DNA of 64,000 bases from Squalus acanthias (taxonomy: Eukaryota). The stretch lies in NCBI GenBank assembly GCA_030390025.1, contig CM059432.1:50408001-50472000 (forward strand). Direction: 5' to 3'. Numbering within the stretch: position 1 is the first letter of the stretch; each line of letters starts with the position of its first letter. Both the position numbers and the translations under genes were made by a program. Positions 1 through 64,000 of this stretch are shown piece by piece. The notes under the pieces are model-generated. The model was not told where the DNA came from and ran no database searches. It saw only the letters and a program-made list of their open reading frames with translations.

Positions 1-2560
1 CTCAATCAGGTCCCCCCCCTCAGCCTTCTCTGCTCTAAGGAAAACAACCCCAGCCTGTCCAGTCTCTCTTCATAGCTGAAGCCCTCCAGCCCAGGTAACA
101 TCCTGGTAAATCTCCTCTGCACCCTCTCCAATGCAATCACATCCTTCCTATAGTGTGGCGACCAGAACTGCACACAGTATTCCAGCTGTGGCCTAACCTG
201 CGTTTTGTACAGCTTCATCATAACCTCCCTGCTCTTACATTCTATGCCTCGGCTAATGAAGGCAAGTATCCCATATGCCATTTTAACCACCTTATCTATC
301 TGACCTGCTGCCTTCAGGGATCTATGTACATGCACACCAAGGTCCCTCTGATCCTCTGTCCTTCCTCGGGTCCTACCATTCATTGTGTCTTCCCTTGCCT
401 TGTTAGTCCTCCCAAAATGCATCACCTCACACTTTTCAGGGTTAAATTCCATTTGCCACTGTTCTGCCCATCTAACCAACCCGTCTATATCGTCCTGTAG
501 CCTGAGGCTTCCCTCCTCGCTATTTACCACTCCACCAATTTTCGTGTCATCTGCGAACTTACTGATCATACCTCCTACATTCATATCTAAATCATTACAC
601 TACAAACAGCAAAGGACCCAGCACCGATCCCTGCGGTACACCACTGGACACAGGCTTCCAGTCACAAAAACAACCTTCGACCATCACCGTCTGCCTCCTG
701 CCACTAAGCCAATTTTGGATCCAATGTGCCAAATTGCCCTGGATCCCATGGGCTCTTACCTTCTTGACCAGTCTCCCATGTGGGACTTTGTCAAAAGCCT
801 TACTGAAGTCCATGTAGACTACATCAACTGCACTACCCTCATCCACACACCTAGTCACCCCCTCGCAAAATTCAATCAAATTGGTTAGACATGATCTCCC
901 CCTGACAAAGCCATGCTGACTATTCTTGATTAATCCTTGCCTCTCCAAGTGGAGACTAATTCTGTCCCTCAGAATTTTTTCCAATAATTTCCCTACCACT
1001 GATGTTTGGCTCACTGGCCTGTAATTCCCTGGTTTATCCCTACTACCCTTCTTGAATAATGGTACTATGTTAGCTGTTCTCCCCTGTGGCCAGAGAGGTT
1101 CTGAAAGTTTGTGTCAGAGCCCCTGCAATCTCCTCCCTTGCCTCACACAGCAGCCTGGGATACATCTCATCTGGGCCTGGGGATTTATTCACTTTTAAGC
1201 CCGTTAAAACCGCCAGTACCTCCTCCCTCTCAATACTAATTTGTTCAAGTATATCACAATCCCCCTGCCTGATTTCTATGCCTACATCGTCCTTCTCCAT
1301 AGTGAACACAGATGCAAAATATTCATTTAAAACCTCACCTACATCTTCCGGCTCATCACACAGATTGCCACTTTGGTCCGTAATGGGCCCTACTCTTTCC
1401 CTGGTTATCCTCTTGCTCTTAATATACTTATAAAACACCTTGGGATTTTCCTTTATTTTGCCTGCCAGTGTTTTTTCATGCCCCCTCTTCACTCTCCTAA
1501 TTTCTTTTTTAAGTACCCCCTTGCACTTTCTATACTCCTCTAGGGCTTCCACTGTTTTTAGTCCTTTGTATCTGCCAAAAGCCTCCCTTTTTTTCCTAAT
1601 CCATTCTTGTATATCCCTTGATATCCAGGGTTCCCTGTTCTTGTTGGTCCCCCCCTTGACCTGTACGGGAACATGTTGGCATTGTACTCTCTCTATTTCC
1701 TTTCTGAAAGACTCCCACTGCTCTGATGTGGATTTTCCTACAAAAAGCTGGTCCCAGTCCACTTTGGCCAGATCCTGCCTTATCATATTAAAATCACCCT
1801 TCCCCCAATTTAGAACCTTTATTTCCGATCCATCTTTGTCCTTTTCCATGACTACCTTAAATCTCACCAAATGATGGTCACTGTCACCAAAATGCTCTCC
1901 TACTGACACTTCTACTACTTGCCCGGCTACATTCCCTAGAATTAGGTCCAGCACCGCCCCCTCTCTTGTAGGACTTTCTACATGCTGGCTGAAAAAGCTC
2001 TCCTGGATGCACTTTAAGAATTCCGCACCCTCTAAGCCTTTCACACTCTGACTATCCCAGTTAATATTGGGGAAGTTGAAATCCCCTACTATTATTACCC
2101 TATTATTTCTACACTTCTCTGAGATTTGCCTACATATCTGTTCCTCTATCTCCCCCTGACTGTTTGGGGGCCTATAGTACACTCCCAGCAAAGTGCTTGC
2201 CCCCTTTTTGTTTTTAAGTTCTACCCATATGGCCTCATTAGAGGAACCTGCTAAGATATCATCCCTCCTTACAGCAGTAATTGACTCCTTGATTAATATT
2301 GCGATATCCCTCCTCTTTTACACCCCCCTCTGTCTCGCCTGAAGATTCTATATCCCGGAATATTGAGCTGCCAGTCCTGCCCCTCCCTCAACCATGTCTC
2401 TGTGATAGCAACAATATCATACTCCCATGTGTTCATCAACACCTTCAATTCATCTGCCTTACTCACAAGACTCCTTGCATTAAAATAAATGCCATCCAGC
2501 CTTGCCATACTCCCTTGTGCTGTTACATATTTGCTCTGCCTTCCAGGCTGACTTGTTTTT
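1..2560 (-). mobile_element. CR1 LINE ORF2 (APE endonuclease + RT), frameshifted; runs off the window start
   Basis: Consecutive minus-strand ORFs carry YFNARSL/AITETWL/GDFNFP/SDH (APE) and YMDFSKAFD, GVPQGSVLGP, KFADDTK (RT). Near-identical to the copy at 44917-46244. Confidence 0.95.
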
Positions 2561-2579
2561 TCCTCTGTATTTGGCTGTG

Positions 2580-3418
2580 CATCACCCCCTTGGCCAGCAA
2601 GAGAAAGGAAAGTGTGTGAGTGAGTGTGGTGCAATGTGTTTGGGTGATGTGCCTGCCATAGTTGAACAGCTGTCATTGTGTGCAAGGTGTGAGATGTGAG
2701 TTTGAGTGTTGCTCGGTAGAGATTGTTGGTGGGTGAGTACTGGGGGTGTAGTACATTGAGCAGTGTGTGAAGCTTGTGGTACAGATGGTGGTATGTAGCA
2801 TTTGTTGAAGCCTTCACTCAACTGACCACACTTGTGAGCTCGTTAAACTTCTTCCTGCACTGGGTGTGGGTCTTGGGGACCACAGCGCTGTCCGACACGT
2901 GTTGTACCACTTCCCTCCACATAGTCCGGTAGACTTGTGGCAAGGGCCTTCTGCCAGTTGTCAGGTACAGGACCACCCGCTTTCTTTTAACCATGAGAAC
3001 CAAAGCCTCCAAAGATTAATCGGAGAACCTCCGGGCTCTCTCCCTGGGGCGACAATCTGCCATCAGGATTTGTTAGTAACTGATCCTTCTCCTTCTGCTT
3101 CTTCTTAGGATTGTTGGCAGCTGCACACCCAACAATGTTGAGAATGAGGTGCTGTAGCATCAATGAACCTCCCCTTGAGGTAGTGAAAAAAGTCTGTGGC
3201 AAACATGATTTGCAAGTCGACTGCCCCCTGATATTGGTCCAGCTTTTCAGTGTAACGCCAATGAGCTTGGGTTTTTAAGACTAGAATCGTGGCTACAATC
3301 ATTTAATGAGGACTGAGCATGAAGTTTGCGTGCATTCTAGATGATTTTCAGGTGGTGCTACTTAACCATTTTTAGTCTAAACACTGCCCATTGCTTGGCT
3401 ATAATGAATTTCTAGCCC
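2580..3418 (-). mobile_element. Harbinger-derived fragment with Myb/SANT-like exon and one TIR
   Basis: ORF 2818-3012 (..WREVVQHVS..TQCRKKFNEL) resembles the Myb exon of the 17.6-kb Harbinger. End GAATTTCTAGCCC (reverse complement GGGCTAGAAATTC) at ~3406-3418. Confidence 0.75.
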
Positions 3419-3824
3419 AATATTGCTACAATTATATAGGGCATTGGTGAGACCACACCTGGAGAACTGTGCACAGTTTTGGTCTCCTTACCTAAGGAAG
3501 GATATACTTGCCTTAGAAGGGGTGCAACAAAGGTTCACCAGACTGATTCCTAGGATGGGGGTGGATTGGCCAAGAGGAGAGATTGAGTTGACTAGGCCCT
3601 AGAATTTAGAAGAATGAGAGGTGATCTTATTGAAATATATAAAATTCTTACAGGGCTTGGCAGGGTAGATGCTGGGAGGATGTTTCCCCTGGCTGGGGAG
3701 TCTAGAACTAGGGGTCACAGTCGCAGAATAAGGGGTTTAGAACTAAGATGAGGAGAAGTTTCTTCACTCAAAGGGTTGTGAATCTTTGGAATTCTGTGGA
3801 TGCTCAGTTGTTGAGTATATTCAA

Positions 3825-3918
3825 AAATGAGAAGTCGCACAACACCAGGTTATAGTCCAACAGTTTTATTTGAAATCACGAGCTTTCGGAGCGCTGCTCC
3901 TTCGTCAGGTAAAGTATA
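3825..3918 (-). mobile_element. Penelope family B 3'-terminal mini-insertion (94 bp)
   Basis: Matches the PLE 3' end at 60040-60128. 14-bp TSD TTGAGTATATTCAA at 3811-3824 and 3919-3932. Confidence 0.9.
3876..3912 (-). ncRNA. Minimal type-I hammerhead ribozyme motif (PLE family B)
   Basis: UUAC-CUGACGA-A-GGAGC-AGC-GCUCC-GAAA-GC-UC-GUGA. Predicted cleavage between 3880 and 3879. Confidence 0.8.
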
Positions 3919-4261
3919 TTGAGTATATTCAAGACAGAGATCGATAGATTTTTGAATATTAAGGGAATCAAGGGATATGGGGATAGTGCAGGAAAGTGGA
4001 GTTGAGGTAGAAGATCAGCCATGATCTTATTGAATGGTGGAGCAGACTCGAAGAGTCAAATGGCCGACTCCTGCTCCTATTTCTTATGTGCTTATATTAC
4101 CAGTCTCCCACTGAAGCTATGGCAGGAGACTGGTAGAACCACTTACTGAAACTGAAACATTCAAAAACAACCATAAGTAATGTAAGGAACAGGGAAAAAA
4201 AACATTTAATCCATTCCCCTTGTTTCCATTTTGTAGTAGTGTTCTTTTGAATCACAAACTG

Positions 4262-4360
4262 TGTCGGGTTGGCTCAATAGTGGAACTCTTACCTTGGGAG
4301 TTAGAAAGTTGTAGGTTTGAAGCCCACTCCAGGACTTCAGCACATAATGTAGCCTAACGC
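4262..4360 (+). mobile_element. Deu-type SINE tRNA-like head fragment
   Basis: TTGGCTCAATAGTGG...GGTTTGAAGCCCACTCCAG, homologous to the SINE heads at 51120 and 52788. Confidence 0.6.
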
Positions 4361-4369
4361 ATTGCCATA

Positions 4370-4905
4370 GAGGCGATCGTGATGTTAAGGCACCGGCCTC
4401 ATTCGAATTTAACAGGCGAGCTACAGCTGCCAAATGGGTGCTGCTCGCCACTCATCAGCCTCAGGTATGTTTCCAGCTGTGGCACCATCGGAGGCCTGCA
4501 GGTAGGGCCTTGGGGGAGGCAGCAGAAGAGGCCGGGCCGGCAGCTGCCCACAGTACTTTTGTGGAGGCAGGAGGAGCATTCCTGTTCCTTTCAGCCCCAC
4601 GAGAAAATAAATTCTTAAAATTCGTCTGGACGTTTCCTGATCGGAACGTCAGTACATATGGGTGGAGTGTGCTCATTGCAAGCACCGCCCATGTGTCCTA
4701 TAAAATTTCAATCGGGGTCCTAACTACATCATTAGGACCCTGATTTGTTTGTTTCAGGCAGGCGCTTCAGTTGCCCAGCAATAGGCCCCTGTGAAAGTCG
4801 CAGTGGTCCAATTATCGGGGTTAACAGGGCGGTAAGGCTACCGACTTCATTTTTAGGCCCTCACCGCCCTGTTAATGCCAATCTTCCCAACTGAAAATCG
4901 AGCCC
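4370..4905. mobile_element. GC-rich non-autonomous Harbinger-like element (degenerate)
   Basis: Ends in GAAAATCGAGCCC (TIR-like). Internal motifs resemble 39565-40400 and 61140-61723. Left end uncertain. Confidence 0.45.
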
Positions 4906-6559
4906 AAGTATTTGTACGCTAATATTTGAAGAGGCTATTTTCGAAGCACTTTTTGCCTACATTCGCAATCAGACAAAGATGTATCAACTTGTCAAATGAG
5001 CTGTATTCCATTAATGCGACACAGCTTCAATTTTTTTTCAATATTATTTTAAAGTAACAATTTTGAGTGCTATTTCCAGTCTTTGTGAACAAAGTTACCT
5101 ATGAGTCACTGATCTCTTCAGAGAATGCAAAACAGAGTTATTTTAACTGGAAATGTATCCTCTTATTGCAACAGCTATAGAACAGTCCTTCAGGGAAGTG
5201 TACTTGATCCCACTCTGACCTCAGCTTCATCAATGGTATCATCAAAAGGTGTTAGAATATGTATTTGAAATAAGCAGGGTAATGCCTCCATTAAACTAGC
5301 AGCCAAAGGAACTGCAGGCAAACACATTAAGTATCCTTCGGCAAATATTTGAAGAGGTTATTTTCAAGGCAATTTTCACTATTCTGTTTGCTAATATCCT
5401 TCATATAAAGGTAAACTCCCCATCTGAAAGGCAAACAACAACCAAATCACTGCAGGCCGATAGAGAAACTGAATAGTAGATGGGCAAATGAGGGCCAAAA
5501 ATCCACTGCCCTTCCAGCAAACTCCTGCTGTAAGTCCAGCTGGAGCATTGCAGAATGACTGCGAATTAGTTCAGATATATCAGGTCCCCGTCTTAGCGTC
5601 AGTTTCCACCAGGCCTTGTTGGGGTCAGAGACTCCGCCCACCCCAAATAAATACAGCGACGTAAGAAGGGGCATATCCAGGAGGGAACTACCAGGCAAAA
5701 AGTTTTCTAGTCTCATCCCCAGCCTGGCGGAGGAGCAGCCGCCATGTACAGTGGGTGACAGCAGGCATACCGTCTGCTGTCCTTCAGGCTTGTGTCTAAG
5801 CCTGGGATGTCTCAACAAACTTCGCCCATTTTTTCAGCCCCCTTATAAAAAGGGCTGCTCAGCACACTTTGGGCATCTTTACAGGTTGGGCGGACCTCCT
5901 CCCCCAATGCTGCACCCGCCACCACATGCCACAGCCTTTGGTAGCCACCAAAATATGCGGAGAGTCATTGTGCAAGGCTTCAGTGTCCCCATGGCAGCTC
6001 AGTGGGCAGGCTGAGGGACTTGCCTGGAGTAGGACAGACGAGGTTTCTGGCCCACTGGGCGATACCGCATTCACACCAGCCACCTTACTTACTCCTCCCA
6101 CTGGAGTAACATCTAAAAGAAGCAATAGGATAGGATCTAGAAGGCACGCATCTATACTGTCTCTAAGGGGAAGCACTGAAGTTTAAAAAACATTAAAGGC
6201 ATAAACACCGATTATTTCTAGTGAAATAAATTGACTGCACTTTAATTCAACTTTTTCCAGACAGCTCACTTCCAATGGGGCTGAGTATGGTAGCAGCAGA
6301 TGAAATGATGGGCATCCATGTTTGTGGAGGTAGTGCAGAGGCCATGTTGATGATGGTGTACTGAGCTATTGAGCACATGGGCACAGAACTGTTTGTTCAT
6401 TGAGTGGTTGAGCCACTTTTATGAATGTGTCATCATGTCCTGTGTTCCTGGCTGCAACTGGGCTTCAGTTACCATATCTGCAGGCTCAGTCTCAGTGTCC
6501 ACTTTACCACTGGTTGCTATCAGGCCTTCTAGCCCACCTGCTCCATGATAACGCCTCTC

Positions 6560-7010
6560 TATATAGTGAAGTTGTGCAACATGCAACAGACTACTATGAT
6601 CTTTGAGATCTTATGGCTATATTGGAAATGACACCTGAAGTGTCCAATAACATGGCAATGGTATGTTCCACTGTGGTCTTGATAGCCACCTGTGCCTTAA
6701 CTTGCCATTCACCTCTCATTAGTGGCTTTCTTAACAGAGCCGTGAGCCAGAGTGGAAGACCTTGGTCATCTAAAAGTCATTCATACAGTCTTCCTCTTCC
6801 TTCAAATAATGCTAGAACAGTGAGTTGCCATAAAATGAAGTTGTCATGATTGCCACCAGGGTAGCATGATTTTATGAATGTGAACATAGACCGTATTAAT
6901 AAAATAGAACCCCTTTCTGTTTATGAAGACAATGAGATTTATGGCAGGGAATCACAGGTCCAAAGGTTTATTATTTATAATGCTTTGGGGAAATCTGGCA
7001 ACTAGAAAAA
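6560..7010 (-). pseudogene. Highly degraded Harbinger (DDE_Tnp_4) transposase relic
   Basis: Manual translation gives PDFPKA, SCYPGGNHDNFIL, LLDDQGLPLWL, TTVEHTIAML, collinear with [33 protein letters not shown] of the 18-kb transposase. Confidence 0.7.
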
Positions 7011-7079
7011 AGTGCAAATGTTACTGGGTCCAAGAGAATAGTGCTTTGAGCACATTGTAAGGCCTCAGGGCTATTTCTT

Positions 7080-7873
7080 ACCAAAGTATTACAAAGTATT
7101 GACAGCACAGAAACAGGCCATTCAGCCCAACAGGTCTATGCCAGTATTTACGCTCCTCACGAGCCTCCTCCCACACTTCTTCATCTAACCCCATCAACAT
7201 ATCCTTCTATTCTTTTCGCCCTCATGTGTTTATCTAGCTTCCCCTGAAATGCATCCATTCTAGTCGCCTCAACTACTCCTTGTGGTAGTGAGTTCCACAT
7301 TCTAACCACTCTGGGTAAAGAAGTTCCTCCTGAATCCCTATTGGATCTATCAGTGACTATCTTATATTTATGGCCCCTAGTTCTGGTCTCACCTGCAAGT
7401 AGAAACATCTTCTGTACGTCTACCTTATCAAGCCCTTTCATAATCTGAAAGACCTCTAGCAGGTCACCCCTCAGTCTTCTCTTTTCTAGAGAATAAAGCC
7501 CCAGCCTGTTCAATCTTTCCTGATAGGTATAACCTCTCTGTTCTGGTGTCATTCTGATAAATCTTTTTTGTACCTTCCCCTGTGCCTATATATCCTTTTC
7601 ATAATATGGAGACCAGAACTGTTCACAGTACTCAAAGTGTGGTCCAACCAAGGTTCTATACAAGTTTTAACATAACTTCTCTGTTTTTCAATTCTATCCC
7701 TCTAGAAATGAAATGCTTTTTATATGGACTTATTAACCTGCGTCGCTACTTTTAGTGATTTGTGTATCTGTACCCCCAGATCTCTCTGTTCCTCTAACCC
7801 ATTAGAAACTTATTTTCCAAGGAGTATGTGGCCTCCTTATTCCTCCTACCAAAATGTACTGCCTCACACTTAC
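7080..7873 (-). mobile_element. CR1 3' fragment
   Basis: ORF 7181-7552 (ERLNRLGLYSLEKRRLRGDL) plus 3' UTR. Confidence 0.9.
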
Positions 7874-8129
7874 ATAAGAACATAAGAAATAGGAGCAGGT
7901 GTAGGCCATTTGGCCAATCAAGCATGCTTCACCATTCAATAAGATCATGACTGATCTTCTACCTCAACTTCACCTTCCCACACTATCCCCATTTCGCTTG
8001 ATTCTCTTAGTATCCAAAAATCTATCGATCTCTGTCTTGAATATAATCAACAACTAAGCATCCACAGCCCTTTGGAGTAGCAAATCCCAAAGATTTACAC
8101 CTCTTTGAGTGAAGAATTTTTTCCTCATC
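7874..8129 (-). mobile_element. CR1 3' UTR fragment
   Basis: (CATAAGAA)n tail followed by the ATAGGAGCAGG 3' UTR motif. Confidence 0.85.
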
Positions 8130-8130
8130 A

Positions 8131-9533
8131 AAGGTCAGTGCAGATGCCATTGCGGCCTGCCTCCTAACCAACTCAAAGACACGTACCACCGAAAACAAAC
8201 ACAGTGATAAAGTTGCTTAAGCTCTCTGCATAATGCTGCTCTGCACACCACTTTTTTGGCGGCCTTCACCACCAGAAAGGTGGCCGCAGTGCTGACAGCC
8301 ACCAAGTCTGGGAAGGCTGCCGGGATCTATCCACAATTCCTCAAGAACCAGGGTCCAAATGGACCGATGTGGCTTGCCAAACTCGCCTCCAACATCCTTG
8401 ATAATGGGATAATCCGACAAATCTGGCGCCATTCCAAAGCCAGGAAAACCAGCCAACGATTCCAAAAGCAACCACTCCGTCGTCCCTCTGTCTCCGGTCT
8501 ACAAGGTGTTTGAACGGCTCGTCCTTAACCGGATAAAACCGACTTTAGAAGCTGCCCTCGCAAACGAGCAGGCGGGCTTCAGAGAGAGAAGTTGCTCTGG
8601 CACTCACCACCAACATTGAGGCAGGGTTCCAGAAGCAGCTGAAGGCTGGAGCTGCCTTCATAGACTTTTCATCGGCATACAACACTGTCTGGCGCGAAGG
8701 CCTGCTACTGAAGCTTTCAATAATCATGCAATGCCGCAAGACTCTCAGGCTTATCAACACTGTAAGTTCCACATCTATCTTGGTGACAAGACCAGCCGAA
8801 CACGGACGCTCCACAACAGTCTGCCACAGAGGTCACACCAGCCTTTTTCAACATCTATACGGGGGCCATGCCCTGTACCAAATCCCGGAAGTTTGCCTAT
8901 GCCGATGACATAGCACTGCTGCTGCAGGCATCAAAGTTAGAGGAAGCAAGTAGAATGCTCACAAACGCCCCAATCGAGAGAAGACAGTTGTGTCGGCGTT
9001 CCATCTGAACCACAACGCCACTGGGAAAGATCTCAACGTTTCTTTCTGCGGAAGGCGACTTACCCATGAACCCCACACAAAACACCTGGGCATCACCCTG
9101 GACAGCACTCTCACCTATCGGCCTCATCTCACCAACACCAACGCACCAATGCCAAAAAGTAAAAACCAGGGTGAGCCTGCACCAGAAAACTCACTGGAGC
9201 ATCATGGGGGAGCATAGCCAGAACATTTGCACTGCAAAAGTGGCCCTAGTCTACTCTGCTACAGCATACTGATCCTACTCATGTCCTCCAGCCACCACAC
9301 AAAGATCGTGGACGTGCAGCTAAACGCCGCTATGAGGACGGTGTCAGGGACGCTTAAGTCCACTGAATGACTCCCAGTGCTGTCACATATTCGCCCCGAC
9401 GCCACCATGCTCCATGAGCTGGAAAAAATCATGAGCAACATCAACCTTCCCATTCATAAAGACTTGAAAAACTCACCACGAAAGCGCTTAAAATTGCACT
9501 GGCCATTCTGGGAAACAGCAGTCAATGCAGCTG
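8131..9533 (+). mobile_element. Vingi/Ingi-type (I-group) LINE RT fragment, degraded
   Basis: Manual translation: KSGKAAG, YKVFERLVLNRI, EQAGFR, AAFIDFSSAYNTVW, YADDIAL, HLGITLDSTLTYRPHL, DVQLNAAMRTVSG, RKRLK..PFW. Clade assignment from motif style only. Confidence 0.75.
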
Positions 9534-9535
9534 GT

Positions 9536-10856
9536 ATAAGAACATAAGAACATAAGAAATAGGAGCAGGAGTAGGCCATTTGGCCCTTCGAGCCTACTCC
9601 GCCATTCAATAAGATCATGGCTGATCTTCTACCTCATCTCCACTTCCCTGAACTATCCCCATATCCCTTGATTCCCTTAATTTTCAAAAATCTATTGATC
9701 TCTGTCTTGAATATACTCAATGACTAAGCCTCCACAGCCCTCTGGGGTAGAGAATTCCAAAGATTAACCACCCTCTGAGAGAAGAAATTTCTCCTCATCT
9801 CAGTCCTAAATGGCCGACCCCTTATTCTGAGACTGTGACCCCTGGTTCTAAACTCCCCAGCCAGGGGAAACATCCTCCCTGCATCTACCCTGTCAAGCCC
9901 TGTAAGAATTTTGTATGTTTCAATGAGATCACCTCTCATTCTTCTAAACTCTAGAGAATATAGGCCGAGTCTACTCAATCTCTCCTCATAGGACAATTCC
10001 CCCCATCCCAGGAACCAGTCTGGTGAACCTTCGTTGCACTCCCTCTATGGCAAGTATATCCTTCCTTAGGTAAGGAGACCAAAACTGCACACAGTACTTT
10101 AGGTGTGGTCTCACCAAGGCCCTGTATAATTGCAGTAAGACGTCTTTACTTTTATACTGCAATCCTTTTGTAATAAAGGCCAACATACCATTTGCTTTCC
10201 TAATTGCTTGCTGTACCTGCATGTTAACTCTCAGTGATTCTTGTACAAGGACACTCAGGTCCTCCTGAATATCAACATTTCCCAATCTCTCACCATTTAA
10301 AAATACTCTGCTTTTCTATTTTTCCTACCAAAGTGGATAACTTCACATTTCTCCACATTATATTCCATTTGCTGTGTTCTTGCCCACTCACTTAACCTGT
10401 CTATATCCCCTTGAAGCCTCCTTGCATCCTCCTCACAACTTACATTTCCACCCAGCTTTGTATCATCAGCAACCTTGGATATATTACATTTGGTCCACTC
10501 ATCCAAATCATTGATATAGATTGTGAATAGCTGAGGCCCAAGCACTGATCCTTACGGTACCCCACTAATTACAGCCTGCCAACCCGAAAATGACCCATTT
10601 ATCCCTACTCTCTGTTTTCTGTCCATTAGCCAATCCTTAATCCATGCTAATATATTACCCCCAACCCCATGAACCCTAATTTTGTGTAATAACTTATTGT
10701 GTGGCACCTTATCGAATGTTTTTTGAAAATCCAAATACACTACATCCACTAGTTCCCCCCTATCTACCCTGCTAGTTACAACCTCAAAAACTCTAACAGA
10801 TTTGTCAAACACAATTTCCCTTTCATAAATCCGTGTTAACTCTGCCCAATCATATT
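9536..10856 (-). mobile_element. CR1 RT and 3' end
   Basis: ORFs 9724-10545 and YLDFQKTFDKVPH; (CATAAGAA)n tail. Confidence 0.92.
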
Positions 10857-11368
10857 GTCCCTGAATTTGCGGTCGGAGACTTCCCGTGGGGAAATGCCTC
10901 CGATCCGCAAATAAAATGCCTACATACCTGGTGGTCCAGGAGGTACGGAGACTCACGGTCCTGGGCCTTTCCGGGTACCCGTGCGCAAAGACCCACGTAT
11001 CCCAGGGGCGCAGGCGGTTCGCAAGTGCCCCTGGGATCACGAGGGCCGGCCCAACGAATGAAAGAAAGAGATCCCCATTCATACTTATGGGGATTCCATA
11101 TGTATGGAAACCCCATAAGGATGAATGGGAATACCCCAAAAAATACATCGACACATCAAATAAATTTTTTTAAATGCCATTTAATTAAATATTTAAAACA
11201 AAAATTTATTTTTTTGAAAAATAAATGTAAATGTTTTAAAGGGGCTGAAAATAAACATACCTTTTTGTACAGGTTTTTTTTTTACATATAAATGGTTGAT
11301 AATTTATTTTAAACTCTTACGCTGGTAAAAGCAGGCCTTACAATCCAATGATAGAGCAATCTGGGGGC
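10857..11368 (-). mobile_element. Non-autonomous Harbinger-type element (GC-rich end, AT-rich core, internal hairpins)
   Basis: Shares GGTCCTGGGCCT, CCAGGGGCGCAG and CCCCTGGGATCACG with the reverse complement of the 23254 and 34846 elements. Ends are degenerate. Confidence 0.65.
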
Positions 11369-14159
11369 ATAACAATAGTACCCCCGCATACACTGAACTA
11401 GATATTATAGGGGTGAAATTGGTTTTCAGCAGTAGCACAAAGCGGGCAATAATAAATCGGCAACCCATTTTACACCCTGCCTGATTTTCTTTTCCATTGA
11501 AATAATTTGCCAGTAGGCTTGTCAATAAAACTGGTTATCTCCCTTCAATATGGGTGGAATCTCAATATAGATTCCATGCTGTGCTCAAATGAATAGAGTA
11601 CTCCCAAAGATAATAGGTGTGGCTATTTGTAGGAATTGTGAAATGAGTTAATGAATATTGTTCCCAGTTGTTGTGGAACACATATTCAATGCCTAGCTCA
11701 TTAACATATAAATTCCTTTTTGTTTTAGCAGTTACAGCATATGGCTGTAAGGAGAATCAGTGCAAACCCACATTCATTTAAAATGCACCACTTAAACGTA
11801 ATTCATTTCCAAATACCTTCGATAGAAAAATATTCAAAAATCCATTAATATGATACTGCTATATCCTGAATGGTACAAAGTCAGAATGGCATAAAATTAC
11901 CAACACTAGCCATGAAATAATCTTAAATGTTGCATGCATTTGTCTGGCAGGATCATATTCAGAAATGTTTCAGCCCAGATGCAACCTTGGGTTGGATAAA
12001 TGTGTTATGTTTCCCCCAGAACTGGGAATTAACCATTGCTGGATCACAAGATTGGTCTTCATAGCATCCCACTGCAGGTGTAGCAGACCTCCTTATATTT
12101 TACAAGTCACTTTGCTTCTGGCCAAAGGATCCATAAATCTTTGGTCTCCTGCCATCATGGGTCACTACTTTCTGAATGATGGCAGAGTGTCTAAAAGGCA
12201 CCTTGCTATGAAGCAAGTGATGGATGATATTAAGGGCTGTGACTGATAAAGGAACAGCTGGTGACAATGTGGCAGACAGCCCATAGCACTACTGGCTGTG
12301 CAGCATTGGGATTATATGAAGACCCAATTTCTACAGAGCAGAACTGAGACAAGTTGATCAAATAAAGCGCATATTAGTGTGAAATGTTTATTTTTCCTTT
12401 CTAAGTTTGGATTGTCTGTGCAACTTTTGTTTCTTTCTTACCCTTTTTATTAACATCATTTTGAGTGATGGTATTCTCTACCATATACCTAGGTAGTGGT
12501 CATTCAATTAATAATCGAGAGTAGATGATCAAAACCGTGATAAATCTTCTGGCCAGCTTGGTTGAAGAAAGATTTTAATTTAAAGAAGATGCTTTCAATT
12601 TCTCATCATGCCCTTACAAAAATTATATTTAATTAAAAATAACATAAATGGACAACAAAATTCAAAGCTAAAAATGATGGTCCTCAAATGATCACTCCAT
12701 TTTATTTATTCATTATTTGCAACAGCATTAACATTAAAATAACCCCATCTTCCCACAACATTAACATAATCTAACCTAGATCATAATTAAGAAGCAGCAC
12801 CTTGTACTTCTGTGCAATAAAAAGAGAAATACATTAAATCAGTAGTTTTGTAGGACACAATTAAAAAGAGATTTTTTATGAGTGAAACTTTAACATAAGC
12901 ATGAAGTACATTCTGAAATTTTTGCTCCTCTGAATTCAAACTATGTAGGTCATATATGAGGATAGAGTATCTTACCATTTGTAATTGAGGGCAGAAGGCG
13001 GGTCATCATATGCAGCAGGGAAATTGGGTTTTTCAGGTGGCAGGTGATCTACTTAAACTTGTATGTGATGGGAAAATGAAGGAAAGCTAAACAGCTGCTG
13101 ATATTGGAGCACTGCCTCTTGAGGCAAGAGGAATGACAGGTTGATGTATTAACGCGGGATGGGTACCTGCATCATCATGTATTCTCTGGTGGCACTGAGG
13201 AATCAGCAAGGTCTCAGCAGCTTTCAGCAGCCATCTGACAGATGCTAAAAGAACAAAATGATGCTGTCTGGATACAACAAACAAATCCATTTATTTATAG
13301 ACAGCACTGCGGTGTTCAGCATGACTGGCTACAAACTTGATTGGAAATTTTTATCGACGTTGGAATCACTTACAATAAATGCAGTATGTAAGACTAAAGA
13401 CTGAATTAATTGCCTCAAAATAAGTCTGATGAACAAAGTGTAAGAGGGCCTGATGTTAGTAATGGGCGCAAAAGGAAAAAAATGTTTCATTTGTCAGTGC
13501 TGTTAGTTGATTAGCTGGAATTGAACCTGTTTAAGAAAATAAATTGCAAACTCTCAGACTATCGCCCTACACTAATTGTTCTATTACTGTGATGCAATAC
13601 ATTTTATTCTTGTTAGAGTAGCATATTCAGGTGGATCTCCCTTGAGCTTCAGAAACCCTAAAGGTTGGGAATTTGTAATCCCAGTGACATAGACCACCAT
13701 TATACACACACATATACTAGACCAACAAGGGACACAGACATACACACACTAGACTGCTAAAGAATATGAATGCATACCCATTACTACAGCATGAGGGGAA
13801 ACCAAAACTTAGCCACCTCTAGACTAAAGGAAATAGGCAGTCGCTGCTAGAGTATCAGGTGTAACTCATGATTTTTAAAATGATGGGTAATAGATTGTGC
13901 AATTAAAACACAAATGTATGTTGTCATGGAGTGGTAGGATACAAGGTCGATCTCACTGAGTTTCCAATCTCAAAGAGGGACAAATCAAAGGGAAAGTCAA
14001 CGCAGGCAACTTAGTAGGAGCCTCAAGTATGGAATTGGTGGAGGCCGAGGAGCAGATTACTCACCCAACCTCTCAGCTGCAGAAGTTATGTAACTCACTG
14101 AAAATAGAGAGAGGGTAACACACCCTTAAATAAAATATATAAACAGAACAATCTTCATT

Positions 14160-14400
14160 TTTGTGTTCTTAGGATGTGGTTAATACTTATTTCCAATCCT
14201 AGTTTCCCTAAGGACATTGAGTCAACTACATAGTGTGGATCTGGAGTCACATGTAGGCCAGAACAGGAAGGTGATGACAGGCTTCCTTCCGTGAAGGTTA
14301 ATAGTGAATCAGTTGGGTTCGAACAATCAAGCAGCATTCATAGTCATTTCCTAGTGTTATGCCCATAAATTACAATATTTACAGGATTGAAACTCACAAC
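14160..14400 (-). mobile_element. SINE-like fragment sharing its 3' tail with the 15552-16350 LINE
   Basis: Degenerate reverse complement of the TAGGGATGGGCAATAAATG..CATCC tail, followed by an unrelated body. Confidence 0.45.
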
Positions 14401-14469
14401 AATAACTTGCATTTATATAGTGCCTTTAGCGTAGTAAACATCCCAAGGTGCTTCACAGGAGTGCGACTT

Positions 14470-15297
14470 CATCCTGCTAGAAAGAAGAGAGTGTGTTAGT
14501 GACAGCTTTGTGAGGTGTTTACAGAATGCACCTGTCATGTTAGAATAGTTTGAATGTAGTGTGTAAGATGCAAGGTGTGGGTAAATGAGGGTTGCAATAG
14601 TGGTGAGAAGTAGGAAGTGCAAAGTGTATGGGTAGGAGGAGAAGGAGGTTGAGTTAAGTGTGGTGCAATGAATGTAGGAGCGTGAAGAGGGGAGGGAATT
14701 ATAGTAAGTAGTGGGGCTGCAGGTGGTGCAAGAGTGAAAAGAAAGTAGTTGAACTGAGAGATAAGATTTTTACCTTGACAACTCTGCTGAGGTCATTAAA
14801 CTTCTTTCAGCATTGCAGCTGTGTCCTGGGAACTAAGCTGCTGGCATTTAGTTCCTTAGCAACCTCTTCCCGTTGGTGGTGGATGTATTGCCTGGAGGGC
14901 ATTTTGTCCTCTGAAGGGAACAGGATCTCCCTCCTCTTGTCCACCACCTGGATCAGGGTGTCCAACACTGCATCAGAGAACCTGGGTGGCCTCACTGGAT
15001 CTCTTACAGCCATCTTTCCACTTGTGAAAATTCCCTGCTGTCTGCAGCCAGAGTGCACCTCCCCCTTAAGGGGGGCTGGCTGCCTTTAAGTGGTGTCAGT
15101 GAAGCCCAAATTCCCACCCCCCACCCACTAAAGAGGTGCGCAGCCAATGAATAGCAGCGCTGGCTGCACTCCTGAGTCGTTATAATGAGCTGCCAGCACC
15201 AATTTCACGAGGTCCCTGCGACCCCATCAACAGGCACATGCAGCAAGCCCCTCGGCTCTTGCGCTCCAGTCTTCAGCTGCGATCGAATTTCTAGGCC
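14470..15297 (-). mobile_element. Harbinger-derived fragment with Myb/SANT exon and TIR
   Basis: PPRFSDAVLDTLIQVVDKRREILFP...RTQLQC*KKFNDLSRVVK|GT. End GAATTTCTAGGCC at ~15285-15297. Confidence 0.8.
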
Positions 15298-15551
15298 TAA
15301 ATGTTTGACTCTCATATGCTGATTATTTTTGCATTAAATCAATGACAAGCAGTGTAGCATAAATGAGCAGGATGGGAGCTTATTGAACACTGTAAAAAGA
15401 ATAGCTCATGGTGTGGAACACTGCATAAAAAGACAAAACACATTAAGATACAACAGCTTTTTGCAGTTGATTTGGAATTCTATTAAAAAGGATTAAATAA
15501 GAAAGGCGAACTCTTTTAAAACAGAGATGGTAAGTGGGGATAGTTTGATAT

Positions 15552-16350
15552 TCAGACGTTCAGGCTTGGGCTGATAAGTGGCAGGTAACATTCGCGCCAC
15601 ACAAGTGCCAGGCAATGACTATCTCCAACAAGCGAGAGTCTAACCACCGCCCCTTGACATTCAACGGCATTACCATCGCCGAATCCCCCTCCATCAACAT
15701 CCTGGGGGTCACCATTGACCAGAAACTTGACTGGACCAGCCACATAAATACTGTGGCAACAAGAGCAGGTCAGAGGCTAGGTATTCTGCGGCGAGTGTCT
15801 CACCTCCTGACTCCCCAAAGTCTTTCCACCATCTACAAGGCACAAGTAAGGAGTGTGATGGAATACTCTCCACTTGCCTGGATGAGTGCAGCTCCAACAA
15901 CACTCAAGAAGCTTGACACCATCCAGGACAAAGCAGCCCGCTTGATTGGCACCCCATCCACCATCTTAAACATTCACTCCCTCCACCACCAGCGTACCGT
16001 GGCTGCAGTGTGTACCATCTACAAGATGCACTGCAGCAACTCGCCAAGGCTTCTTCAGCAGCACCTCCCAAACCCGCGACCTCTTCCACCTAGAAGGACA
16101 AGAGCAGCAGGCACATGGGAACACCACCACCTCCAAGTTCCCCTCCAAGTCACACACCATCCTGACTTGAAAATATATTGCCGATCCTTCATCATCGCTG
16201 GGTCAAAATCCTGGAACAGCACTGTGGAAGTACCTTCACCACACGGACTGCAGCGGTTCAAGAAGGCTCACCACCACCTTCTCAAGGGCAATTAGGGATG
16301 GGCAATAAATGCTGGCCTTCCCAGCGACGCCCTCATCCCATAAATTAATT
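15552..16350 (+). mobile_element. CR1/L2-group LINE 3' portion (distinct family)
   Basis: ORF 15615-16295 (ILGVTIDQKLDW, YKAQVRSVMEY, LDTIQDKAARLI), then 3' UTR with AATAAA. Confidence 0.85.
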
Positions 16351-17129
16351 TTTTTAAAACATTGACGTGCATTACCAGAAAGAAAACACTAAGACAACAG
16401 GGGTACTAGAAATAGGTCAAGAAGCACAATTTCAAACATATCTGGGGCGTGGCGGGATGGTGGTAGAAGTCCTCCTGCCATTAATTTTACCAGAAAATTC
16501 ACAGTGAATACAAAATTACATTTCCTGTTTTGTACTAACATTAACTTCTTCGGTAAAATTGCTGACAGGAGAAATTCCACCCCCGGGTGTGAGAAAGAAC
16601 TTGAGCTGAATGCACTGGAGCATGTATTCGACATTTAGTAGGAATTAAATTAGTACACAGCATTTTCTTCATCAGATGACTTTTAGCTTTTCAATTTGTA
16701 GCTGGAGACAGAAGATTTAAATTAATATAATCAAGGCTGCATGTAACTTTGATTAGTTACACCTCTGTGTGACCTCACCGTTTTGAGAGAGAGAGTGAGT
16801 GCAGAAAAAAAGAGAAATTAAATAAAAACCTGGGACAGCAAATGAAGGAGAACTTAAAATAACCAAAAACAGCATGGGAATCAACAGGTCTGTAAAAAGG
16901 ATCCTGTGGTCCATCTGACCAGTCCTAAGAAGAGTAGACAGCAAAAGGACAAATTAAAAATAGGCTGAAAAAAGCACATCATAATGAAAGATTGGAGAAA
17001 AGATAAAAATAATCAAAATTAAATACCAAAGTGAATAAAATTAACAAAAGATGTGTTTGTGAAATATCCAAAACAAGAGATGTGATATAACTGATTAAAA
17101 AAGTACTGATAAATTTGCTCAAGAGCCAT

Positions 17130-17595
17130 AGTTAAAGTGCTGGGTACAGTTTTGTCTGCCTCATTAAAGAAAAGATGTTAATGCCACAGAGAACATATAA
17201 CCAAGATGATGCCCGTGATGGAAAACGATAATTATAGTTAGCAACTATTTCCATTTGTGCAGAGAAGGCTAATAGCAGAATTAATAAAGGCTTTTAAAAT
17301 TATGAAAGTTTTCAATAAACTGAAAGGCTATTTGCACTGACTTGGGGAATTGTCAATTTAAAATTGTCACTACGTGAGTGAGGGGAGCGGTCTGGAGAAA
17401 TGTTGTTGCACAGAGAGTTGTTGGAACATGGAATGCTTTACCACAGGGAATGTCTGAAGCAGAGACCACTGCATCTTTCAAGGGAAAAGTTGATAAATAT
17501 TTCAATCAAAGACAGATACAGGGCTTTAGGGAAAGGGCAGGGCAGGGGGATTCGTTTTGGGTTTGCACCTGCAAAACAGCCAGCACAGAGATGAT
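17130..17595 (+). mobile_element. Old CR1 3' fragment (host of the Harbinger insertion; resumes at 22059-22080)
   Basis: QRVVGTWNALPQG remnant; 3' UTR split by the TIR element. Confidence 0.75.
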
Positions 17596-18122
17596 GGGCT
17601 GGATTTTGCCAGCCCCAAGGAGGCGGGTTTGAAGGCGGGTCAGGTGTGAAAGTTGCAAAAAATGGCGGCGGGCTCCGATCCCGCCTTCAACCCGCCTCTG
17701 CGCAACTTTCCCAAATGCGGGCTTGCAGACTCCCTTTCGGTCCCGCCTCCAAGTGGCGGGATAGGCCCTTAAGGCACTTAACTACCACTTAAGTACCTCT
17801 ATAATCGCATTTTGAGAGGCCTTTCAGAGTTTACCACATTTCCCGCGTGCTGCACGTCTCCCCTGGAACACGCCAGTTAATCCTGTCGGGTTCACAAGTG
17901 GTTGGCTTACTAACAGCTGCAGCTCCACCATAATAACTGCGTTTTCCACAATGATCATTTGCAGGTGGCAGAACTTTCTTTTCTCAGGTCTTGGAGAACT
18001 TTTTGCAGGTCTACTGATTTTGGAAGTGTTGAAGCTGAGATCCATCTCCACTGTGACCTCCTGGTAAAACCCTCTCCCCACCTTGACTGAGCACTTCCTC
18101 AACTGAGGTATATACCTGCAGC

Positions 18123-19353
18123 ATGGGAACCATTTATTTCCTTTCCTCCTGGACATCAGATTCGGACGAAGACCAGCCGTGGCAGCAGCAGAACCCGGAA
18201 CAACAGCAGCACCAACAGCAGCAGCAACAACAGGAGCGCCAACCTGCTGCTCACCCACCTGAAGCTGCACAGGCCAGAAGGCGCCAGTGCAGGGAAGCAC
18301 TTCGCCGCAGGAGATACCCCCAAAACAGGGTTTACAGACAGAGGATGAGCTACCTCAACATGAGTGAGCAGCAGTGCCAAAGGAGGCTGAGACTTTCGCG
18401 AGAGGTAGTCGGTGACATCTGCACAATGCTGAAGCAAGACCTGGAGCCCAGAGGAGTGGGTCGTAAAAGTCACCACCGCACTCAACTTTTTTGCTTCAGG
18501 CTCATTCCAGGAATCAACAGCAGACATCAGCGGCGTCTCCCAGGCGGCTGCACACACTTGCATCACACAGGTAACCGATGCCCTCTTTGCAAAGGCGCAC
18601 AATTACATCAACTTCTCCAAGGATCAAGCAAGTATAACCGCGTGTGCGGTTGGATTTGCTAATCTGGCAGGCTTTCCAAGGGTGCAGGGCGTCGTAGACT
18701 GCACACATGTGGCCCTTAAGGCACCCCATCACAATCCAGGTATTTTTGTCAACCGCAAGGGCTTCCACTCCCTCAACGTGCAGCTGGTGTGTAACCACAA
18801 TAAGGAAATTTTGCATGTTTGCGCCAAGTACCCTGGCAGTTGCCATGACTCCTTCATCCTGCGGCAGTCTAGTGTGCCTCCGCTCTTCAGTCCGCCAAAC
18901 CAACTTTGCGGATGGTTACTTGGAGACAAGGGCTATCCCCTGAAGACGTGGCTAATGACGCCGTTCAGGAGGCCATCCAACGAAGCTGAGGAGAGCTCCA
19001 ACTCCAGCCACATTTTGACCAGATCCATTATCGAGCAAACCATCGGCTTGCTGAAGATGCGATTCAGATGCCTTGATAGATCAGGTGGAGCCCTGCAGTA
19101 CTCAGCAGCCAGGGTCTCCAGAATCGTCGTGGTCTGCTGTGCACTTCACAACATGGCACAGCATCATGACTTGCAGCTGCCTGAGGTACAAGTGGCTCAT
19201 CGCATAACCTCCTCAGATGAGGAGGAGGAGGAGGAGGAGGAGGAGAGTGAGAACAAAGACCTTGCGGAGGCGCATCAACCAGTGGCAGAAGCACACGAGA
19301 ACATTGCTGCCCGGGATGCAAGGGATGCACTCATCTTGGCCAGATTTGCTTAG
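18123..19353 (+). pseudogene. Harbinger DDE transposase (DDE_Tnp_4/HARBI1-like) with a single frameshift near 18462
   Basis: [37 protein letters not shown]. 18463-19353 is one frame. PolyQ N-terminus and polyE C-terminus. Confidence 0.92.
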
Positions 19354-19611
19354 GCTGCCCAATCAAACACATTTGGCTCGCACTTTCTTACAACACCATC
19401 GACAATGGACAAGAACCTACGGTTTCCTATCACTCTGACCACCATACTGACAAATCCAAGTCGCCCTGAGCCCTCAATGTGGAAGTCCCATTTGCGAAAT
19501 GGCACAGCCCACAACTTCAACAGTTTGCCATCAATTCATTTTATAACATTTAGTAAAGGATGGCATTTCACAATTAAACACAACAGAACACCCAAGTGAC
19601 TACCCTTGTGA

Positions 19612-21783
19612 CTACTTGTGCTTTATCTTCCTCTTACGTGTGCTCCTACATGGTGCTTCCCCTGTGGCTTCAGCAGATGTGGAGGCCCCTTGCTCACTTT
19701 CATGCTGCTCCTGCCTCGACACCTTTGGTGGGCATCCTCTGGGGATGCGAGCCTGTGAGGGCTCGCCAACAGTCTGCTGCTCCTGCAGCTGTGCAGGGGC
19801 TGAGACGCCCATCTCAGTTGGGTGAGGACTCTGGTGGGGCTCTGACCGAGGGCTCCGCAGTGACAAGGGAGTGTGAGCGCTTGGAGAGGAGCCCCCACTT
19901 CCTTGTTGTCTGCCACCAAAATCCCTCTCATGGGTCAGGCCCACTTCAGAGCTAGCAAGTGGCATGACAGCACCTTGCTGCACTTCAGGGGGGCCATGAG
20001 GACCCGTTTCTGCACTGGCAGTCCTACTCCAGAGGACTTCTATGAAGCTCTGGTTTCTCTGCTCAATAGCTGACCATCGCTCCTCCAGAGATATCAGTCT
20101 ATTCTGAACAATGACCATGTTTTCAAGACCCTGGTGACTTAGCTCCTCCATGGCCGTAGCCATCCTCTCCTCTACCGTAGCCATCCTTACCACGGAGGTA
20201 GCCATCCTTTCCACGGAGGTTGCCATCCTTTCCATGGTGATGCGTTCATGTGCCAATGCCTCCACAAAGGCTCTGCTCATGTTAGCGATGGACTCCTCCA
20301 TCCTCTCCACACTCGCAGTGACCCTGGAGACAAAACCTGCAGAGACTCCTGCACCTGTTCCTGGAGTTCCATCACCGCTCTCCTTCTGGATGGACCCGGA
20401 GGCACAGGGTCGACATGCAGCTGAGCCGAGCTGGGAGCGCCCTGCGGCTTCCGACGAGGATTCTCCACTGCTGTCCCTGTCTCCACCATCTGCTGATGCT
20501 CACTTGTGATCTGTGATACACCAGGTGACAATTCTACTCTATGTCCCAAAGGTCCCACCGAGGTGTGAGTGTCTGCGCTGGTGCTGGGTGCGCTTAATTC
20601 TGGTGATGCTGCACCCTCAGAGGTTGCAGCTTCCTCTGAGGAGTCTTCTGGCTCAGGCTGTTCCCCCTGGACAGTGGGGAGGGGGGCTGTCGATGGTCCT
20701 GTGGGGGAGTAAAGGAAAGAGTTAGACATGTGAGATAAACGTTGCATGCACATGGAATTGTGCAGATCATCATAAGTCAATCTGTTAGAGCATCAGAATC
20801 AATATCAGTCACTCATGCTATGTAAATGAGAGCGATGCAAAACTATTCTGTCACCAGCTTGCTCTGATGCGCCCGTCTGTCCGTCCCCCACTTGCGCATC
20901 CTCCTCCACTCCCACGATCTCGCTGGCCGCCTTCTCAGCGCTGGTGAGCTGGGCTATTGAGGGTGGGCCTCCTCCTGTCTTCGCCCTTTCCCTCTTATTG
21001 TGGGCTCTCTTTTCCTGCAATGAGGGACACAAGTGGAGTTTGAGTGAGAATGAAGGAGTGAGTGTAGAGAATCCATAGCATAGATGCTTAGAAGGACACA
21101 AAGATGGAGTGAGGTCCCAAGACCAAGGGCCCTCCCTGTGTGTTGTAAGTTGTTGTCATAGCATAACAGTGATAGGGAGTGTGAAGGCAGCATAGTCGAA
21201 TAGTTAAGTGACTGTGTACATAGAGAGAGAGGGAATGGTTAAGGGTGCAGGGATGCAAGGATCGCGTGGGATGTGGAGGAGGAGGTTGACAATGCAGAGT
21301 GCTGTTGATGAGAGGCGATGGGGATCAGATTGAGGGTCATGGTGATGCCATACTCACTTTTCCTGTGCGGAGAAGGTCATTAAACTTCTTTCTGCACTGC
21401 AGCCAGATTCTGGTGCACATTGATATTGCACTGACCTCCTGTGCCACTTGCAGCCACACAGCTTTGGTCTGCTGGGGAGGTTTTTCCTCCCAGAGGAAGG
21501 AACATAAGAACATAAGAAATAGGAGCAGGAGTAGGCCAATCGGCCCCTCGAGCCTGCTCCGCCATTCAATAAGATCATGGCTGATCTGATCCTAACCGCC
21601 AATCTACTATCTATCACAGAACCATCTCCTGCATCTAACAGAATTGCACACACGAAATAGGAGCAGAATCAGGCTACACGGTCCCTGGGCCCGCTCCTCT
21701 TTCTGAGCTCTGGCTCCCTCCACCAGAGCATGGAGGGAGTCCTCACCAAAGCGGGGTGCGGCCTTGGACCTTGAAGTTGACAT
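19612..21783 (-). pseudogene. Harbinger Myb/SANT-like DNA-binding protein, 3 exons (21783-21358, 21014-20855, 20698-19612)
   Basis: MSTSRSKAAPRFGEDSLHALV...WLQVAQEVS...WLQCRKKFNDLLRTGK|GTGAGT; TTGCAG|EKRAHNKRERAKTGGGP; basic C-terminus RSTRKRKIKHK. Disrupted by CR1 tails in exon 1 and a frameshift near 20320. Confidence 0.85.
21499..21695 (-). mobile_element. Two short CR1 3'-tail insertions inside Myb exon 1
   Basis: AACATAAGAACATAAGAAATAGGAGCAGG plus a second AAATAGGAGCAG tail. Confidence 0.8.
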
Positions 21784-22081
21784 CACCGCAGCACAAATCC
21801 CTTAGAAGAATCTCACATAAAAGTTGTAAGGCAGAAAATGAACCAAGGCTGCTTGCAGGCCTTAAATGCAGCTGCATAAATTACGTCAACAGAGGCGAGT
21901 TTCAGGACCAAAAGAATCATTGGGCCAGGGGTTCGCACACGCTGGGAATCAAGTGCCCAATTAGGGCAAAATCGCTAAATTATCCCGCCTGACATCGGAG
22001 GCGGGAGCGGGAACCGCCGACCACCTGACCCGCCCCCAACGGCAAAATCCAGCCCGATGGGTCAAATGGCATCCTTCTGTG

Positions 22082-22486
22082 AAGAAAGAAAGAAAGGAAT
22101 GAAGAAAGAATTACAGCTAATGAAGTACTTTTTTGGAGTGTAGTCACTGTTGTAATGTGGGAAACGTGGCAGCCAATTTGCACACAGCAAGATCCCACAA
22201 ACACCAATGTGATAATGACCAAACAATTTTTTTTTAGTGATGTTGATTGAGGGATAAATATTGGCCAGGACACCGGGGATAACTTCCCTGCTCTTCTTCA
22301 AAAGAGTGCCATGGGATCTTTTACGTCCATCTGAGAGAGCAGACGGGGCCTCAGTTTAACGTCTCATCTGAAAGACGGCACCTCCGACAGTGCAGCATTC
22401 CCTCAGTACTGCACTGGAGTGTCTGCCTGGATTTTTGTGCTCAAGTCTCAGGAGTGGGACTTGAACCCACGTCCTTCTGAATCAGG
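22082..22486 (-). mobile_element. Deu-domain SINE (SacSINE1/AmnSINE1-like)
   Basis: Deu-like core (reverse complement GCAGTACTGAGGGA..TGCACTGTCGGAGGTGCCGTCTTTCAGATGAGACGTTAAACTGAGGCCCCG) and tRNA-like B-box GGTTCAAGTCC. Confidence 0.85.
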
Positions 22487-22547
22487 TTCTAGCTCAACAT
22501 TTGAAATGCAGCGTTAAAATTGTGGAACTTAATGCTCAAGATCCTTA

Positions 22548-22870
22548 GGGCTGGATTTTGAATGACCCATGGAGTCGGGTTTGGAGGCATGTGGGGGGTT
22601 AAAGTTGCGGGGTCGGGGGTCCCGACCCCATCCCGACTCCACGCAATTTTGACAAAATCAGTCGCGGGGTTCCCAACTCTGTCCCGCCTCTAAGAGGCGG
22701 GAGAGGCCATTAAAGCCCTTAACAAGCCCTAAATTGGCTTTGTAATACCATTTTGAAACATTTTAGCTAGTTTAATCCTTTTCCGACGTGAAGTACGCCT
22801 GATGTGAAACACTCCAGTGAAACCTGGCGGGAGCACAAGTGGATAGCTGACTATCAGCTGCAGGTCAACT
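22548..22870 (+). mobile_element. Harbinger left-end fragment related to the 17596 element
   Basis: Starts GGGCTGGATTTTG; TCCCGCCTCTAAGAGGCGGGA matches ~17741-17761. Confidence 0.75.
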
Positions 22871-23253
22871 ATTACATCGGAGATGTGATGAAGGTAGTAG
22901 TAGTATTAGGTCTGAAAGTCGTCTCTGATGATAATGCTGCATTGAATGTCTTCAGAAACTGTCTGGCCTTTGCTGTGAAGGACCTGGATGGAAAAAATAA
23001 ATCTATCTCTCTCTCTCTCTGTCTCTCTCCATCCAGATCCACTCACAGCAAAAGCCAGGCACTCTCTGAGACCAGGCAATCAGTCTCTGACCTGCAATGC
23101 AGCAGCAATGATGACATCATCAGAGGCGACTTTCAGACTGAAACCACAATTGGTACATGGGTCCCCACATGCTAGAACTCAATTGCCCAATTAAGTGAAA
23201 ATTGCATCATTCATCCACATTAATCTGGAGTCGGGGAGCATACAATACATAAT

Positions 23254-23997
23254 GGCCCAAAAATTCGGCCATTCTCGGGTGAGTACTCAATGCGTACTCA
23301 CCCGTATTCATTCCCGAAGTGCCGGTTTCCTGCATGCGCGGGAAACCGGCATGGTGAAGGGGGCGTTTCCTAGGTGAACCGCGTGCGCGCTAGAGGCTGC
23401 ACGCACGCAGCACACTTAGATTTTTTTTCAGGTTTCAACGCGAGGGTAAATATTGAAGATACTACGCTAATAAAAAGGAGGCGTAAGACCCCTTTTGAAC
23501 AAGGTAAGTAGTTAATTAAGTATAATTTTAAATTTTTTTCAACAGGTTTATCTTTTTTAGATACTTTAAAGAAAGGTAAGTTTATTTTTATAACTTTTAA
23601 AAAGTATTTTAATTTTTTCAAAAATTTAAATTTTTGTTTAAAGTGGTTAATTTATTTAACTATAGTTATTTTATAAATGTGATGGGTTTTTTTTTAATTT
23701 ATTTGAGGTTTAGCAGTTCTTTTGGGGCCGATTTCAATTCATAGATTTGACAGGTCTCCTGTCAAATCTATGAATGAAAGATGGTCTGCTGCCATTGGCC
23801 CTCCATGGCTCACGTGATCCCAGGGGTCGCATCGCACTAACTGCGCCCCTGGAACACGCAAGCACTGCGCGCCGGCTCTTGGGAGAGGCCCAGGACCCGA
23901 AGTTCCTGTGGGCCCAAAACACAACGGCAGGCGCGGTGGGTAAGAGCGCGCGCGATCCTTACCCCCGCGGCAAGCCGGCCACGCGAATTTCTAGGCC
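23254..23997 (+). mobile_element. Non-autonomous Harbinger-type element, family N1 copy 1
   Basis: TIRs GGCCCAAAAATTCG / reverse complement GGCCTAGAAATTCG; flanks AAT/ATT; collinear with 34846-35598. Confidence 0.85.
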
Positions 23998-24546
23998 ATT
24001 AGGTCTCCACCTCCATTTCCTCCTCACTGTGCCTGAAAACTGAACATTCCCCAAGCACAACAAAAAGGAAAATTTCCCTAAACTGTACCAAAGAAGGACA
24101 AAATGGCGTGTTTATTCAATGGGTATTCCAATAATGGCTGAGTATGTATTTGAATTCAAGTAAACAAAGAAATTCCTAACACTGAGGCATTAGACTGTTT
24201 GCAGTGCCGATCTATGTCACGTTAACTAGCTATACAAGGTGAGAACGCATGCCTAATAAATAGGGCATGTGATTTGGCGTGACTTAGTGCAATGTCTTGC
24301 AACAGATCCCGCAAATTTCTGCACTTACCACATGTAGGACAATTTGCTGCTCCGTAATAGAATTTTACATCAAAAGTCCTAGAGGCATTGAAAGTGCCAG
24401 TTCCTGACCTGATCTGAATGATAACAAATCACTTACACTACCAATAAATGAAGGTCTGACACTGATTTTTAATGATATTATATTGCACTATATTCTAATA
24501 TTTTAGAAAGTTTAGAATTTAGAAAAACGGCACTTTTAAACTCATA

Positions 24547-25600
24547 GGGCTAAAAAATTCGAGAGCAACACGAAAGCTGCCGGTGCCACCGCAGCCACAG
24601 GTTAACAGGCGCCGAAAATGGTGGCACTGGTAGGACTGAACAATTGGCGCTGGGGACTAATGATTATTAACCCAGCGCTAAACTCACCGTGTAACGCCCT
24701 CCTGGTGGCTTTCGTCCCGGCATCAGGCCCCAATGTGGTGTCCACAAGCAGCTTCGAACAGCCTCTGAAAGTGAGGCTGTGATTTCGCAAAGCATTGTGG
24801 GATCTTAAAGGGCAATGCATTGTTGTTTTCTTAAAAGGCCAATGTCTTCTGAAATGATAAAAAGAATCTAAAAATATGCAATATTCAGCTCTTATAGCTC
24901 AACTGCTTTCTGGAAAAAAAAATAACATTAAAAAGAATTCCCAAATGGGAGTCTTCCACACTTAAATTTGAATTCCCTTCCGCACTTAAAAAAAGGAAAA
25001 AGTGCTTCAGCACTAACTCAAATGGCTCAGCAAGCCAGGGAAGGGTCACGCAGGGTCTCGCACACTGCACTCCAGCTTTGTGCAGGGGGATCAACACTGC
25101 AAGAGAGGTCCTCTACCCACAGGGGCCAGGAGGCCCTTCAGAAACAACAATGTGGGACCAGATCACTGAGACGTCACTGCCAGCAGTGACATCCCCAACG
25201 ACCTGGCTCCAATGCCCAAAGAAGCTTCATGACCTCAGACCAGTTTGTCATTGAATGCATCTTCAAAAGCCGTCTCCTACCAACTGCATCACTAGTCTCA
25301 CACACTTCTCAATGCATGACTCCACCCCACCCGCCCACCCATCACTCACCTACCAACAATCTGTACCAAACATGAGGCACACCTCCCATTCCTAGTTTCA
25401 CCTCACCCCCTTAGAGGAGACGATGCTGGCCATTCTTGGCAGGGCCATGGCTAAGTACTTGGCCAGCAGCGGGGCTGAAAGGATACAAGATGCTGGTATC
25501 CTCATACGTTATCCTCCTTCTCACATGCACCTCTTGCTTGCCCGCCCTCCCCTCACCACAACTCCACCCTTGTGCCTTCCTCATTTCACACACCCAAGAC
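24547..25600 (+). mobile_element. Degenerate Harbinger fragment with Myb exon remnant
   Basis: TIR-like GGGCTAAAAAATTCG; TWLQCPKKLHDL remnant at ~25200-25235. Confidence 0.65.
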
Positions 25601-26061
25601 ACCCTCCTAATATCTCCTTCTTTGGCTCATAGTCAATTTTTGTCTGATTACACTCCTGTGAAACACCTTGGAACGATTTCCTACAAAAAGGTGCTATATA
25701 AATACAAGTTGGTGGTTTTGCTTATATATTAGAAAGTAGAAAAAACAAGAACAAATCTTTTGATTTTATTCTTTTTGTCACAGCACTATTTTAAGTTAAC
25801 TAGCTATTCATAATGAGGGTGCTTATCTAATTTTCCAAGATAAATGGTACTTCAATCAGGAATTCTAATAAATGCAGATAAAAATAGCCAATTGCAAACT
25901 TCTGTTATCTACAGTGTTTAATTATTCCTGTGGCACTTCAATTTAAACAACGGGACAAGTAAAAAGCATATAAACATATATTTGTACAAACGTGGTTAGA
26001 AATAGAAAACACATATCTGTCTCCAAGCATAATTAGGCAGTTAATGAATTATAGGATCAAC

Positions 26062-26276
26062 TTCGTAAGGCCCCACTGTCGACACTCAGCATCGCTTGAT
26101 GGGAGCACGGCTGGGAGAATCGGACATGGAGGTCAATGTGCCTGAGTCACGGTGCCCTGACTTTTGGTGAGTCATTTAAATGACCAGATAATGAAGATCA
26201 TCACAAATTCCACACCCCATTCTCCATTGGTGCTCCCATTAATCAAAGCTCCATGTTGAGAATAGAGCCTCACAAA
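26062..26276. repeat. Old fold-back MITE-like element
   Basis: ~65-bp imperfect terminal inverted repeats including ATGGGAGCAC / GTGCTCCCAT and GGAGAAT / ATTCTCC. Confidence 0.55.
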
Positions 26277-26759
26277 ATTTATCATTATACTAAATATTCT
26301 GAAACTGGATAACTGGTGGGCAGTTTATAATTGGATTGATTGTTTTTTTAAGTTTCAGTTTTGAAGGTATTTGTTTGTGTTGTTTTAATCTGTTTCCCAT
26401 TCTGCATAATATTTCCTGATTGAAAGGGACATACAAATAGGAGTAGCCATACAGCCTAGCAAGTCTGTTCTTCCATTTTGTTAGTCATGGCAGCTTGTCT
26501 CGATAATCCTAATGTCTCACCTCCTCTCTATATCCTTTATAACCCTTATTTTCCAAGTAAGCATTTATTTCCTTTTAAAACTCTTCAATTGATTCTGCAT
26601 GGCATTCGGGTCAGTGAACTCCATATCCTCACAACTATTTGTGTTAACAAAGTGATCGGCTTCCCAACCTCTGCCAGTGCTGCAAACTTGCACTCTACTA
26701 TTATACGACACAGTATATTGGGCCCCTATTCGTTATATGACATTGCACCGGATTAAGAT

Positions 26760-28205
26760 TTTCTATTTATTGCTGGCTGGCTTCAGGACAGAAAGCAGAG
26801 AGTAGGAGTAAAGGGTAGCTATTCATAGTGGCAGAAGGTGGGTAGCGGTGTTCCACAAGGATCAGTGCTGGGACCACTGCTTTTCAAAATTTACATTAAC
26901 GATTTAGACTTAGGAATCAAAAACACAATTTCTAAATTTGCGGATGACACCAAATTGGGCGGGATAGTCAATACTGAGGAGGACTGCAACAAGTTACAGG
27001 AGGACATTAATAAACTTGCATAATGGGAAATAATTGGCAAATGAAGTTCAACACAGATAAATGTGAGGTATTACATTTTGGTAGGAAGAATAGGGAGGTC
27101 ACTTATCACTTGGAGGGTGCGAGTCTAGGTGGGGTAGAGGAACAAAGGGATCTAGGAGTACAAATACACAAATCACTAAAGGTTGCGCCACAGGTTAGCA
27201 AGGCCATAAAAAAAGCAAACCAAGCACTAGGGTTTATTTCTAGAGGGATAGAATTGAAAAGTAGGGAAGTTATGCTAAACCTGTATCGAACCTTGGTTAG
27301 ACCACACATAGAGTACTGCGTACAGTTGTGGTCACCATACTATAAAAAGGATATAGAGGCACTGGAGAAGGTGCAAAGAAGATTTACAAAGATGATACCA
27401 GAAATGTGAGGGTATACATATCAGGACTGCAGCAACTCACCAAGGCGTCTTCAGCAGCACCTCCCAAACTCGCGACCTCTTCCATCTAGAAGGACAAAGG
27501 CAGCAGGCGCATGGGAAAACCACCACCTCCAAATTCCCCTCCAAGTCACACACCATCCTGACTTGGAAGTATATCGCCGATCCTTCATCGTCACTGGGTC
27601 AAAATCCTGGAACTCCCAACCTAACAGCATTGTGGGAGTACCTTCACCACACGGACTGCAGCGGTTCAAGAAGGCAGCTCACCACCACCTTCTCAAGGGC
27701 AATTACGGATGGGCAATAAATGCTGGCCTTGCCAACGACACCCACATCCCATAAAAAACAAATTTTAAAAAAGGAAAGGATGAACAGGCTGTGTCTCTTT
27801 TGTCTTGAAAAAAGACTGAGGTTGACGTAATAGAGGTCTTTAAAATTATGAAAAATTTTGATAGAGTGCATAGAGAGAGAATATTTCCACTTGTGGGGAA
27901 GAGCATAACTAGAGGCCATCAATATAAGATAGTCACCAAGAAATCCAATAGGGAATTCAGAAGAAACTTCTTTACCCAAAGAGTGGTGAGTATGTGGAAC
28001 TTTCTACCACAGGGAGTGGTTGAAGCGAATAGTATCGATGTATTTAAGAGGAAGCTAGACAAGCATATGAGGGAGAAGGGAATAGAGGGTTATGCTGATA
28101 GATTTAGATGAGGAAAGATGGGAGGAGGCTCATGTGGAGCATAAACGCCGGCATAGACTAGTTGGGCTGAATGGCCTGTTTCTGTGCCATATATCCTATG
28201 TAATT
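26760..28205 (+). mobile_element. CR1 RT and 3' end, interrupted at 27427-27771
   Basis: GVPQGSVLGPLLF, KFADDTK, LVRPHIEYCVQLW, RRNFFTQRVV. Confidence 0.92.
27427..27771 (+). mobile_element. 3' fragment of the 15552-16350 LINE family nested in CR1
   Basis: High similarity to ~16031-16345; short AGGA duplication at the flanks. Confidence 0.85.
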
Positions 28206-30782
28206 TAAGTCCTATGCTTGTATAAAAGATTTATTATATGTACCTGCTTGGAATGTGATGCATTATTGAGTGGTTATATTTCTCATTGATGAAAGCATGA
28301 TTGATTAATCTAGTTGACAAACAGTCAGCTTGGCGTTGAGGAGAGGAGTGAAAATTAGTGAAGGTATAAGCATTGTGTCAAAAATAATCCTATGTATTTG
28401 GAGCACATCAATTAAAATATATGGTGGTGTGAGTTCTACAATTTTGTATATGCATCAACAATTATGTGACACAGGGTGCACATTTCAATGTGTTTCACAT
28501 CTGCAGTGAGATGTATTTTGTAATTTTCTTCCCAGGATTGATGCACACTGTATTGATACCTATATGAGCTTTTTTAATCATGTGTGACATTCAAACAGGA
28601 TGCAGATTAGATTGAAATCTATAACAATTTGTCACACAGTATGAAGAGATGAACTCAAGCAATGGGCTAAATAATGCAATGCATACCCAAACTGATTGAT
28701 GAAAGAAGCAACTGTGCTCACGATGCTAATGTCCTTCCTAAGAACATAAGACGTAGGAGCAGGAGTAGGTCATTTGGCCCCTCGAGCCTGCTCCGCCATT
28801 CAATAAGATCATGACTGATCTGATCGTGGCCTCAACTCCACTTCCCTGCCCGCTCCCCATAACCCTTGACTCCCTTACCTTTCAAAATAATGTCTATCTC
28901 CACCTTAAATATATTCAATGACCCAGCCTCCACAGCTCTCTGGGGAAGAGAATTCCAAAGAATCACGACCCTGAGAGAAGAAATTCTTCCTCATTTCCGA
29001 TTTAAAAGGTGCCCCCTTATTCTGAAATGATGCCCCTAGTTCTAGATTCCCCCACGAGGGGAAACATCCTCTCTGCATCTACCCTGTCAAGCCCCTTCAG
29101 AATCTTATACGTTTCAATAAGATCCCCTCTCATTCTTCTAAACTCCAATGAGTATAAGCCCAACCTGCTCAACCTTTCTTCATAAGACAACCCCTTCATC
29201 TCCGGAATCAACCTCGTGAACCTTCTCTGAACTGCCTCCAATGCAAGTATATCCTTCCTTAAATAAGGAGACCAAAACTGTACGCAGTACTCCAGGTGTG
29301 GTCTCACCAACACCCTGTACAGTTGTAACAGGACTTCCTTACTTTTATACTCCATTCCCTTTGCAATAAAGGCCAACATTCCATTTGCCTTCCTAATTAC
29401 TTGCTGTACCTGCATGCTAACATTTTGTAATTCATATACAAGGACCCCCAGATCCCTCTATATCTCAGCATTTTGTAATCTCTCTCCATTTAAATAATAA
29501 TTTGCTTTTTTATTTTTCCGACCAAAACCTCGCATTTTCCCACATTAAACTCCATCTGCCAGATTTTTGCCCACTCACTTAGCCTATCTATATCCCTTTG
29601 GAAATTCTTTGCATCCTCCACACAATTTGCTTTCCCACCTATCTTTGTATCATCAGCAAATTTTGCTACATTACACTCAGTCCCTTTATCCAAGTCATTA
29701 ATATAGATTGTAAATAGTTGAGGCCCCAGCACTGATCCCTGCGGCACCCCACTAGTTACAGTTTGCCAACCTGAAATTGACCCATTTATCCCAACTCTCT
29801 GTTTTCTGTTAGTTAGCCAATCCTCTATCCATGCGAATATATTACCCCCAACCCCGTGAGCTCTTATCTTGTGTAGTAGCCTTTTATGTGGCACCTTATC
29901 GAATGCCTTCTGGAAATCCAAATACACGACATCTACTGGTTCCCCTTTATCCACCCTGCTTGTTACATCCTCAAAGAATTCCAGCAAATTTGTCAAAAAT
30001 GATTTCCCTTTCATAAAACCATGCTGACTCTGCTTGACTATATTATGATTTTGTAAATGTCCTGCTACCACTTCTTTAATGATGGACTCCAGCATTTTCC
30101 CAATGACAGATGTTAGGCTAACTGGTCGATAGCTGCCTGCTTTCTGTCTCCCTCCTTTCTTAAATAGGGGCGTTACATTTGCGGTTTCCCAGTCCGCTGG
30201 GACCTCTCCAGAATCCAGGGAATTTTGGTAGATTACAACCAATGCATCCACTATCTCTGCAGCCACCTCTTTTAAGACTCTAGGATGCAGGCCATCAGGT
30301 CCAGGGGACTTGCCCACCTTTAGTCCCATTAGTTTGCCTAGTACTTTCTCCCTAGTGATAGTGATTGTTTTAAGTCCCCCCCCCCCCCCCCACCGCAATA
30401 GCCCCTTGATTATACATTATTGGGAGGCTTTTAGTGTCCTCCACCGTGAAGACCGATACAAAATATTTGTTCAAAGTCTCCACCATTTCCCTGTTTCCTA
30501 TTATTAATTGCCCAGACTCATCCTCTAGGAGACCAACGTTTACTTTAGCTACTCTCTTCCTTTTTATATACCTGTAGAAGCTCTTACTGTCTGTTTTTAT
30601 AGTTCTTGCTATCTTCTCGCTCTTTATCATTTTTTTAATCGTCCTTTGCTGGTTTTTAAAAATTGCCCAATCCTCTGGCCTTTCACAATTCTTCACAACA
30701 TTATATGCTTTTGTTTTCAATTTGATACCATCTTTACTTCCTTAGTTAGCCACAGATGGTTCATCCTTCTCTTAGAATCTTT

Positions 30783-31473
30783 GGGGTAAAAATTGGGTAG
30801 CGCCCCCTTTGAAACATTACCTTCGCTGGGGCGCTAATTCGCCAATTTTCCCAGGTAGCATCCCGAGAGGGAGGAGGGGCTCTACTGGAAGCGCCCCGTG
30901 TCCCTCTTGGGGCGCTGCGAGGCAATATCGCGACGCTACATGCCGCAGTACTGCAGGCCTTCCTCCCCTTATTAAAGGGGAGGGGCCTGGTGCAGCGCGT
31001 CCCGGCACCCAGCTGGGCCACAGGGTTCAGGAGTGCCAGCAAACGAGCCCGGCACTCAAGAGGAGTGCCGAGCTCACGGAGAGCAGCCGGCACCCTGCGG
31101 GGGGAATTCACGGGGGCCGGGGACAGCAACGGGGGGCAGGTGCTGGCAAGCGACCAGCAACAAAAATGGCCACCCGCCACCTCCCCTTTAACTAGCGTCG
31201 CCCCGGCCGCAGGTAGGCCCCCCTGACACCGGCGGACATAGCGTCTGGTGGTACGTCGGGGGGGCGCCACCCAATGTTACAGCTGTGGCACGAGCGGGGC
31301 ACTGCGCACGGTGATTATGTCATCGCCGGCGGCGTAGCACCGCGCCACGCTAACGGTTAGCACCACCGCTAACCACCTGCTGAATTTCGTGGGAGGCGTT
31401 AGTGGCGCCGCGCCCAGGCGCTAGTTGATTTGCGCCCCAAATGGGAGGCGCAAATCAACCGAATTTAGCCCCC
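30783..31473. mobile_element. GC-rich non-autonomous Harbinger-type element, family N2 copy 1, inside CR1 ORF2
   Basis: Ends GGGGTAAAAATTGG / reverse complement GGGGGCTAAATTCGG; TSD TTT; collinear with 47102-47797. Confidence 0.85.
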
Positions 31474-32501
31474 TTTCTTTCTCACTGGAATATATCTTTG
31501 CTGAGAGTTATGAAATATCTCCTTAAATGTTTGCCACTGCTTTTCTACAGTCTTACCCTGTAATATATTTTCCCAGTCCACTTTAACCAAGTCTGCCTTC
31601 ATACCTTTGTAATTACCTTTGTTTAAGTTCAGGACACTAGCTTGAGACCTAGCTTTCTCACCCTCAAACTGAATTTGAAATTCTACCACACTATGATCAC
31701 TCTTCCCAAGAGGATCCGTCACTTCGAGATCATTAATTAATCCAGCCTCATTACACATTACCAGATCTAAAATAGTCTTCTCCCTGGTTGGTTCCCCAAC
31801 ATATTGTTCCAAGAAACCATCCCGTATACACTCTAAGAACTCTTCCTCAAGTCTACCCTTGCCAATTTGCTTTGTCCAATCAATATGAAGATTAAAGTCT
31901 CCCATGATTATAGTCGTACCTTTCTTACAAGTCTCTATTATTTCTTGATTTATACTCTGTCCTACAGTGTGGTTACTGTTTGGGGGCCTGTAGACCACTC
32001 CCACCAGTGACTTCTTACCTTTATTATTTCTTATCTCCAGCCAAACTGATTCTACGTCTTGATCTTCTAAGCCAATATCATTTCTCATTACTGCACTGAT
32101 CTCATCCCTTATTAACAAAGCTACACCACCTCCTTTTCCTTTCTGCCTATCCTTGCAAAATGGCAAATACCCCTGAATATTCAGTTCCCAGCCTTGGTCA
32201 CCTTGCAACCACGTCTCTGTAATGGCCATCAAATCATGCCCATTTATTTCTATTTGTCCTGTCAACTCATCTATCTTGCTACAAATGCTGTGTGCGTTCA
32301 GATATACAGCTTTTAATGTTGTCTTTTTACCATTTTTCACTAATCTGACCCCTCTTTCTGATACACTCTTATGTGTATACGTTCTGTCCCTTCCTGTCAC
32401 ACTCTGGTTATCATTACCCCTATCGTTACCCTGCACTTTTGCCTTCTCATTTTTCTTTGACTTTTTAAATTTCCGCTCAGCATATCACTCCCCCCCACTA
32501 T

Positions 32502-33152
32502 TTAGTTTAAAGCCCTATCTACAGCCCTAGTTATTTGATTCACCAGGACACTGGTCCCAGCCTGGTTCAAATGAAGCCAGTTCCGACGGAACAGGTCCCT
32601 CTTATCCCAGTACTGGTGCCAGTGCCCCAGGAATCGAAACCCATTTCTCCCACACCAATCTTTGAGCCACTCGTTCATCTCTCTGATCTTATTTACCCTA
32701 TGCCAATTTGCACGTAGTAATCCAGAGATTATTACCTTTGTGGTTCTGCTTTTTAATTTAGCCCCTAGCTGCTCATACTCCCTGAGCAGAACTTCTTTCT
32801 TTGTCCTACCTATGTCATTGGTACCTACATGGACCACGACAACTGGATCGTTCCCCTCCCACTCTAAGTTCCTCTCCAGCCCAGAGGAGATGTCCTTTAC
32901 CCTGGCACCGGGCAGGCAACACAGCCTTCGGGATTCACGCTCTTGGCTGCAGAGAACAGTGTCTATCCCCCTAACTATACTGTCCCCTACCACTACCACA
33001 TTTCTTTTTGCTCCCCCCACTTGAATGGCTCCCTGTACCATGATGCTGTGGTCAATTTGCTCATCCTCCCTGCAGTCCCTGCTCTCGTCCACACAGGGAG
33101 TAAGAACCTCATAACTGTTGGACAAGAGCAAGGGCTGAGGCTCCTCCACCAC
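32502..33152 (-). pseudogene. CR1 ORF1p with SGNH/GDSL esterase domain
   Basis: VVVGDSIVRG, PGARVKD, VHVGTNDI and WLHLN motifs. Confidence 0.88.
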
Positions 33153-34845
33153 TACCTCCTGGGTCGTGCAGATTTTTAACTCCTGCTCTCCTGGAGGCTG
33201 ACAAAGAAAGAAAAAGAAAGGAGCAACTCCCTCCCCTCCTAACTCCCTTACTCAGCAAACTCGCAGGCTTACACTCTGTTCCAAGCTGCACTCCGTGACA
33301 AACTGCACTCTAGCCTTCCTTGTTTATACTACTGAGATCTATGAGTCAGCTCTCTGGCAGTTGCAGATCCAGATTAGACCAGTTAATTAACTAACAAGCC
33401 CCACCCACTCTCCAGCACAGAGCTTGCTTTGCCCTGCCCAAGCCTTGGAGAAACTTAAAACTTAAAAACAGTAAATTTAAGTTAAATGCTAATTGCAAGC
33501 ACACAAGACTAGATTTTATATATAAAAAAGAGAGGGATTAACCCTTAAGATTCACTCCCTTACTCACCAAACTCGCAGGCTTACACTCTGTCCAAGTTGC
33601 ACTCCTATAGGAAGAAGTCACTTCAATAAGAAATTAGCCTTTGTCAACAATATTCTGCAAAACCAGGAATAACTGCTGACTGTAAAAACAAAATTCATGC
33701 CAGTTCAAAAATCTGCAGGTATATGGCCCATTGATTGAATGCATGGTTGAAAGTGCAAAAGAAGAGCATAGACCTGCAGACCCAGTGGAATGACACAAAG
33801 TAGAGAGATAGGGAAAGGTGATCCCACTGCAAAAATAAAATGGCACAAATGGGTGGAGAGCCACAATTTCTAAATCAGTTAACGCCAGAAGATTAGCAAA
33901 TCACTAATGACATGTGTTGGCAGTCCTGACACTTTTACAAACCCAACAATAGGACCAGTCCAATGAAAGAAGGAGCACTCAGACGAGCCAGCACACCCCA
34001 AGTGCAGAAATAGTGCAGGTTCAGCTAATTCTGTGTTTTATATATATTTTAAAAATATTTTTTTAATTAAGGTCCTCAATTTGTACAGTTGGTGTAAATT
34101 ATACTTTCACCTTGTAGAGCATAGTGGCACAGCACAGTCTTTGAATACCAACAGCCATCCACCGTCCTAGGTATATCACATCATAGGACTTTCCATATTC
34201 CTCTTGAGAAGTTACTTCCTCCAAAAGTTGGGCTGGATCTTCTACTTCTCCTCCACCCTACCTTTTCTCCTTCACCCAGCAAAATTAGTGCTTAAACTAT
34301 GCTGATTTTAAAAGTTATAGTTTGAAATTTGTTCCAAACTGCAATCCATTTCTTTCTTGTTCATCGAAGAATCTAGTTTTTTTGTTGTCTTCTTGTCTAT
34401 CATATGCAATCCCTCACCGCTGTGACCCATTAAAGTGCTTCAATACATTCCCATATCTAGCACTTGTCCTGTCAAGAACCATCAAATTTACATTATGTAT
34501 ACCCATTATAGTGCATTGTATATTGGCATGGACTGTAGTTCCCAATGATCTTTAAGAATAGCCATATAATCTTGTTCATGTGTACCTCCATGCTCCACAA
34601 TCTCTTTCCATCATCCTGCTGTCATTATTAGTCTCCTATATGTCAAGAATACGCAGTGTTTTCACAAGAGGAGAGATACAACAAAGATCAAAAGTATTTA
34701 TAGAAGTGCACAGTGTCTCAAACCAGTGTAAGCATCAAAATCCAATTTCAAGGTGTCACGTGTGCACTCTATTACTATCCTGCTGGTAGTGTGAGCTCAA
34801 TTTAAAGATTTAACATTGCAGTCATGAACCACAGCTTAAATTATT

Positions 34846-35598
34846 GGGCCAAAAATTCGGCACTTGCCAGGTGAGTACGCGCTGTGTACTCACCCGGAAG
34901 GCCTCCTGAAGTGCCGGTTTCCTGCATGCACTGCGCATGCGCGGGAAACCAGAACTTTCGGTCTCGTGAAGGGAGGGGTTGAGAGGTGAACTGCGTGCGC
35001 GGGAGAGGCTGCGCGCACGCAGCGAACTTAGGTTTTTTTTCAGGTTTCTCCGGGAAGGTAAGTATGGAAGAAGCTGCGCTTTTAAAAAGGAGGCGCAAGA
35101 CCCGTTTTTAACAAGGTAAGTGGTTAATTAATTACAATTTTAAAAAAATTTCCACAGGTTTATCTTTTTTAGATACTTTAAAGAAAGGTAAGTTTATTTT
35201 TAGCACTGTTAAAAAGTATTTTAATTTTGTCAAAAATTTAAATTTTTGTTTAAAGTAGTTAATTTATTTAACTTATAGTTATTTTAAAAATGTGATGGTT
35301 TTTTTGAAATTTATTTGAAGTTTAGGTGTTGTTTTGGGGCCGATTTCAATTCAGGTCTTCCTGTCAAATCTATGAATGAAAGATGGTCTGCTGCCATTGG
35401 CTCTCCATGGCCCACGTAATCCCAGGGGACACATCGCACTAACTACGCCCCTGGGATACACAAGCACTGCGCACCACAGCTGCAGGAGGCCCAGGAGCTG
35501 AAGTCCCCGTGGGCCCAGAGGTCAACGGCAGGCGCGGTAGGTAGGTGCGCGCAGGATCCTTGCACCCGCGGGAAGCCAGGGAGCCTAATTTCTGGGCC
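34846..35598 (+). mobile_element. Non-autonomous Harbinger-type element, family N1 copy 2
   Basis: TIRs GGGCCAAAAATT / reverse complement GGCCCAGAAATT; TSD ATT/ATT. Confidence 0.88.
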
Positions 35599-37829
35599 AT
35601 TGTCTTTGTCACCTGCCTAAGAGAGAATGGCACTCATTAAAAAGAGCACATACATCTACAGATTAGAGAGTAGATTCATGTATTACTTAACAGCAATTTA
35701 CCAGTCAATTCTTTCTCTAAACTGCCAAGAATAAGAGTTATGGATGCTGCCAGATTAACTAGCACATGAATGTTACTCTTTCAAATAAACATGTGCTGTA
35801 ACTGCTCTTTTTAAATTATATATGCAAGTATGTAAGTCAAATTGGAAAGTCAACAATTAGATAGGCTTATGACAAATTTGACACTTATCTTGTTTAATGT
35901 CATAGGAATCTTTATATATTTTTATAACTGAAGCTTATGAAAGTATCACTTTAAATTGATTATTTCAGACCTGGCTTCTCTGTGTTGGCAGAGAATCCAC
36001 ATTCATATATCTGGCTGGAGTTTAAAGACAGATCAGATGCCTCAGTCACCTGCTGTGAAAGCTGACTGGTTCCAACAATACAGCAAAGGGCTCTGAGAGG
36101 TTAAGTGTTAGAATAGACAGGTATCACAAATAGCCTTTGATACTCATTGGGGTCATGAAGTGGGTTGTTGTTTCAGAACTGCTCCTTCAGGGGAGATGAA
36201 TATGCTTTTAGCAGATACTTCAGCCAGCCAGGTGGCATTGTCTCTTTTGATTCTTGATTGACATCTTCATGCTTAGGGAGAGGAACATAATCTGCAGTCC
36301 TTCGTGTTCTTTGACTTGGAAATGAATACATGAAGACTCAGGTGAACTCAGCCTCACGTATGAGTTTTGTGATGGGGCACTGATCCAGATCCAGTGTTAC
36401 TAGGAGACTTTCAACTAGGAACTGTGAGCTTTGTTGTGAGTTAATGAAACCTTCTTCCTGCTGCTTAATTTTTACTTTTAATACTCCTGATTCATAGATT
36501 ATAATCTAAGGCACACTGTCTGCCAGAGTGATCATTTTTGTTATGAAAAGTCATTTCCAGTCAGCAAATTACAACAGGAGTGTTCTATTCAACCCTGGAC
36601 AATGGTATTTTACCGCACATTGTGCAATTAATGTTACGCTTTGATGCATAGGCAGCAAGACTTGCTTATGAAAGTGGCCCTTGATGCTGAGCATAAGAGA
36701 AATATTAGGTGCAGCCCCAAATTGAAAACCTTTATTTTTGCTGCTGCAGAGATGTTAGAAACCTCATAGCATAGTGCCCTCATGAGCCAAGCTGTTATAG
36801 TTGAGAAATAACTTTGGACTGACTAATGTCCACAGTTTCTCCGGCATGGGTCTGAAAACTGCAGATAGCTTAGAAAGTGAACACTGGCACAGGCAAGTAT
36901 GAGCGTGACATTCCAATCTAATTTTAATTCATTGTATGGGCCACACAGCATTTGCTCATTAAATGTATTCCTGTGAAAACAGCACGTGTCAGACAATCAA
37001 TAAAACTAATTTGATGTTCCATGTATCCTAATGGATGTCTCTCTTTGCACAATTATGACAAATTCATAATCCATAAACTCTTTTAAATTGGCAAAAAACA
37101 AAAATGGCAGCTTGTGCACTAATATTTGCTCCACTACAGAGTGGAATAAAGACTCAAGCAGAAGTAACTTTTAAGGAATATAATTGCATTGTGTGCCTCA
37201 TGAGCAGATCTGTTGATACACTAAAAACAAGTTGACATTTTCATAAACATGGAATACGGTGCAGATCGAAAAATGCTGCTTTGCTTTGATATTCATCAAA
37301 ATACTTTGCATAGCACAAAATATATTACACCACTGAGGTAGAATTCCTTCACAGTTTTACTTTAAGTGTCTCAGCCCAAACCACCACTCATCCTTTCCAT
37401 CTCTCAGTTGGATTAGAAATTCTATACATGGGAGTGAATGCATCAAAATTAAATTTGGATCAGTGTTTGTTTGGCTCGAGCTAATTGTATCAGATTTTTT
37501 TTCATCTGGCAGTGATTAATGTTTAGATGGAAAAAAATCAGAGGGAAATAGCACTTTGTACCAATAAAGTTGCATCCTATAATAAAATCATTAGAACGGT
37601 TGAAAACAAAAATCACAATAAAAGACAGTTTCCCTTTAATGGAACAAGTTCAGCGCCAGCACTCTATATATCCTTTGTATTGACCTTTTCTATTTGAAGC
37701 TGGTTAAGTCAATTTATCCAATTGGATACTGGAATCACTTTCCTCCCCACCCGTTACCCAATCGAAATTTCAAGGACATTTGCTAGGAAAAGAGTAAGTA
37801 TTCTTTATGAATTCATTTCCCATCAGTAC

Positions 37830-37929
37830 TAAAATAAAAACAGAAAATGCTGGAAATACTCAGCAGGTCAGGCAGCATCTGTGGAGAGAGAAATAGAGTT
37901 AACGTTTCAGGTCGATGACCTTTCGTCAG
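37830..37929 (-). mobile_element. Penelope family A 3' mini-insertion with hammerhead core (stem I 5' strand lost)
   Basis: Matches ~42892-42987. TCAGTAC duplicated at 37823-37829 and 37926-37932, overlapping the CUGA core. Confidence 0.85.
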
Positions 37930-38623
37930 TACATTGTGTTCTCAGTTTTTATGATATTATTGACCAATAAAGAAATTTATAACCAAGGCCATGGGACGAA
38001 CAAGAGTGTTTCCCAGCAACGAGATTGAGGTCATGCCAAAGTCAACAAATTATTTACAGCTTAGTCGCTTCCCCCCACAAAATGTAGTCACTTTAGCTTT
38101 TTAAATAATTATCTGTCGACAAATTTTGCTTCTGGTTTTAATTCCTGTTGCAAGTAACACAAATAACTATTCTGGGGGTCAACATTTAGTTGGATAACCA
38201 GTTTGATGGATATTCAAGCCAAATCAAGAATGAAAGAAGTACTAGCTAGAGCAAGAGGACCTCAACCTGGCTGTGCAAAGTATCATGAGGTACTGATATT
38301 TGAACCACTTTCAGAAAGGTGCAACGTAATTCTCGTACTAATCAAGGGCAAAGATGTCAATATTGAAGCACTTCTTTTCAGTAGCGTCTGCATCATCACA
38401 TCCAGATGAGTATGGCGCAGGTCAGATATGAACATACAAACACTTACATAGTGACTTAGCATTTCTTCAGGACACCCCAAATCACTTTACCCAACTAATG
38501 GATCACATTCGAAGCACAATCACTGTATGTAGCCCAATACAATAGTCAATTGCATATAGCAAGATTCCACAAACAGCAAATGAATGAATGGCCAGTTAAT
38601 CTGATTTTGGCCGTACTGGTTAA

Positions 38624-38695
38624 GAACATAAGAACATAAGAATTAGGAGCAGGAGTAGGCCATCGAGCCTGCTTCGCCATTCAATAAGATCATCA
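38624..38695 (-). mobile_element. CR1 3' tail
   Basis: AACATAAGAACATAAGAATTAGGAGCAGGAGTAGGCC. Confidence 0.8.
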
Positions 38696-39059
38696 CCTGA
38701 TCTGAAAACCCCTTGATATTGCAGCACTCTTTCGGTACTGCTCTGAAGTATCAATTCAGATTATGTTCTAAAGCATATGAAAAGAAGGGCAAACAAAGAC
38801 AGACAGACCCATTGACCCTGATATAAATGCTGTACTACATTTTAAGGGGAAACAATTTATCTTAATTCTATTTGTTATGAATGTGAGTCAATTGCACAAA
38901 ACTAACTGTTCTTGAATTCTAATTGGGCCATCTCACTCAGATAGATGTTAATGGAGACTGGGATGAAAAATGGGCATGTCATATTGATCTATTAAAGGTT
39001 TCTAATGTTGTGGTTAGGGCATAGTTTTCCTTTCATTCATTACAAATAAGAATCCACTG

Positions 39060-39562
39060 GAGCAGTGTAGAGAGCTTTATGAACAACAAGTGCAAGAGAA
39101 TATAGCTTTAAAATTAACAAGACTCAAGCAAAACAAGAGGTTAGAAGAAGCTATTTTCCCACAAGGTAGTGGATTTCGAGCAAAACCAATTGAGGCTGAG
39201 ATAACTAACTTAAAAAAAAGAATGGGATAAATATCTGATTAGGATGAGATTGCAGGTTATGGTGATGTAGTTGGACATGATCAAATATTCCACAGGAAAT
39301 AATGGTACCTCTACTGTTGGGGTGAGGGAAGGGAAGATGCTAGCTATGGAGTACAACAGGCTAGAGGTGTTGAGATGACTAGCATAGATGCATTTAAAAG
39401 GAAGCTAGATAAACACACGAGGGAGAAAGGAATAGAAGGATATGTTGATGGGGTTAGATGAAGAAGGGCGAGAGGAGGCTCGTGTGGAACATAAACACTG
39501 GCATAGACCTGTGGGCCAAATGGGCTGTTTCCATGATGTAAATACTATGTAAAATACTATGA
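39060..39562 (+). mobile_element. CR1 3' fragments (degenerate)
   Basis: AAGCTAGATAAACACACGAGGGAGAAAGGAATAGAAGGATATG and (TAAATACTATG) tail. Confidence 0.7.
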
Positions 39563-39564
39563 TG

Positions 39565-40400
39565 TGTGGGAGGTGAAAACGGCCGAAGAACCCGGCAAGG
39601 CCTGCACGTGGAGGTCCTGCCAAACTTAACGGCAGGACTTATTTATAATTTTTTGGATCCGTTTCCTGCCTGGAAGCAGTCCAAATTGACAGTCTGGCTG
39701 GCAATGTTCCCGTTAAGTTGTGTGGCCATGTGGTGCTCTGGAGGTCCCGTGCAGGATGCTTGCTAGCTTCACAATGGGAAAAACCGCTCATGCGCGGAAA
39801 TTTGAATGGGTCGCACAGACTCTTAAAGGGGCCACGCACCCAAAAAAAATTAAAGGAAACATTGCTGGCTGGTGAACAGGAGAAAAATCCAGTGGCAGGA
39901 GGTCGCAGCTGGGGAACCTTGGGAATCGGGGAAGGTTGGCCATCGCAGCTTTGGGGGGGTGGGGGGGGGTGGGGGAGGTGTTAGAAGAGATCGGCCATCG
40001 CGAATTGTGGGGGTGAAGATTGCCGATCGCAGATTTGGGGCGGTGGGGGGGGGGGGGTGAAGTTTGGCCATTGTGGTGGGAGAGGGGCCGCAATCTGCGG
40101 GGGAGAAGCTGAAAGATTCTTTGAGGGGTCGGGGGGGGGGGAGAACTCCTGCTGCTTCTAGCTTACAAGGAATGCTAGAAAAGGCATTTACCTTGAGGAG
40201 CCGGCTGCTCCCTTACACTGCCGGATTTCCCGACCCCTGGGAAACCCGCATAGCAGCTGTGAATTTTAAATCACGATATCTGCCACCGCAAAAAAAGGCG
40301 GTGGGCGCGTGCGCGGCGTGTTGGGGACGTGTTCCCAATATATAAGTCTTTTACCCTTCCCGACCCTCTCCAGCCTGTCGTGGGGGATTAAGCCCACCCC
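39565..40400. mobile_element. GC-rich putative non-autonomous DNA transposon with G-runs
   Basis: GC/CpG-rich island with motifs resembling other Harbinger-like elements here; termini poorly defined. Confidence 0.4.
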
Positions 40401-40576
40401 ATCCAATTAATTGTGCAACCTCACACACCCGTTCACTTAGCCACAGCAACACTATCTCCTGGAAGAGACAACAGAAGATGATTTTAAATGGGACCAATTC
40501 TGGAGAAACCTGTGGAAATTCATCTCCTAATCCCTAAGGCAATCAACAGGAGACCATGGTAACCATTTAAACATAT

Positions 40577-40602
40577 AGGGGGGGGGGGGATTTCTTCTTT
40601 TG

Positions 40603-40638
<36 letters not shown>
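40577..40638. repeat. Poly-G tract followed by (TA)n microsatellite
   Basis: Direct read. Confidence 0.95.
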
Positions 40639-40640
<2 letters not shown>

Positions 40641-41339
40641 TAAACGTATTCTTTATGAACAAGTCTATGATTTTGTTACATAAAGTGTACAGACTAAATC
40701 TTCTCTGACAATTCATCATACAAATTAAAACAAGTTACATTTTTAAACCAAAGAGGATTTATTGTTCTAAATGAGTCACATATGGTGTGTTGTGTTTTAG
40801 AATATTCACTAAGCCAACTGTTCCCTTCCATATTCACAGGGTCACGTTTGGAGGTATAAATATACATATACGTCTCCTGTGGGCAAAATACAAACGATGG
40901 ATTTGTATGTAGCATATTGTATTAATGGTGCAATTTAAATATTAAAATTTTGACCAATCATATTTTGTCACAGCCATGGTGATTAGTGTGATGAGCATGC
41001 AAGATTGTCGGTTTATCATGTTCAATAGCTGGGGTCTGTTCTCATCTTTTATTGAATATAGATATATATATCTCTTCAGAACTGTTCATAGTTAAGACCT
41101 GAGTTCCATTTATCATTACCTCCTGCATATTGCACTAGGATTTATAGCTTCATATTATAAGACGAATATGCCTATATTTATTTTCCAACCAAAATTGTCA
41201 AATCTATTTCTATAAGGTTGTAGAGGTAGGGAAGAACATTCAACGCTGTTTTTTCCATTTCAGCATGTGACTTTGAATTCAGTCCAGATTGATGGGATGA
41301 AAGCCTTCACTTGCCGTGGTCCTAAATTAAATGAATTTG

Positions 41340-42640
41340 GGGAAGATGGAAAATAGGTTTGAGGAAAGAAGGAGCTTCAGCCCTTTGATCTCATCCTTCT
41401 AGAGTATCAACCCTATTATCTACCCTTTGCAGAATCTAACCGTTTCTTAAATAAGTCCATTGCCTTCTCTGCAACTAACATTCCTGGGAATCTATTCAAG
41501 CTGCAGAAATAAATACTTCCTGATGATTGTCCTATATTTACTTTTCACAACCTTGAACCTGTTCCCGCTTGTCTGAAAGTACTAACTTAAGTTTGCTCTC
41601 TCTATCCCGTTAAGTATTATGTACCTCTGTAAGGTTCCCACAAAGACTTCTCTTTTCGAGGCTCAAGAGTCCCACATAATTCATTCCTCAAAGTCTTTCT
41701 TTCTGATATTGAAGATCAGTCTCCTTGCTCTCCTCTGCAATGCTTCAAGATCCTGCATGGTCCCATTATGTCTCAGCAGCCAGAACAGTGTGCAGTACTA
41801 CAGGTGCAGCTTGACCAAGGCATCGTCAGCACGGCCTCTGGGAAATTGAAGTCAGCTGATCTAACAGTATAACCTAGAATCCTATTTGCTATGCTTACTG
41901 CTGCATATGATCGGCAGCAATTTCTGTGGGCGTTCTCCTGCTCCCCCACCTTAACTCCGGAGAAAGATCAGTGGAAACCTCAGTGAAATAGCATTATCGA
42001 CGGGAGATTAGTAGATGCTTTGTGGAAATTCTACCAATGAGCAAAGAGTCAAGGAACATGCAAACATATGTAAAAGGACAGCAAGGACCAGCTGGTTCAT
42101 CAAGCCTGAACCATCCTGGCATGGTGTAACATGTCATTTCTATTGCCTCTACCCCCACGCACCCATGCAATCTCCTGGGAGAGGCAAAAAAAAAGGAAAA
42201 AAACATAGGTCTATCAAACAAGCTCCAGGAGACACAATCCCCAATGACCCAACTATCTTCTGTATGTAAATATGTTTGCCGCTCTCAAGAAATTGTCTAG
42301 CTCCCTTTTGAATGCTTGCGACAAATTCACACTCACTACACGTGCCAACAACTTATTTCAAGGGTTGAAAAATTCTCCGCAAAAAGTAATACCTCTGAGC
42401 ATCGAACTTAGTTCTATACTTCTGCAACTTATACTTATGTTTCCAGGCCCTCCTTGACCTATCTAGCTCAAGTAGCCTATCCAATTGGACTGAGTCTAAT
42501 CCTTTTATTGTTTTTAAGAACTCAATCATATGTCCTCAAAGTCCCAAAGTAAACAGTCCCAGCTCTGTTAGCCTGTCATAGTCTTAATTCGGCATAGTAT
42601 CCCTGACGTGGCCTGACTAAGGCCTTATAAAAAGAAAGGT
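41340..42640 (-). mobile_element. Old degenerate CR1 fragments
   Basis: CAGAACAGTGTGCAGTACTACAGGTG (reverse complement of a HL-YCTLFW-like motif) and 3' UTR remnants. Confidence 0.55.
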
Positions 42641-42954
42641 GTTCCTGGCTTTATAATTAACGTCAGCATAAAATTAAGAATAGAGCTTTTTGTAGATTTA
42701 TCCTGGAATTTATTATTTATCACTGTAACCCTCTTCCTTCCCAATAAAAATCACAGTAAACTGCCTTTTATATTTTAAACCGAGGCCCCATCTCTGAGGT
42801 GGACATAAAAGATCCCAAGGCACTATTCAAAGAAAAGCAGGGGAGTTCTCCCAATGCAAAAAGAAAATACTGCAGATGCTGGAAATCTGAAATAAAAACA
42901 GAAAATGCTGGAGAAACTCAGCAGGTCAGGCAGCATCTGTGAAGAGAGAAACAG

Positions 42955-42991
42955 AGTTAACGTTTCAGGTCGATGACCTTTCGTCAGAACT
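42955..42991 (-). ncRNA. Minimal type-I hammerhead ribozyme motif (PLE family A)
   Basis: AGUU-CUGACGA-A-AGGUC-AUC-GACCU-GAAA-CG-UU-AACU; palindromic AACGUU at stem III. Confidence 0.82.
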
Positions 42992-43291
42992 GGAAAAAAG
43001 CAGGAAATGGAACAGATTGTAAGCAAGTGTAGGGGCAGGGAAAGGGGGGAGGGGATGAAAGAACAAAAGGGAAGGTCTGTGATAGGATGGAAGGCAGGAG
43101 AGATTAAGAGACATTAAGAGATACTCAAGTAAAAAGGAGATGGTAATGGGACAGGTTAAGAAACAAAGGATGGCTCTAGATGAAGTGTGAATTGTGCTGG
43201 CAGAATGAAAGACAGCTGCCATGTGGGAGAGAAGAACAGAAGGCACAAACAAAAAGTACGGATAAAAAATATATATATGATAGGGGTCAGG

Positions 43292-44782
43292 TTATGATCT
43301 GAAATTGTTGAACTCTATGTTGAGTCCAGAAGGCTGTAAAGTGCCTAATCGAAAGATGACGTGCTGTTCCTCGAGCTTATGCTGAGCTTCCATGGAACAA
43401 TGCAAGAGGCCGAGGACGGTGAGGTCTGAGTGGGAGTGGAGCGGTGAATTAAAGTGACGGGCGACCGGAAGCTCGGGGTCCCCCTTACGGACTGAACGGA
43501 GGTGTTCCGCAAAGCAGTCACCCAATCTGCGTTTGGTCTCCCCAATGTAGAGGAGACCACATCGTGAGCAGCGAATACTGTATACTAAATTGCAAGAAGT
43601 ACAAGTAAATCGCTGTTTCACCTGGAAGGAGTGTTTGGGGCCCTGGACAGTGGGAAGGGGGGAGGTATAAGTGCATGTGTTGCATCTCCTGCGCTTGCAC
43701 GGGAAGGTGCCGGGCGAAGGGCAAGGTGTGTTGGGGGTGATAGAGGAGTGGACTAGGGTGTCGCAGAGGGAGTGGTCCCTACGGAATGCTGAAAGGGGAG
43801 GTGAGGGGAAGATGCGTTTGGTGGTGGGATCACCCTGGAGGTGGCGGAAATGGCGGAGGATGATCCGTTGAATGTGGAGGCTGGTGGGGTGAAAGGTGAG
43901 GACAAGGGGAACTCTATCGTGGTTCCGGAAGGGAGGGGCAAGGGTGAGGGCAGAAGTGCGGGAGATATAACGGACACGGTCAAGGGCCGTGTCAACCACT
44001 GTAGAGGGGAATCCTCGGTTGAGGAAAAAGGAAGACATGTCGGAAGCACTGGTATGGAAGGTGGCATCGTCAGAGCAGATGCGGCGGAGACGGAGAAACT
44101 GGGAGAATGGAATAGAGTCCTTACAGGAGGCGGGGTGGAAGGAAGTATAGTCCAGGTAGCTGTGGGAGTCAGTGGGCTTGTAGTGAATGTTTGTCAATAA
44201 CCTATCCCCAGAGATGGAGACGGAGAAGTTGAGGAAGGGAAGGGAAGAGTCGGAGATGGACCATGTGAAGGTGAGGGAAGGGTGGAAATTGGAAGCAAAG
44301 TGGATGAAATTATCTAGTTCAGGGCGAGAGCAGGAAACGGCACTGATACAGTCATCAATGTACCGGAAAAAGAGGTGAGGGAGGGGACACGAGTAGGACT
44401 GGAACACAGAGTGTTCCACATATCCCACGAAGAGGCAGGCATAGCTAGGACCCATGCGGGTTCCCATAGCAACACCTTTGATTTGGAGGAAGTAAATGGA
44501 GTCAAAGGAGAAGTTGTTCAATGTGAGAACAAGTTCAGCCAGGCGGAGGAGGGTGGTGGTGGATGGGGACTGGTTGGGCCTCTGTTCAAGGAATAGGCGG
44601 AGCACCCTCAGGCCATCCTGGTAGGGGATGGAGGTGTAGAGGGATTGGACGTCCATAGTGAAAAGGAGGCGGTTGGGGCCAGGAAACTGGAAACTGTTAA
44701 AGTGGCGGAGGGCGTCGGAAGAGACTGGACAAGTGGAGAAAAAATAGAGTCGAGATAGGAAGAGATAAGTTCCGTGGGGCAA
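43292..44782 (-). CDS. PLE RT + Cys linker + GIY-YIG endonuclease (open frame; N-terminus disrupted)
   Basis: MDVQSLYTSIP, GVAMGTRMGPSYA, FRYIDD, CKRRRCNTC, VYSIRCSRCGLLYIGET, PSGLN. Confidence 0.9.
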   Translation of the reverse strand: MPHGTYLFLSRLYFFSTCPVSSDALRHFNSFQFPGPNRLLFTMDVQSLYTSIPYQDGLRVLRLFLEQRPNQSPSTTTLLRLAELVLTLNNFSFDSIYFLQIKGVAMGTRMGPSYACLFVGYVEHSVFQSYSCPLPHLFFRYIDDCISAVSCSRPELDNFIHFASNFHPSLTFTWSISDSSLPFLNFSVSISGDRLLTNIHYKPTDSHSYLDYTSFHPASCKDSIPFSQFLRLRRICSDDATFHTSASDMSSFFLNRGFPSTVVDTALDRVRYISRTSALTLAPPFRNHDRVPLVLTFHPTSLHIQRIILRHFRHLQGDPTTKRIFPSPPLSAFRRDHSLCDTLVHSSITPNTPCPSPGTFPCKRRRCNTCTYTSPLPTVQGPKHSFQVKQRFTCTSCNLVYSIRCSRCGLLYIGETKRRLGDCFAEHLRSVRKGDPELPVARHFNSPLHSHSDLTVLGLLHCSMEAQHKLEEQHVIFRLGTLQPSGLNIEFNNFRS

Positions 44783-44916
44783 GAACAGGCTGAAATGATG
44801 GGTCTACCAGGGCAGTCCTGTTTGTGGATCTTGGGAAGGAGGTAGAAGCGGGTTGTGCGGGGTTGGGGAACTATGAGGTTGGCGGTTGTGGGGGGAAGAT
44901 CTCCAGAGGAGATGAG

Positions 44917-46244
44917 TCATAGAATTATAGTCATAGAGTTTTACAGCACAGAAAGAGGCCCTTCGGCCCATCGTGTCCGCGCCGGCCATCAAGCCCCGTC
45001 TATTCTAATCTCATTTTCCAGCACTTGGTCCATAGCCTTGTATGCTATGGCGTTTCAAGTGCTCATCTAAATGCTTCTTGAATGTTGTGAGGGTTCCTGC
45101 CTCTACCACCCTTTCAGGCAGTGAGTTCCAGATTCCAACCACCCTCTGGGTGAAAAAGTTTTTCCTCAAATCCCCTCTAAACCTCCTGCCCCTTACCTTG
45201 AAACTATGCCCCCTGGTTATTGACCCCTCTACTAAGGGGAAAAGTTCCTTTCTATCTACCCTATCTATGCCCCTCATAATTTTGTACACCTCAATCAGGT
45301 CCCCCCTCAGCCTTCTCTGCTCTAAGGAAAACAACCCCAGCCTGTCCAGTCTCTCTTCATAGCTGAAACGCTCCAGCCCAGGTAACATCCTGGTGAATCT
45401 CCTCTGCACCCTCTCCAATGCAATCTTATCCTTCCTATAGTGTGGTGACCAGAACTGCACACAGTATTCCAGCTGTGGCCTAACTAGCGTTTTGTACAGC
45501 TCCATCATAACCTCCCTGCTCTTATATTCTTTTCCTCGGTTAATGAAGGCAAGTATCCCATATGCCTTTTTGACCATCTTATCTACCTGTCCTGCTGCCT
45601 TCAGGGATCTATGCACATGCACACCAAGGTCTCTCTGATCCTCTGTCCTTCCTAGGGTCCTACCATTCATTGTGTATTCCCTTGCCTTGTTAGTCCTCCC
45701 AAAATGCATCACCTCACCCTTTTCAGAGTTAAATTCCATTTGCCACTGTTCTGCCCATCTGACCAACCCGTCTATATCGTCCTGGAGCATGAGGCATCCC
45801 TCCTCGCTATTTACCACTCCACCAATTTTCGTGTCATCTGCGAACTTACTGATCATACCTCCTACATTCATATCTAAATCATTAATGCACACTACAAACA
45901 GCAAAGGACCCAGCACCGATCCCTGTGGCACACCACTGGACACAGGCTTCCAGTCACAAAAACAACCTTCGACCATCACCCTCTGCCTCCTGCCACTAAG
46001 CCAATTTTGGATCCAATGTGCCAAATTGCCCTGGATCCCATGGGCTCTTACCTTCTTGACCAGTCTCCCATGCGGGACTTTGTCAAAAGCCTTACTGAAG
46101 TCCATGTAGACTACATCAACTGCACTACCCTCATCCACACACCTAGTCATCCCCTCGAAAAATTCAATCAAATTGGTTAGACATGATCTCCCCCTGACAA
46201 AGCTATGCTGACAATCCTTGATTAATCCTTGCCTCTCCAAGTGG
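44917..46244 (-). mobile_element. Young CR1 (intact RT C-terminal frame) nested in the PLE
   Basis: ORF 45011-46240 (409 aa), (CTATGA)-type tail, ATGAG duplicated at 44912-44916 and 46247-46251. Confidence 0.95.
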
Positions 46245-46774
46245 CCATGAGGTCAGTGCCAGTCTTGGAGATGGTGGCTTGATGTTCGGTAGTGTGGTCA
46301 TGGTCCAGGCGGAGGTAGGAGGAGGTGTCGGAGAGTTTGCGTTCAGCTTCCGCTAGGTAGAGGTCGGTTCGCCAAACAACAACAGCACCACCCTGGTCAG
46401 CAGGTTTAATGACAATGTCAGGGTTGGATCTGAGAGAATGGAGTGCTGCAAGTTCAGAGGGAGGTAGGTTGGAGTGAGTGAGGGGAGCAGAGAAATGGAG
46501 ACGGCTGATGTCACGCCGGCAGATTGCAATGAAAAGATCTAGAGAGGGTAAGAGGCCAGAGGGAGGGGTCCAGGTAGAACGAGAATTCTGAAAGCGGGAA
46601 AAAGGGTCCTTCAGGTAGAACGAGAATTCTGAAAGCGGGAGAAAGAGTTCTCCCAATGTCTTGGCCAACATTTATCCGTCAGCCAACGCCATAAATGAAA
46701 CAGATTAAATGGTCATTTATCTTATTGCTGTTTATAGGAACTGTCTGTGTGCAAATTGGCTGCCATGTTTGCTA

Positions 46775-46875
46775 CAACAACAACTTGCATTTATATAGTG
46801 CCTTTAACATGGTAAAACGTCCCATGGTGCTTCACAGGAGCGTTATCAAACAAAATTTGACACCGAGCCACATAA
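46775..46875 (-). mobile_element. L2 3' tail
   Basis: Reverse complement matches 53545-53646 (...GCTATATAAATGCAAGTTGTTGTTG). Confidence 0.75.
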
Positions 46876-46949
46876 AGAGCACAGCAAAGGAGTTCCCTAG
46901 GGAGCTGCCTGCCCAGGAGCCAAGACAATAGTGACTTCAAAAGTAATTA

Positions 46950-48360
46950 ATTGACTGTGAAGGAAGTTACACAGGGACTTGGACAGACTAAGCAAGTGAG
47001 CACAGCTATGACAGATGGAGTTCAATGTGGGGAAGTGTGAGGTCATCCACTTTGACCCGAGAAAGACAAATCTGAATATTTTCTTCATGGGAAGAGACTA
47101 GCAAGGAAAAATTGGATCGCGCCCCCTTTGGGGTACCAACTAATTTTAGCGCCCTGAAAATGTTAGCGCCCCCATGTCCAAAATTGAATGGTAGTGCCCC
47201 AGCAGGAGGCGGGGTGCTACTGGAAGCGCTCCCCCTCCCTCTAGGGGCGCTCCCATTGAATATCACGGCACTACGTGCAGCAGCGCCACGCGCGTCGGCA
47301 CATAACGCCACAGTACTACAGACCTCCCTCCCCTGATTAAAGGGGAGCAGCCTAGTGCAGCACACACTGGGGCCCTGCTGGACCACCGGGGAGCGGGGTG
47401 CCGGCAAAAGAGCCCGGCACTCAAGAGGAGTGCCGGGCTGACCGATCGCAGCTGGCACCCCGCAGGAGGAGGCGAGAGAGGGCAGGTACTGGCAGGTGGC
47501 CCAAAAAAAAGGCCGCCCGGCACCTGCCCTTTAATTTGCGTCACCCTGGCCGCAAACACGGCACCCTGACCCTGTTGGACATAGCATCCTGCGGTAGGTC
47601 AGGGGGCACGAAACAATTTTGCGGCCGGGGAGCTGTGCAAGGCGATGACGTCATCGCCGGAGTCGCAGCGCCGCGGGGCGCTACCGGCTACCGCCGCCGC
47701 TAACATCCCGCTGAATTTCGCAGGAGGTGTTAGCGGTGCCGCACCCGGGCGCTCGGGGCGCTAACAGGAGGCGCAAAGCAACCAAATTCTTTCCCCCAGG
47801 AACTGTGGAAGAGCAAAGGGATTTGGATGTCCATGTACACAAATCACTAAAGACTGATGCACAAGTACAAAAAGGCTAATGGGGATGTTCGCCATTATCT
47901 CAAGGGGGTCAGAATACAAAAGTGAGGAAGTTATGCTTCAGTTGTACAGAGCCTTGGTCAGATCCCATCTGGAGTATTGTGTTTGGTTTTGGGCGCTGCA
48001 CTTCAGGAGGGATATACTGGCCTTCAATGGGGTACAGTACAAATTTTTCAGAATGATACTGGGTCTTAAAGGGTTAAATTATGAGAACACTAAACTTGGT
48101 TTGTATTCCCTTGAGTTTAGAAAGTTGAGGGGAGATCAAATCGAGCTCTTTAAAATTATAAAAAGTACATACAAAGGAACTATTGCCTCCTGTGGGAGAA
48201 TCCAGAACAAGGGGGCATAATCTTAAATTGGAGCTAAACTAGGAGAGAATTCAGGAAGCGTTCTTCACACAAAGGGTAGTGGAAATCTGGAACTCTTGAG
48301 GTACAGATTATCTCTGATCTCATGGAATGGCAGAACAGGCTGAAGGTTCCTATTTTCCTT
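46950..48360 (+). mobile_element. Old CR1 3' fragment interrupted by an N2 element
   Basis: LVRSHLEYCVWFW; GLYSLEFRKLRGD. Confidence 0.8.
47102..47797. mobile_element. Family N2 copy 2
   Basis: Collinear with 30783-31473; right end reverse complement GGGGGAAAGAATTTGGTTG. Confidence 0.82.
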
Positions 48361-49604
48361 AGCATTTTGGAACCTCCTGTGGACAAGAAAGGCACTATAT
48401 AAATGCAAGTTTACTCATTTAAAAATAACAAGGACAGAGGTAGTCATCCCAATTGGAGCTGCTTTTTACCTACATCAAAGAGAGTGAGTTATAACACTGA
48501 GTCTGGACAAGACCCTGGAACAGCTAAATCAGCTTTAAGCGATTTATTTTACAGGAGGTAGGACATTTTAATAAAAGGAGTAGAATGGCATGGTATTGTT
48601 TTGGTAGAATCACTATACAACACAATACCATGGTATATCACTCCTTTAATAGTCAAACATGTTATAGCAAAATTAAACCTTAGAGGAATGTTAGCCTATA
48701 AAATTAATCACAGGCTGAACTAAACTCTCAATCAGCTTGAATGCTGCAATATGTAATGTATTCCTGTTGGCATAGGGGTTGTACAGCTCACATTTATTCA
48801 GGTCATCTTTTGCACACTAGAGGGGTCATACCCCCTACCTGGAGCATTCAGCTGGAACTGAACTATAAAGTCCACTGATGACTGGTCTTTGCCAGTGGAG
48901 GTGACATTTCTCCACAGACCTGCAAGGAGAGTGATAGGAATTCCATCACATAAATACATTTTATGCCTCACTGGTGATGTCTGGTGAAAATGATTTAATA
49001 TAGATAAGCATAAACCTGTCATTTATTAAATATAGGAGTCAATTTCAGTGGATCATTATGCAAATCAAGTTATACATTTCACTACACAGGGGCTGACTGT
49101 TAAATACAATTTAGTCTATTACTCCTGAGAGATTACCTACAACTGTCAGTTATTCCATACGAACAGAAACTATTTCTCATGGGTATTTTATGTGGTTGTT
49201 TTAGCTCCTTTTTAAAACAATGCAGGATGAGAAAATAAAGAAAAGCAAAACAAACTTCATTTTAAACATACTTCAGATTTTTTTCTTTCCATTTAAATGT
49301 TTTTACCTTGTAAGCCTGCTCACCATGACATATCATTCAAAAGCTAGAAGGGGAAGATTAGCTTCGGTAACAATTTTTTTTCCCCACAGCTGGCCTATGA
49401 TCCACGGACAGGGCAATTAAATTCAAAGTAATGTCAGTTTTAAAACATTAATTTCTAACACTGCACTAGCATCCTTAAATTAGCATACCAAAATATTCTG
49501 TCAGCAGGCAGTTAGATAAGTCACCACAATATTCAGTCTGGTGTCAACAAAGATTTGAGCCCAAAGATTGTTGCAATAATGGGCAGGCAGGAAGTCTTCC
49601 TTAG

Positions 49605-50025
49605 AAAGAGAGAAACACTTGTGCCTTTCATAACCACCGGACATCCCAAAGCTCTTTACAGCCAATAAAATACTTTTTGAAGTGTAGTCACTGTTGCAAT
49701 GTAGGAAATGCAGCAGCCAATTCACGCACAGCAAGTTCCCACAAACAACAATGTGATAATGACCAGGTAATCTGTTTTAGTGATATTGATTGAGGGATAA
49801 ATATTGGCCAGGACACCAGGGATAACTCCCCTGCTCGTCTTCGAAATACTGCTATGGGATCTTTTACATCCATCTGAGAGAGCAGACGGGGCCTCGATTT
49901 AACGGCTCATCCAGAAGATGGCAACTCCGGTTGCCCTGGAGCGTCAGCCTAGAATTTTGTGCTCAAGTCTCTGGAGTGCGACTTGAACCCACAACCTTCT
50001 GACTCAGAGGTGAGGGTGCCACAGT
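49605..50025 (-). mobile_element. Deu-type SINE
   Basis: Homologous to 22082-22486. Confidence 0.85.
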
Positions 50026-50401
50026 GGCTTTCCCGTCAGGTAAACTCAAGTCAGAAGAGGATTAGAAGCAGACAAGACCATTCAAGGTAAGTTTTTTACT
50101 TTCCTTTGTGGGCCAGGAGGAGAAAATGTTGGCAATTAAGGTTGGGTACAGTAGTTATACATGTCAAGCTGCCTGTGCAGGACAATTGTATGATTGTTTT
50201 GTTTAATAGTTGTGGATATCTGCAGGACTATGGAACAGAAGTCTTAAGAGATTTATATATGAGTTGTGAGTGGTGCCACTGATCAGAACTCTAGTATAAT
50301 TTAGTATCACAAATATCACCAAGTTTGTGTTGTACTGACAATACCCACTGACATAGCAATATTCTGGAATGACCAAGCTACCAATATTCTGGAATGACCA
50401 A

Positions 50402-50832
50402 GGGCAACACGGTGGCATAGTGGTTAGCACTGGTACCTCACAGCGCCAGAGACCTGGGTTCGAATCTGACCTCGGGTGACTGTCTGTGTGGAGTTTGCAC
50501 ATTCTCCCCGTGTCTGCGTGGGTTTCCTCCGGGTGCTCCGGTTTCCTCCCACAGTCCAAAAACGTGTGGGTTAGGTTGATTTGGCTATGATAAATTGACC
50601 CTTAGTGTTAGGGGGGATTAAATATGTGGGGTTATGGGGATAGGATGGGATATGTTAGGGGGAATTAAATACGTGGGGTTACGGGGGTAGGGTGGGATAT
50701 GTGTACTGTGGGGATTAAAGCAGGGACAGGGTACTGGATTTGGATGATCAGCCATGATCGTATTGAATGGCGGAGCAGGCTCGACGGGCCGAATGGCCTA
50801 CTCCTGCTCCTAGATTCTATGTTTCTATGTTT
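50402..50832 (+). mobile_element. HE1/V-SINE-like tRNA-derived SINE with CR1-derived tail
   Basis: A-box TGGCATAGTGG, B-box GGTTCGAATC, V-like core TGTGGAGTTTGCACATTCTCCCCGTGTCTGCGTGGGTTTCCTCCGGGTGCTCCGGTTTCCTCCCAC, CR1 3' UTR. Confidence 0.9.
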
Positions 50833-51119
50833 ACTCTTTCAAATAAATAAGCAAAATGCTGTATATTCATATTTCACATGATTCATTATTAATGCATTAT
50901 TGACCTTTCTGAAGATGTATGCTTCTTCACAACATAATCATCATGAATGATGCAGTTCAATAGTGTACAATAATCAACTTATTTTATTTTTTGTTTATTA
51001 TAATTACTTCCAGTGGCTATGCCTGATGGTCTTGAAATGTAAAACATATAATACAAAAAAAAAAGCCATTCCAGTAGTGAACTTCTCGTATAGTGAGAAA
51101 ATTCAGCTACAAATAAGGC

Positions 51120-51783
51120 TCACTGTCTTAGCTCAGTGGTAGCATGCTCACCTGAATCAGAAGGTTACAGGTTCAAGCCCCACTCCAGGATTTGTCCACA
51201 TAATCTATTCTAGGCTAATATCCCAGTGAGGTACTGGAGGAGTGCTGTGTTGTTGGAGGAGCTGTCTTTCAGGTGAAATTTTAAACTGAGGTCCCATCTG
51301 CCGATTTAAATTGGCATAAAAGATCCTACTAGACTATTCAAAGAAGAGCAGGGGAGATCTCCTGGTGTCCTAACTAATGTTTATCCCTCAACCAACACCT
51401 ATTGAAAATAGATTAATTGGTCATTCTTCACATTGCTGCTTGTGAAGCCTTGCTGTGTGTACTCTTTTGGGTACGAACAAATAAACTGTAAATTAACAAA
51501 AATACATTAAATGAAACTTAACAAATTAAATTAAACTTTGATTGTCCGGGGTGATGATGCACTCCAGTCCCCATGGTGCCCACCGGTCGCAGGAAGGCCT
51601 CGAGCGTGCCAGCGGAAACCGCGTGCTCCGTCTCCAGCGCCACCCTTGCTGTGTGTAAATTGGCTGCCGTGTTTCCTACATTACAACAGTGACTACATTT
51701 TAAAAGTAATTTATTAACCATTATGCACTTTGGGAAATCCTGAAGGTGTAAAAAGCAGTATATAGATGCAAGTTCTTTCTTTC
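51120..51783 (+). mobile_element. Deu-type SINE interrupted at 51462-51643
   Basis: tRNA-like head, Deu core and L2-like tail. Confidence 0.85.
51462..51643 (-). mobile_element. Tx1/L1-like LINE 3' end
   Basis: VALETEHAVSAGTLEAF..RWAP..LECII C-terminal remnant; 14-bp TSD CCTTGCTGTGTGTA (51448-51461; 51644-51657). Clade call is from memory of similar C-termini. Confidence 0.6.
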
Positions 51784-51943
51784 TGTGCTGCCCATTGGCT
51801 ATTATTGCCATGTCCTAGTCATTTAACTGAACCCAGGTGGCTCTATATTCAGTGTCACCATACAGCCATATGGAGCAACGATCCAATCAATCAAATTACT
51901 TTGTGCTATGGCAATCGACTATGGCTCAATGACCATCAGAAAG

Positions 51944-52140
51944 GAGAAGTCGCACAACACCAGGTTATAGTCCAACAGTTTTATTTGAAATCACGAGCTT
52001 TCGGAGCTCTGCTCCTTCCTGACGAAGGAGCAGCGCTCCGAAAGCTCGTGATTTCAAATAAAACTGTTGGACTGTAACCTGGTGTTGTGCGACTTCTCAT
52101 TTTTGTCCACCCCAGTCCAACACCAGCATCTCCACATCAT
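51944..52140. mobile_element. Palindromic PLE family B mini-insertion (inverted 3' ends, hammerhead core 52019-52051)
   Basis: Minus arm 51944-52017, plus arm 52018-52140; TSD CATCAGAAAGG / CATGAGAAAGG. Confidence 0.88.
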
Positions 52141-52985
52141 CATGAGAAAGGTGTGCACAGACTTCAGCCTTGAAACTACAGTGTGCAAATATTATTTTAA
52201 TATAGATTACTGACCCCAGTAAAATAACAAGCAAAGGAATTGCATATGCACACATTAAGAGCTGACACTTTAATCTTCACACAGCTGAATTTTAAGGCCT
52301 CAATGGGTTTTAACTGTATGAATTATAACGTCAACATAGGAATTTGAGACAATGTGGCATCTGTGAGGAATTTCATTCAGAGGAGATTTTCTGTTCAAAC
52401 TATAGACAGGGATCAGGTTTTTGTGACATATGCAAAACATTTAAAGGATACTTACTGAAAACAAAATTAAGAAAAAAAATTGAAAAGCCCTTCTATTGCA
52501 GGCTAAACGTAAGCTTCCATATGTTTGTAATACAGACCTAATTGGTTTCAACTTGTGTAATTTATTGGGGCCAAAGTACTTGGTTTTTGATTCGCTGGAT
52601 ATGAACTAAGACCCATTATAACATTAAACTCCTACTGTTAACACTTTTTTGAACATACTATATGAGACTCTAATGCTAGTGGTGAGGGTCTGATTTTTTT
52701 TAAATTCAGGTTTTCAAGTGCGCTTCCAGGAAAAGCTGGCCTTTCAGTTAGCATGTAATGGATTTGCGGATCTCATATTTAGTGTCAGCTTTGGCTCAGT
52801 TGTACTACCCATACCTCTGAGTCAAAATGTTGTTGTTTCAAGCTGCACTCCGGAGACTTAAGCACATCATTTACGCTGGCACTTCAGCACAGTACTGAGG
52901 GAGTGCTGCATTGTCGGAGATGTTGTCTTTTGGATGAGACATTAAACTGAGGCCCCGTTTGCCCTCTCAGGTGGACATAAAAGAA

Positions 52986-53646
52986 CCTGGCTTCCCATCT
53001 TCCACCCTTCATAAACCTGAGCTCATCCAAAACACTGCTACCCGTATCCTAACTCGCACCAAATCCCGTTCACCCATCACCTATGTGCCCTGTCATTTCT
53101 TTTGGCCTTGTGCAGCCACTTTAAGGGGCTGCGCGGGCTATTCAAAATAACGCGCATGCACGGTTTTTACATTGAAATGCTGACAAGCCCGCTGCACGGG
53201 TTCAATGGAGCAGTGCTCACTGACCCACATTGGCTCCCGGCCCAGCAATGCCTCAATTTTAAAATTCTCATCCCTCCATGGCCTCGCCCCTCCCTATCTC
53301 TGTAACCTCCTCCAGCCCTACAACCATTCCCCCAACCCCCCAAGATCTCTACACACCTCCAATTCTGACCTCTTCTGCATTCCCTGTTTTAATCGCTCTA
53401 CCACTGGCACTGTGCTTTCAGCTGCCTAGGCCCTAAACTTTGGAATTCCCTCCCTAAACCTCTCTACTTATCTCTCCTCCTTTAAGGCGCTCCTTAAAAC
53501 CTACCTCTTTGTCCAAGCTTTTGATCATCTGTCCTAATATCTCCTTATGTGGCTCGGTGTCAAAATTTGTTTGATAACGCTCCTGTGAAGTGCCTTTGGA
53601 TGTTTTACTATGTTAAAGGCGCTATATAAATGCAAGTTGTTGTTGT
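52986..53646 (+). mobile_element. L2 LINE 3' end, with a ~120-bp insert at ~53090-53210
   Basis: ELIQNTATRILTRTK..HW..FKIL..GLAPPYL; tail GCTATATAAATGCAAG(TTG)n. Confidence 0.85.
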
Positions 53647-53779
53647 TATTGTTACTATTTGAAGAAGAGCAGAGGAATTCTTCCTGGTTTCTTGGCCAAT
53701 ATTTATCCATAAACCAATATTACTACAAAAGTGAGACGTCGCACAACACCAGGTTATAGTCCAACAGTTTTATTTGAAA

Positions 53780-53817
53780 TCACAAGCTTTCGGAGTTGCT
53801 GCCCCTTCGTCAGGTGA
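53780..53817 (-). ncRNA. Hammerhead motif (family B)
   Basis: UCAC-CUGACGA-A-GGGGC-AGCA-ACUCC-GAAA-GC-UU-GUGA (one stem II mismatch). Confidence 0.75.
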
Positions 53818-55484
53818 AGTAAAGGAATACGAATCGACAAAGCATATATAGACAGAGAACAATGCATGTGTAGCGTACAATGTCAGATGACTACATTTAA
53901 TCCTCCTGACTGCCTTTCGTCACACCTCGGCAGAGAAACAATCAGGTCAGCCAGGAAGGCACCACATCAAAGACATAGCACGATACAACTGAGACAATGA
54001 GGTCACAGGGGGTCTAATGTGTCTGTATGGAAAACCATAAACATTAAAATTTTTAATTTTTTTTACTGGAAATCATATCTGTGAACAAGCCAACGACGAC
54101 TCGAGTCTGGATGACTCTACGTCATGTAGCGTGACATGAACCCTAGATCCCGGTTGAGGCCATCCTCATGAGTGCGGAACTTGGCTATCAGTTTCTGCTC
54201 GATGATTTTGCGTTGTCGTGTGTCTCGAAGGCCGCCTTGGAGAACACTTACCCGCAGATCCGAGGCTGAATGTCCTTGACTGCTGAAGTGTTCCCCGACT
54301 GGGAGGGAACACTCCTGCCTGGTGATTGTTGCGTGGTGTCCGTTCATACGTTGTCTCAGTGTCTGCATGGTCTCGCCGATGTACCATGCTCTGGGGCATC
54401 CTTTCCTGCAACGAATCAGGTAGACAACATTGGCCAAGTCACATGAGTATGTACCATGTACCTGGTGGGTAGTGTCCTCACGTGTGATGATGGTATCTGT
54501 GTTGATGATCTGGCATGTCTTGCAGAGGTTGCCGTGGCAGGGTTGTGTGGTGTCGTGGTCGCTGTTATCCTGAAAGCTGGGTAATTTTCTGCGAACTATG
54601 GTACTTCTGAGGTTAGGCGGCTGTTTGAAGGCGAGTAGTGGAGGCGTGGGGATGGCCTTAGCGAGGTGTTCGTCGTCATCGATGACATGTTGAAGGCTGC
54701 GAAGAACATGGCGTAGTTTCTCCACTCCGGGGAAGTACTGGACGACGTAGGGTACCCTGTTGGTTGTGTCCCATGTTCGCCTTCTGAGGAGGTCTATGCG
54801 ATTTTTCGCTGTGGCCCGTCGGAACTGTCGATCGATGAGTCGAGCGTCATATCCCGTTCTTACGAGGGCGTTTTTCAGCGTCCGTAGGTGCCCATCGCAT
54901 TCCTCCTCGTCTGAGCAGATCCTGTGTATTCTCGGGGCTTGTCCATAGGGGATGGCTTCTTTAATGTGGTTAGGGTGGAAGCTGGAGAAGTGGAGCAACC
55001 CAGTCGGGGAACACTTCAGCAGTCAAGGACATTCAGCCTCGGATCTGCGGGTAAGCGTTCTCCAAGGCGGCCTTCGAGACACACGACAACGCAAAATCAT
55101 CGAGCAGAAACTGATAGCCAAGTTCCGCACTCATGAGGACGGCCTCAACCGGGATCTAGGGTTCATGTCACGCTACATGACGTAGAGTCATCCAGACTCG
55201 AGTCGTCGTTGGCTTGTTCACAGATATGATTTCCAGTAAAAAAATGTAAAAATTTTAAAGTTTATGGTTTTCCATACAGACACATTAGACCCCCTGTGAC
55301 CTCATTGTCTCAGTTGTATCTTGCTATGTCTTTGATGTGGTGCCTTCCTGGCTGACCTGATTGTTTCTCTGCCGAAGTGTGACGAAAGGCAGTCAGGAGG
55401 ATTAAATGTAGTCGTCTGATATTGTACGCTACACATGCATTGTTCTCTGTCTATATATGCTTTGTCGATTCGTATTCCTTTACT

Positions 55485-55522
55485 TCACCTGACGAAGGGG
55501 CAGCAGCTCCGAAAGCTTGTTA
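55485..55522 (+). ncRNA. Hammerhead motif (family B)
   Basis: UCAC-CUGACGA-A-GGGGC-AGCA-GCUCC-GAAA-GC-UU-GUUA (stem I mismatch). Confidence 0.72.
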
Positions 55523-57269
55523 TTTCAAATAAAACTGTTGGACTATAACCTGGTGTTGTGCGACTTCTCACTTTTGTCCACCCCAGTCCAACACCGGCAT
55601 CTCCGCATCATGGCCAATATTACTACAACAGATTACCTGGTCAATATATCGTTACTGTTTGTGGGACCTTGTTGTGTCCAAATTGGCTGCTGTTTTTCAC
55701 TACATTACAATAGTTACTACACTTCAATTGTCTGTAAAGCACTTTGGGATTTCCTGAGGTTGTGAAAGGCGCTATATAAATGCAAGGTCTTTCATTCTTG
55801 GTATTTGATTAGTTTGGCTGAGAACAGCTTTCCGTTGACTAGAAGCATTCAGTGAATGATCAATAATCACTCTCAAATCCTTTCCTTTGTGACCAGACAC
55901 CTTTCATTGTGTGCACATGGTTGCTGTTTCCAGTTTCAACATGCATTACAATTACATTAAAATTATCTTGTCTTATTGAATCCTGGTTATCCCATTTCTA
56001 TTTGTCATCTGTCCCAGACCTTAGTATCATCAGCAAATTGTATCAAGCCTTGGTTTCTCATGCACTTGAAATATAGTATAATTAATTAAAAAAACAAAAA
56101 AGTTTTGAAGCATTTACTACGGCAGCAAGCTCTCAGGTAAATGTTAGAGTGAAAATGGTTTTAAATATCGCTGATTCCAACACCACCTGATCCCTAACAC
56201 GCATACACACCTCCACATAGAGAGACAATCTTAGTCTATTTTCATCAAAGCAAATGGCAAATACAAAATGCATTGCCTGTGATGTATTTACAAATAAATT
56301 GTATCTGCAAGATTTCCACAAGGACTATTTGCAGGAAATAAAAACATTCTAGAAATAGCCTTGCGTGTCAGAAGTGTTTTGAAAATCAGTCCCAGGACCT
56401 CAAAACAAACAACTTGTGTCATCTCATTGGGCTACCTTGGCAAAATATCCAGAAATCAATTTACATACTGCTAAACAAAGCAGCATGTGTTCAGTTTAAA
56501 ATAATGTTACTTCAGGGCATTTGGCAATATGTCAGAAATATAAAACGACTTGAACTGCCCTTATAGGAATCCTGTCAAATAGGACTTTATCATTCATACT
56601 GCTCTGATCCACAAACAAGCACAGCTAGTGGAAACACTTTAAGAGTAGCACAAGTCTTTTTGTAAAGATCAAACATCTTGCCAATAGCTAGAAAGGTGTG
56701 AAATTAGCCACAACTTTACAAAGGCCTATAACAATTCTTATAAATAATGAGTCAGGGATGAAGTGAGCAAAGGGGAAAAGGTTCAAAATGGGATTTTGTT
56801 ATTTTATCTACCATTCAACTGCAGTTATAGTTGCATGCACTGTTGACTAATGGTCAATTAACCAAATAATCTTTGCACTGTAGCTGACCTGAAATGTCTT
56901 ACAGTATTATTAGGTGAAATATGCTCCCTTCTCTACACTATAAATTTTCACTGCATTTGCTTGTTAGGGAAAATGGCACTAGGCTAAATCTAAAGTCACT
57001 TTTCTTTTGCAGATTCAGATCATAAACATAAATCATATAAAAGTGCTCCTATTGATTAAAAGCAAGGGGCAATGTCACTGTGTTGGGAAGTTCTCAAGCG
57101 GGCTCAAACCTGCTAGGAAAACTTGTTCTGCAGCACCATCACAGCAAGTTGTGTTGCATCAGACTCTCTGTATTGCTTTTCTATTGCATTTTTCACAGTT
57201 TTTATCTGGCAATCCTTATAACCATGTATATCAAGCACAAGTAACCCGATAGTTTCCTGGAGGCACCCA

Positions 57270-57570
57270 TGTATGCTGGGGTTTGGCTCACCAGCATCAG
57301 CAGCTCTCTGGCACTTTGCACAGAAGTCACTATTCTTCGCTTTCCAGTAGCAGTCAGCAGTCATAGAATAACAATCAGGAGCAGAGACCCTGGATGTTCT
57401 TTTTCCTCCCTATCTCAAGCACCTAGAGGCCTATTGAAGTGCTCTAACATTGTCCCAGCTGATATTAGCTACCTTAGTGCAAAGAAGGGATTGAACCTAG
57501 GACCTTTCCTCCTCTGTATGGCTCAGATCCACACCAGAGAATGCACTTACCAACGCAACCATCAGTGGAG
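57270..57570 (-). mobile_element. Old tRNA-derived SINE
   Basis: Reverse-complement B-box AGGTCCTAGGTTCAATCCC near 57488-57506. Confidence 0.45.
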
Positions 57571-57689
57571 CCTGACACAAACATCTTTTCAGCAAGTCCA
57601 TAGAAATTACACCATAAGGAGTAAAGGACATTTAAGCTTTGTGGCAACATGTTAGAAAGTGCATATTTCCAGCAACATGTTGATTGGGA

Positions 57690-59420
57690 CAAGAAAATAT
57701 GTTAGATGGAGATCAACATGGGGAAGTGTGAAGTCATCCACTTTGGACCTGAGTAAGACACTGAAATATTTTCTGAATGAGAGAGACTAGGAGCTGTGGA
57801 GGAGCAAAGGGATTTATTTGTCCATGTACACATAACTAAACGTTACTGCACAAGTACAAAAAGTAATCAAAAAGGCTACTGGAATGTTGACTTTTTCTTC
57901 AGGGGGGGTGGAATATAAAAGTAAGGAAGTGATGCTTCAGTTGTACCGAGCTTTGATGAAATCCCACCTGGAGTTCTGCATTTAGTTTGGGCACCGAACC
58001 TCAAGAAAGAGAAACTAGCCTTGGAAGGGGTACAGCACAGATTCACCAGAAATTTACCAGGGCTTAAAGGGTTAAATTATGAGAACAGGTTGCATAAATT
58101 TTATTCAGTTTAAAAAGTCGAGGGGTGATCTAATCAGGGTGTTGAAAATGATAACGGATTTGATAGGGTACATACAGAGAAGTTATTCCCTCTGGCGAGG
58201 AAATCCAGAACAAGAGGGCACAATCTTAAAATTAGAGCTAAGTTATTTAGGAGTGAAATGAGGAAACACTTCTTCTCATAAAGAGCAGTGGAAATCACTC
58301 CCCAAAAGGCAATGGATGCTGAGTCAATTGACATTTTCAAGACCTGGATTGACAGATTGTCGTTAGGTCAGGATATCAAAGGATATGAATAAATGCAGGC
58401 AAATTAAGGCTTGCGGACGACACCAAATTGGGAGATGTAGTTAATACAGAGGAGGACTGTGACAAAATGCAGGACAACATTAATAAATTTGCAAAACGGG
58501 TGTGTAATTGGCAAATGAATTTCAATATAGATAAGTGTGAGGTAGTACATTTTGGTAGGAAGAATAAGGAGGCCACATAGTCCTTGGAAAATAAGTGTCT
58601 AAATGGGGTAGAGGAGCAGAAAGAATAGGGGGTCCAGATACACATATTACTAAAAGCAGCGATGCATGTTAATAAGGCCATAAAAAAGCAAACAACGCAC
58701 TGTGGTTCATTTCTAGAGGGATAGAATTGAAAAGCAGAGAAATTATGTTAAACTTGTATAGGACCTCGGTTAGACAACACTTGGAGTACTATGAACAGTT
58801 CTGGCCTTCATATTGAATAAAGGATATAGAGGCACTGGAGAAAGTGCAAAAATGATTTAATAGGCATAACCTCTCAGTTCTGGTATTGTTCTATCAGGAA
58901 AGATTGAACAGGCTGGGGCTTTTTCTCTAGAAAACAGAAGACTGAGGGGTGACCTGATAGAGGTCTTTAAGATTATGAAAGGGTTTGATAGGGTAGACGT
59001 ACAGAAGATGTTTCCACTTGCAGGGGAGACCAGAACTAGGGACCATACATATAAGGTAGTCCCTAAGGAATTCAGGAGAAATTTCTTTGCCCAGAGATTG
59101 TTTAGAATGTGGAACACTCTACCACAAAGAGTAGTGGAGGCAACTAGCATACATGCATTTAAGGACAAGCTAGATAAACACATGAGGGAGAAAGTAATAG
59201 AGGGATATGCTGATAGGGTTAGATGAAGAAGGGTGGGAAAAGGCTCATGTAGTGCATGAACACTGGCGTGGATCTGTTGGGCCGAATAGCCTGTTTCTAT
59301 GCTGTAAATACTATGTAATACAATGTAAAGGCGAGTAAATGGAGTTGAGGTACAGATCAGCTAAGATCTAATTGAATGGCGGCACAGGCTCAAGAGGCTG
59401 AATGGCCTACTCCTGTTCCT
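57690..59420 (+). mobile_element. Tandem CR1 3' fragments (57690-58400, 58410-59328, 59330-59420)
   Basis: ADDTKLG, RRLRGDLIEVFK, RRNFFAQRL and 3' UTR tails. Confidence 0.85.
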
Positions 59421-59432
59421 ATGTTTACATTG

Positions 59433-60128
59433 CAGACCATGCAGACACTGCGACAACGTATGAACGGACACCGCGCAACAATCGCCAGGCAGGAGTGTTA
59501 CCTCCCAGTCGGGGAACACTTCAGCAGTCAAGGACATTCAGCCTCCGATCTTCGGGTAAGCGTTCTCCAAGACGGCCTTCGAGACACACGACAACGCAAA
59601 ATCATCGAGCAGAAACTGATAGCCAAGTTCCGCACCCATGAGGACGGCCTCAACCGGGATCTTGGGTTCATGTCACGCCATATGTAACCCCACCTGACGT
59701 AGAGTCATCCAGACTCGAGTCGTTGTTGGCTTGTTCACAGATGTGATTTCCAGTAAAAAAAATTAAAAAGTTTAAAGTTTTTGGTTTTCCATACAGACTG
59801 CAGCCTCTGCCACATTTGACCCCTTGTGACCCCACCTCATTGTCTTTGTTGTATTTTGCTATCGTCTTTGATGTAATGTCTTCCTGACTGACCTGGTTGG
59901 ATTTGATTGCCGTGATTGTCTCTCTGCCGAGGTGTGATAAAGGGCAGTCAGAAAGATTAACTGTAGTCGTCTGGCATTGTTCTCTGCACAGGCATTGTTC
60001 TCTGACTATATATGCTGTGCCCATTTGTATTTCTTCACTTCACCTGACGAAGGAGCAGCCGCTCCGAAAGCTTGTGATTTCAAATTAAAGCTGTTGGACT
60101 ATAACCTGGTGTTGTGCGACTTCTCACT
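59433..60128 (+). mobile_element. PLE family B 3' fragment
   Basis: TMQTLRQRMNGH..GLNRDLGFMSRHM*; 13-bp TSD TATGTTTACATTG (59420-59432; 60129-60141). Confidence 0.92.
60040..60077 (+). ncRNA. Minimal hammerhead ribozyme motif, fully paired copy
   Basis: UCAC-CUGACGA-A-GGAGC-AGCC-GCUCC-GAAA-GC-UU-GUGA; predicted cleavage after 60073. Confidence 0.83.
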
Positions 60129-61139
60129 TATGTTTACATTGATCTTGTACATAATATAATACCATGCATTCAGGCTCATTAACACAAAGTTTATGGCTTG
60201 TTCCACTGTTAGTATTGCAATGTATAGATTCCACATTAATTGATCTAAACAGACAGTGTTGTGTTGTTCCCCTGCTTCATCACACACTTAAACTACAAAA
60301 GACTGTGCGCTTCTAAGCAAATGATTGTAGCTCATTTAAATTTTTATCACATCGAGTACAGTAAAAGTCAAACTCATTATCAGAATGCTTTTTGTAAACC
60401 AGCCACAACTCCCTTGCCAAAAATATCCTTTCGGAGCAATCACTTTTCATGTTCCAGACCTACTCAGATTACAATTAGTGCTTTTATCAAACAGCAAGAC
60501 ATTTCCTTGGGATTTTACACAGTTGGGAAAATTTGACTTAAGTCACGAGGCATCTGGAAATTCAGAATACAATACTGCAGAGATTCATTTCCTGTTAATT
60601 AGAGATACTGGATGCTTGTTAATGAGGACCAGGGCCTAATTTCAATGTCAAAATTCTTTGACCTTTACACTTTAACTGGTTTAGAAATGGAGGAAGGTAC
60701 AATGGTGTTCTCATTGTTGCGATTAATTTGTTGTAATGCAGATTGTGTCTGCTGCTGATGATTTATAATTTATAAGCTTGCCTGAAACACCCACTGAGAT
60801 AAATAAATTCCCAGTGAAATTAATAAATTCTCTTTCAAGGATAAGCAGGCCAATACACTGCAAATAACCTCGAATATAGTTGCACCTTTTGGTAACACCT
60901 TGGTATGAAATCGTATTGTGTAGTGTTAAGATGCAAAGACTTTTTTAAACCGATTCATGCCTCCATTAACTTAACAGCCACTGGAATACCATACAAAGGA
61001 ATAAAGAAAGAAACAGAAAAAAACAAAAGGGCAAACAGCACTAAGGAATAATGATGGGACAGGGTTGAACTGTTTATATACAAATGTTCGAAGTGTTAGG
61101 AATAAAATTAGGGAACTGAAAGCACTCATCATTAATGAT

Positions 61140-61723
61140 GTCATCAATTTTTCCCGACACTTAAAGAAGAATTTTAAGTCCCTTTGCCCAGTGAAAACTG
61201 GGTAGAACAGGAATTAAAATCCAAGAGGAACGCTTACCACACATTTCTCACCCTGTGGCTATTTTAACGCTGCTGTTTCCTTGGACATTCAGGCGTCTTC
61301 CTCATGAATACATGCAAATCAGGGTCCTATCACTTAGATAGGACCAGAATACAATTTTAACAGCTTACTAAGCGAAGTGTCCGCAGTGAATGCTCCGCTC
61401 AGTAAAACCTGGCAGATACCCAGCAGAGGCCTGCAAGGTAATTGTAAAGTTGACTTTTGTGGGCCCCGGAGGAGCAGAAAGTTTGAGCTGCTACTGCCCT
61501 TGCACCCCCCACCCCACTTACCTGACTGCCGGCCTCCAGGCTGCCGATCTTCGTAGACCCAAATCTGGAAACCTGCCTCTGGAAACCCATTTTGATTGGG
61601 CAGCTGACCGACAGGATGTTCATGAGGTCCAGCCATTAAAATGGATCAGGGTTCCAACTGCAGGTCCCGGGTGGGTTGTCCGTAATTTCCACTGGCTTCC
61701 AGCCTGAGAGTTAAAATGACTCC
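61140..61723. mobile_element. Degenerate non-autonomous Harbinger-like element
   Basis: Motif similarity to the reverse complement of 4370-4905; ends TTAAAATGACTCC. Confidence 0.4.
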
Positions 61724-61856
61724 TTAAGACTAGGAACTAAATTTTCATCATTGTAACATTTTGAGAGATAGAGAAAGCAAAAAAAACACAGGAAGAGGGT
61801 GTCATTATTAACTAAGGAATGCTTACATTAGAAAGAAGGGATATTATGAAAGGTAT

Positions 61857-64000
61857 GGGGAAAAATTCGGTTGGTTAGCGCCTCCCGTTAGCGACTCCAG
61901 CGGGCGCTAACGGGGCGCTAACAACTTACCGCCCGAGCGCGGCGATTTTAGCGCCGCCCGCAAAATTGTCCTGGCGCTTTGCAATGGTGTTAAACACGAC
62001 CGCCACGATCTCCTGTGCCCAGAGATCATGACGTTATCCAAGCGTGCAACGCCCCGGTAGCGCCCCGGACCGGAAATTGATTCTTGCCTTAGCGCCTGCC
62101 GCTAGAAACGACAGGTAGAGGGGGACGTTTTGCAGTCAGCAAGGAGCTGGGGGAGTGCTATTTAAAGGCGTGTGCTTCCTGCTTTTTCTTATCGGCAAAA
62201 TATTTGGCATACACAGGTTGAGAGGGAGAGAGACGTCTGGAGAGATTTAACGCTGTCCTACAAGAAGTTTTGTTCTTGAGCAACACTTTTCAGGTTCCTA
62301 TTTCTCTGAGCTTCATATTTACCACATTTACAAGATTAAATGGGGGCTCTACTAACTCAGGGCGTCGTCCTCCAGCTTCACCTTCGGAGGCAGCAGAGGC
62401 GCAGAGAGTGGCAAACGTGGCCAGAGGGAGGAGGGCCAACAGGGCTCTGCACAGGAGACCTTACCCCCCCCCCGGGTTTTCCGGGAGCAATTCTCCTACA
62501 TTAATTTGTCCGAGGAGCAGTGTTTCCGAAGGCTGCGCTTCAGCAAGGAGGTGGTCACTGAGCTCTGCCACCTCCTGAAACCAGATCTGCAGCCTCAGTT
62601 CTGGAGCAGGACGTCTCTGCCGGTGGCAGTGAAGGTGACGGTGGCTCTGAATTTTTATGTCAGCGGCTCCTTCCAGGCTTTTACTGGGGACATCGCGAAT
62701 ATCTCCCAGTTCGCTGTCCATTGCTGCATCCGGGAGGTCACAAATGCTCTCTAGTACATCTCATTCCCCGTGACCCGAGACAAACAGCGTGAACGCGCAT
62801 GTGGCTTCGCTAGGATAGCGGGCTTCCCCATGGTTCAGGGCGCCATTGACTGCACGCATGTGGCATTGCGGGCACTACATGAAAATGCAGAGGTGTTCCA
62901 CAACTGCAAAGGCTTCCACTCTCTGAACGTGCAGTTGGTGTGTGACCACAGACAGCGCATCCTCGCTGTCAATGCCCGCTATCCTGGCAGCAGCCACGAT
63001 GCTTTCATCCTGCGCCAGACTGATGTCCCAGAGCTCTTCCAACCACCGCGTCAACCTCGTGGTTGGCTCCTCGGGGACAAGGGTTATCCACTCTGCACCT
63101 GGCTGACATCGCTCCGTAACCCCAACATTCCTGCTGAGCTCGTATACAATGAGAGCCATAGTGCCACCAGGAACCTCATTGAGCAGACGATCGGTGTCTT
63201 GAAGCAATGGTTCCGGTGTCTGGACCACTCTGGAGGAGCCCTGCAGTACTCTCCCGAGCGAGTCTCACTTTTCATTGTTGTGTGCTGCATGCTTCACAAC
63301 CTCGCAATTATGAGGACGCAGCCATTGCCACCAGGGATTGGTGCACCACCTCAGGAGAAGGAAGAGGGAGAGGAGGAGGCGGAGGAGGAGAATGAAGAGG
63401 AGGATAAGCAGCACCAATGTGGGAGGGAGGTGCACAATGTTGCCTCTGCAAGGGCCGTCCGTGAGCACCTGATAAGACGAATGACAGAGAAGATGGCTTC
63501 TGGGATGAACAAGCACATCATCGCAAGCATCCCGCAGCCCCTATCGCTGGGCAAAGCTCCAATGAGTCAAATGAGCAAAGTTGTAAAGTTCCAATAAAAA
63601 TTTTATTTATCTGACAAACTGTGTCTTATTTATTCAGCACAAACAATAACAAACAGACACAACAATTCATTAACTAACAAAACTCGTTCTGACCACATCA
63701 AGATAAGCATAAACAGAGTGAACAAGATATTAAGATGAACATCAAACTTTGCCACAAACATTCCCCCCATTTATTGGATAATTTTTACTTTTCGGCCTTC
63801 GAGGGTGATCTCCATCCCCTGCGCACTTCCCCGCCCCCCCTCCCCCTTCCCTACTGCTCCTCCGTAATGTGGCCCCAATAGCTGCAGCAAGGCTGGTGGA
63901 AGGCTGCTGAATGTCAGATCCTGAGACTACAGATGCCCTTGAAGGACACCCTCGACCAGCTCTGGGCCTGGAGGGCCCGGCTGCAGACTGCACCAACTCT
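61857..64000 (+). mobile_element. Second Harbinger transposon, truncated by the window end
   Basis: Left TIR GGGGAAAAATTCGG, transposase, and a convergent Myb-gene C-terminus on minus at ~63742-64000. Confidence 0.9.
62340..63597 (+). pseudogene. Harbinger transposase with frameshifts and an in-frame stop at 62752-62754
   Basis: [52 protein letters not shown]. Confidence 0.92.

Follow-up and report, generated by a model that had tools for sequence, protein, structure and literature searches.

Minimal hammerhead ribozymes (min-HHRs) in the pLTRs of metazoan Penelope-like elements (PLEs) were described by Cervera and De la Pena 2014 (PMC4209133), as the initial annotation of this DNA correctly noted. 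The published min-HHRs cut weakly and only as dimers (PMC4209133), and dimer cleavage was also reported by Lunse et al. 2017, as related in a review (PMC6765202). In vitro, the protein of an Anolis PLE makes a nick in DNA and initiates cDNA synthesis at two internal sites lying 3' of the hammerhead; insertion is normal in ribozyme mutants of this element, and cleavage by its ribozyme requires the element protein (PMC11167929). The pairing of a PLE with a minimal hammerhead is already known, and its observation in a further genome is as such ordinary.

Here we analyzed seven such motifs in a 64-kb stretch of Squalus acanthias DNA (hereafter, the window) together with copies sampled across the genome. 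We consider it probable (roughly 0.6) that genomic copies of two Neptune-type PLE families mostly begin just upstream of their pLTR hammerheads because the RNA would start at the 5' arm of stem I and be copied uncut.

Hammerhead motifs and their host elements

A scan of both strands of the window found seven copies of the core CUGACGA-A-stem II-GAAA-NN-UH, five in family A and two in family B, with C3 at 3908, 37929, 42987 and 53813 on the minus strand and at 52019, 55489 and 60044 on the plus strand. All seven have the core of a minimal type I hammerhead (CUGANGA...GAAA...UH) with helix II and one extra base after A9. A descriptor of the core and stem II gave 7 matches against a mean of 0.45 in 40 Markov-4 controls (maximum 2), and the seven cores with an extra A after A9 that had been annotated are indeed present. 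When stem I was required, 4 matches were obtained in the window, compared with 0.025 in the Markov-4 controls.

The features of the window copies are as follows.

3825..3918, minus: family A micro-insertion of ~94 bp inside a CR1 LINE, which resumes on both sides
3912-3876, minus: family A hammerhead, followed by a short 3' end; C3 3908, C17, predicted cut after 3880
3811-3824/3919-3932: 14-bp TSD of the 3825..3918 insertion
37830..37929, minus: family B micro-insertion; core from C3 37929 to position 17 at 37901, stem I without its 5' arm
37823-37829/37926-37932: 7-bp TSD of the 37929 copy, overlapping CUGA
42855..42954, minus: family B stretch following the ribozyme, optional tail included; the 3' ends of genomic copies form two clusters
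42955..42991, minus: complete family B hammerhead; stem I 4 bp, stem II 5 bp, U17, predicted cut after 42959
42991, minus: initiator-like A of the same family B copy
43292..44803, minus: family B ORF remnant of 503 aa; RT motifs including YIDD, CX4CxxC linker, GIY-YIG
51936..52144, both arms: family A head-to-head pair forming one long hairpin, predicted -146 kcal/mol
51936-52014, minus: minus arm of this pair, an eighth arm, without CUGA
52019-52047, plus: core of the plus arm of this pair; C17, stem I without its 5' arm, tail present
51938-51944/52145-52151: 7-bp flank word shared around the 52019 pair
53729..54998, minus: longer arm of an inverted family A pair; ORF remnant (frame 54117-55022) with thumb, linker and GIY-YIG; without tail
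53850, 53820 and 53817-53780, minus: TATA, initiator-like A and hammerhead of the long arm, predicted cut after 53784
54999..55613, plus: shorter arm of this family A pair, with tail; TATA at 55452, initiator-like A at 55482, hammerhead at 55485-55522
53714-53728/55614-55628: 15-bp TSD enclosing both arms (53813 and 55489)
59433..60128, plus: family A 5'-truncated copy; ORF end and pLTR, without tail
60007-60014, 60037 and 60040-60077, plus: TATA, initiator-like A and complete hammerhead of this copy, predicted cut after 60073
59420-59432/60129-60141: 13-bp TSD of the 59433..60128 copy

As one TSD encloses both 53813 and 55489, the seven cores derive from six insertions. All window copies are 5'-truncated and none has a full ORF; each of the two pairs (51936..52144 and 53813/55489) carries the tail on one arm only. 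The family B copy with the ORF remnant extends to about 44927, and a search for a TSD of this 42987 copy found none that was clear.

Stem I is intact in 60044, 53813, 42987 and 3908 (the last with one G-U pair), so that the annotated 4-bp closure applies to four of the seven cores; the 5' arm was lost at the junction in 52019 and 37929, and the 3' arm is mutated in 55489. Closure of helix I is also seen in 46 matches in 1.49 Mb and in a compensatory pair in family A (see below). Stem II has the annotated 5 bp except in 53813, which has 4 pairs; G-U pairs occur in 53813 and 55489, and position 10.1 is A or G in family B. The helix III palindrome is retained as a 4-mer in 7/7 cores. Position 17 is C in 3908 and 52019 and U in the other five, and therefore the annotated 6-mer palindrome is incomplete in those two. 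The annotated cuts after 60073 and 42959 are placed where the motif predicts them.

Duplexes of the helix III palindrome are predicted to be weak (-1.7 to -2.5 kcal/mol), and in the predicted fold of the family B monomer the core is paired with the cleavage strand. Therefore, the predicted folding fits a latent ribozyme. The fold agrees with the min-HHR of Cervera and De la Pena 2014 (PMC4209133), which supports the assignment of the motifs as PLE minimal type I hammerheads. The check proposed in the initial annotation, a search of the window with Rfam hammerhead models, returned zero matches at the gathering score or at E<=10. We attribute a match to mir-1597 at 51986-52056 (53 bits, against a gathering score of 93) to the hairpin itself and rejected it; in a control of six loci, three fold-back pairs matched four unrelated miRNA models at 33-48 bits, mir-1597 never among them.

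The seven motifs belong to the pLTRs of two Neptune-type PLE families. The frames that end upstream of 42987 and 53813 code for RT or thumb followed by a cysteine linker and GIY-YIG. Longer genomic copies of both families have frames of 790-799 aa with DKG, YIDD and CX4CxxC, giving the single ORF with RT (DKG, YxDD) and C-terminal GIY-YIG of an EN+ PLE; the window copies keep the 3' part only, and the Pfam matches of the family B remnant are weak and below the Pfam cut-off (RVT_1, E 0.0036; GIY-YIG, E 0.12). The closest named database relatives are shark proteins with 82-92% identity; relatives of the ORFs carry PF00078, and many also PF01541. A PDB search with the family A ORF gave a single, uninformative match (E 0.62). 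A CX2-5CxxC linker between RT and EN characterises Neptune and Nematis (PMC8557442), and both families have one.

Longer copies carry the motif ahead of the ORF start as well, with 92 nt (family A) or 140 nt (family B) between the predicted cut site and the ATG. The hammerhead is therefore not simply a 3' feature: the annotated position at the 3' ends of two Penelope families, each ending an ORF with RT and GIY-YIG, describes one of its two locations. A same-strand pLTR directly precedes the ORF in 10/30 long family B loci and, for family A, in the locus L113; these partial tandems and the two inverted pairs of the window, with their 5'-truncated partners, show the pLTR arrangement of an EN+ PLE. 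Another candidate tandem (L171/L172) resembles a segmental duplication and was left out of the counts. The 3' ends of each family fall into two clusters past the cut, at 51-62 nt (23/41) and 89-102 nt (15/41) in family A and at 58-76 nt (30/58) and 95-109 nt (22/58) in family B, in keeping with the optional 30-40 bp tail of EN+ PLEs. Among the loose contig ends listed, those at L189:597 and L189:625 coincide with family B 3' ends.

Abundance and conservation across the genome

An unselected sample of 149 stretches of 10 kb at round coordinates (1.49 Mb) contained 46 full motifs, or ~31 per Mb, which extrapolates to ~115,000 in a 3.7-Gb genome; the window has 4 full motifs in 64 kb. For the alignment and the end map, copies were gathered by the tail alone. 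The core of 37 family A copies is invariant apart from G12>A, at a CpG, in two copies and G5>U in one; variation is seen at N7, in loop 2 and at position 17 (27 U, 10 C). Family B is noisier, with G8>A in at least 3 loci among 38 copies.

One base pair of stem I in family A occurs as C-G (13 loci), U-A (10) or U-G (2) and is broken in 1 locus, and one stem II pair alternates between A-U and G-U. The stem I pair is truly compensatory. Covariation, as annotated, is thus real and best seen within family A; the comparison between the two families, on which the annotation had relied, is weaker, given their protein identity of 29% over 289 residues. Shared variants occur in 15/19 columns just upstream of the core compared with 1/38 columns downstream. 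Conservation of the core exceeds that of the upstream flank but does not exceed that of the downstream 40 nt, which served as the search anchor, so that the annotation's test of core against flank conservation is ambiguous.

The 5' ends of genomic copies

The end map is based on 84 unselected copies from the 149 stretches. We dropped those with a tail match <36 nt, identity <85% or upstream sequence <300 nt, as well as 7 family B copies ending 3' of +10. Many short copies carry 8-14-bp TSDs and are therefore genuine insertions. Relative to the cut site, 29/84 copies begin at -26..-45 (0.026 per nt at risk), whereas 14 begin at +10..-25 (0.005) and 19 at -46..-260 (0.003). The peak persists without inverted arms (17/63). 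In 10-nt bins that include the window copies, 21/73 end at -30..-39 and 0/45 at -50..-59. A second, biased set, consisting of copies in loci fetched by other searches, has 6/17 short copies ending at -24..-40. The -26..-45 interval and the initiator positions were picked after viewing the ends and the copies share ancestry; therefore, P values (1e-7 and smaller) are optimistic.

The initial annotation regarded the motifs as self-cleaving processing elements. If tandem transcripts were cut as dimers and the cut or circularised unit served as template, which we regard as improbable, ends at the cut site might be a fossil of cleavage, and the map has no enrichment there. Only 4/84 copies end within 3 nt of it, all in family B (4/49), one with a 14-bp TSD, and these may reflect some cleaved template; family A has 0/35, and the ends pile up 26-45 nt upstream instead. 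A circular template would leave no ends at the cut site, but it does not explain the upstream peak. Conservation of the core and the helix III palindrome across subfamilies and the weak cleavage of min-HHR dimers in vitro (PMC4209133) are in line with processing. On the other hand, no window copy has a same-strand partner inside its own insertion, and in Anolis the motif is dispensable for insertion in vitro, with zero RNA-seq reads ending at its cut (PMC11167929).

The positions of the peaks suggest the start of a transcript, where an initiator has the consensus YYANWYY. Family A ends are centred at -6/-7 from C3 (6/16 placed), with ~5/16 lying 4-8 nt upstream of the proposed start, and family B ends lie at -3 to -5 (9/14 placed). 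An initiator-like YYANWYY is present at these offsets in 17/20 long family A copies and 22/22 long family B copies. In family A, a TATA box (<=1 mismatch) occurs at -30..-33 in 18/20 copies (shuffled mean 0.4); in family B, a weak TATA-like word (<=2 mismatches) occurs in 17/22 (shuffled 1.2). The end peaks near C3-7 (family A) and C3-4 (family B) thus each sit on an initiator-like motif ~30 nt after a TATA(-like) box and upstream of the cut; therefore, the transcript likely starts at stem I, with uncut RNA as the usual template. The family B TATA is weak generally and is degraded in the window copy. One subfamily (L158, L214, L245, L246) lacks the TATA box, and one copy (L159) is a candidate for an untemplated G ahead of the first A, as a cap would leave.

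Contigs from public runs have, among the ends listed, varied loose ends at L189:497-502 (C3 = 502) and at window positions 60039-60045. Some of the loose-end rows reflect subfamily boundaries, and the rows are contigs, none recorded as RNA, from which transcript starts cannot be read.

The peak could also be a product of reverse transcription or repair on a long RNA, if RT stalled or switched templates once past the folded motif, or if microhomology at the preceding pyrimidine run were used. This would suit the inverted junctions, which are more concentrated still (12/21 in the peak), the scatter of ends over about 15 nt, the target microhomology at 37929 and in the locus L277, and the self-priming proposed for PLE palindromes (PMC3846280). 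However, a structural block should halt RT before the hairpin rather than after it, and the two families both have a 4-bp stem I, yet their peak offsets differ and match their own initiator-like motifs. A TATA box at -30 is not predicted by such events, truncations drop to 0/45 at -50..-59, and we consider this explanation unlikely. For family B, the CAG at stem I might serve as a splice acceptor, like the one in Drosophila virilis Penelope, whose intron ends at helix I (PMC4209133), and short copies might derive from spliced RNA. A pyrimidine run and CAG do precede the core in 22/22 long family B copies. Short copies, however, often retain the AG and share no upstream exon, no GT..AG joint was found among the 15 joints listed (192 more lie beyond), and family A lacks AG at that place, which leaves splicing with very little probability.

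Under initiation at stem I, the pLTR would contain a TATA/initiator promoter directing transcription from C3-7 in family A and from C3-4 in family B. The RT-endonuclease would nick target DNA and, as the Anolis element does in vitro, prime cDNA at either of two internal positions, located 50-110 nt beyond the cut. Synthesis would continue to the 5' end of the RNA and run off there, so that hammerheads would be inserted solo or as head-to-head pairs. For long copies, the source would be the downstream pLTR in a transcript longer than one unit. The ribozyme, with an open helix III and mostly U17, is likely latent; cleavage would require a dimer or assistance from protein and would seldom precede cDNA synthesis. 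Insertions would then come mostly from uncut RNA. Should this RNA begin at stem I, as it may, the cap and ~35 nt would be lost on cleavage, and such a start would explain why most genomic motifs are solo.

We give even odds to a more specific proposal based on the same ends: the hammerhead of shark Neptune-type PLEs would form the first 33-37 nt of a capped transcript. The initiator would overlap stem I at its 5' arm or lie directly beside that arm, and the ribozyme, instead of processing tandem transcripts, would decap the mRNA or switch its fate; the ~100,000 solo genomic hammerheads would be run-off cDNAs that map PLE transcription starts. The end map makes the function of the PLE ribozyme, called 'still unclear' in section 15 of PMC8557442, testable.

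Comparison with known systems

Like the min-HHRs of Cervera and De la Pena 2014, the shark motifs have a short helix I, one extra base after A9, a palindromic 15.2/16.2 and a loopless helix III, and they occur as thousands of mostly solo copies with opposite-strand pairs (PMC4209133). The hosts given there are fish Neptune/Poseidon/Xena, coelacanth, Xenopus and reptiles; the available text of that paper names no sharks and maps neither 5' ends nor a promoter (PMC4209133). Unlike the Schistosoma motifs, whose stem II has 7-8 bp, stem II has 5 bp here (PMC4209133). In the literature searched, which comprised open-access papers and preprints, we found no mapping of PLE 5' ends or of a TATA/initiator to the ribozyme.

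Non-LTR retrozymes share PLE-derived type I hammerheads and have been found in one chondrichthyan, but they are tandem arrays of short units, whereas the shark motifs are on dispersed 5'-truncated PLE ends with TSDs (bioRxiv 10.64898/2026.07.22.740005). No tandem array of short units, each with a hammerhead, was found in the window, where copies are single or head-to-head.

A promoter in the pLTR, here a predicted one, and inverted pLTRs with the tail on one arm are shared with Pen2a of the rotifer Adineta vaga (Arkhipova 2013), which has a TATA followed ~20 bp later by a TCACT initiator-like word, unlinked to any ribozyme in the available text (PMC3846280). The promoter of D. virilis Penelope is likewise in the pLTR; transcription starts there 46 bp ahead of an intron of 75 bp, the end of which is at helix I (Schostak 2008; PMC2377424).

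Poseidon of Anolis carolinensis (PAc; Frangieh 2024) differs in that its ORF begins within stem II, compared with an ATG 92 or 140 nt past the cut here, and the CX4CxxC Neptune/Nematis linker of the shark families is a further difference (PMC11167929). The available text on PAc does not discuss the 5' ends of genomic copies (PMC11167929). The shark families share with PAc a hammerhead located where pLTR and ORF meet and, under the reading preferred here, a tail defined by two internal RT starts and uncut RNA as the main substrate (PMC11167929).

Tail stem and family B leader

In both families of Penelope-like elements, A and B, the tail (the optional 3′ segment past the ribozyme) pairs back onto the post-ribozyme sequence in a predicted stem of 8-9 bp (window 55535-55600 and 42880-42940), and the conservation of this stretch equals that of the hammerhead core. 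As modelled, the tail stem is a candidate RT start signal in the two families.

The leader of family B was located in the window and at L189, a family B locus elsewhere in the genome.

Window 42855-42991, minus strand (L189:498-673): family B leader with pyrimidine-run plus AG words

Several such words lie within the leader, one of them immediately 5′ of the ATG that starts the ORF. The leader also has an upstream ATG, which opens a short frame. Judged from its sequence, the leader possibly contains a 5′-UTR intron.

Variant and duplicated copies

Four family A loci (L158, L214, L245 and L246) form a subfamily in which stem II has 6 bp, stem I includes a U-A pair and the TATA at -30 from the initiator-like motif is lacking. 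A short family B copy at another locus (L159, plus strand, near 1790) is flanked by a 14-bp target-site duplication and carries a single extra G ahead of the first templated A, which resembles a cap-derived G. The loci L171 and L172 (G000:C8 near 97.615-97.619 Mb) comprise a 3,148-bp tandem duplication, which contains a fold-back pair of family A together with a family B element represented by its 5′ part.

Other repeats in the window

1-2317, 7086-8129, 9541-11169, 26788-33251, 45011-48287, 57789-59422: many LINE pieces with RT and APE endonuclease matches, which we take to be CR1
32502-33251: GDSL-like frame among the LINE pieces, probably an ORF1
18433-19353, 62755-63597: two DDE_Tnp_4 (Harbinger-type) transposase frames
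22111-22487, 42772-42852, 49623-50017, 51150-51784, 52807-52988, 53532-53731, 55615-55798: dispersed SINE-like family
23250-24000, 34842-35601: 750-bp repeat pair (81% identity)

The LINE pieces at 1-952 and 45290-46244 are 95% alike. Several Penelope ends adjoin or fall within copies of the SINE-like family.

Likeness of the fold-back pair to miRNA models

The 80-bp fold-back formed by two hammerhead ends at 51936-52106 scores 53 bits against the Rfam model mir-1597. Because other fold-back pairs match unrelated miRNA models in Rfam, this identity was dropped and we regard the fold-back as a generic hairpin, which an annotation might wrongly label a miRNA.

What the first reader, a model, noticed from the sequence alone, without database searches (positions are those of the whole stretch)
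59689..59729. Second, core-variant hammerhead-like hairpin right after the PLE-B stop codon
Seen: CCCAC-CUGACGU-A-GAGUC-AUCCA-GACUC-GAGU-CG-UU-GUUGG. This has exact hammerhead spacing but A9 to U and GAAA to GAGU substitutions. The same substitutions occur at 54090-54124 and 55178-55212, so they are family-level rather than random decay. GAGU(C) creates a perfect palindrome, GACUCGAGUC, which lets GACUC pair upstream, downstream or intermolecularly. Inference: either a fixed inactivated ribozyme repurposed as an RT-recognition or dimerisation signal, or an undescribed catalytic variant. Each unit therefore has two hammerhead-like modules ~350 nt apart.
Basis: partly seen in the sequence, partly recalled or inferred. 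Interest (0 to 1): 0.75.

Follow-up and report, generated by a model that had tools for sequence, protein, structure and literature searches.

The report
Captured dead ribozyme in Penelope retrotransposon
The hairpin is real and repeated thousands of times, but it is most likely a broken self-cutting RNA motif that one jumping-gene family picked up from another, and since the family's youngest branches have deleted it and kept spreading, it is likely a passenger rather than a new catalytic RNA or signal.

Summary
The motif is real and fixed: 5,146 of 5,479 genomic stem-II matches continue AGTC, none AAAC. It is not a copy of the element's own hammerhead. It heads an ~85-nt piece homologous to the hammerhead-plus-tail of another Penelope-like family (proteins 32% identical). 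Contigs of another organism show the same ORF end without it. The donor's stem-I arm is missing, and U9, G14 and U15.1 hit positions known to cripple hammerheads. Proposed pairs show no compensatory change in 69 copies. Later subfamilies delete it stepwise; two, with intact ~920-aa ORFs and 7,379 and 10,197 matches, lack the hairpin, and the larger also lacks the palindrome, while the terminal hammerhead keeps its core and covaries. The two other window copies are arms of one insertion and lack C3. Verdict: likely dead, dispensable relic of inter-family capture. Against: a 24-nt block stays unchanged through four subfamilies. Cleavage untested.

The parts
59433..60128 (+). 5'-truncated copy of a Neptune-type Penelope-like element (family B, subfamily T2): end of the GIY-YIG coding region, pLTR/3' UTR, terminal hammerhead and tail
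   Evidence: full-length relative L121 has an RVT_1 hit, E 1.3e-8, and tandem pLTRs
59420..59432 (+). left copy of a 13-nt target-site duplication
   Evidence: identical to 60129-60141
60129..60141 (+). right copy of the 13-nt target-site duplication
59685..59687 (+). stop codon (TAA) of the family-B ORF remnant
59694..59753 (+). relic of the captured family-A 3' end (broken hammerhead plus tail; ~85 nt in subfamily T1, shortened by 22 nt here)
   Evidence: local alignment scores 44-71 against shuffle maxima 26-30; empty site in another organism
59702..59716 (+). stem II hairpin of the relic (5 bp, 5-nt loop)
   Evidence: lost in subfamilies T4 and T5
59712..59721 (.). 10-nt perfect palindrome made by the AA-to-GT change; possible template-switch footprint (inferred)
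   Evidence: kept in T1-T4, lost in T5
59700..59702 (+). in-frame TAG created by U9; it is the actual ORF stop in subfamily T3
   Evidence: ORFs ending MSRYMT
60040..60077 (+). the element's own canonical minimal type I hammerhead (palindromic AAGCUU stem III; predicted cut after 60073)
53725..55577 (.). one inverted-repeat insertion of subfamily T3; its two arms hold the relic at 54090-54125 (-) and 55177-55212 (+), both lacking C3
42907..42990 (-). family-A terminal hammerhead and tail, the donor-type sequence, downstream of the family-A ORF at 43292-44803 (-)

Best explanation
The segment is homologous to the hammerhead-plus-tail end of a different Penelope-like family and was likely captured just behind the stop codon of an ancestral family-B element, where it is predicted to be catalytically dead and likely rode along as a dispensable passenger. 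Shown: homology, fixed core changes, an empty site in another organism, stepwise deletion in later subfamilies, loss in subfamilies that keep full ORFs. Inferred steps: (1) a short family-A end, a common product of that family, joined the B pLTR at short microhomologies (C at the 5' junction, CCAGC at the 3' junction), leaving the donor's 5' stem-I arm behind; (2) AA became GT, most simply in one template-switch event that perfected a quasi-palindrome, with a 3-nt duplication and A9U; (3) because it lies in the pLTR, every copy reverse-transcribed from the tail downstream of the terminal hammerhead inherits it; (4) deletions of 22, 12, 5 and 11 nt were fixed in successive masters at no visible cost. 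Any RNA processing is left to the element's own terminal hammerhead.
For: Homology to family A: scores 44-71 against shuffle maxima 26-30 for 5 of 5 donors, and the tail alone beats 1000 of 1000 shuffles for each. Families A and B share 32% protein identity. 13 of 27 A-type loci lack upstream A sequence and start at about the hammerhead. Empty site: 18 and 26 contigs of organism C run from the B ORF end straight into the sequence that follows the relic, and summed depth falls from over 100,000 to 357-660 across it. No canonical ancestor found: 0 hits; 3 unrelated hits against 16 for the control; of 30 loci fetched for A9, 1 is a B copy, and it still has GAGT. Organism G shows no A9 or A14 at 1% or more. 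A14 and A15.1 changes reduce activity over 100-fold and A9 10-100-fold (PMC4075628, citing earlier work); the one active U15.1 variant has A16.1 (PMC3088659). No two-sided change in 10 proposed pairs over 69 copies, against two-sided changes in stems I and II of the terminal hammerhead, core intact in 171 of 193 parsed copies. Stem II lost in T4 (7,379 matches; 921-aa frames in L122-L124) and T5 (10,197 matches; 919-aa frame in L334; 150 of 150 best matches at least 99% identical). Tree without the relic: T4 and the T5 copy L111 nest in different T3 branches, and T4 is youngest.
Against: A 24-nt block holding the palindrome is unchanged in the T1a, T2, T3 and T4 majority sequences while the mid-UTR changes heavily (93 summed substitutions over 242 nt against 7 over 83 nt, both inflated by alignment around gaps). 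It is not clearly slower than ORF four-fold sites (4 of 44, T1a to T4). The duplicated register happens to give a GUC triplet and 4 of 5 possible stem-I pairs with host sequence. The empty form was not found in this genome and rests on short contig ends from one run; precise deletion in organism C is not excluded. The exact donor subfamily was not found. The tree shows no support values and its sample is pattern-biased. No cleavage or RNA-end data were available.
Confidence: 0.85

Rival explanations
1. Selected disarmament (a sub-case of the best explanation, differing in why the core broke): the captured hammerhead could cut, a cut here would separate the ORF from the downstream RT-start tail, and only a master with a knocked-out core could amplify.
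For: Changes cluster in the 13-nt core (9, 14, 15.1, duplication) while stem II stayed paired. With the duplication and an intact GAAA the motif would read as a GUC-cleaving hammerhead with 4 of 5 stem-I pairs (sequence, inferred). Selection against an inserted hammerhead yields core substitutions in phage MS2 (PMC4075628). No canonical-core copy ever amplified detectably.
Against: The donor's 5' stem-I arm was lost at capture, so it may never have cut. One templated event explains AA to GT. The tail also differs from the donors at about 20% of sites, so core enrichment cannot be shown without the true donor. No intermediate was found.
Confidence: 0.2
2. Exapted structural signal: the hairpin or palindrome serves RT recognition or RNA dimerisation in the subfamilies that keep it.
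For: The 24-nt block with the palindrome is invariant in T1-T4 majorities; palindrome exact in 45 of 47 T4 copies; self-dimer of the 28-mer predicted at -19.5 kcal/mol against -6.6 per monomer (no control); relic shared with organism G.
Against: T5, the most numerous and very young subfamily, has neither hairpin nor palindrome in 30 of 30 loci. The palindrome is broken in both pLTRs of the full-length copy L121 and in its neighbours L094 and L096. Organism C's abundant relative lacks the segment. Folding z-scores are only -1.3 to -2.1. The RT site of the anole PLE lies downstream of its hammerhead (PMC11167929).
Confidence: 0.08
3. Undescribed catalytic hammerhead variant with U9, G14 and U15.1.
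For: GUC triplet and hammerhead-like spacing in the family sequence; rare natural core variants are active (PMC3088659); the anole PLE hammerhead needs protein help (PMC11167929), so in vitro rules may not be complete.
Against: Three core changes at once; U-U at 15.1/16.1 in 68 of 69 copies; stem III no longer palindromic, so the dimer route is closed; C-U mismatch in stem I in 69 of 69; no covariation. G to T at the first stem-I pair in 52% of summed depth in organism G. C3 is deleted in T3. Hammerhead-shaped fold has probability 1e-5 to 1e-4 against 0.11 for the terminal motif (but only 3e-4 for the canonical A-type motif, so this is weak).
Confidence: 0.03
4. Internal duplication of family B's own hammerhead, later decayed.
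For: Both motifs share CACCTGACG; a 13-nt near-direct repeat lies at 59683-59695 and 59825-59837.
Against: Stem II, stem III and the following 45-nt tail match family A, not the B terminal motif; the empty site matches the limits of the A-derived piece, not the direct repeat.
Confidence: 0.02

Closest known systems
Minimal type I hammerheads (min-HHR) in the pLTRs of metazoan Penelope-like elements (Cervera and de la Pena 2014, PMC4209133; parts 1-2 of 4 of the text read, supplements not seen)
   Same: Ancestry and layout: CUGA box, extra base between 9 and 10.1, G10.1-C11.1, location in a pLTR. The terminal motif at 60040-60077 and the family-A motif at 42956-42990 are ordinary members.
   Different: The relic has U9, G14, U15.1, no palindromic stem III and no native stem I; it is a second, foreign module upstream of the element's own; the paper's reported core variant is U3-A8, a compensated pair.
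Neptune/Nematis-type EN+ Penelope-like elements (as defined in Craig et al. 2021, PMC8557442; passages read)
   Same: Single RT plus GIY-YIG ORF of about 920 aa, CX2-5CxxC linker and cysteines within the GIY-YIG motif, tandem pLTRs, inverted 5'-truncated arms, short tail.
   Different: pLTR carries a captured end of another PLE family. Neptune versus Nematis was not resolved; no reference tree was built.
Poseidon element of the green anole, PAc (Frangieh et al. 2024, PMC11167929; parts 1-2 of 4 read)
   Same: Hammerhead near the pLTR-ORF junction; insertions end at two points a short distance downstream of it.
   Different: Different PLE clade; one hammerhead. Its RT-binding and initiation sites map downstream of the hammerhead, not to a hairpin after the stop codon.
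Natural hammerhead core variants and inactive 'cryptic mutant' hammerheads in repeats (Perreault et al. 2011, PMC3088659; passages read, figures S6-S7 not seen)
   Same: Hammerhead-like sequence with core departures inside a repeated element.
   Different: Active variants there are mostly single or compensated changes (U15.1-A16.1); this one has three uncompensated changes, and its origin and erasure can be traced.
Quasi-palindrome (template-switch) mutation (PMC3820800, PMC8604942; search listing and start of abstract only)
   Same: Two adjacent changes that turn an imperfect inverted repeat into a perfect one.
   Different: Inferred from sequence only; two chance substitutions or selection could give the same result.

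Membership tests
Active hammerhead ribozyme (min-HHR) | Box C3 U4 G5 A6 N7 G8 A9 | tested here: not met
   Position 9 is T in 67 and C in 2 of 69 copies; C3 is deleted in T3-T5. Counting the following A as A9 gives an insertion before it instead, also non-canonical.
Active hammerhead ribozyme (min-HHR) | Box G12 A13 A14 A15.1 | tested here: not met
   GAGT in 5,146 of 5,479 matches, GAAAC in 0
Active hammerhead ribozyme (min-HHR) | A15.1-U16.1 pair and palindromic stem III for dimer formation | tested here: not met
   T/T in 68 of 69 copies; donor ACGT palindrome is altered
Active hammerhead ribozyme (min-HHR) | Stem II closed by G10.1-C11.1 | tested here: met
   5 bp in this copy and in T1-T3; lost in T4 and T5
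Active hammerhead ribozyme (min-HHR) | Stem I supported by covariation | tested here: not met
   4 of 5 pairs possible, fixed C-U mismatch, 0 two-sided changes in 69 copies (29 distinct; low power); first pair broken in 52% of depth in organism G
Active hammerhead ribozyme (min-HHR) | Self-cleavage after NUH | not testable with these tools
   Only assembled contigs were offered, which cannot show RNA ends
Active hammerhead ribozyme (min-HHR) | Match to an Rfam hammerhead model | tested here: inconclusive
   No hammerhead family at E up to 1 anywhere in the window, including the canonical motifs, so the test has no power here
Family-A PLE 3' end (homology) | Sequence homology over hammerhead and tail | tested here: met
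   5 of 5 donors above all 1000 shuffles
EN+ Penelope-like element (host element) | Single ORF with RT and C-terminal GIY-YIG | tested here: met
   RVT_1 35.2 bits, above cut-off, in L121; GIY-YIG read from the alignment; Pfam GIY-YIG hit only weak, and only for family A (E 0.12)
EN+ Penelope-like element (host element) | pLTR direct repeats with a hammerhead; inverted truncated arms | tested here: met
   L121, L122, L124, L125 have the canonical motif on both sides of the ORF; inverted arms
Neptune/Nematis clade | CX2-5CxxC linker upstream of GIY-YIG | tested here: met
   Present in families A and B; definition from PMC8557442
Neptune/Nematis clade | Placement in an RT phylogeny with reference elements | not tested
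   No reference PLE proteins were fetched

The most novel reading that the evidence does not exclude
One Penelope family captured a working hammerhead module from another, the module re-formed a GUC-cleaving register with host sequence, and selection then knocked out its core because a cut there severs the ORF from the RT-start tail. The relic series would be a natural experiment showing that hammerhead modules move between PLE families and that minimal hammerheads do cut PLE RNA in vivo.
Probability: 0.15. Interest if true: 0.55.

Novelty: new member of a known kind. Interest (0 to 1): 0.25.

Why it matters
As a motif it matters little: a likely dead piece of a known ribozyme inside a known kind of retrotransposon. 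Its value is as a record. It documents a hammerhead-bearing end passing between two PLE families only 32% identical in protein, which bears on the suggestion that hammerheads are gained, lost or parasitise PLEs (PMC8557442). It also gives an internal control: in one pLTR a foreign hammerhead erodes while the native one keeps its core and covaries, which argues that the native motif is under selection. It is a caution too: a core variant fixed in thousands of copies can be a hitchhiker.

Tried and rejected
Rfam scan: no hammerhead hit even for canonical motifs; uninformative. First Pfam scan of the two window ORF pieces at E 0.001 found nothing; the full-length ORF was needed. Searches for a canonical-core ancestor or intermediate found none; one search gave 9 hits against 24 for the control, 7 from an unrelated repeat and 2 (L309, L311) A-like ends. 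Searches for the empty site in this genome found only mutated relic copies or unrelated loci. I first took the 13-nt direct repeat around the segment as the insertion limits; the empty site in organism C rejected that. I first labelled the host Poseidon-type; the linker motif rejected that. Single-strand folding does not separate the relic from chance or from the canonical A motif, which forms the same rod. Expression and cleavage could not be read: all 24 runs were contigs, and 'RNA' was mostly a guess; runs X19, X21 and X24 gave too little cover to use beyond showing a T5-like end. Trans-cleavage of the relic by a family-A hammerhead was considered and set aside as needing two G-U pairs in a 3-bp stem and a reciprocal pairing that is absent (reasoning only). 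Literature searches found no report of this segment; most subscription papers and the supplements of PMC4209133 and PMC3088659 were not seen.

Full report
Observation. The motif stands at 59688-59729, right after the TAA at 59685-59687 of a 5'-truncated retroelement copy (59433-60128) flanked by a 13-nt target-site duplication. It has a CUGACG box with U at position 9, a 5-bp stem II, GAGU in place of GAAA and a 10-nt palindrome at 59712-59721. A canonical minimal hammerhead starts 350 nt downstream. The 16-nt stem-II pattern has 5,479 exact matches in the 3.7-Gb genome against 4 for the control; 5,146 continue AGTC and none AAAC. So the changes are fixed at family level. The two other window copies are the arms of a single inverted-repeat insertion and have lost C3 and the proposed stem-I arm through a 12-nt deletion, so they add one observation, of a different state.

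Host element. Of 14 regions fetched around long open frames, L121-L124 have 921-aa frames and L121, L122, L124 and L125 carry the canonical hammerhead on both sides of the ORF. L121 hits RVT_1 above the curated cut-off. A CX2-5CxxC linker precedes the GIY-YIG motif in this family (B) and in the second PLE family of the window (A, ORF 43292-44803); the two proteins are 32% identical. By the definitions in PMC8557442 (passages) both are Neptune/Nematis-type. The genome looks shark-like from its repeats; that is a recalled resemblance, not a test.

Origin of the segment. In the longest subfamily (T1) the motif is followed by a 45-nt tail. Motif plus tail align with the terminal hammerhead and tail of family A: scores 44-71 against shuffle maxima of 26-30 for 5 of 5 donors tried, and the tail alone beats all 1000 shuffles in each case. 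Short family-A insertions that start at about the hammerhead are common: 13 of 27 A-type loci among the 30 fetched (3 rows were not counted: one unrelated, one B copy, one with a deleted tail). Contigs of organism C run from the same ORF end directly into the sequence that follows the relic in T1 (18 contigs, 26). Summed depth there falls from over 100,000 on the ORF end to 357-660 on the relic; depth is not copy number. The junctions are a shared C and a shared CCAGC. One low-depth contig of organism C has the relic, already with the variant core, and organism G has it abundantly with no A9 or A14 at 1% or more. The capture and the core changes therefore predate these organisms' split from this genome (inferred). 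The empty form was not found in this genome, and a precise deletion in organism C cannot be excluded, though it would not explain the homology to family A.

Fate of the segment. From 248 anchored hits, 197 after removing repeats of the same site, 149 copies were kept (one arm per locus, terminal hammerhead within the locus, at least 150 nt upstream, classifiable). They form a deletion series: T1 full; T2 (this copy) minus 22 nt of tail; T3 minus 12 nt including the TAA, the stem-I arm and C3, so that the TAG made by U9 becomes the stop; T4 minus a further 5 nt, which destroys stem II; T5 minus 11 nt and more, which removes stem II and the palindrome. Exact-match counts are 2,908 for the intact box plus stem arm, 7,379 for T4 and 10,197 for T5. 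The patterns differ in length and inverted arms count twice, so these are rough. A tree built without the relic places T3 within T2, T4 within one T3 branch and the T5 copy L111 within another; the second T5 copy sits on a long branch. Median nearest-neighbour distances are 0.037 (T1a), 0.018 (T2), 0.021 (T3) and 0.005 (T4) (midpoint root, no support values, pattern-biased sample). T4 has 921-aa frames (L122-L124). For T5 all 150 best protein matches are at least 99% identical, 4 lie in 919-aa frames, and 30 of 30 loci examined, including the 919-aa L334, lack hairpin and palindrome. The hairpin was thus lost twice in lineages that went on to amplify more than those that kept it.

Contrast with the native hammerhead. 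Over 69 T1/T2 copies (29 distinct) none of 10 proposed relic pairs shows a two-sided change, stem I has a fixed C-U mismatch and 15.1/16.1 is U-U in 68. Over 193 parsed of 197 copies of all types, the terminal motif keeps its core in 171, varies freely at N7 and loop 2, and shows C-G to U-A changes in stem I (47 copies) and stem II (7 copies). These are two lineage events, not independent counts, and the relic set is less diverged, so its test has lower power.

Could it cut? A14 and A15.1 substitutions lower hammerhead activity over 100-fold and A9 10-100-fold (PMC4075628, part 1 of 2 read, citing earlier mutagenesis). The natural U15.1 variant that is active has A16.1 (PMC3088659, passages). 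PLE minimal hammerheads need a palindromic stem III to dimerise and are weak even then (PMC4209133, parts 1-2 of 4). The relic fails all of these. Cleavage itself was not testable.

Could it be a signal? In the anole PLE the protein binds and starts reverse transcription downstream of the hammerhead, matching genomic insertion ends (PMC11167929, parts 1-2 of 4). Family-B copies likewise end shortly after the terminal hammerhead, about 400 nt from the relic. The palindrome has a simpler source: the donor's GACTC-GAAAC is a quasi-palindrome, and AA to GT is the change that perfects it, the pattern attributed to template switching (PMC3820800, PMC8604942; listing and abstract start only; inferred here). 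The main result against neutrality is that a 24-nt block with the palindrome is unchanged in the T1a-T4 majority sequences while the mid-UTR changes fast. The ORF baseline is low too (21 of 318 sites, 4 of 44 four-fold sites), so the block is not shown to be constrained, and T5 erases it.

Mechanism, committed. Capture of a family-A end behind the B stop codon (homology and empty site shown, event inferred); loss of catalytic ability at or soon after capture (predicted); amplification by hitchhiking in the pLTR (inferred from position); stepwise loss (shown). Confidence 0.85. Whether the core broke by drift or was selected out is open (0.2 for selection).

Novelty. Minimal hammerheads in PLE pLTRs are known since 2014. 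Four searches found no description of this captured segment; the bioRxiv preprint 10.64898/2026.07.22.740005 (part 1 of 5 read) concerns retrozymes derived from pLTRs, and the part read does not mention it. The scan's own index had no look-alike by sequence; word and place look-ups listed other PLE hammerhead notes, none of which changed the reading. The finding is a well-resolved piece of transposon history, not a new ribozyme or signal: interest 0.25.

Noticed in passing
window 51937-52105: Fold-back of two family-B 3' ends (82-nt arms, 5 nt apart, I5) scores as microRNA family mir-1597 (53.1 bits, below the gathering score of 93): a false miRNA-like hit from a PLE hairpin.
   Followed up: partly
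family-B pLTR, window 59754-60038: The mid-UTR changes several times faster between subfamilies than the ORF end; possibly a promoter under pressure to diverge.
   Followed up: partly
window 59683-59695 and 59825-59837: A 13-nt near-direct repeat of the stop-codon region recurs 142 nt downstream; it does not match the limits of the captured piece and is unexplained.
   Followed up: partly
window 59700-59702; L121, L122, L334: Each deletion subfamily keeps a stop at nearly the same place (TAA in T1/T2, TAG from the relic in T3, TGA in T4 and T5), so the ORF end constrains which deletions survive.
   Followed up: partly
window 59355-59432: The copy sits right at the end of a stretch that resembles a CR1-type LINE 3' end (84% like 50746-50812; CR1 label recalled).
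   Followed up: no
L257-L276, L319-L348 (subfamily T5): Very young, abundant subfamily with intact 919-aa frames; its terminal hammerhead has a compensatory C-G to U-A change in stem I and varied N7 and loop 2.
   Followed up: partly
window 18433-19353 (+), 19612-20792 (-), 62755-63597 (+): ORFs that look like Harbinger/PIF-type transposase and a facing partner ORF (resemblance recalled, not tested).
   Followed up: no
window 37929 (-) and 3908 (-): Further short PLE ends with canonical hammerheads: one family-A type, one family-B type.
   Followed up: no
L260:1858-3018: A long tandem array of about 27-nt units, open in several frames, beside a T5 copy.
   Followed up: no
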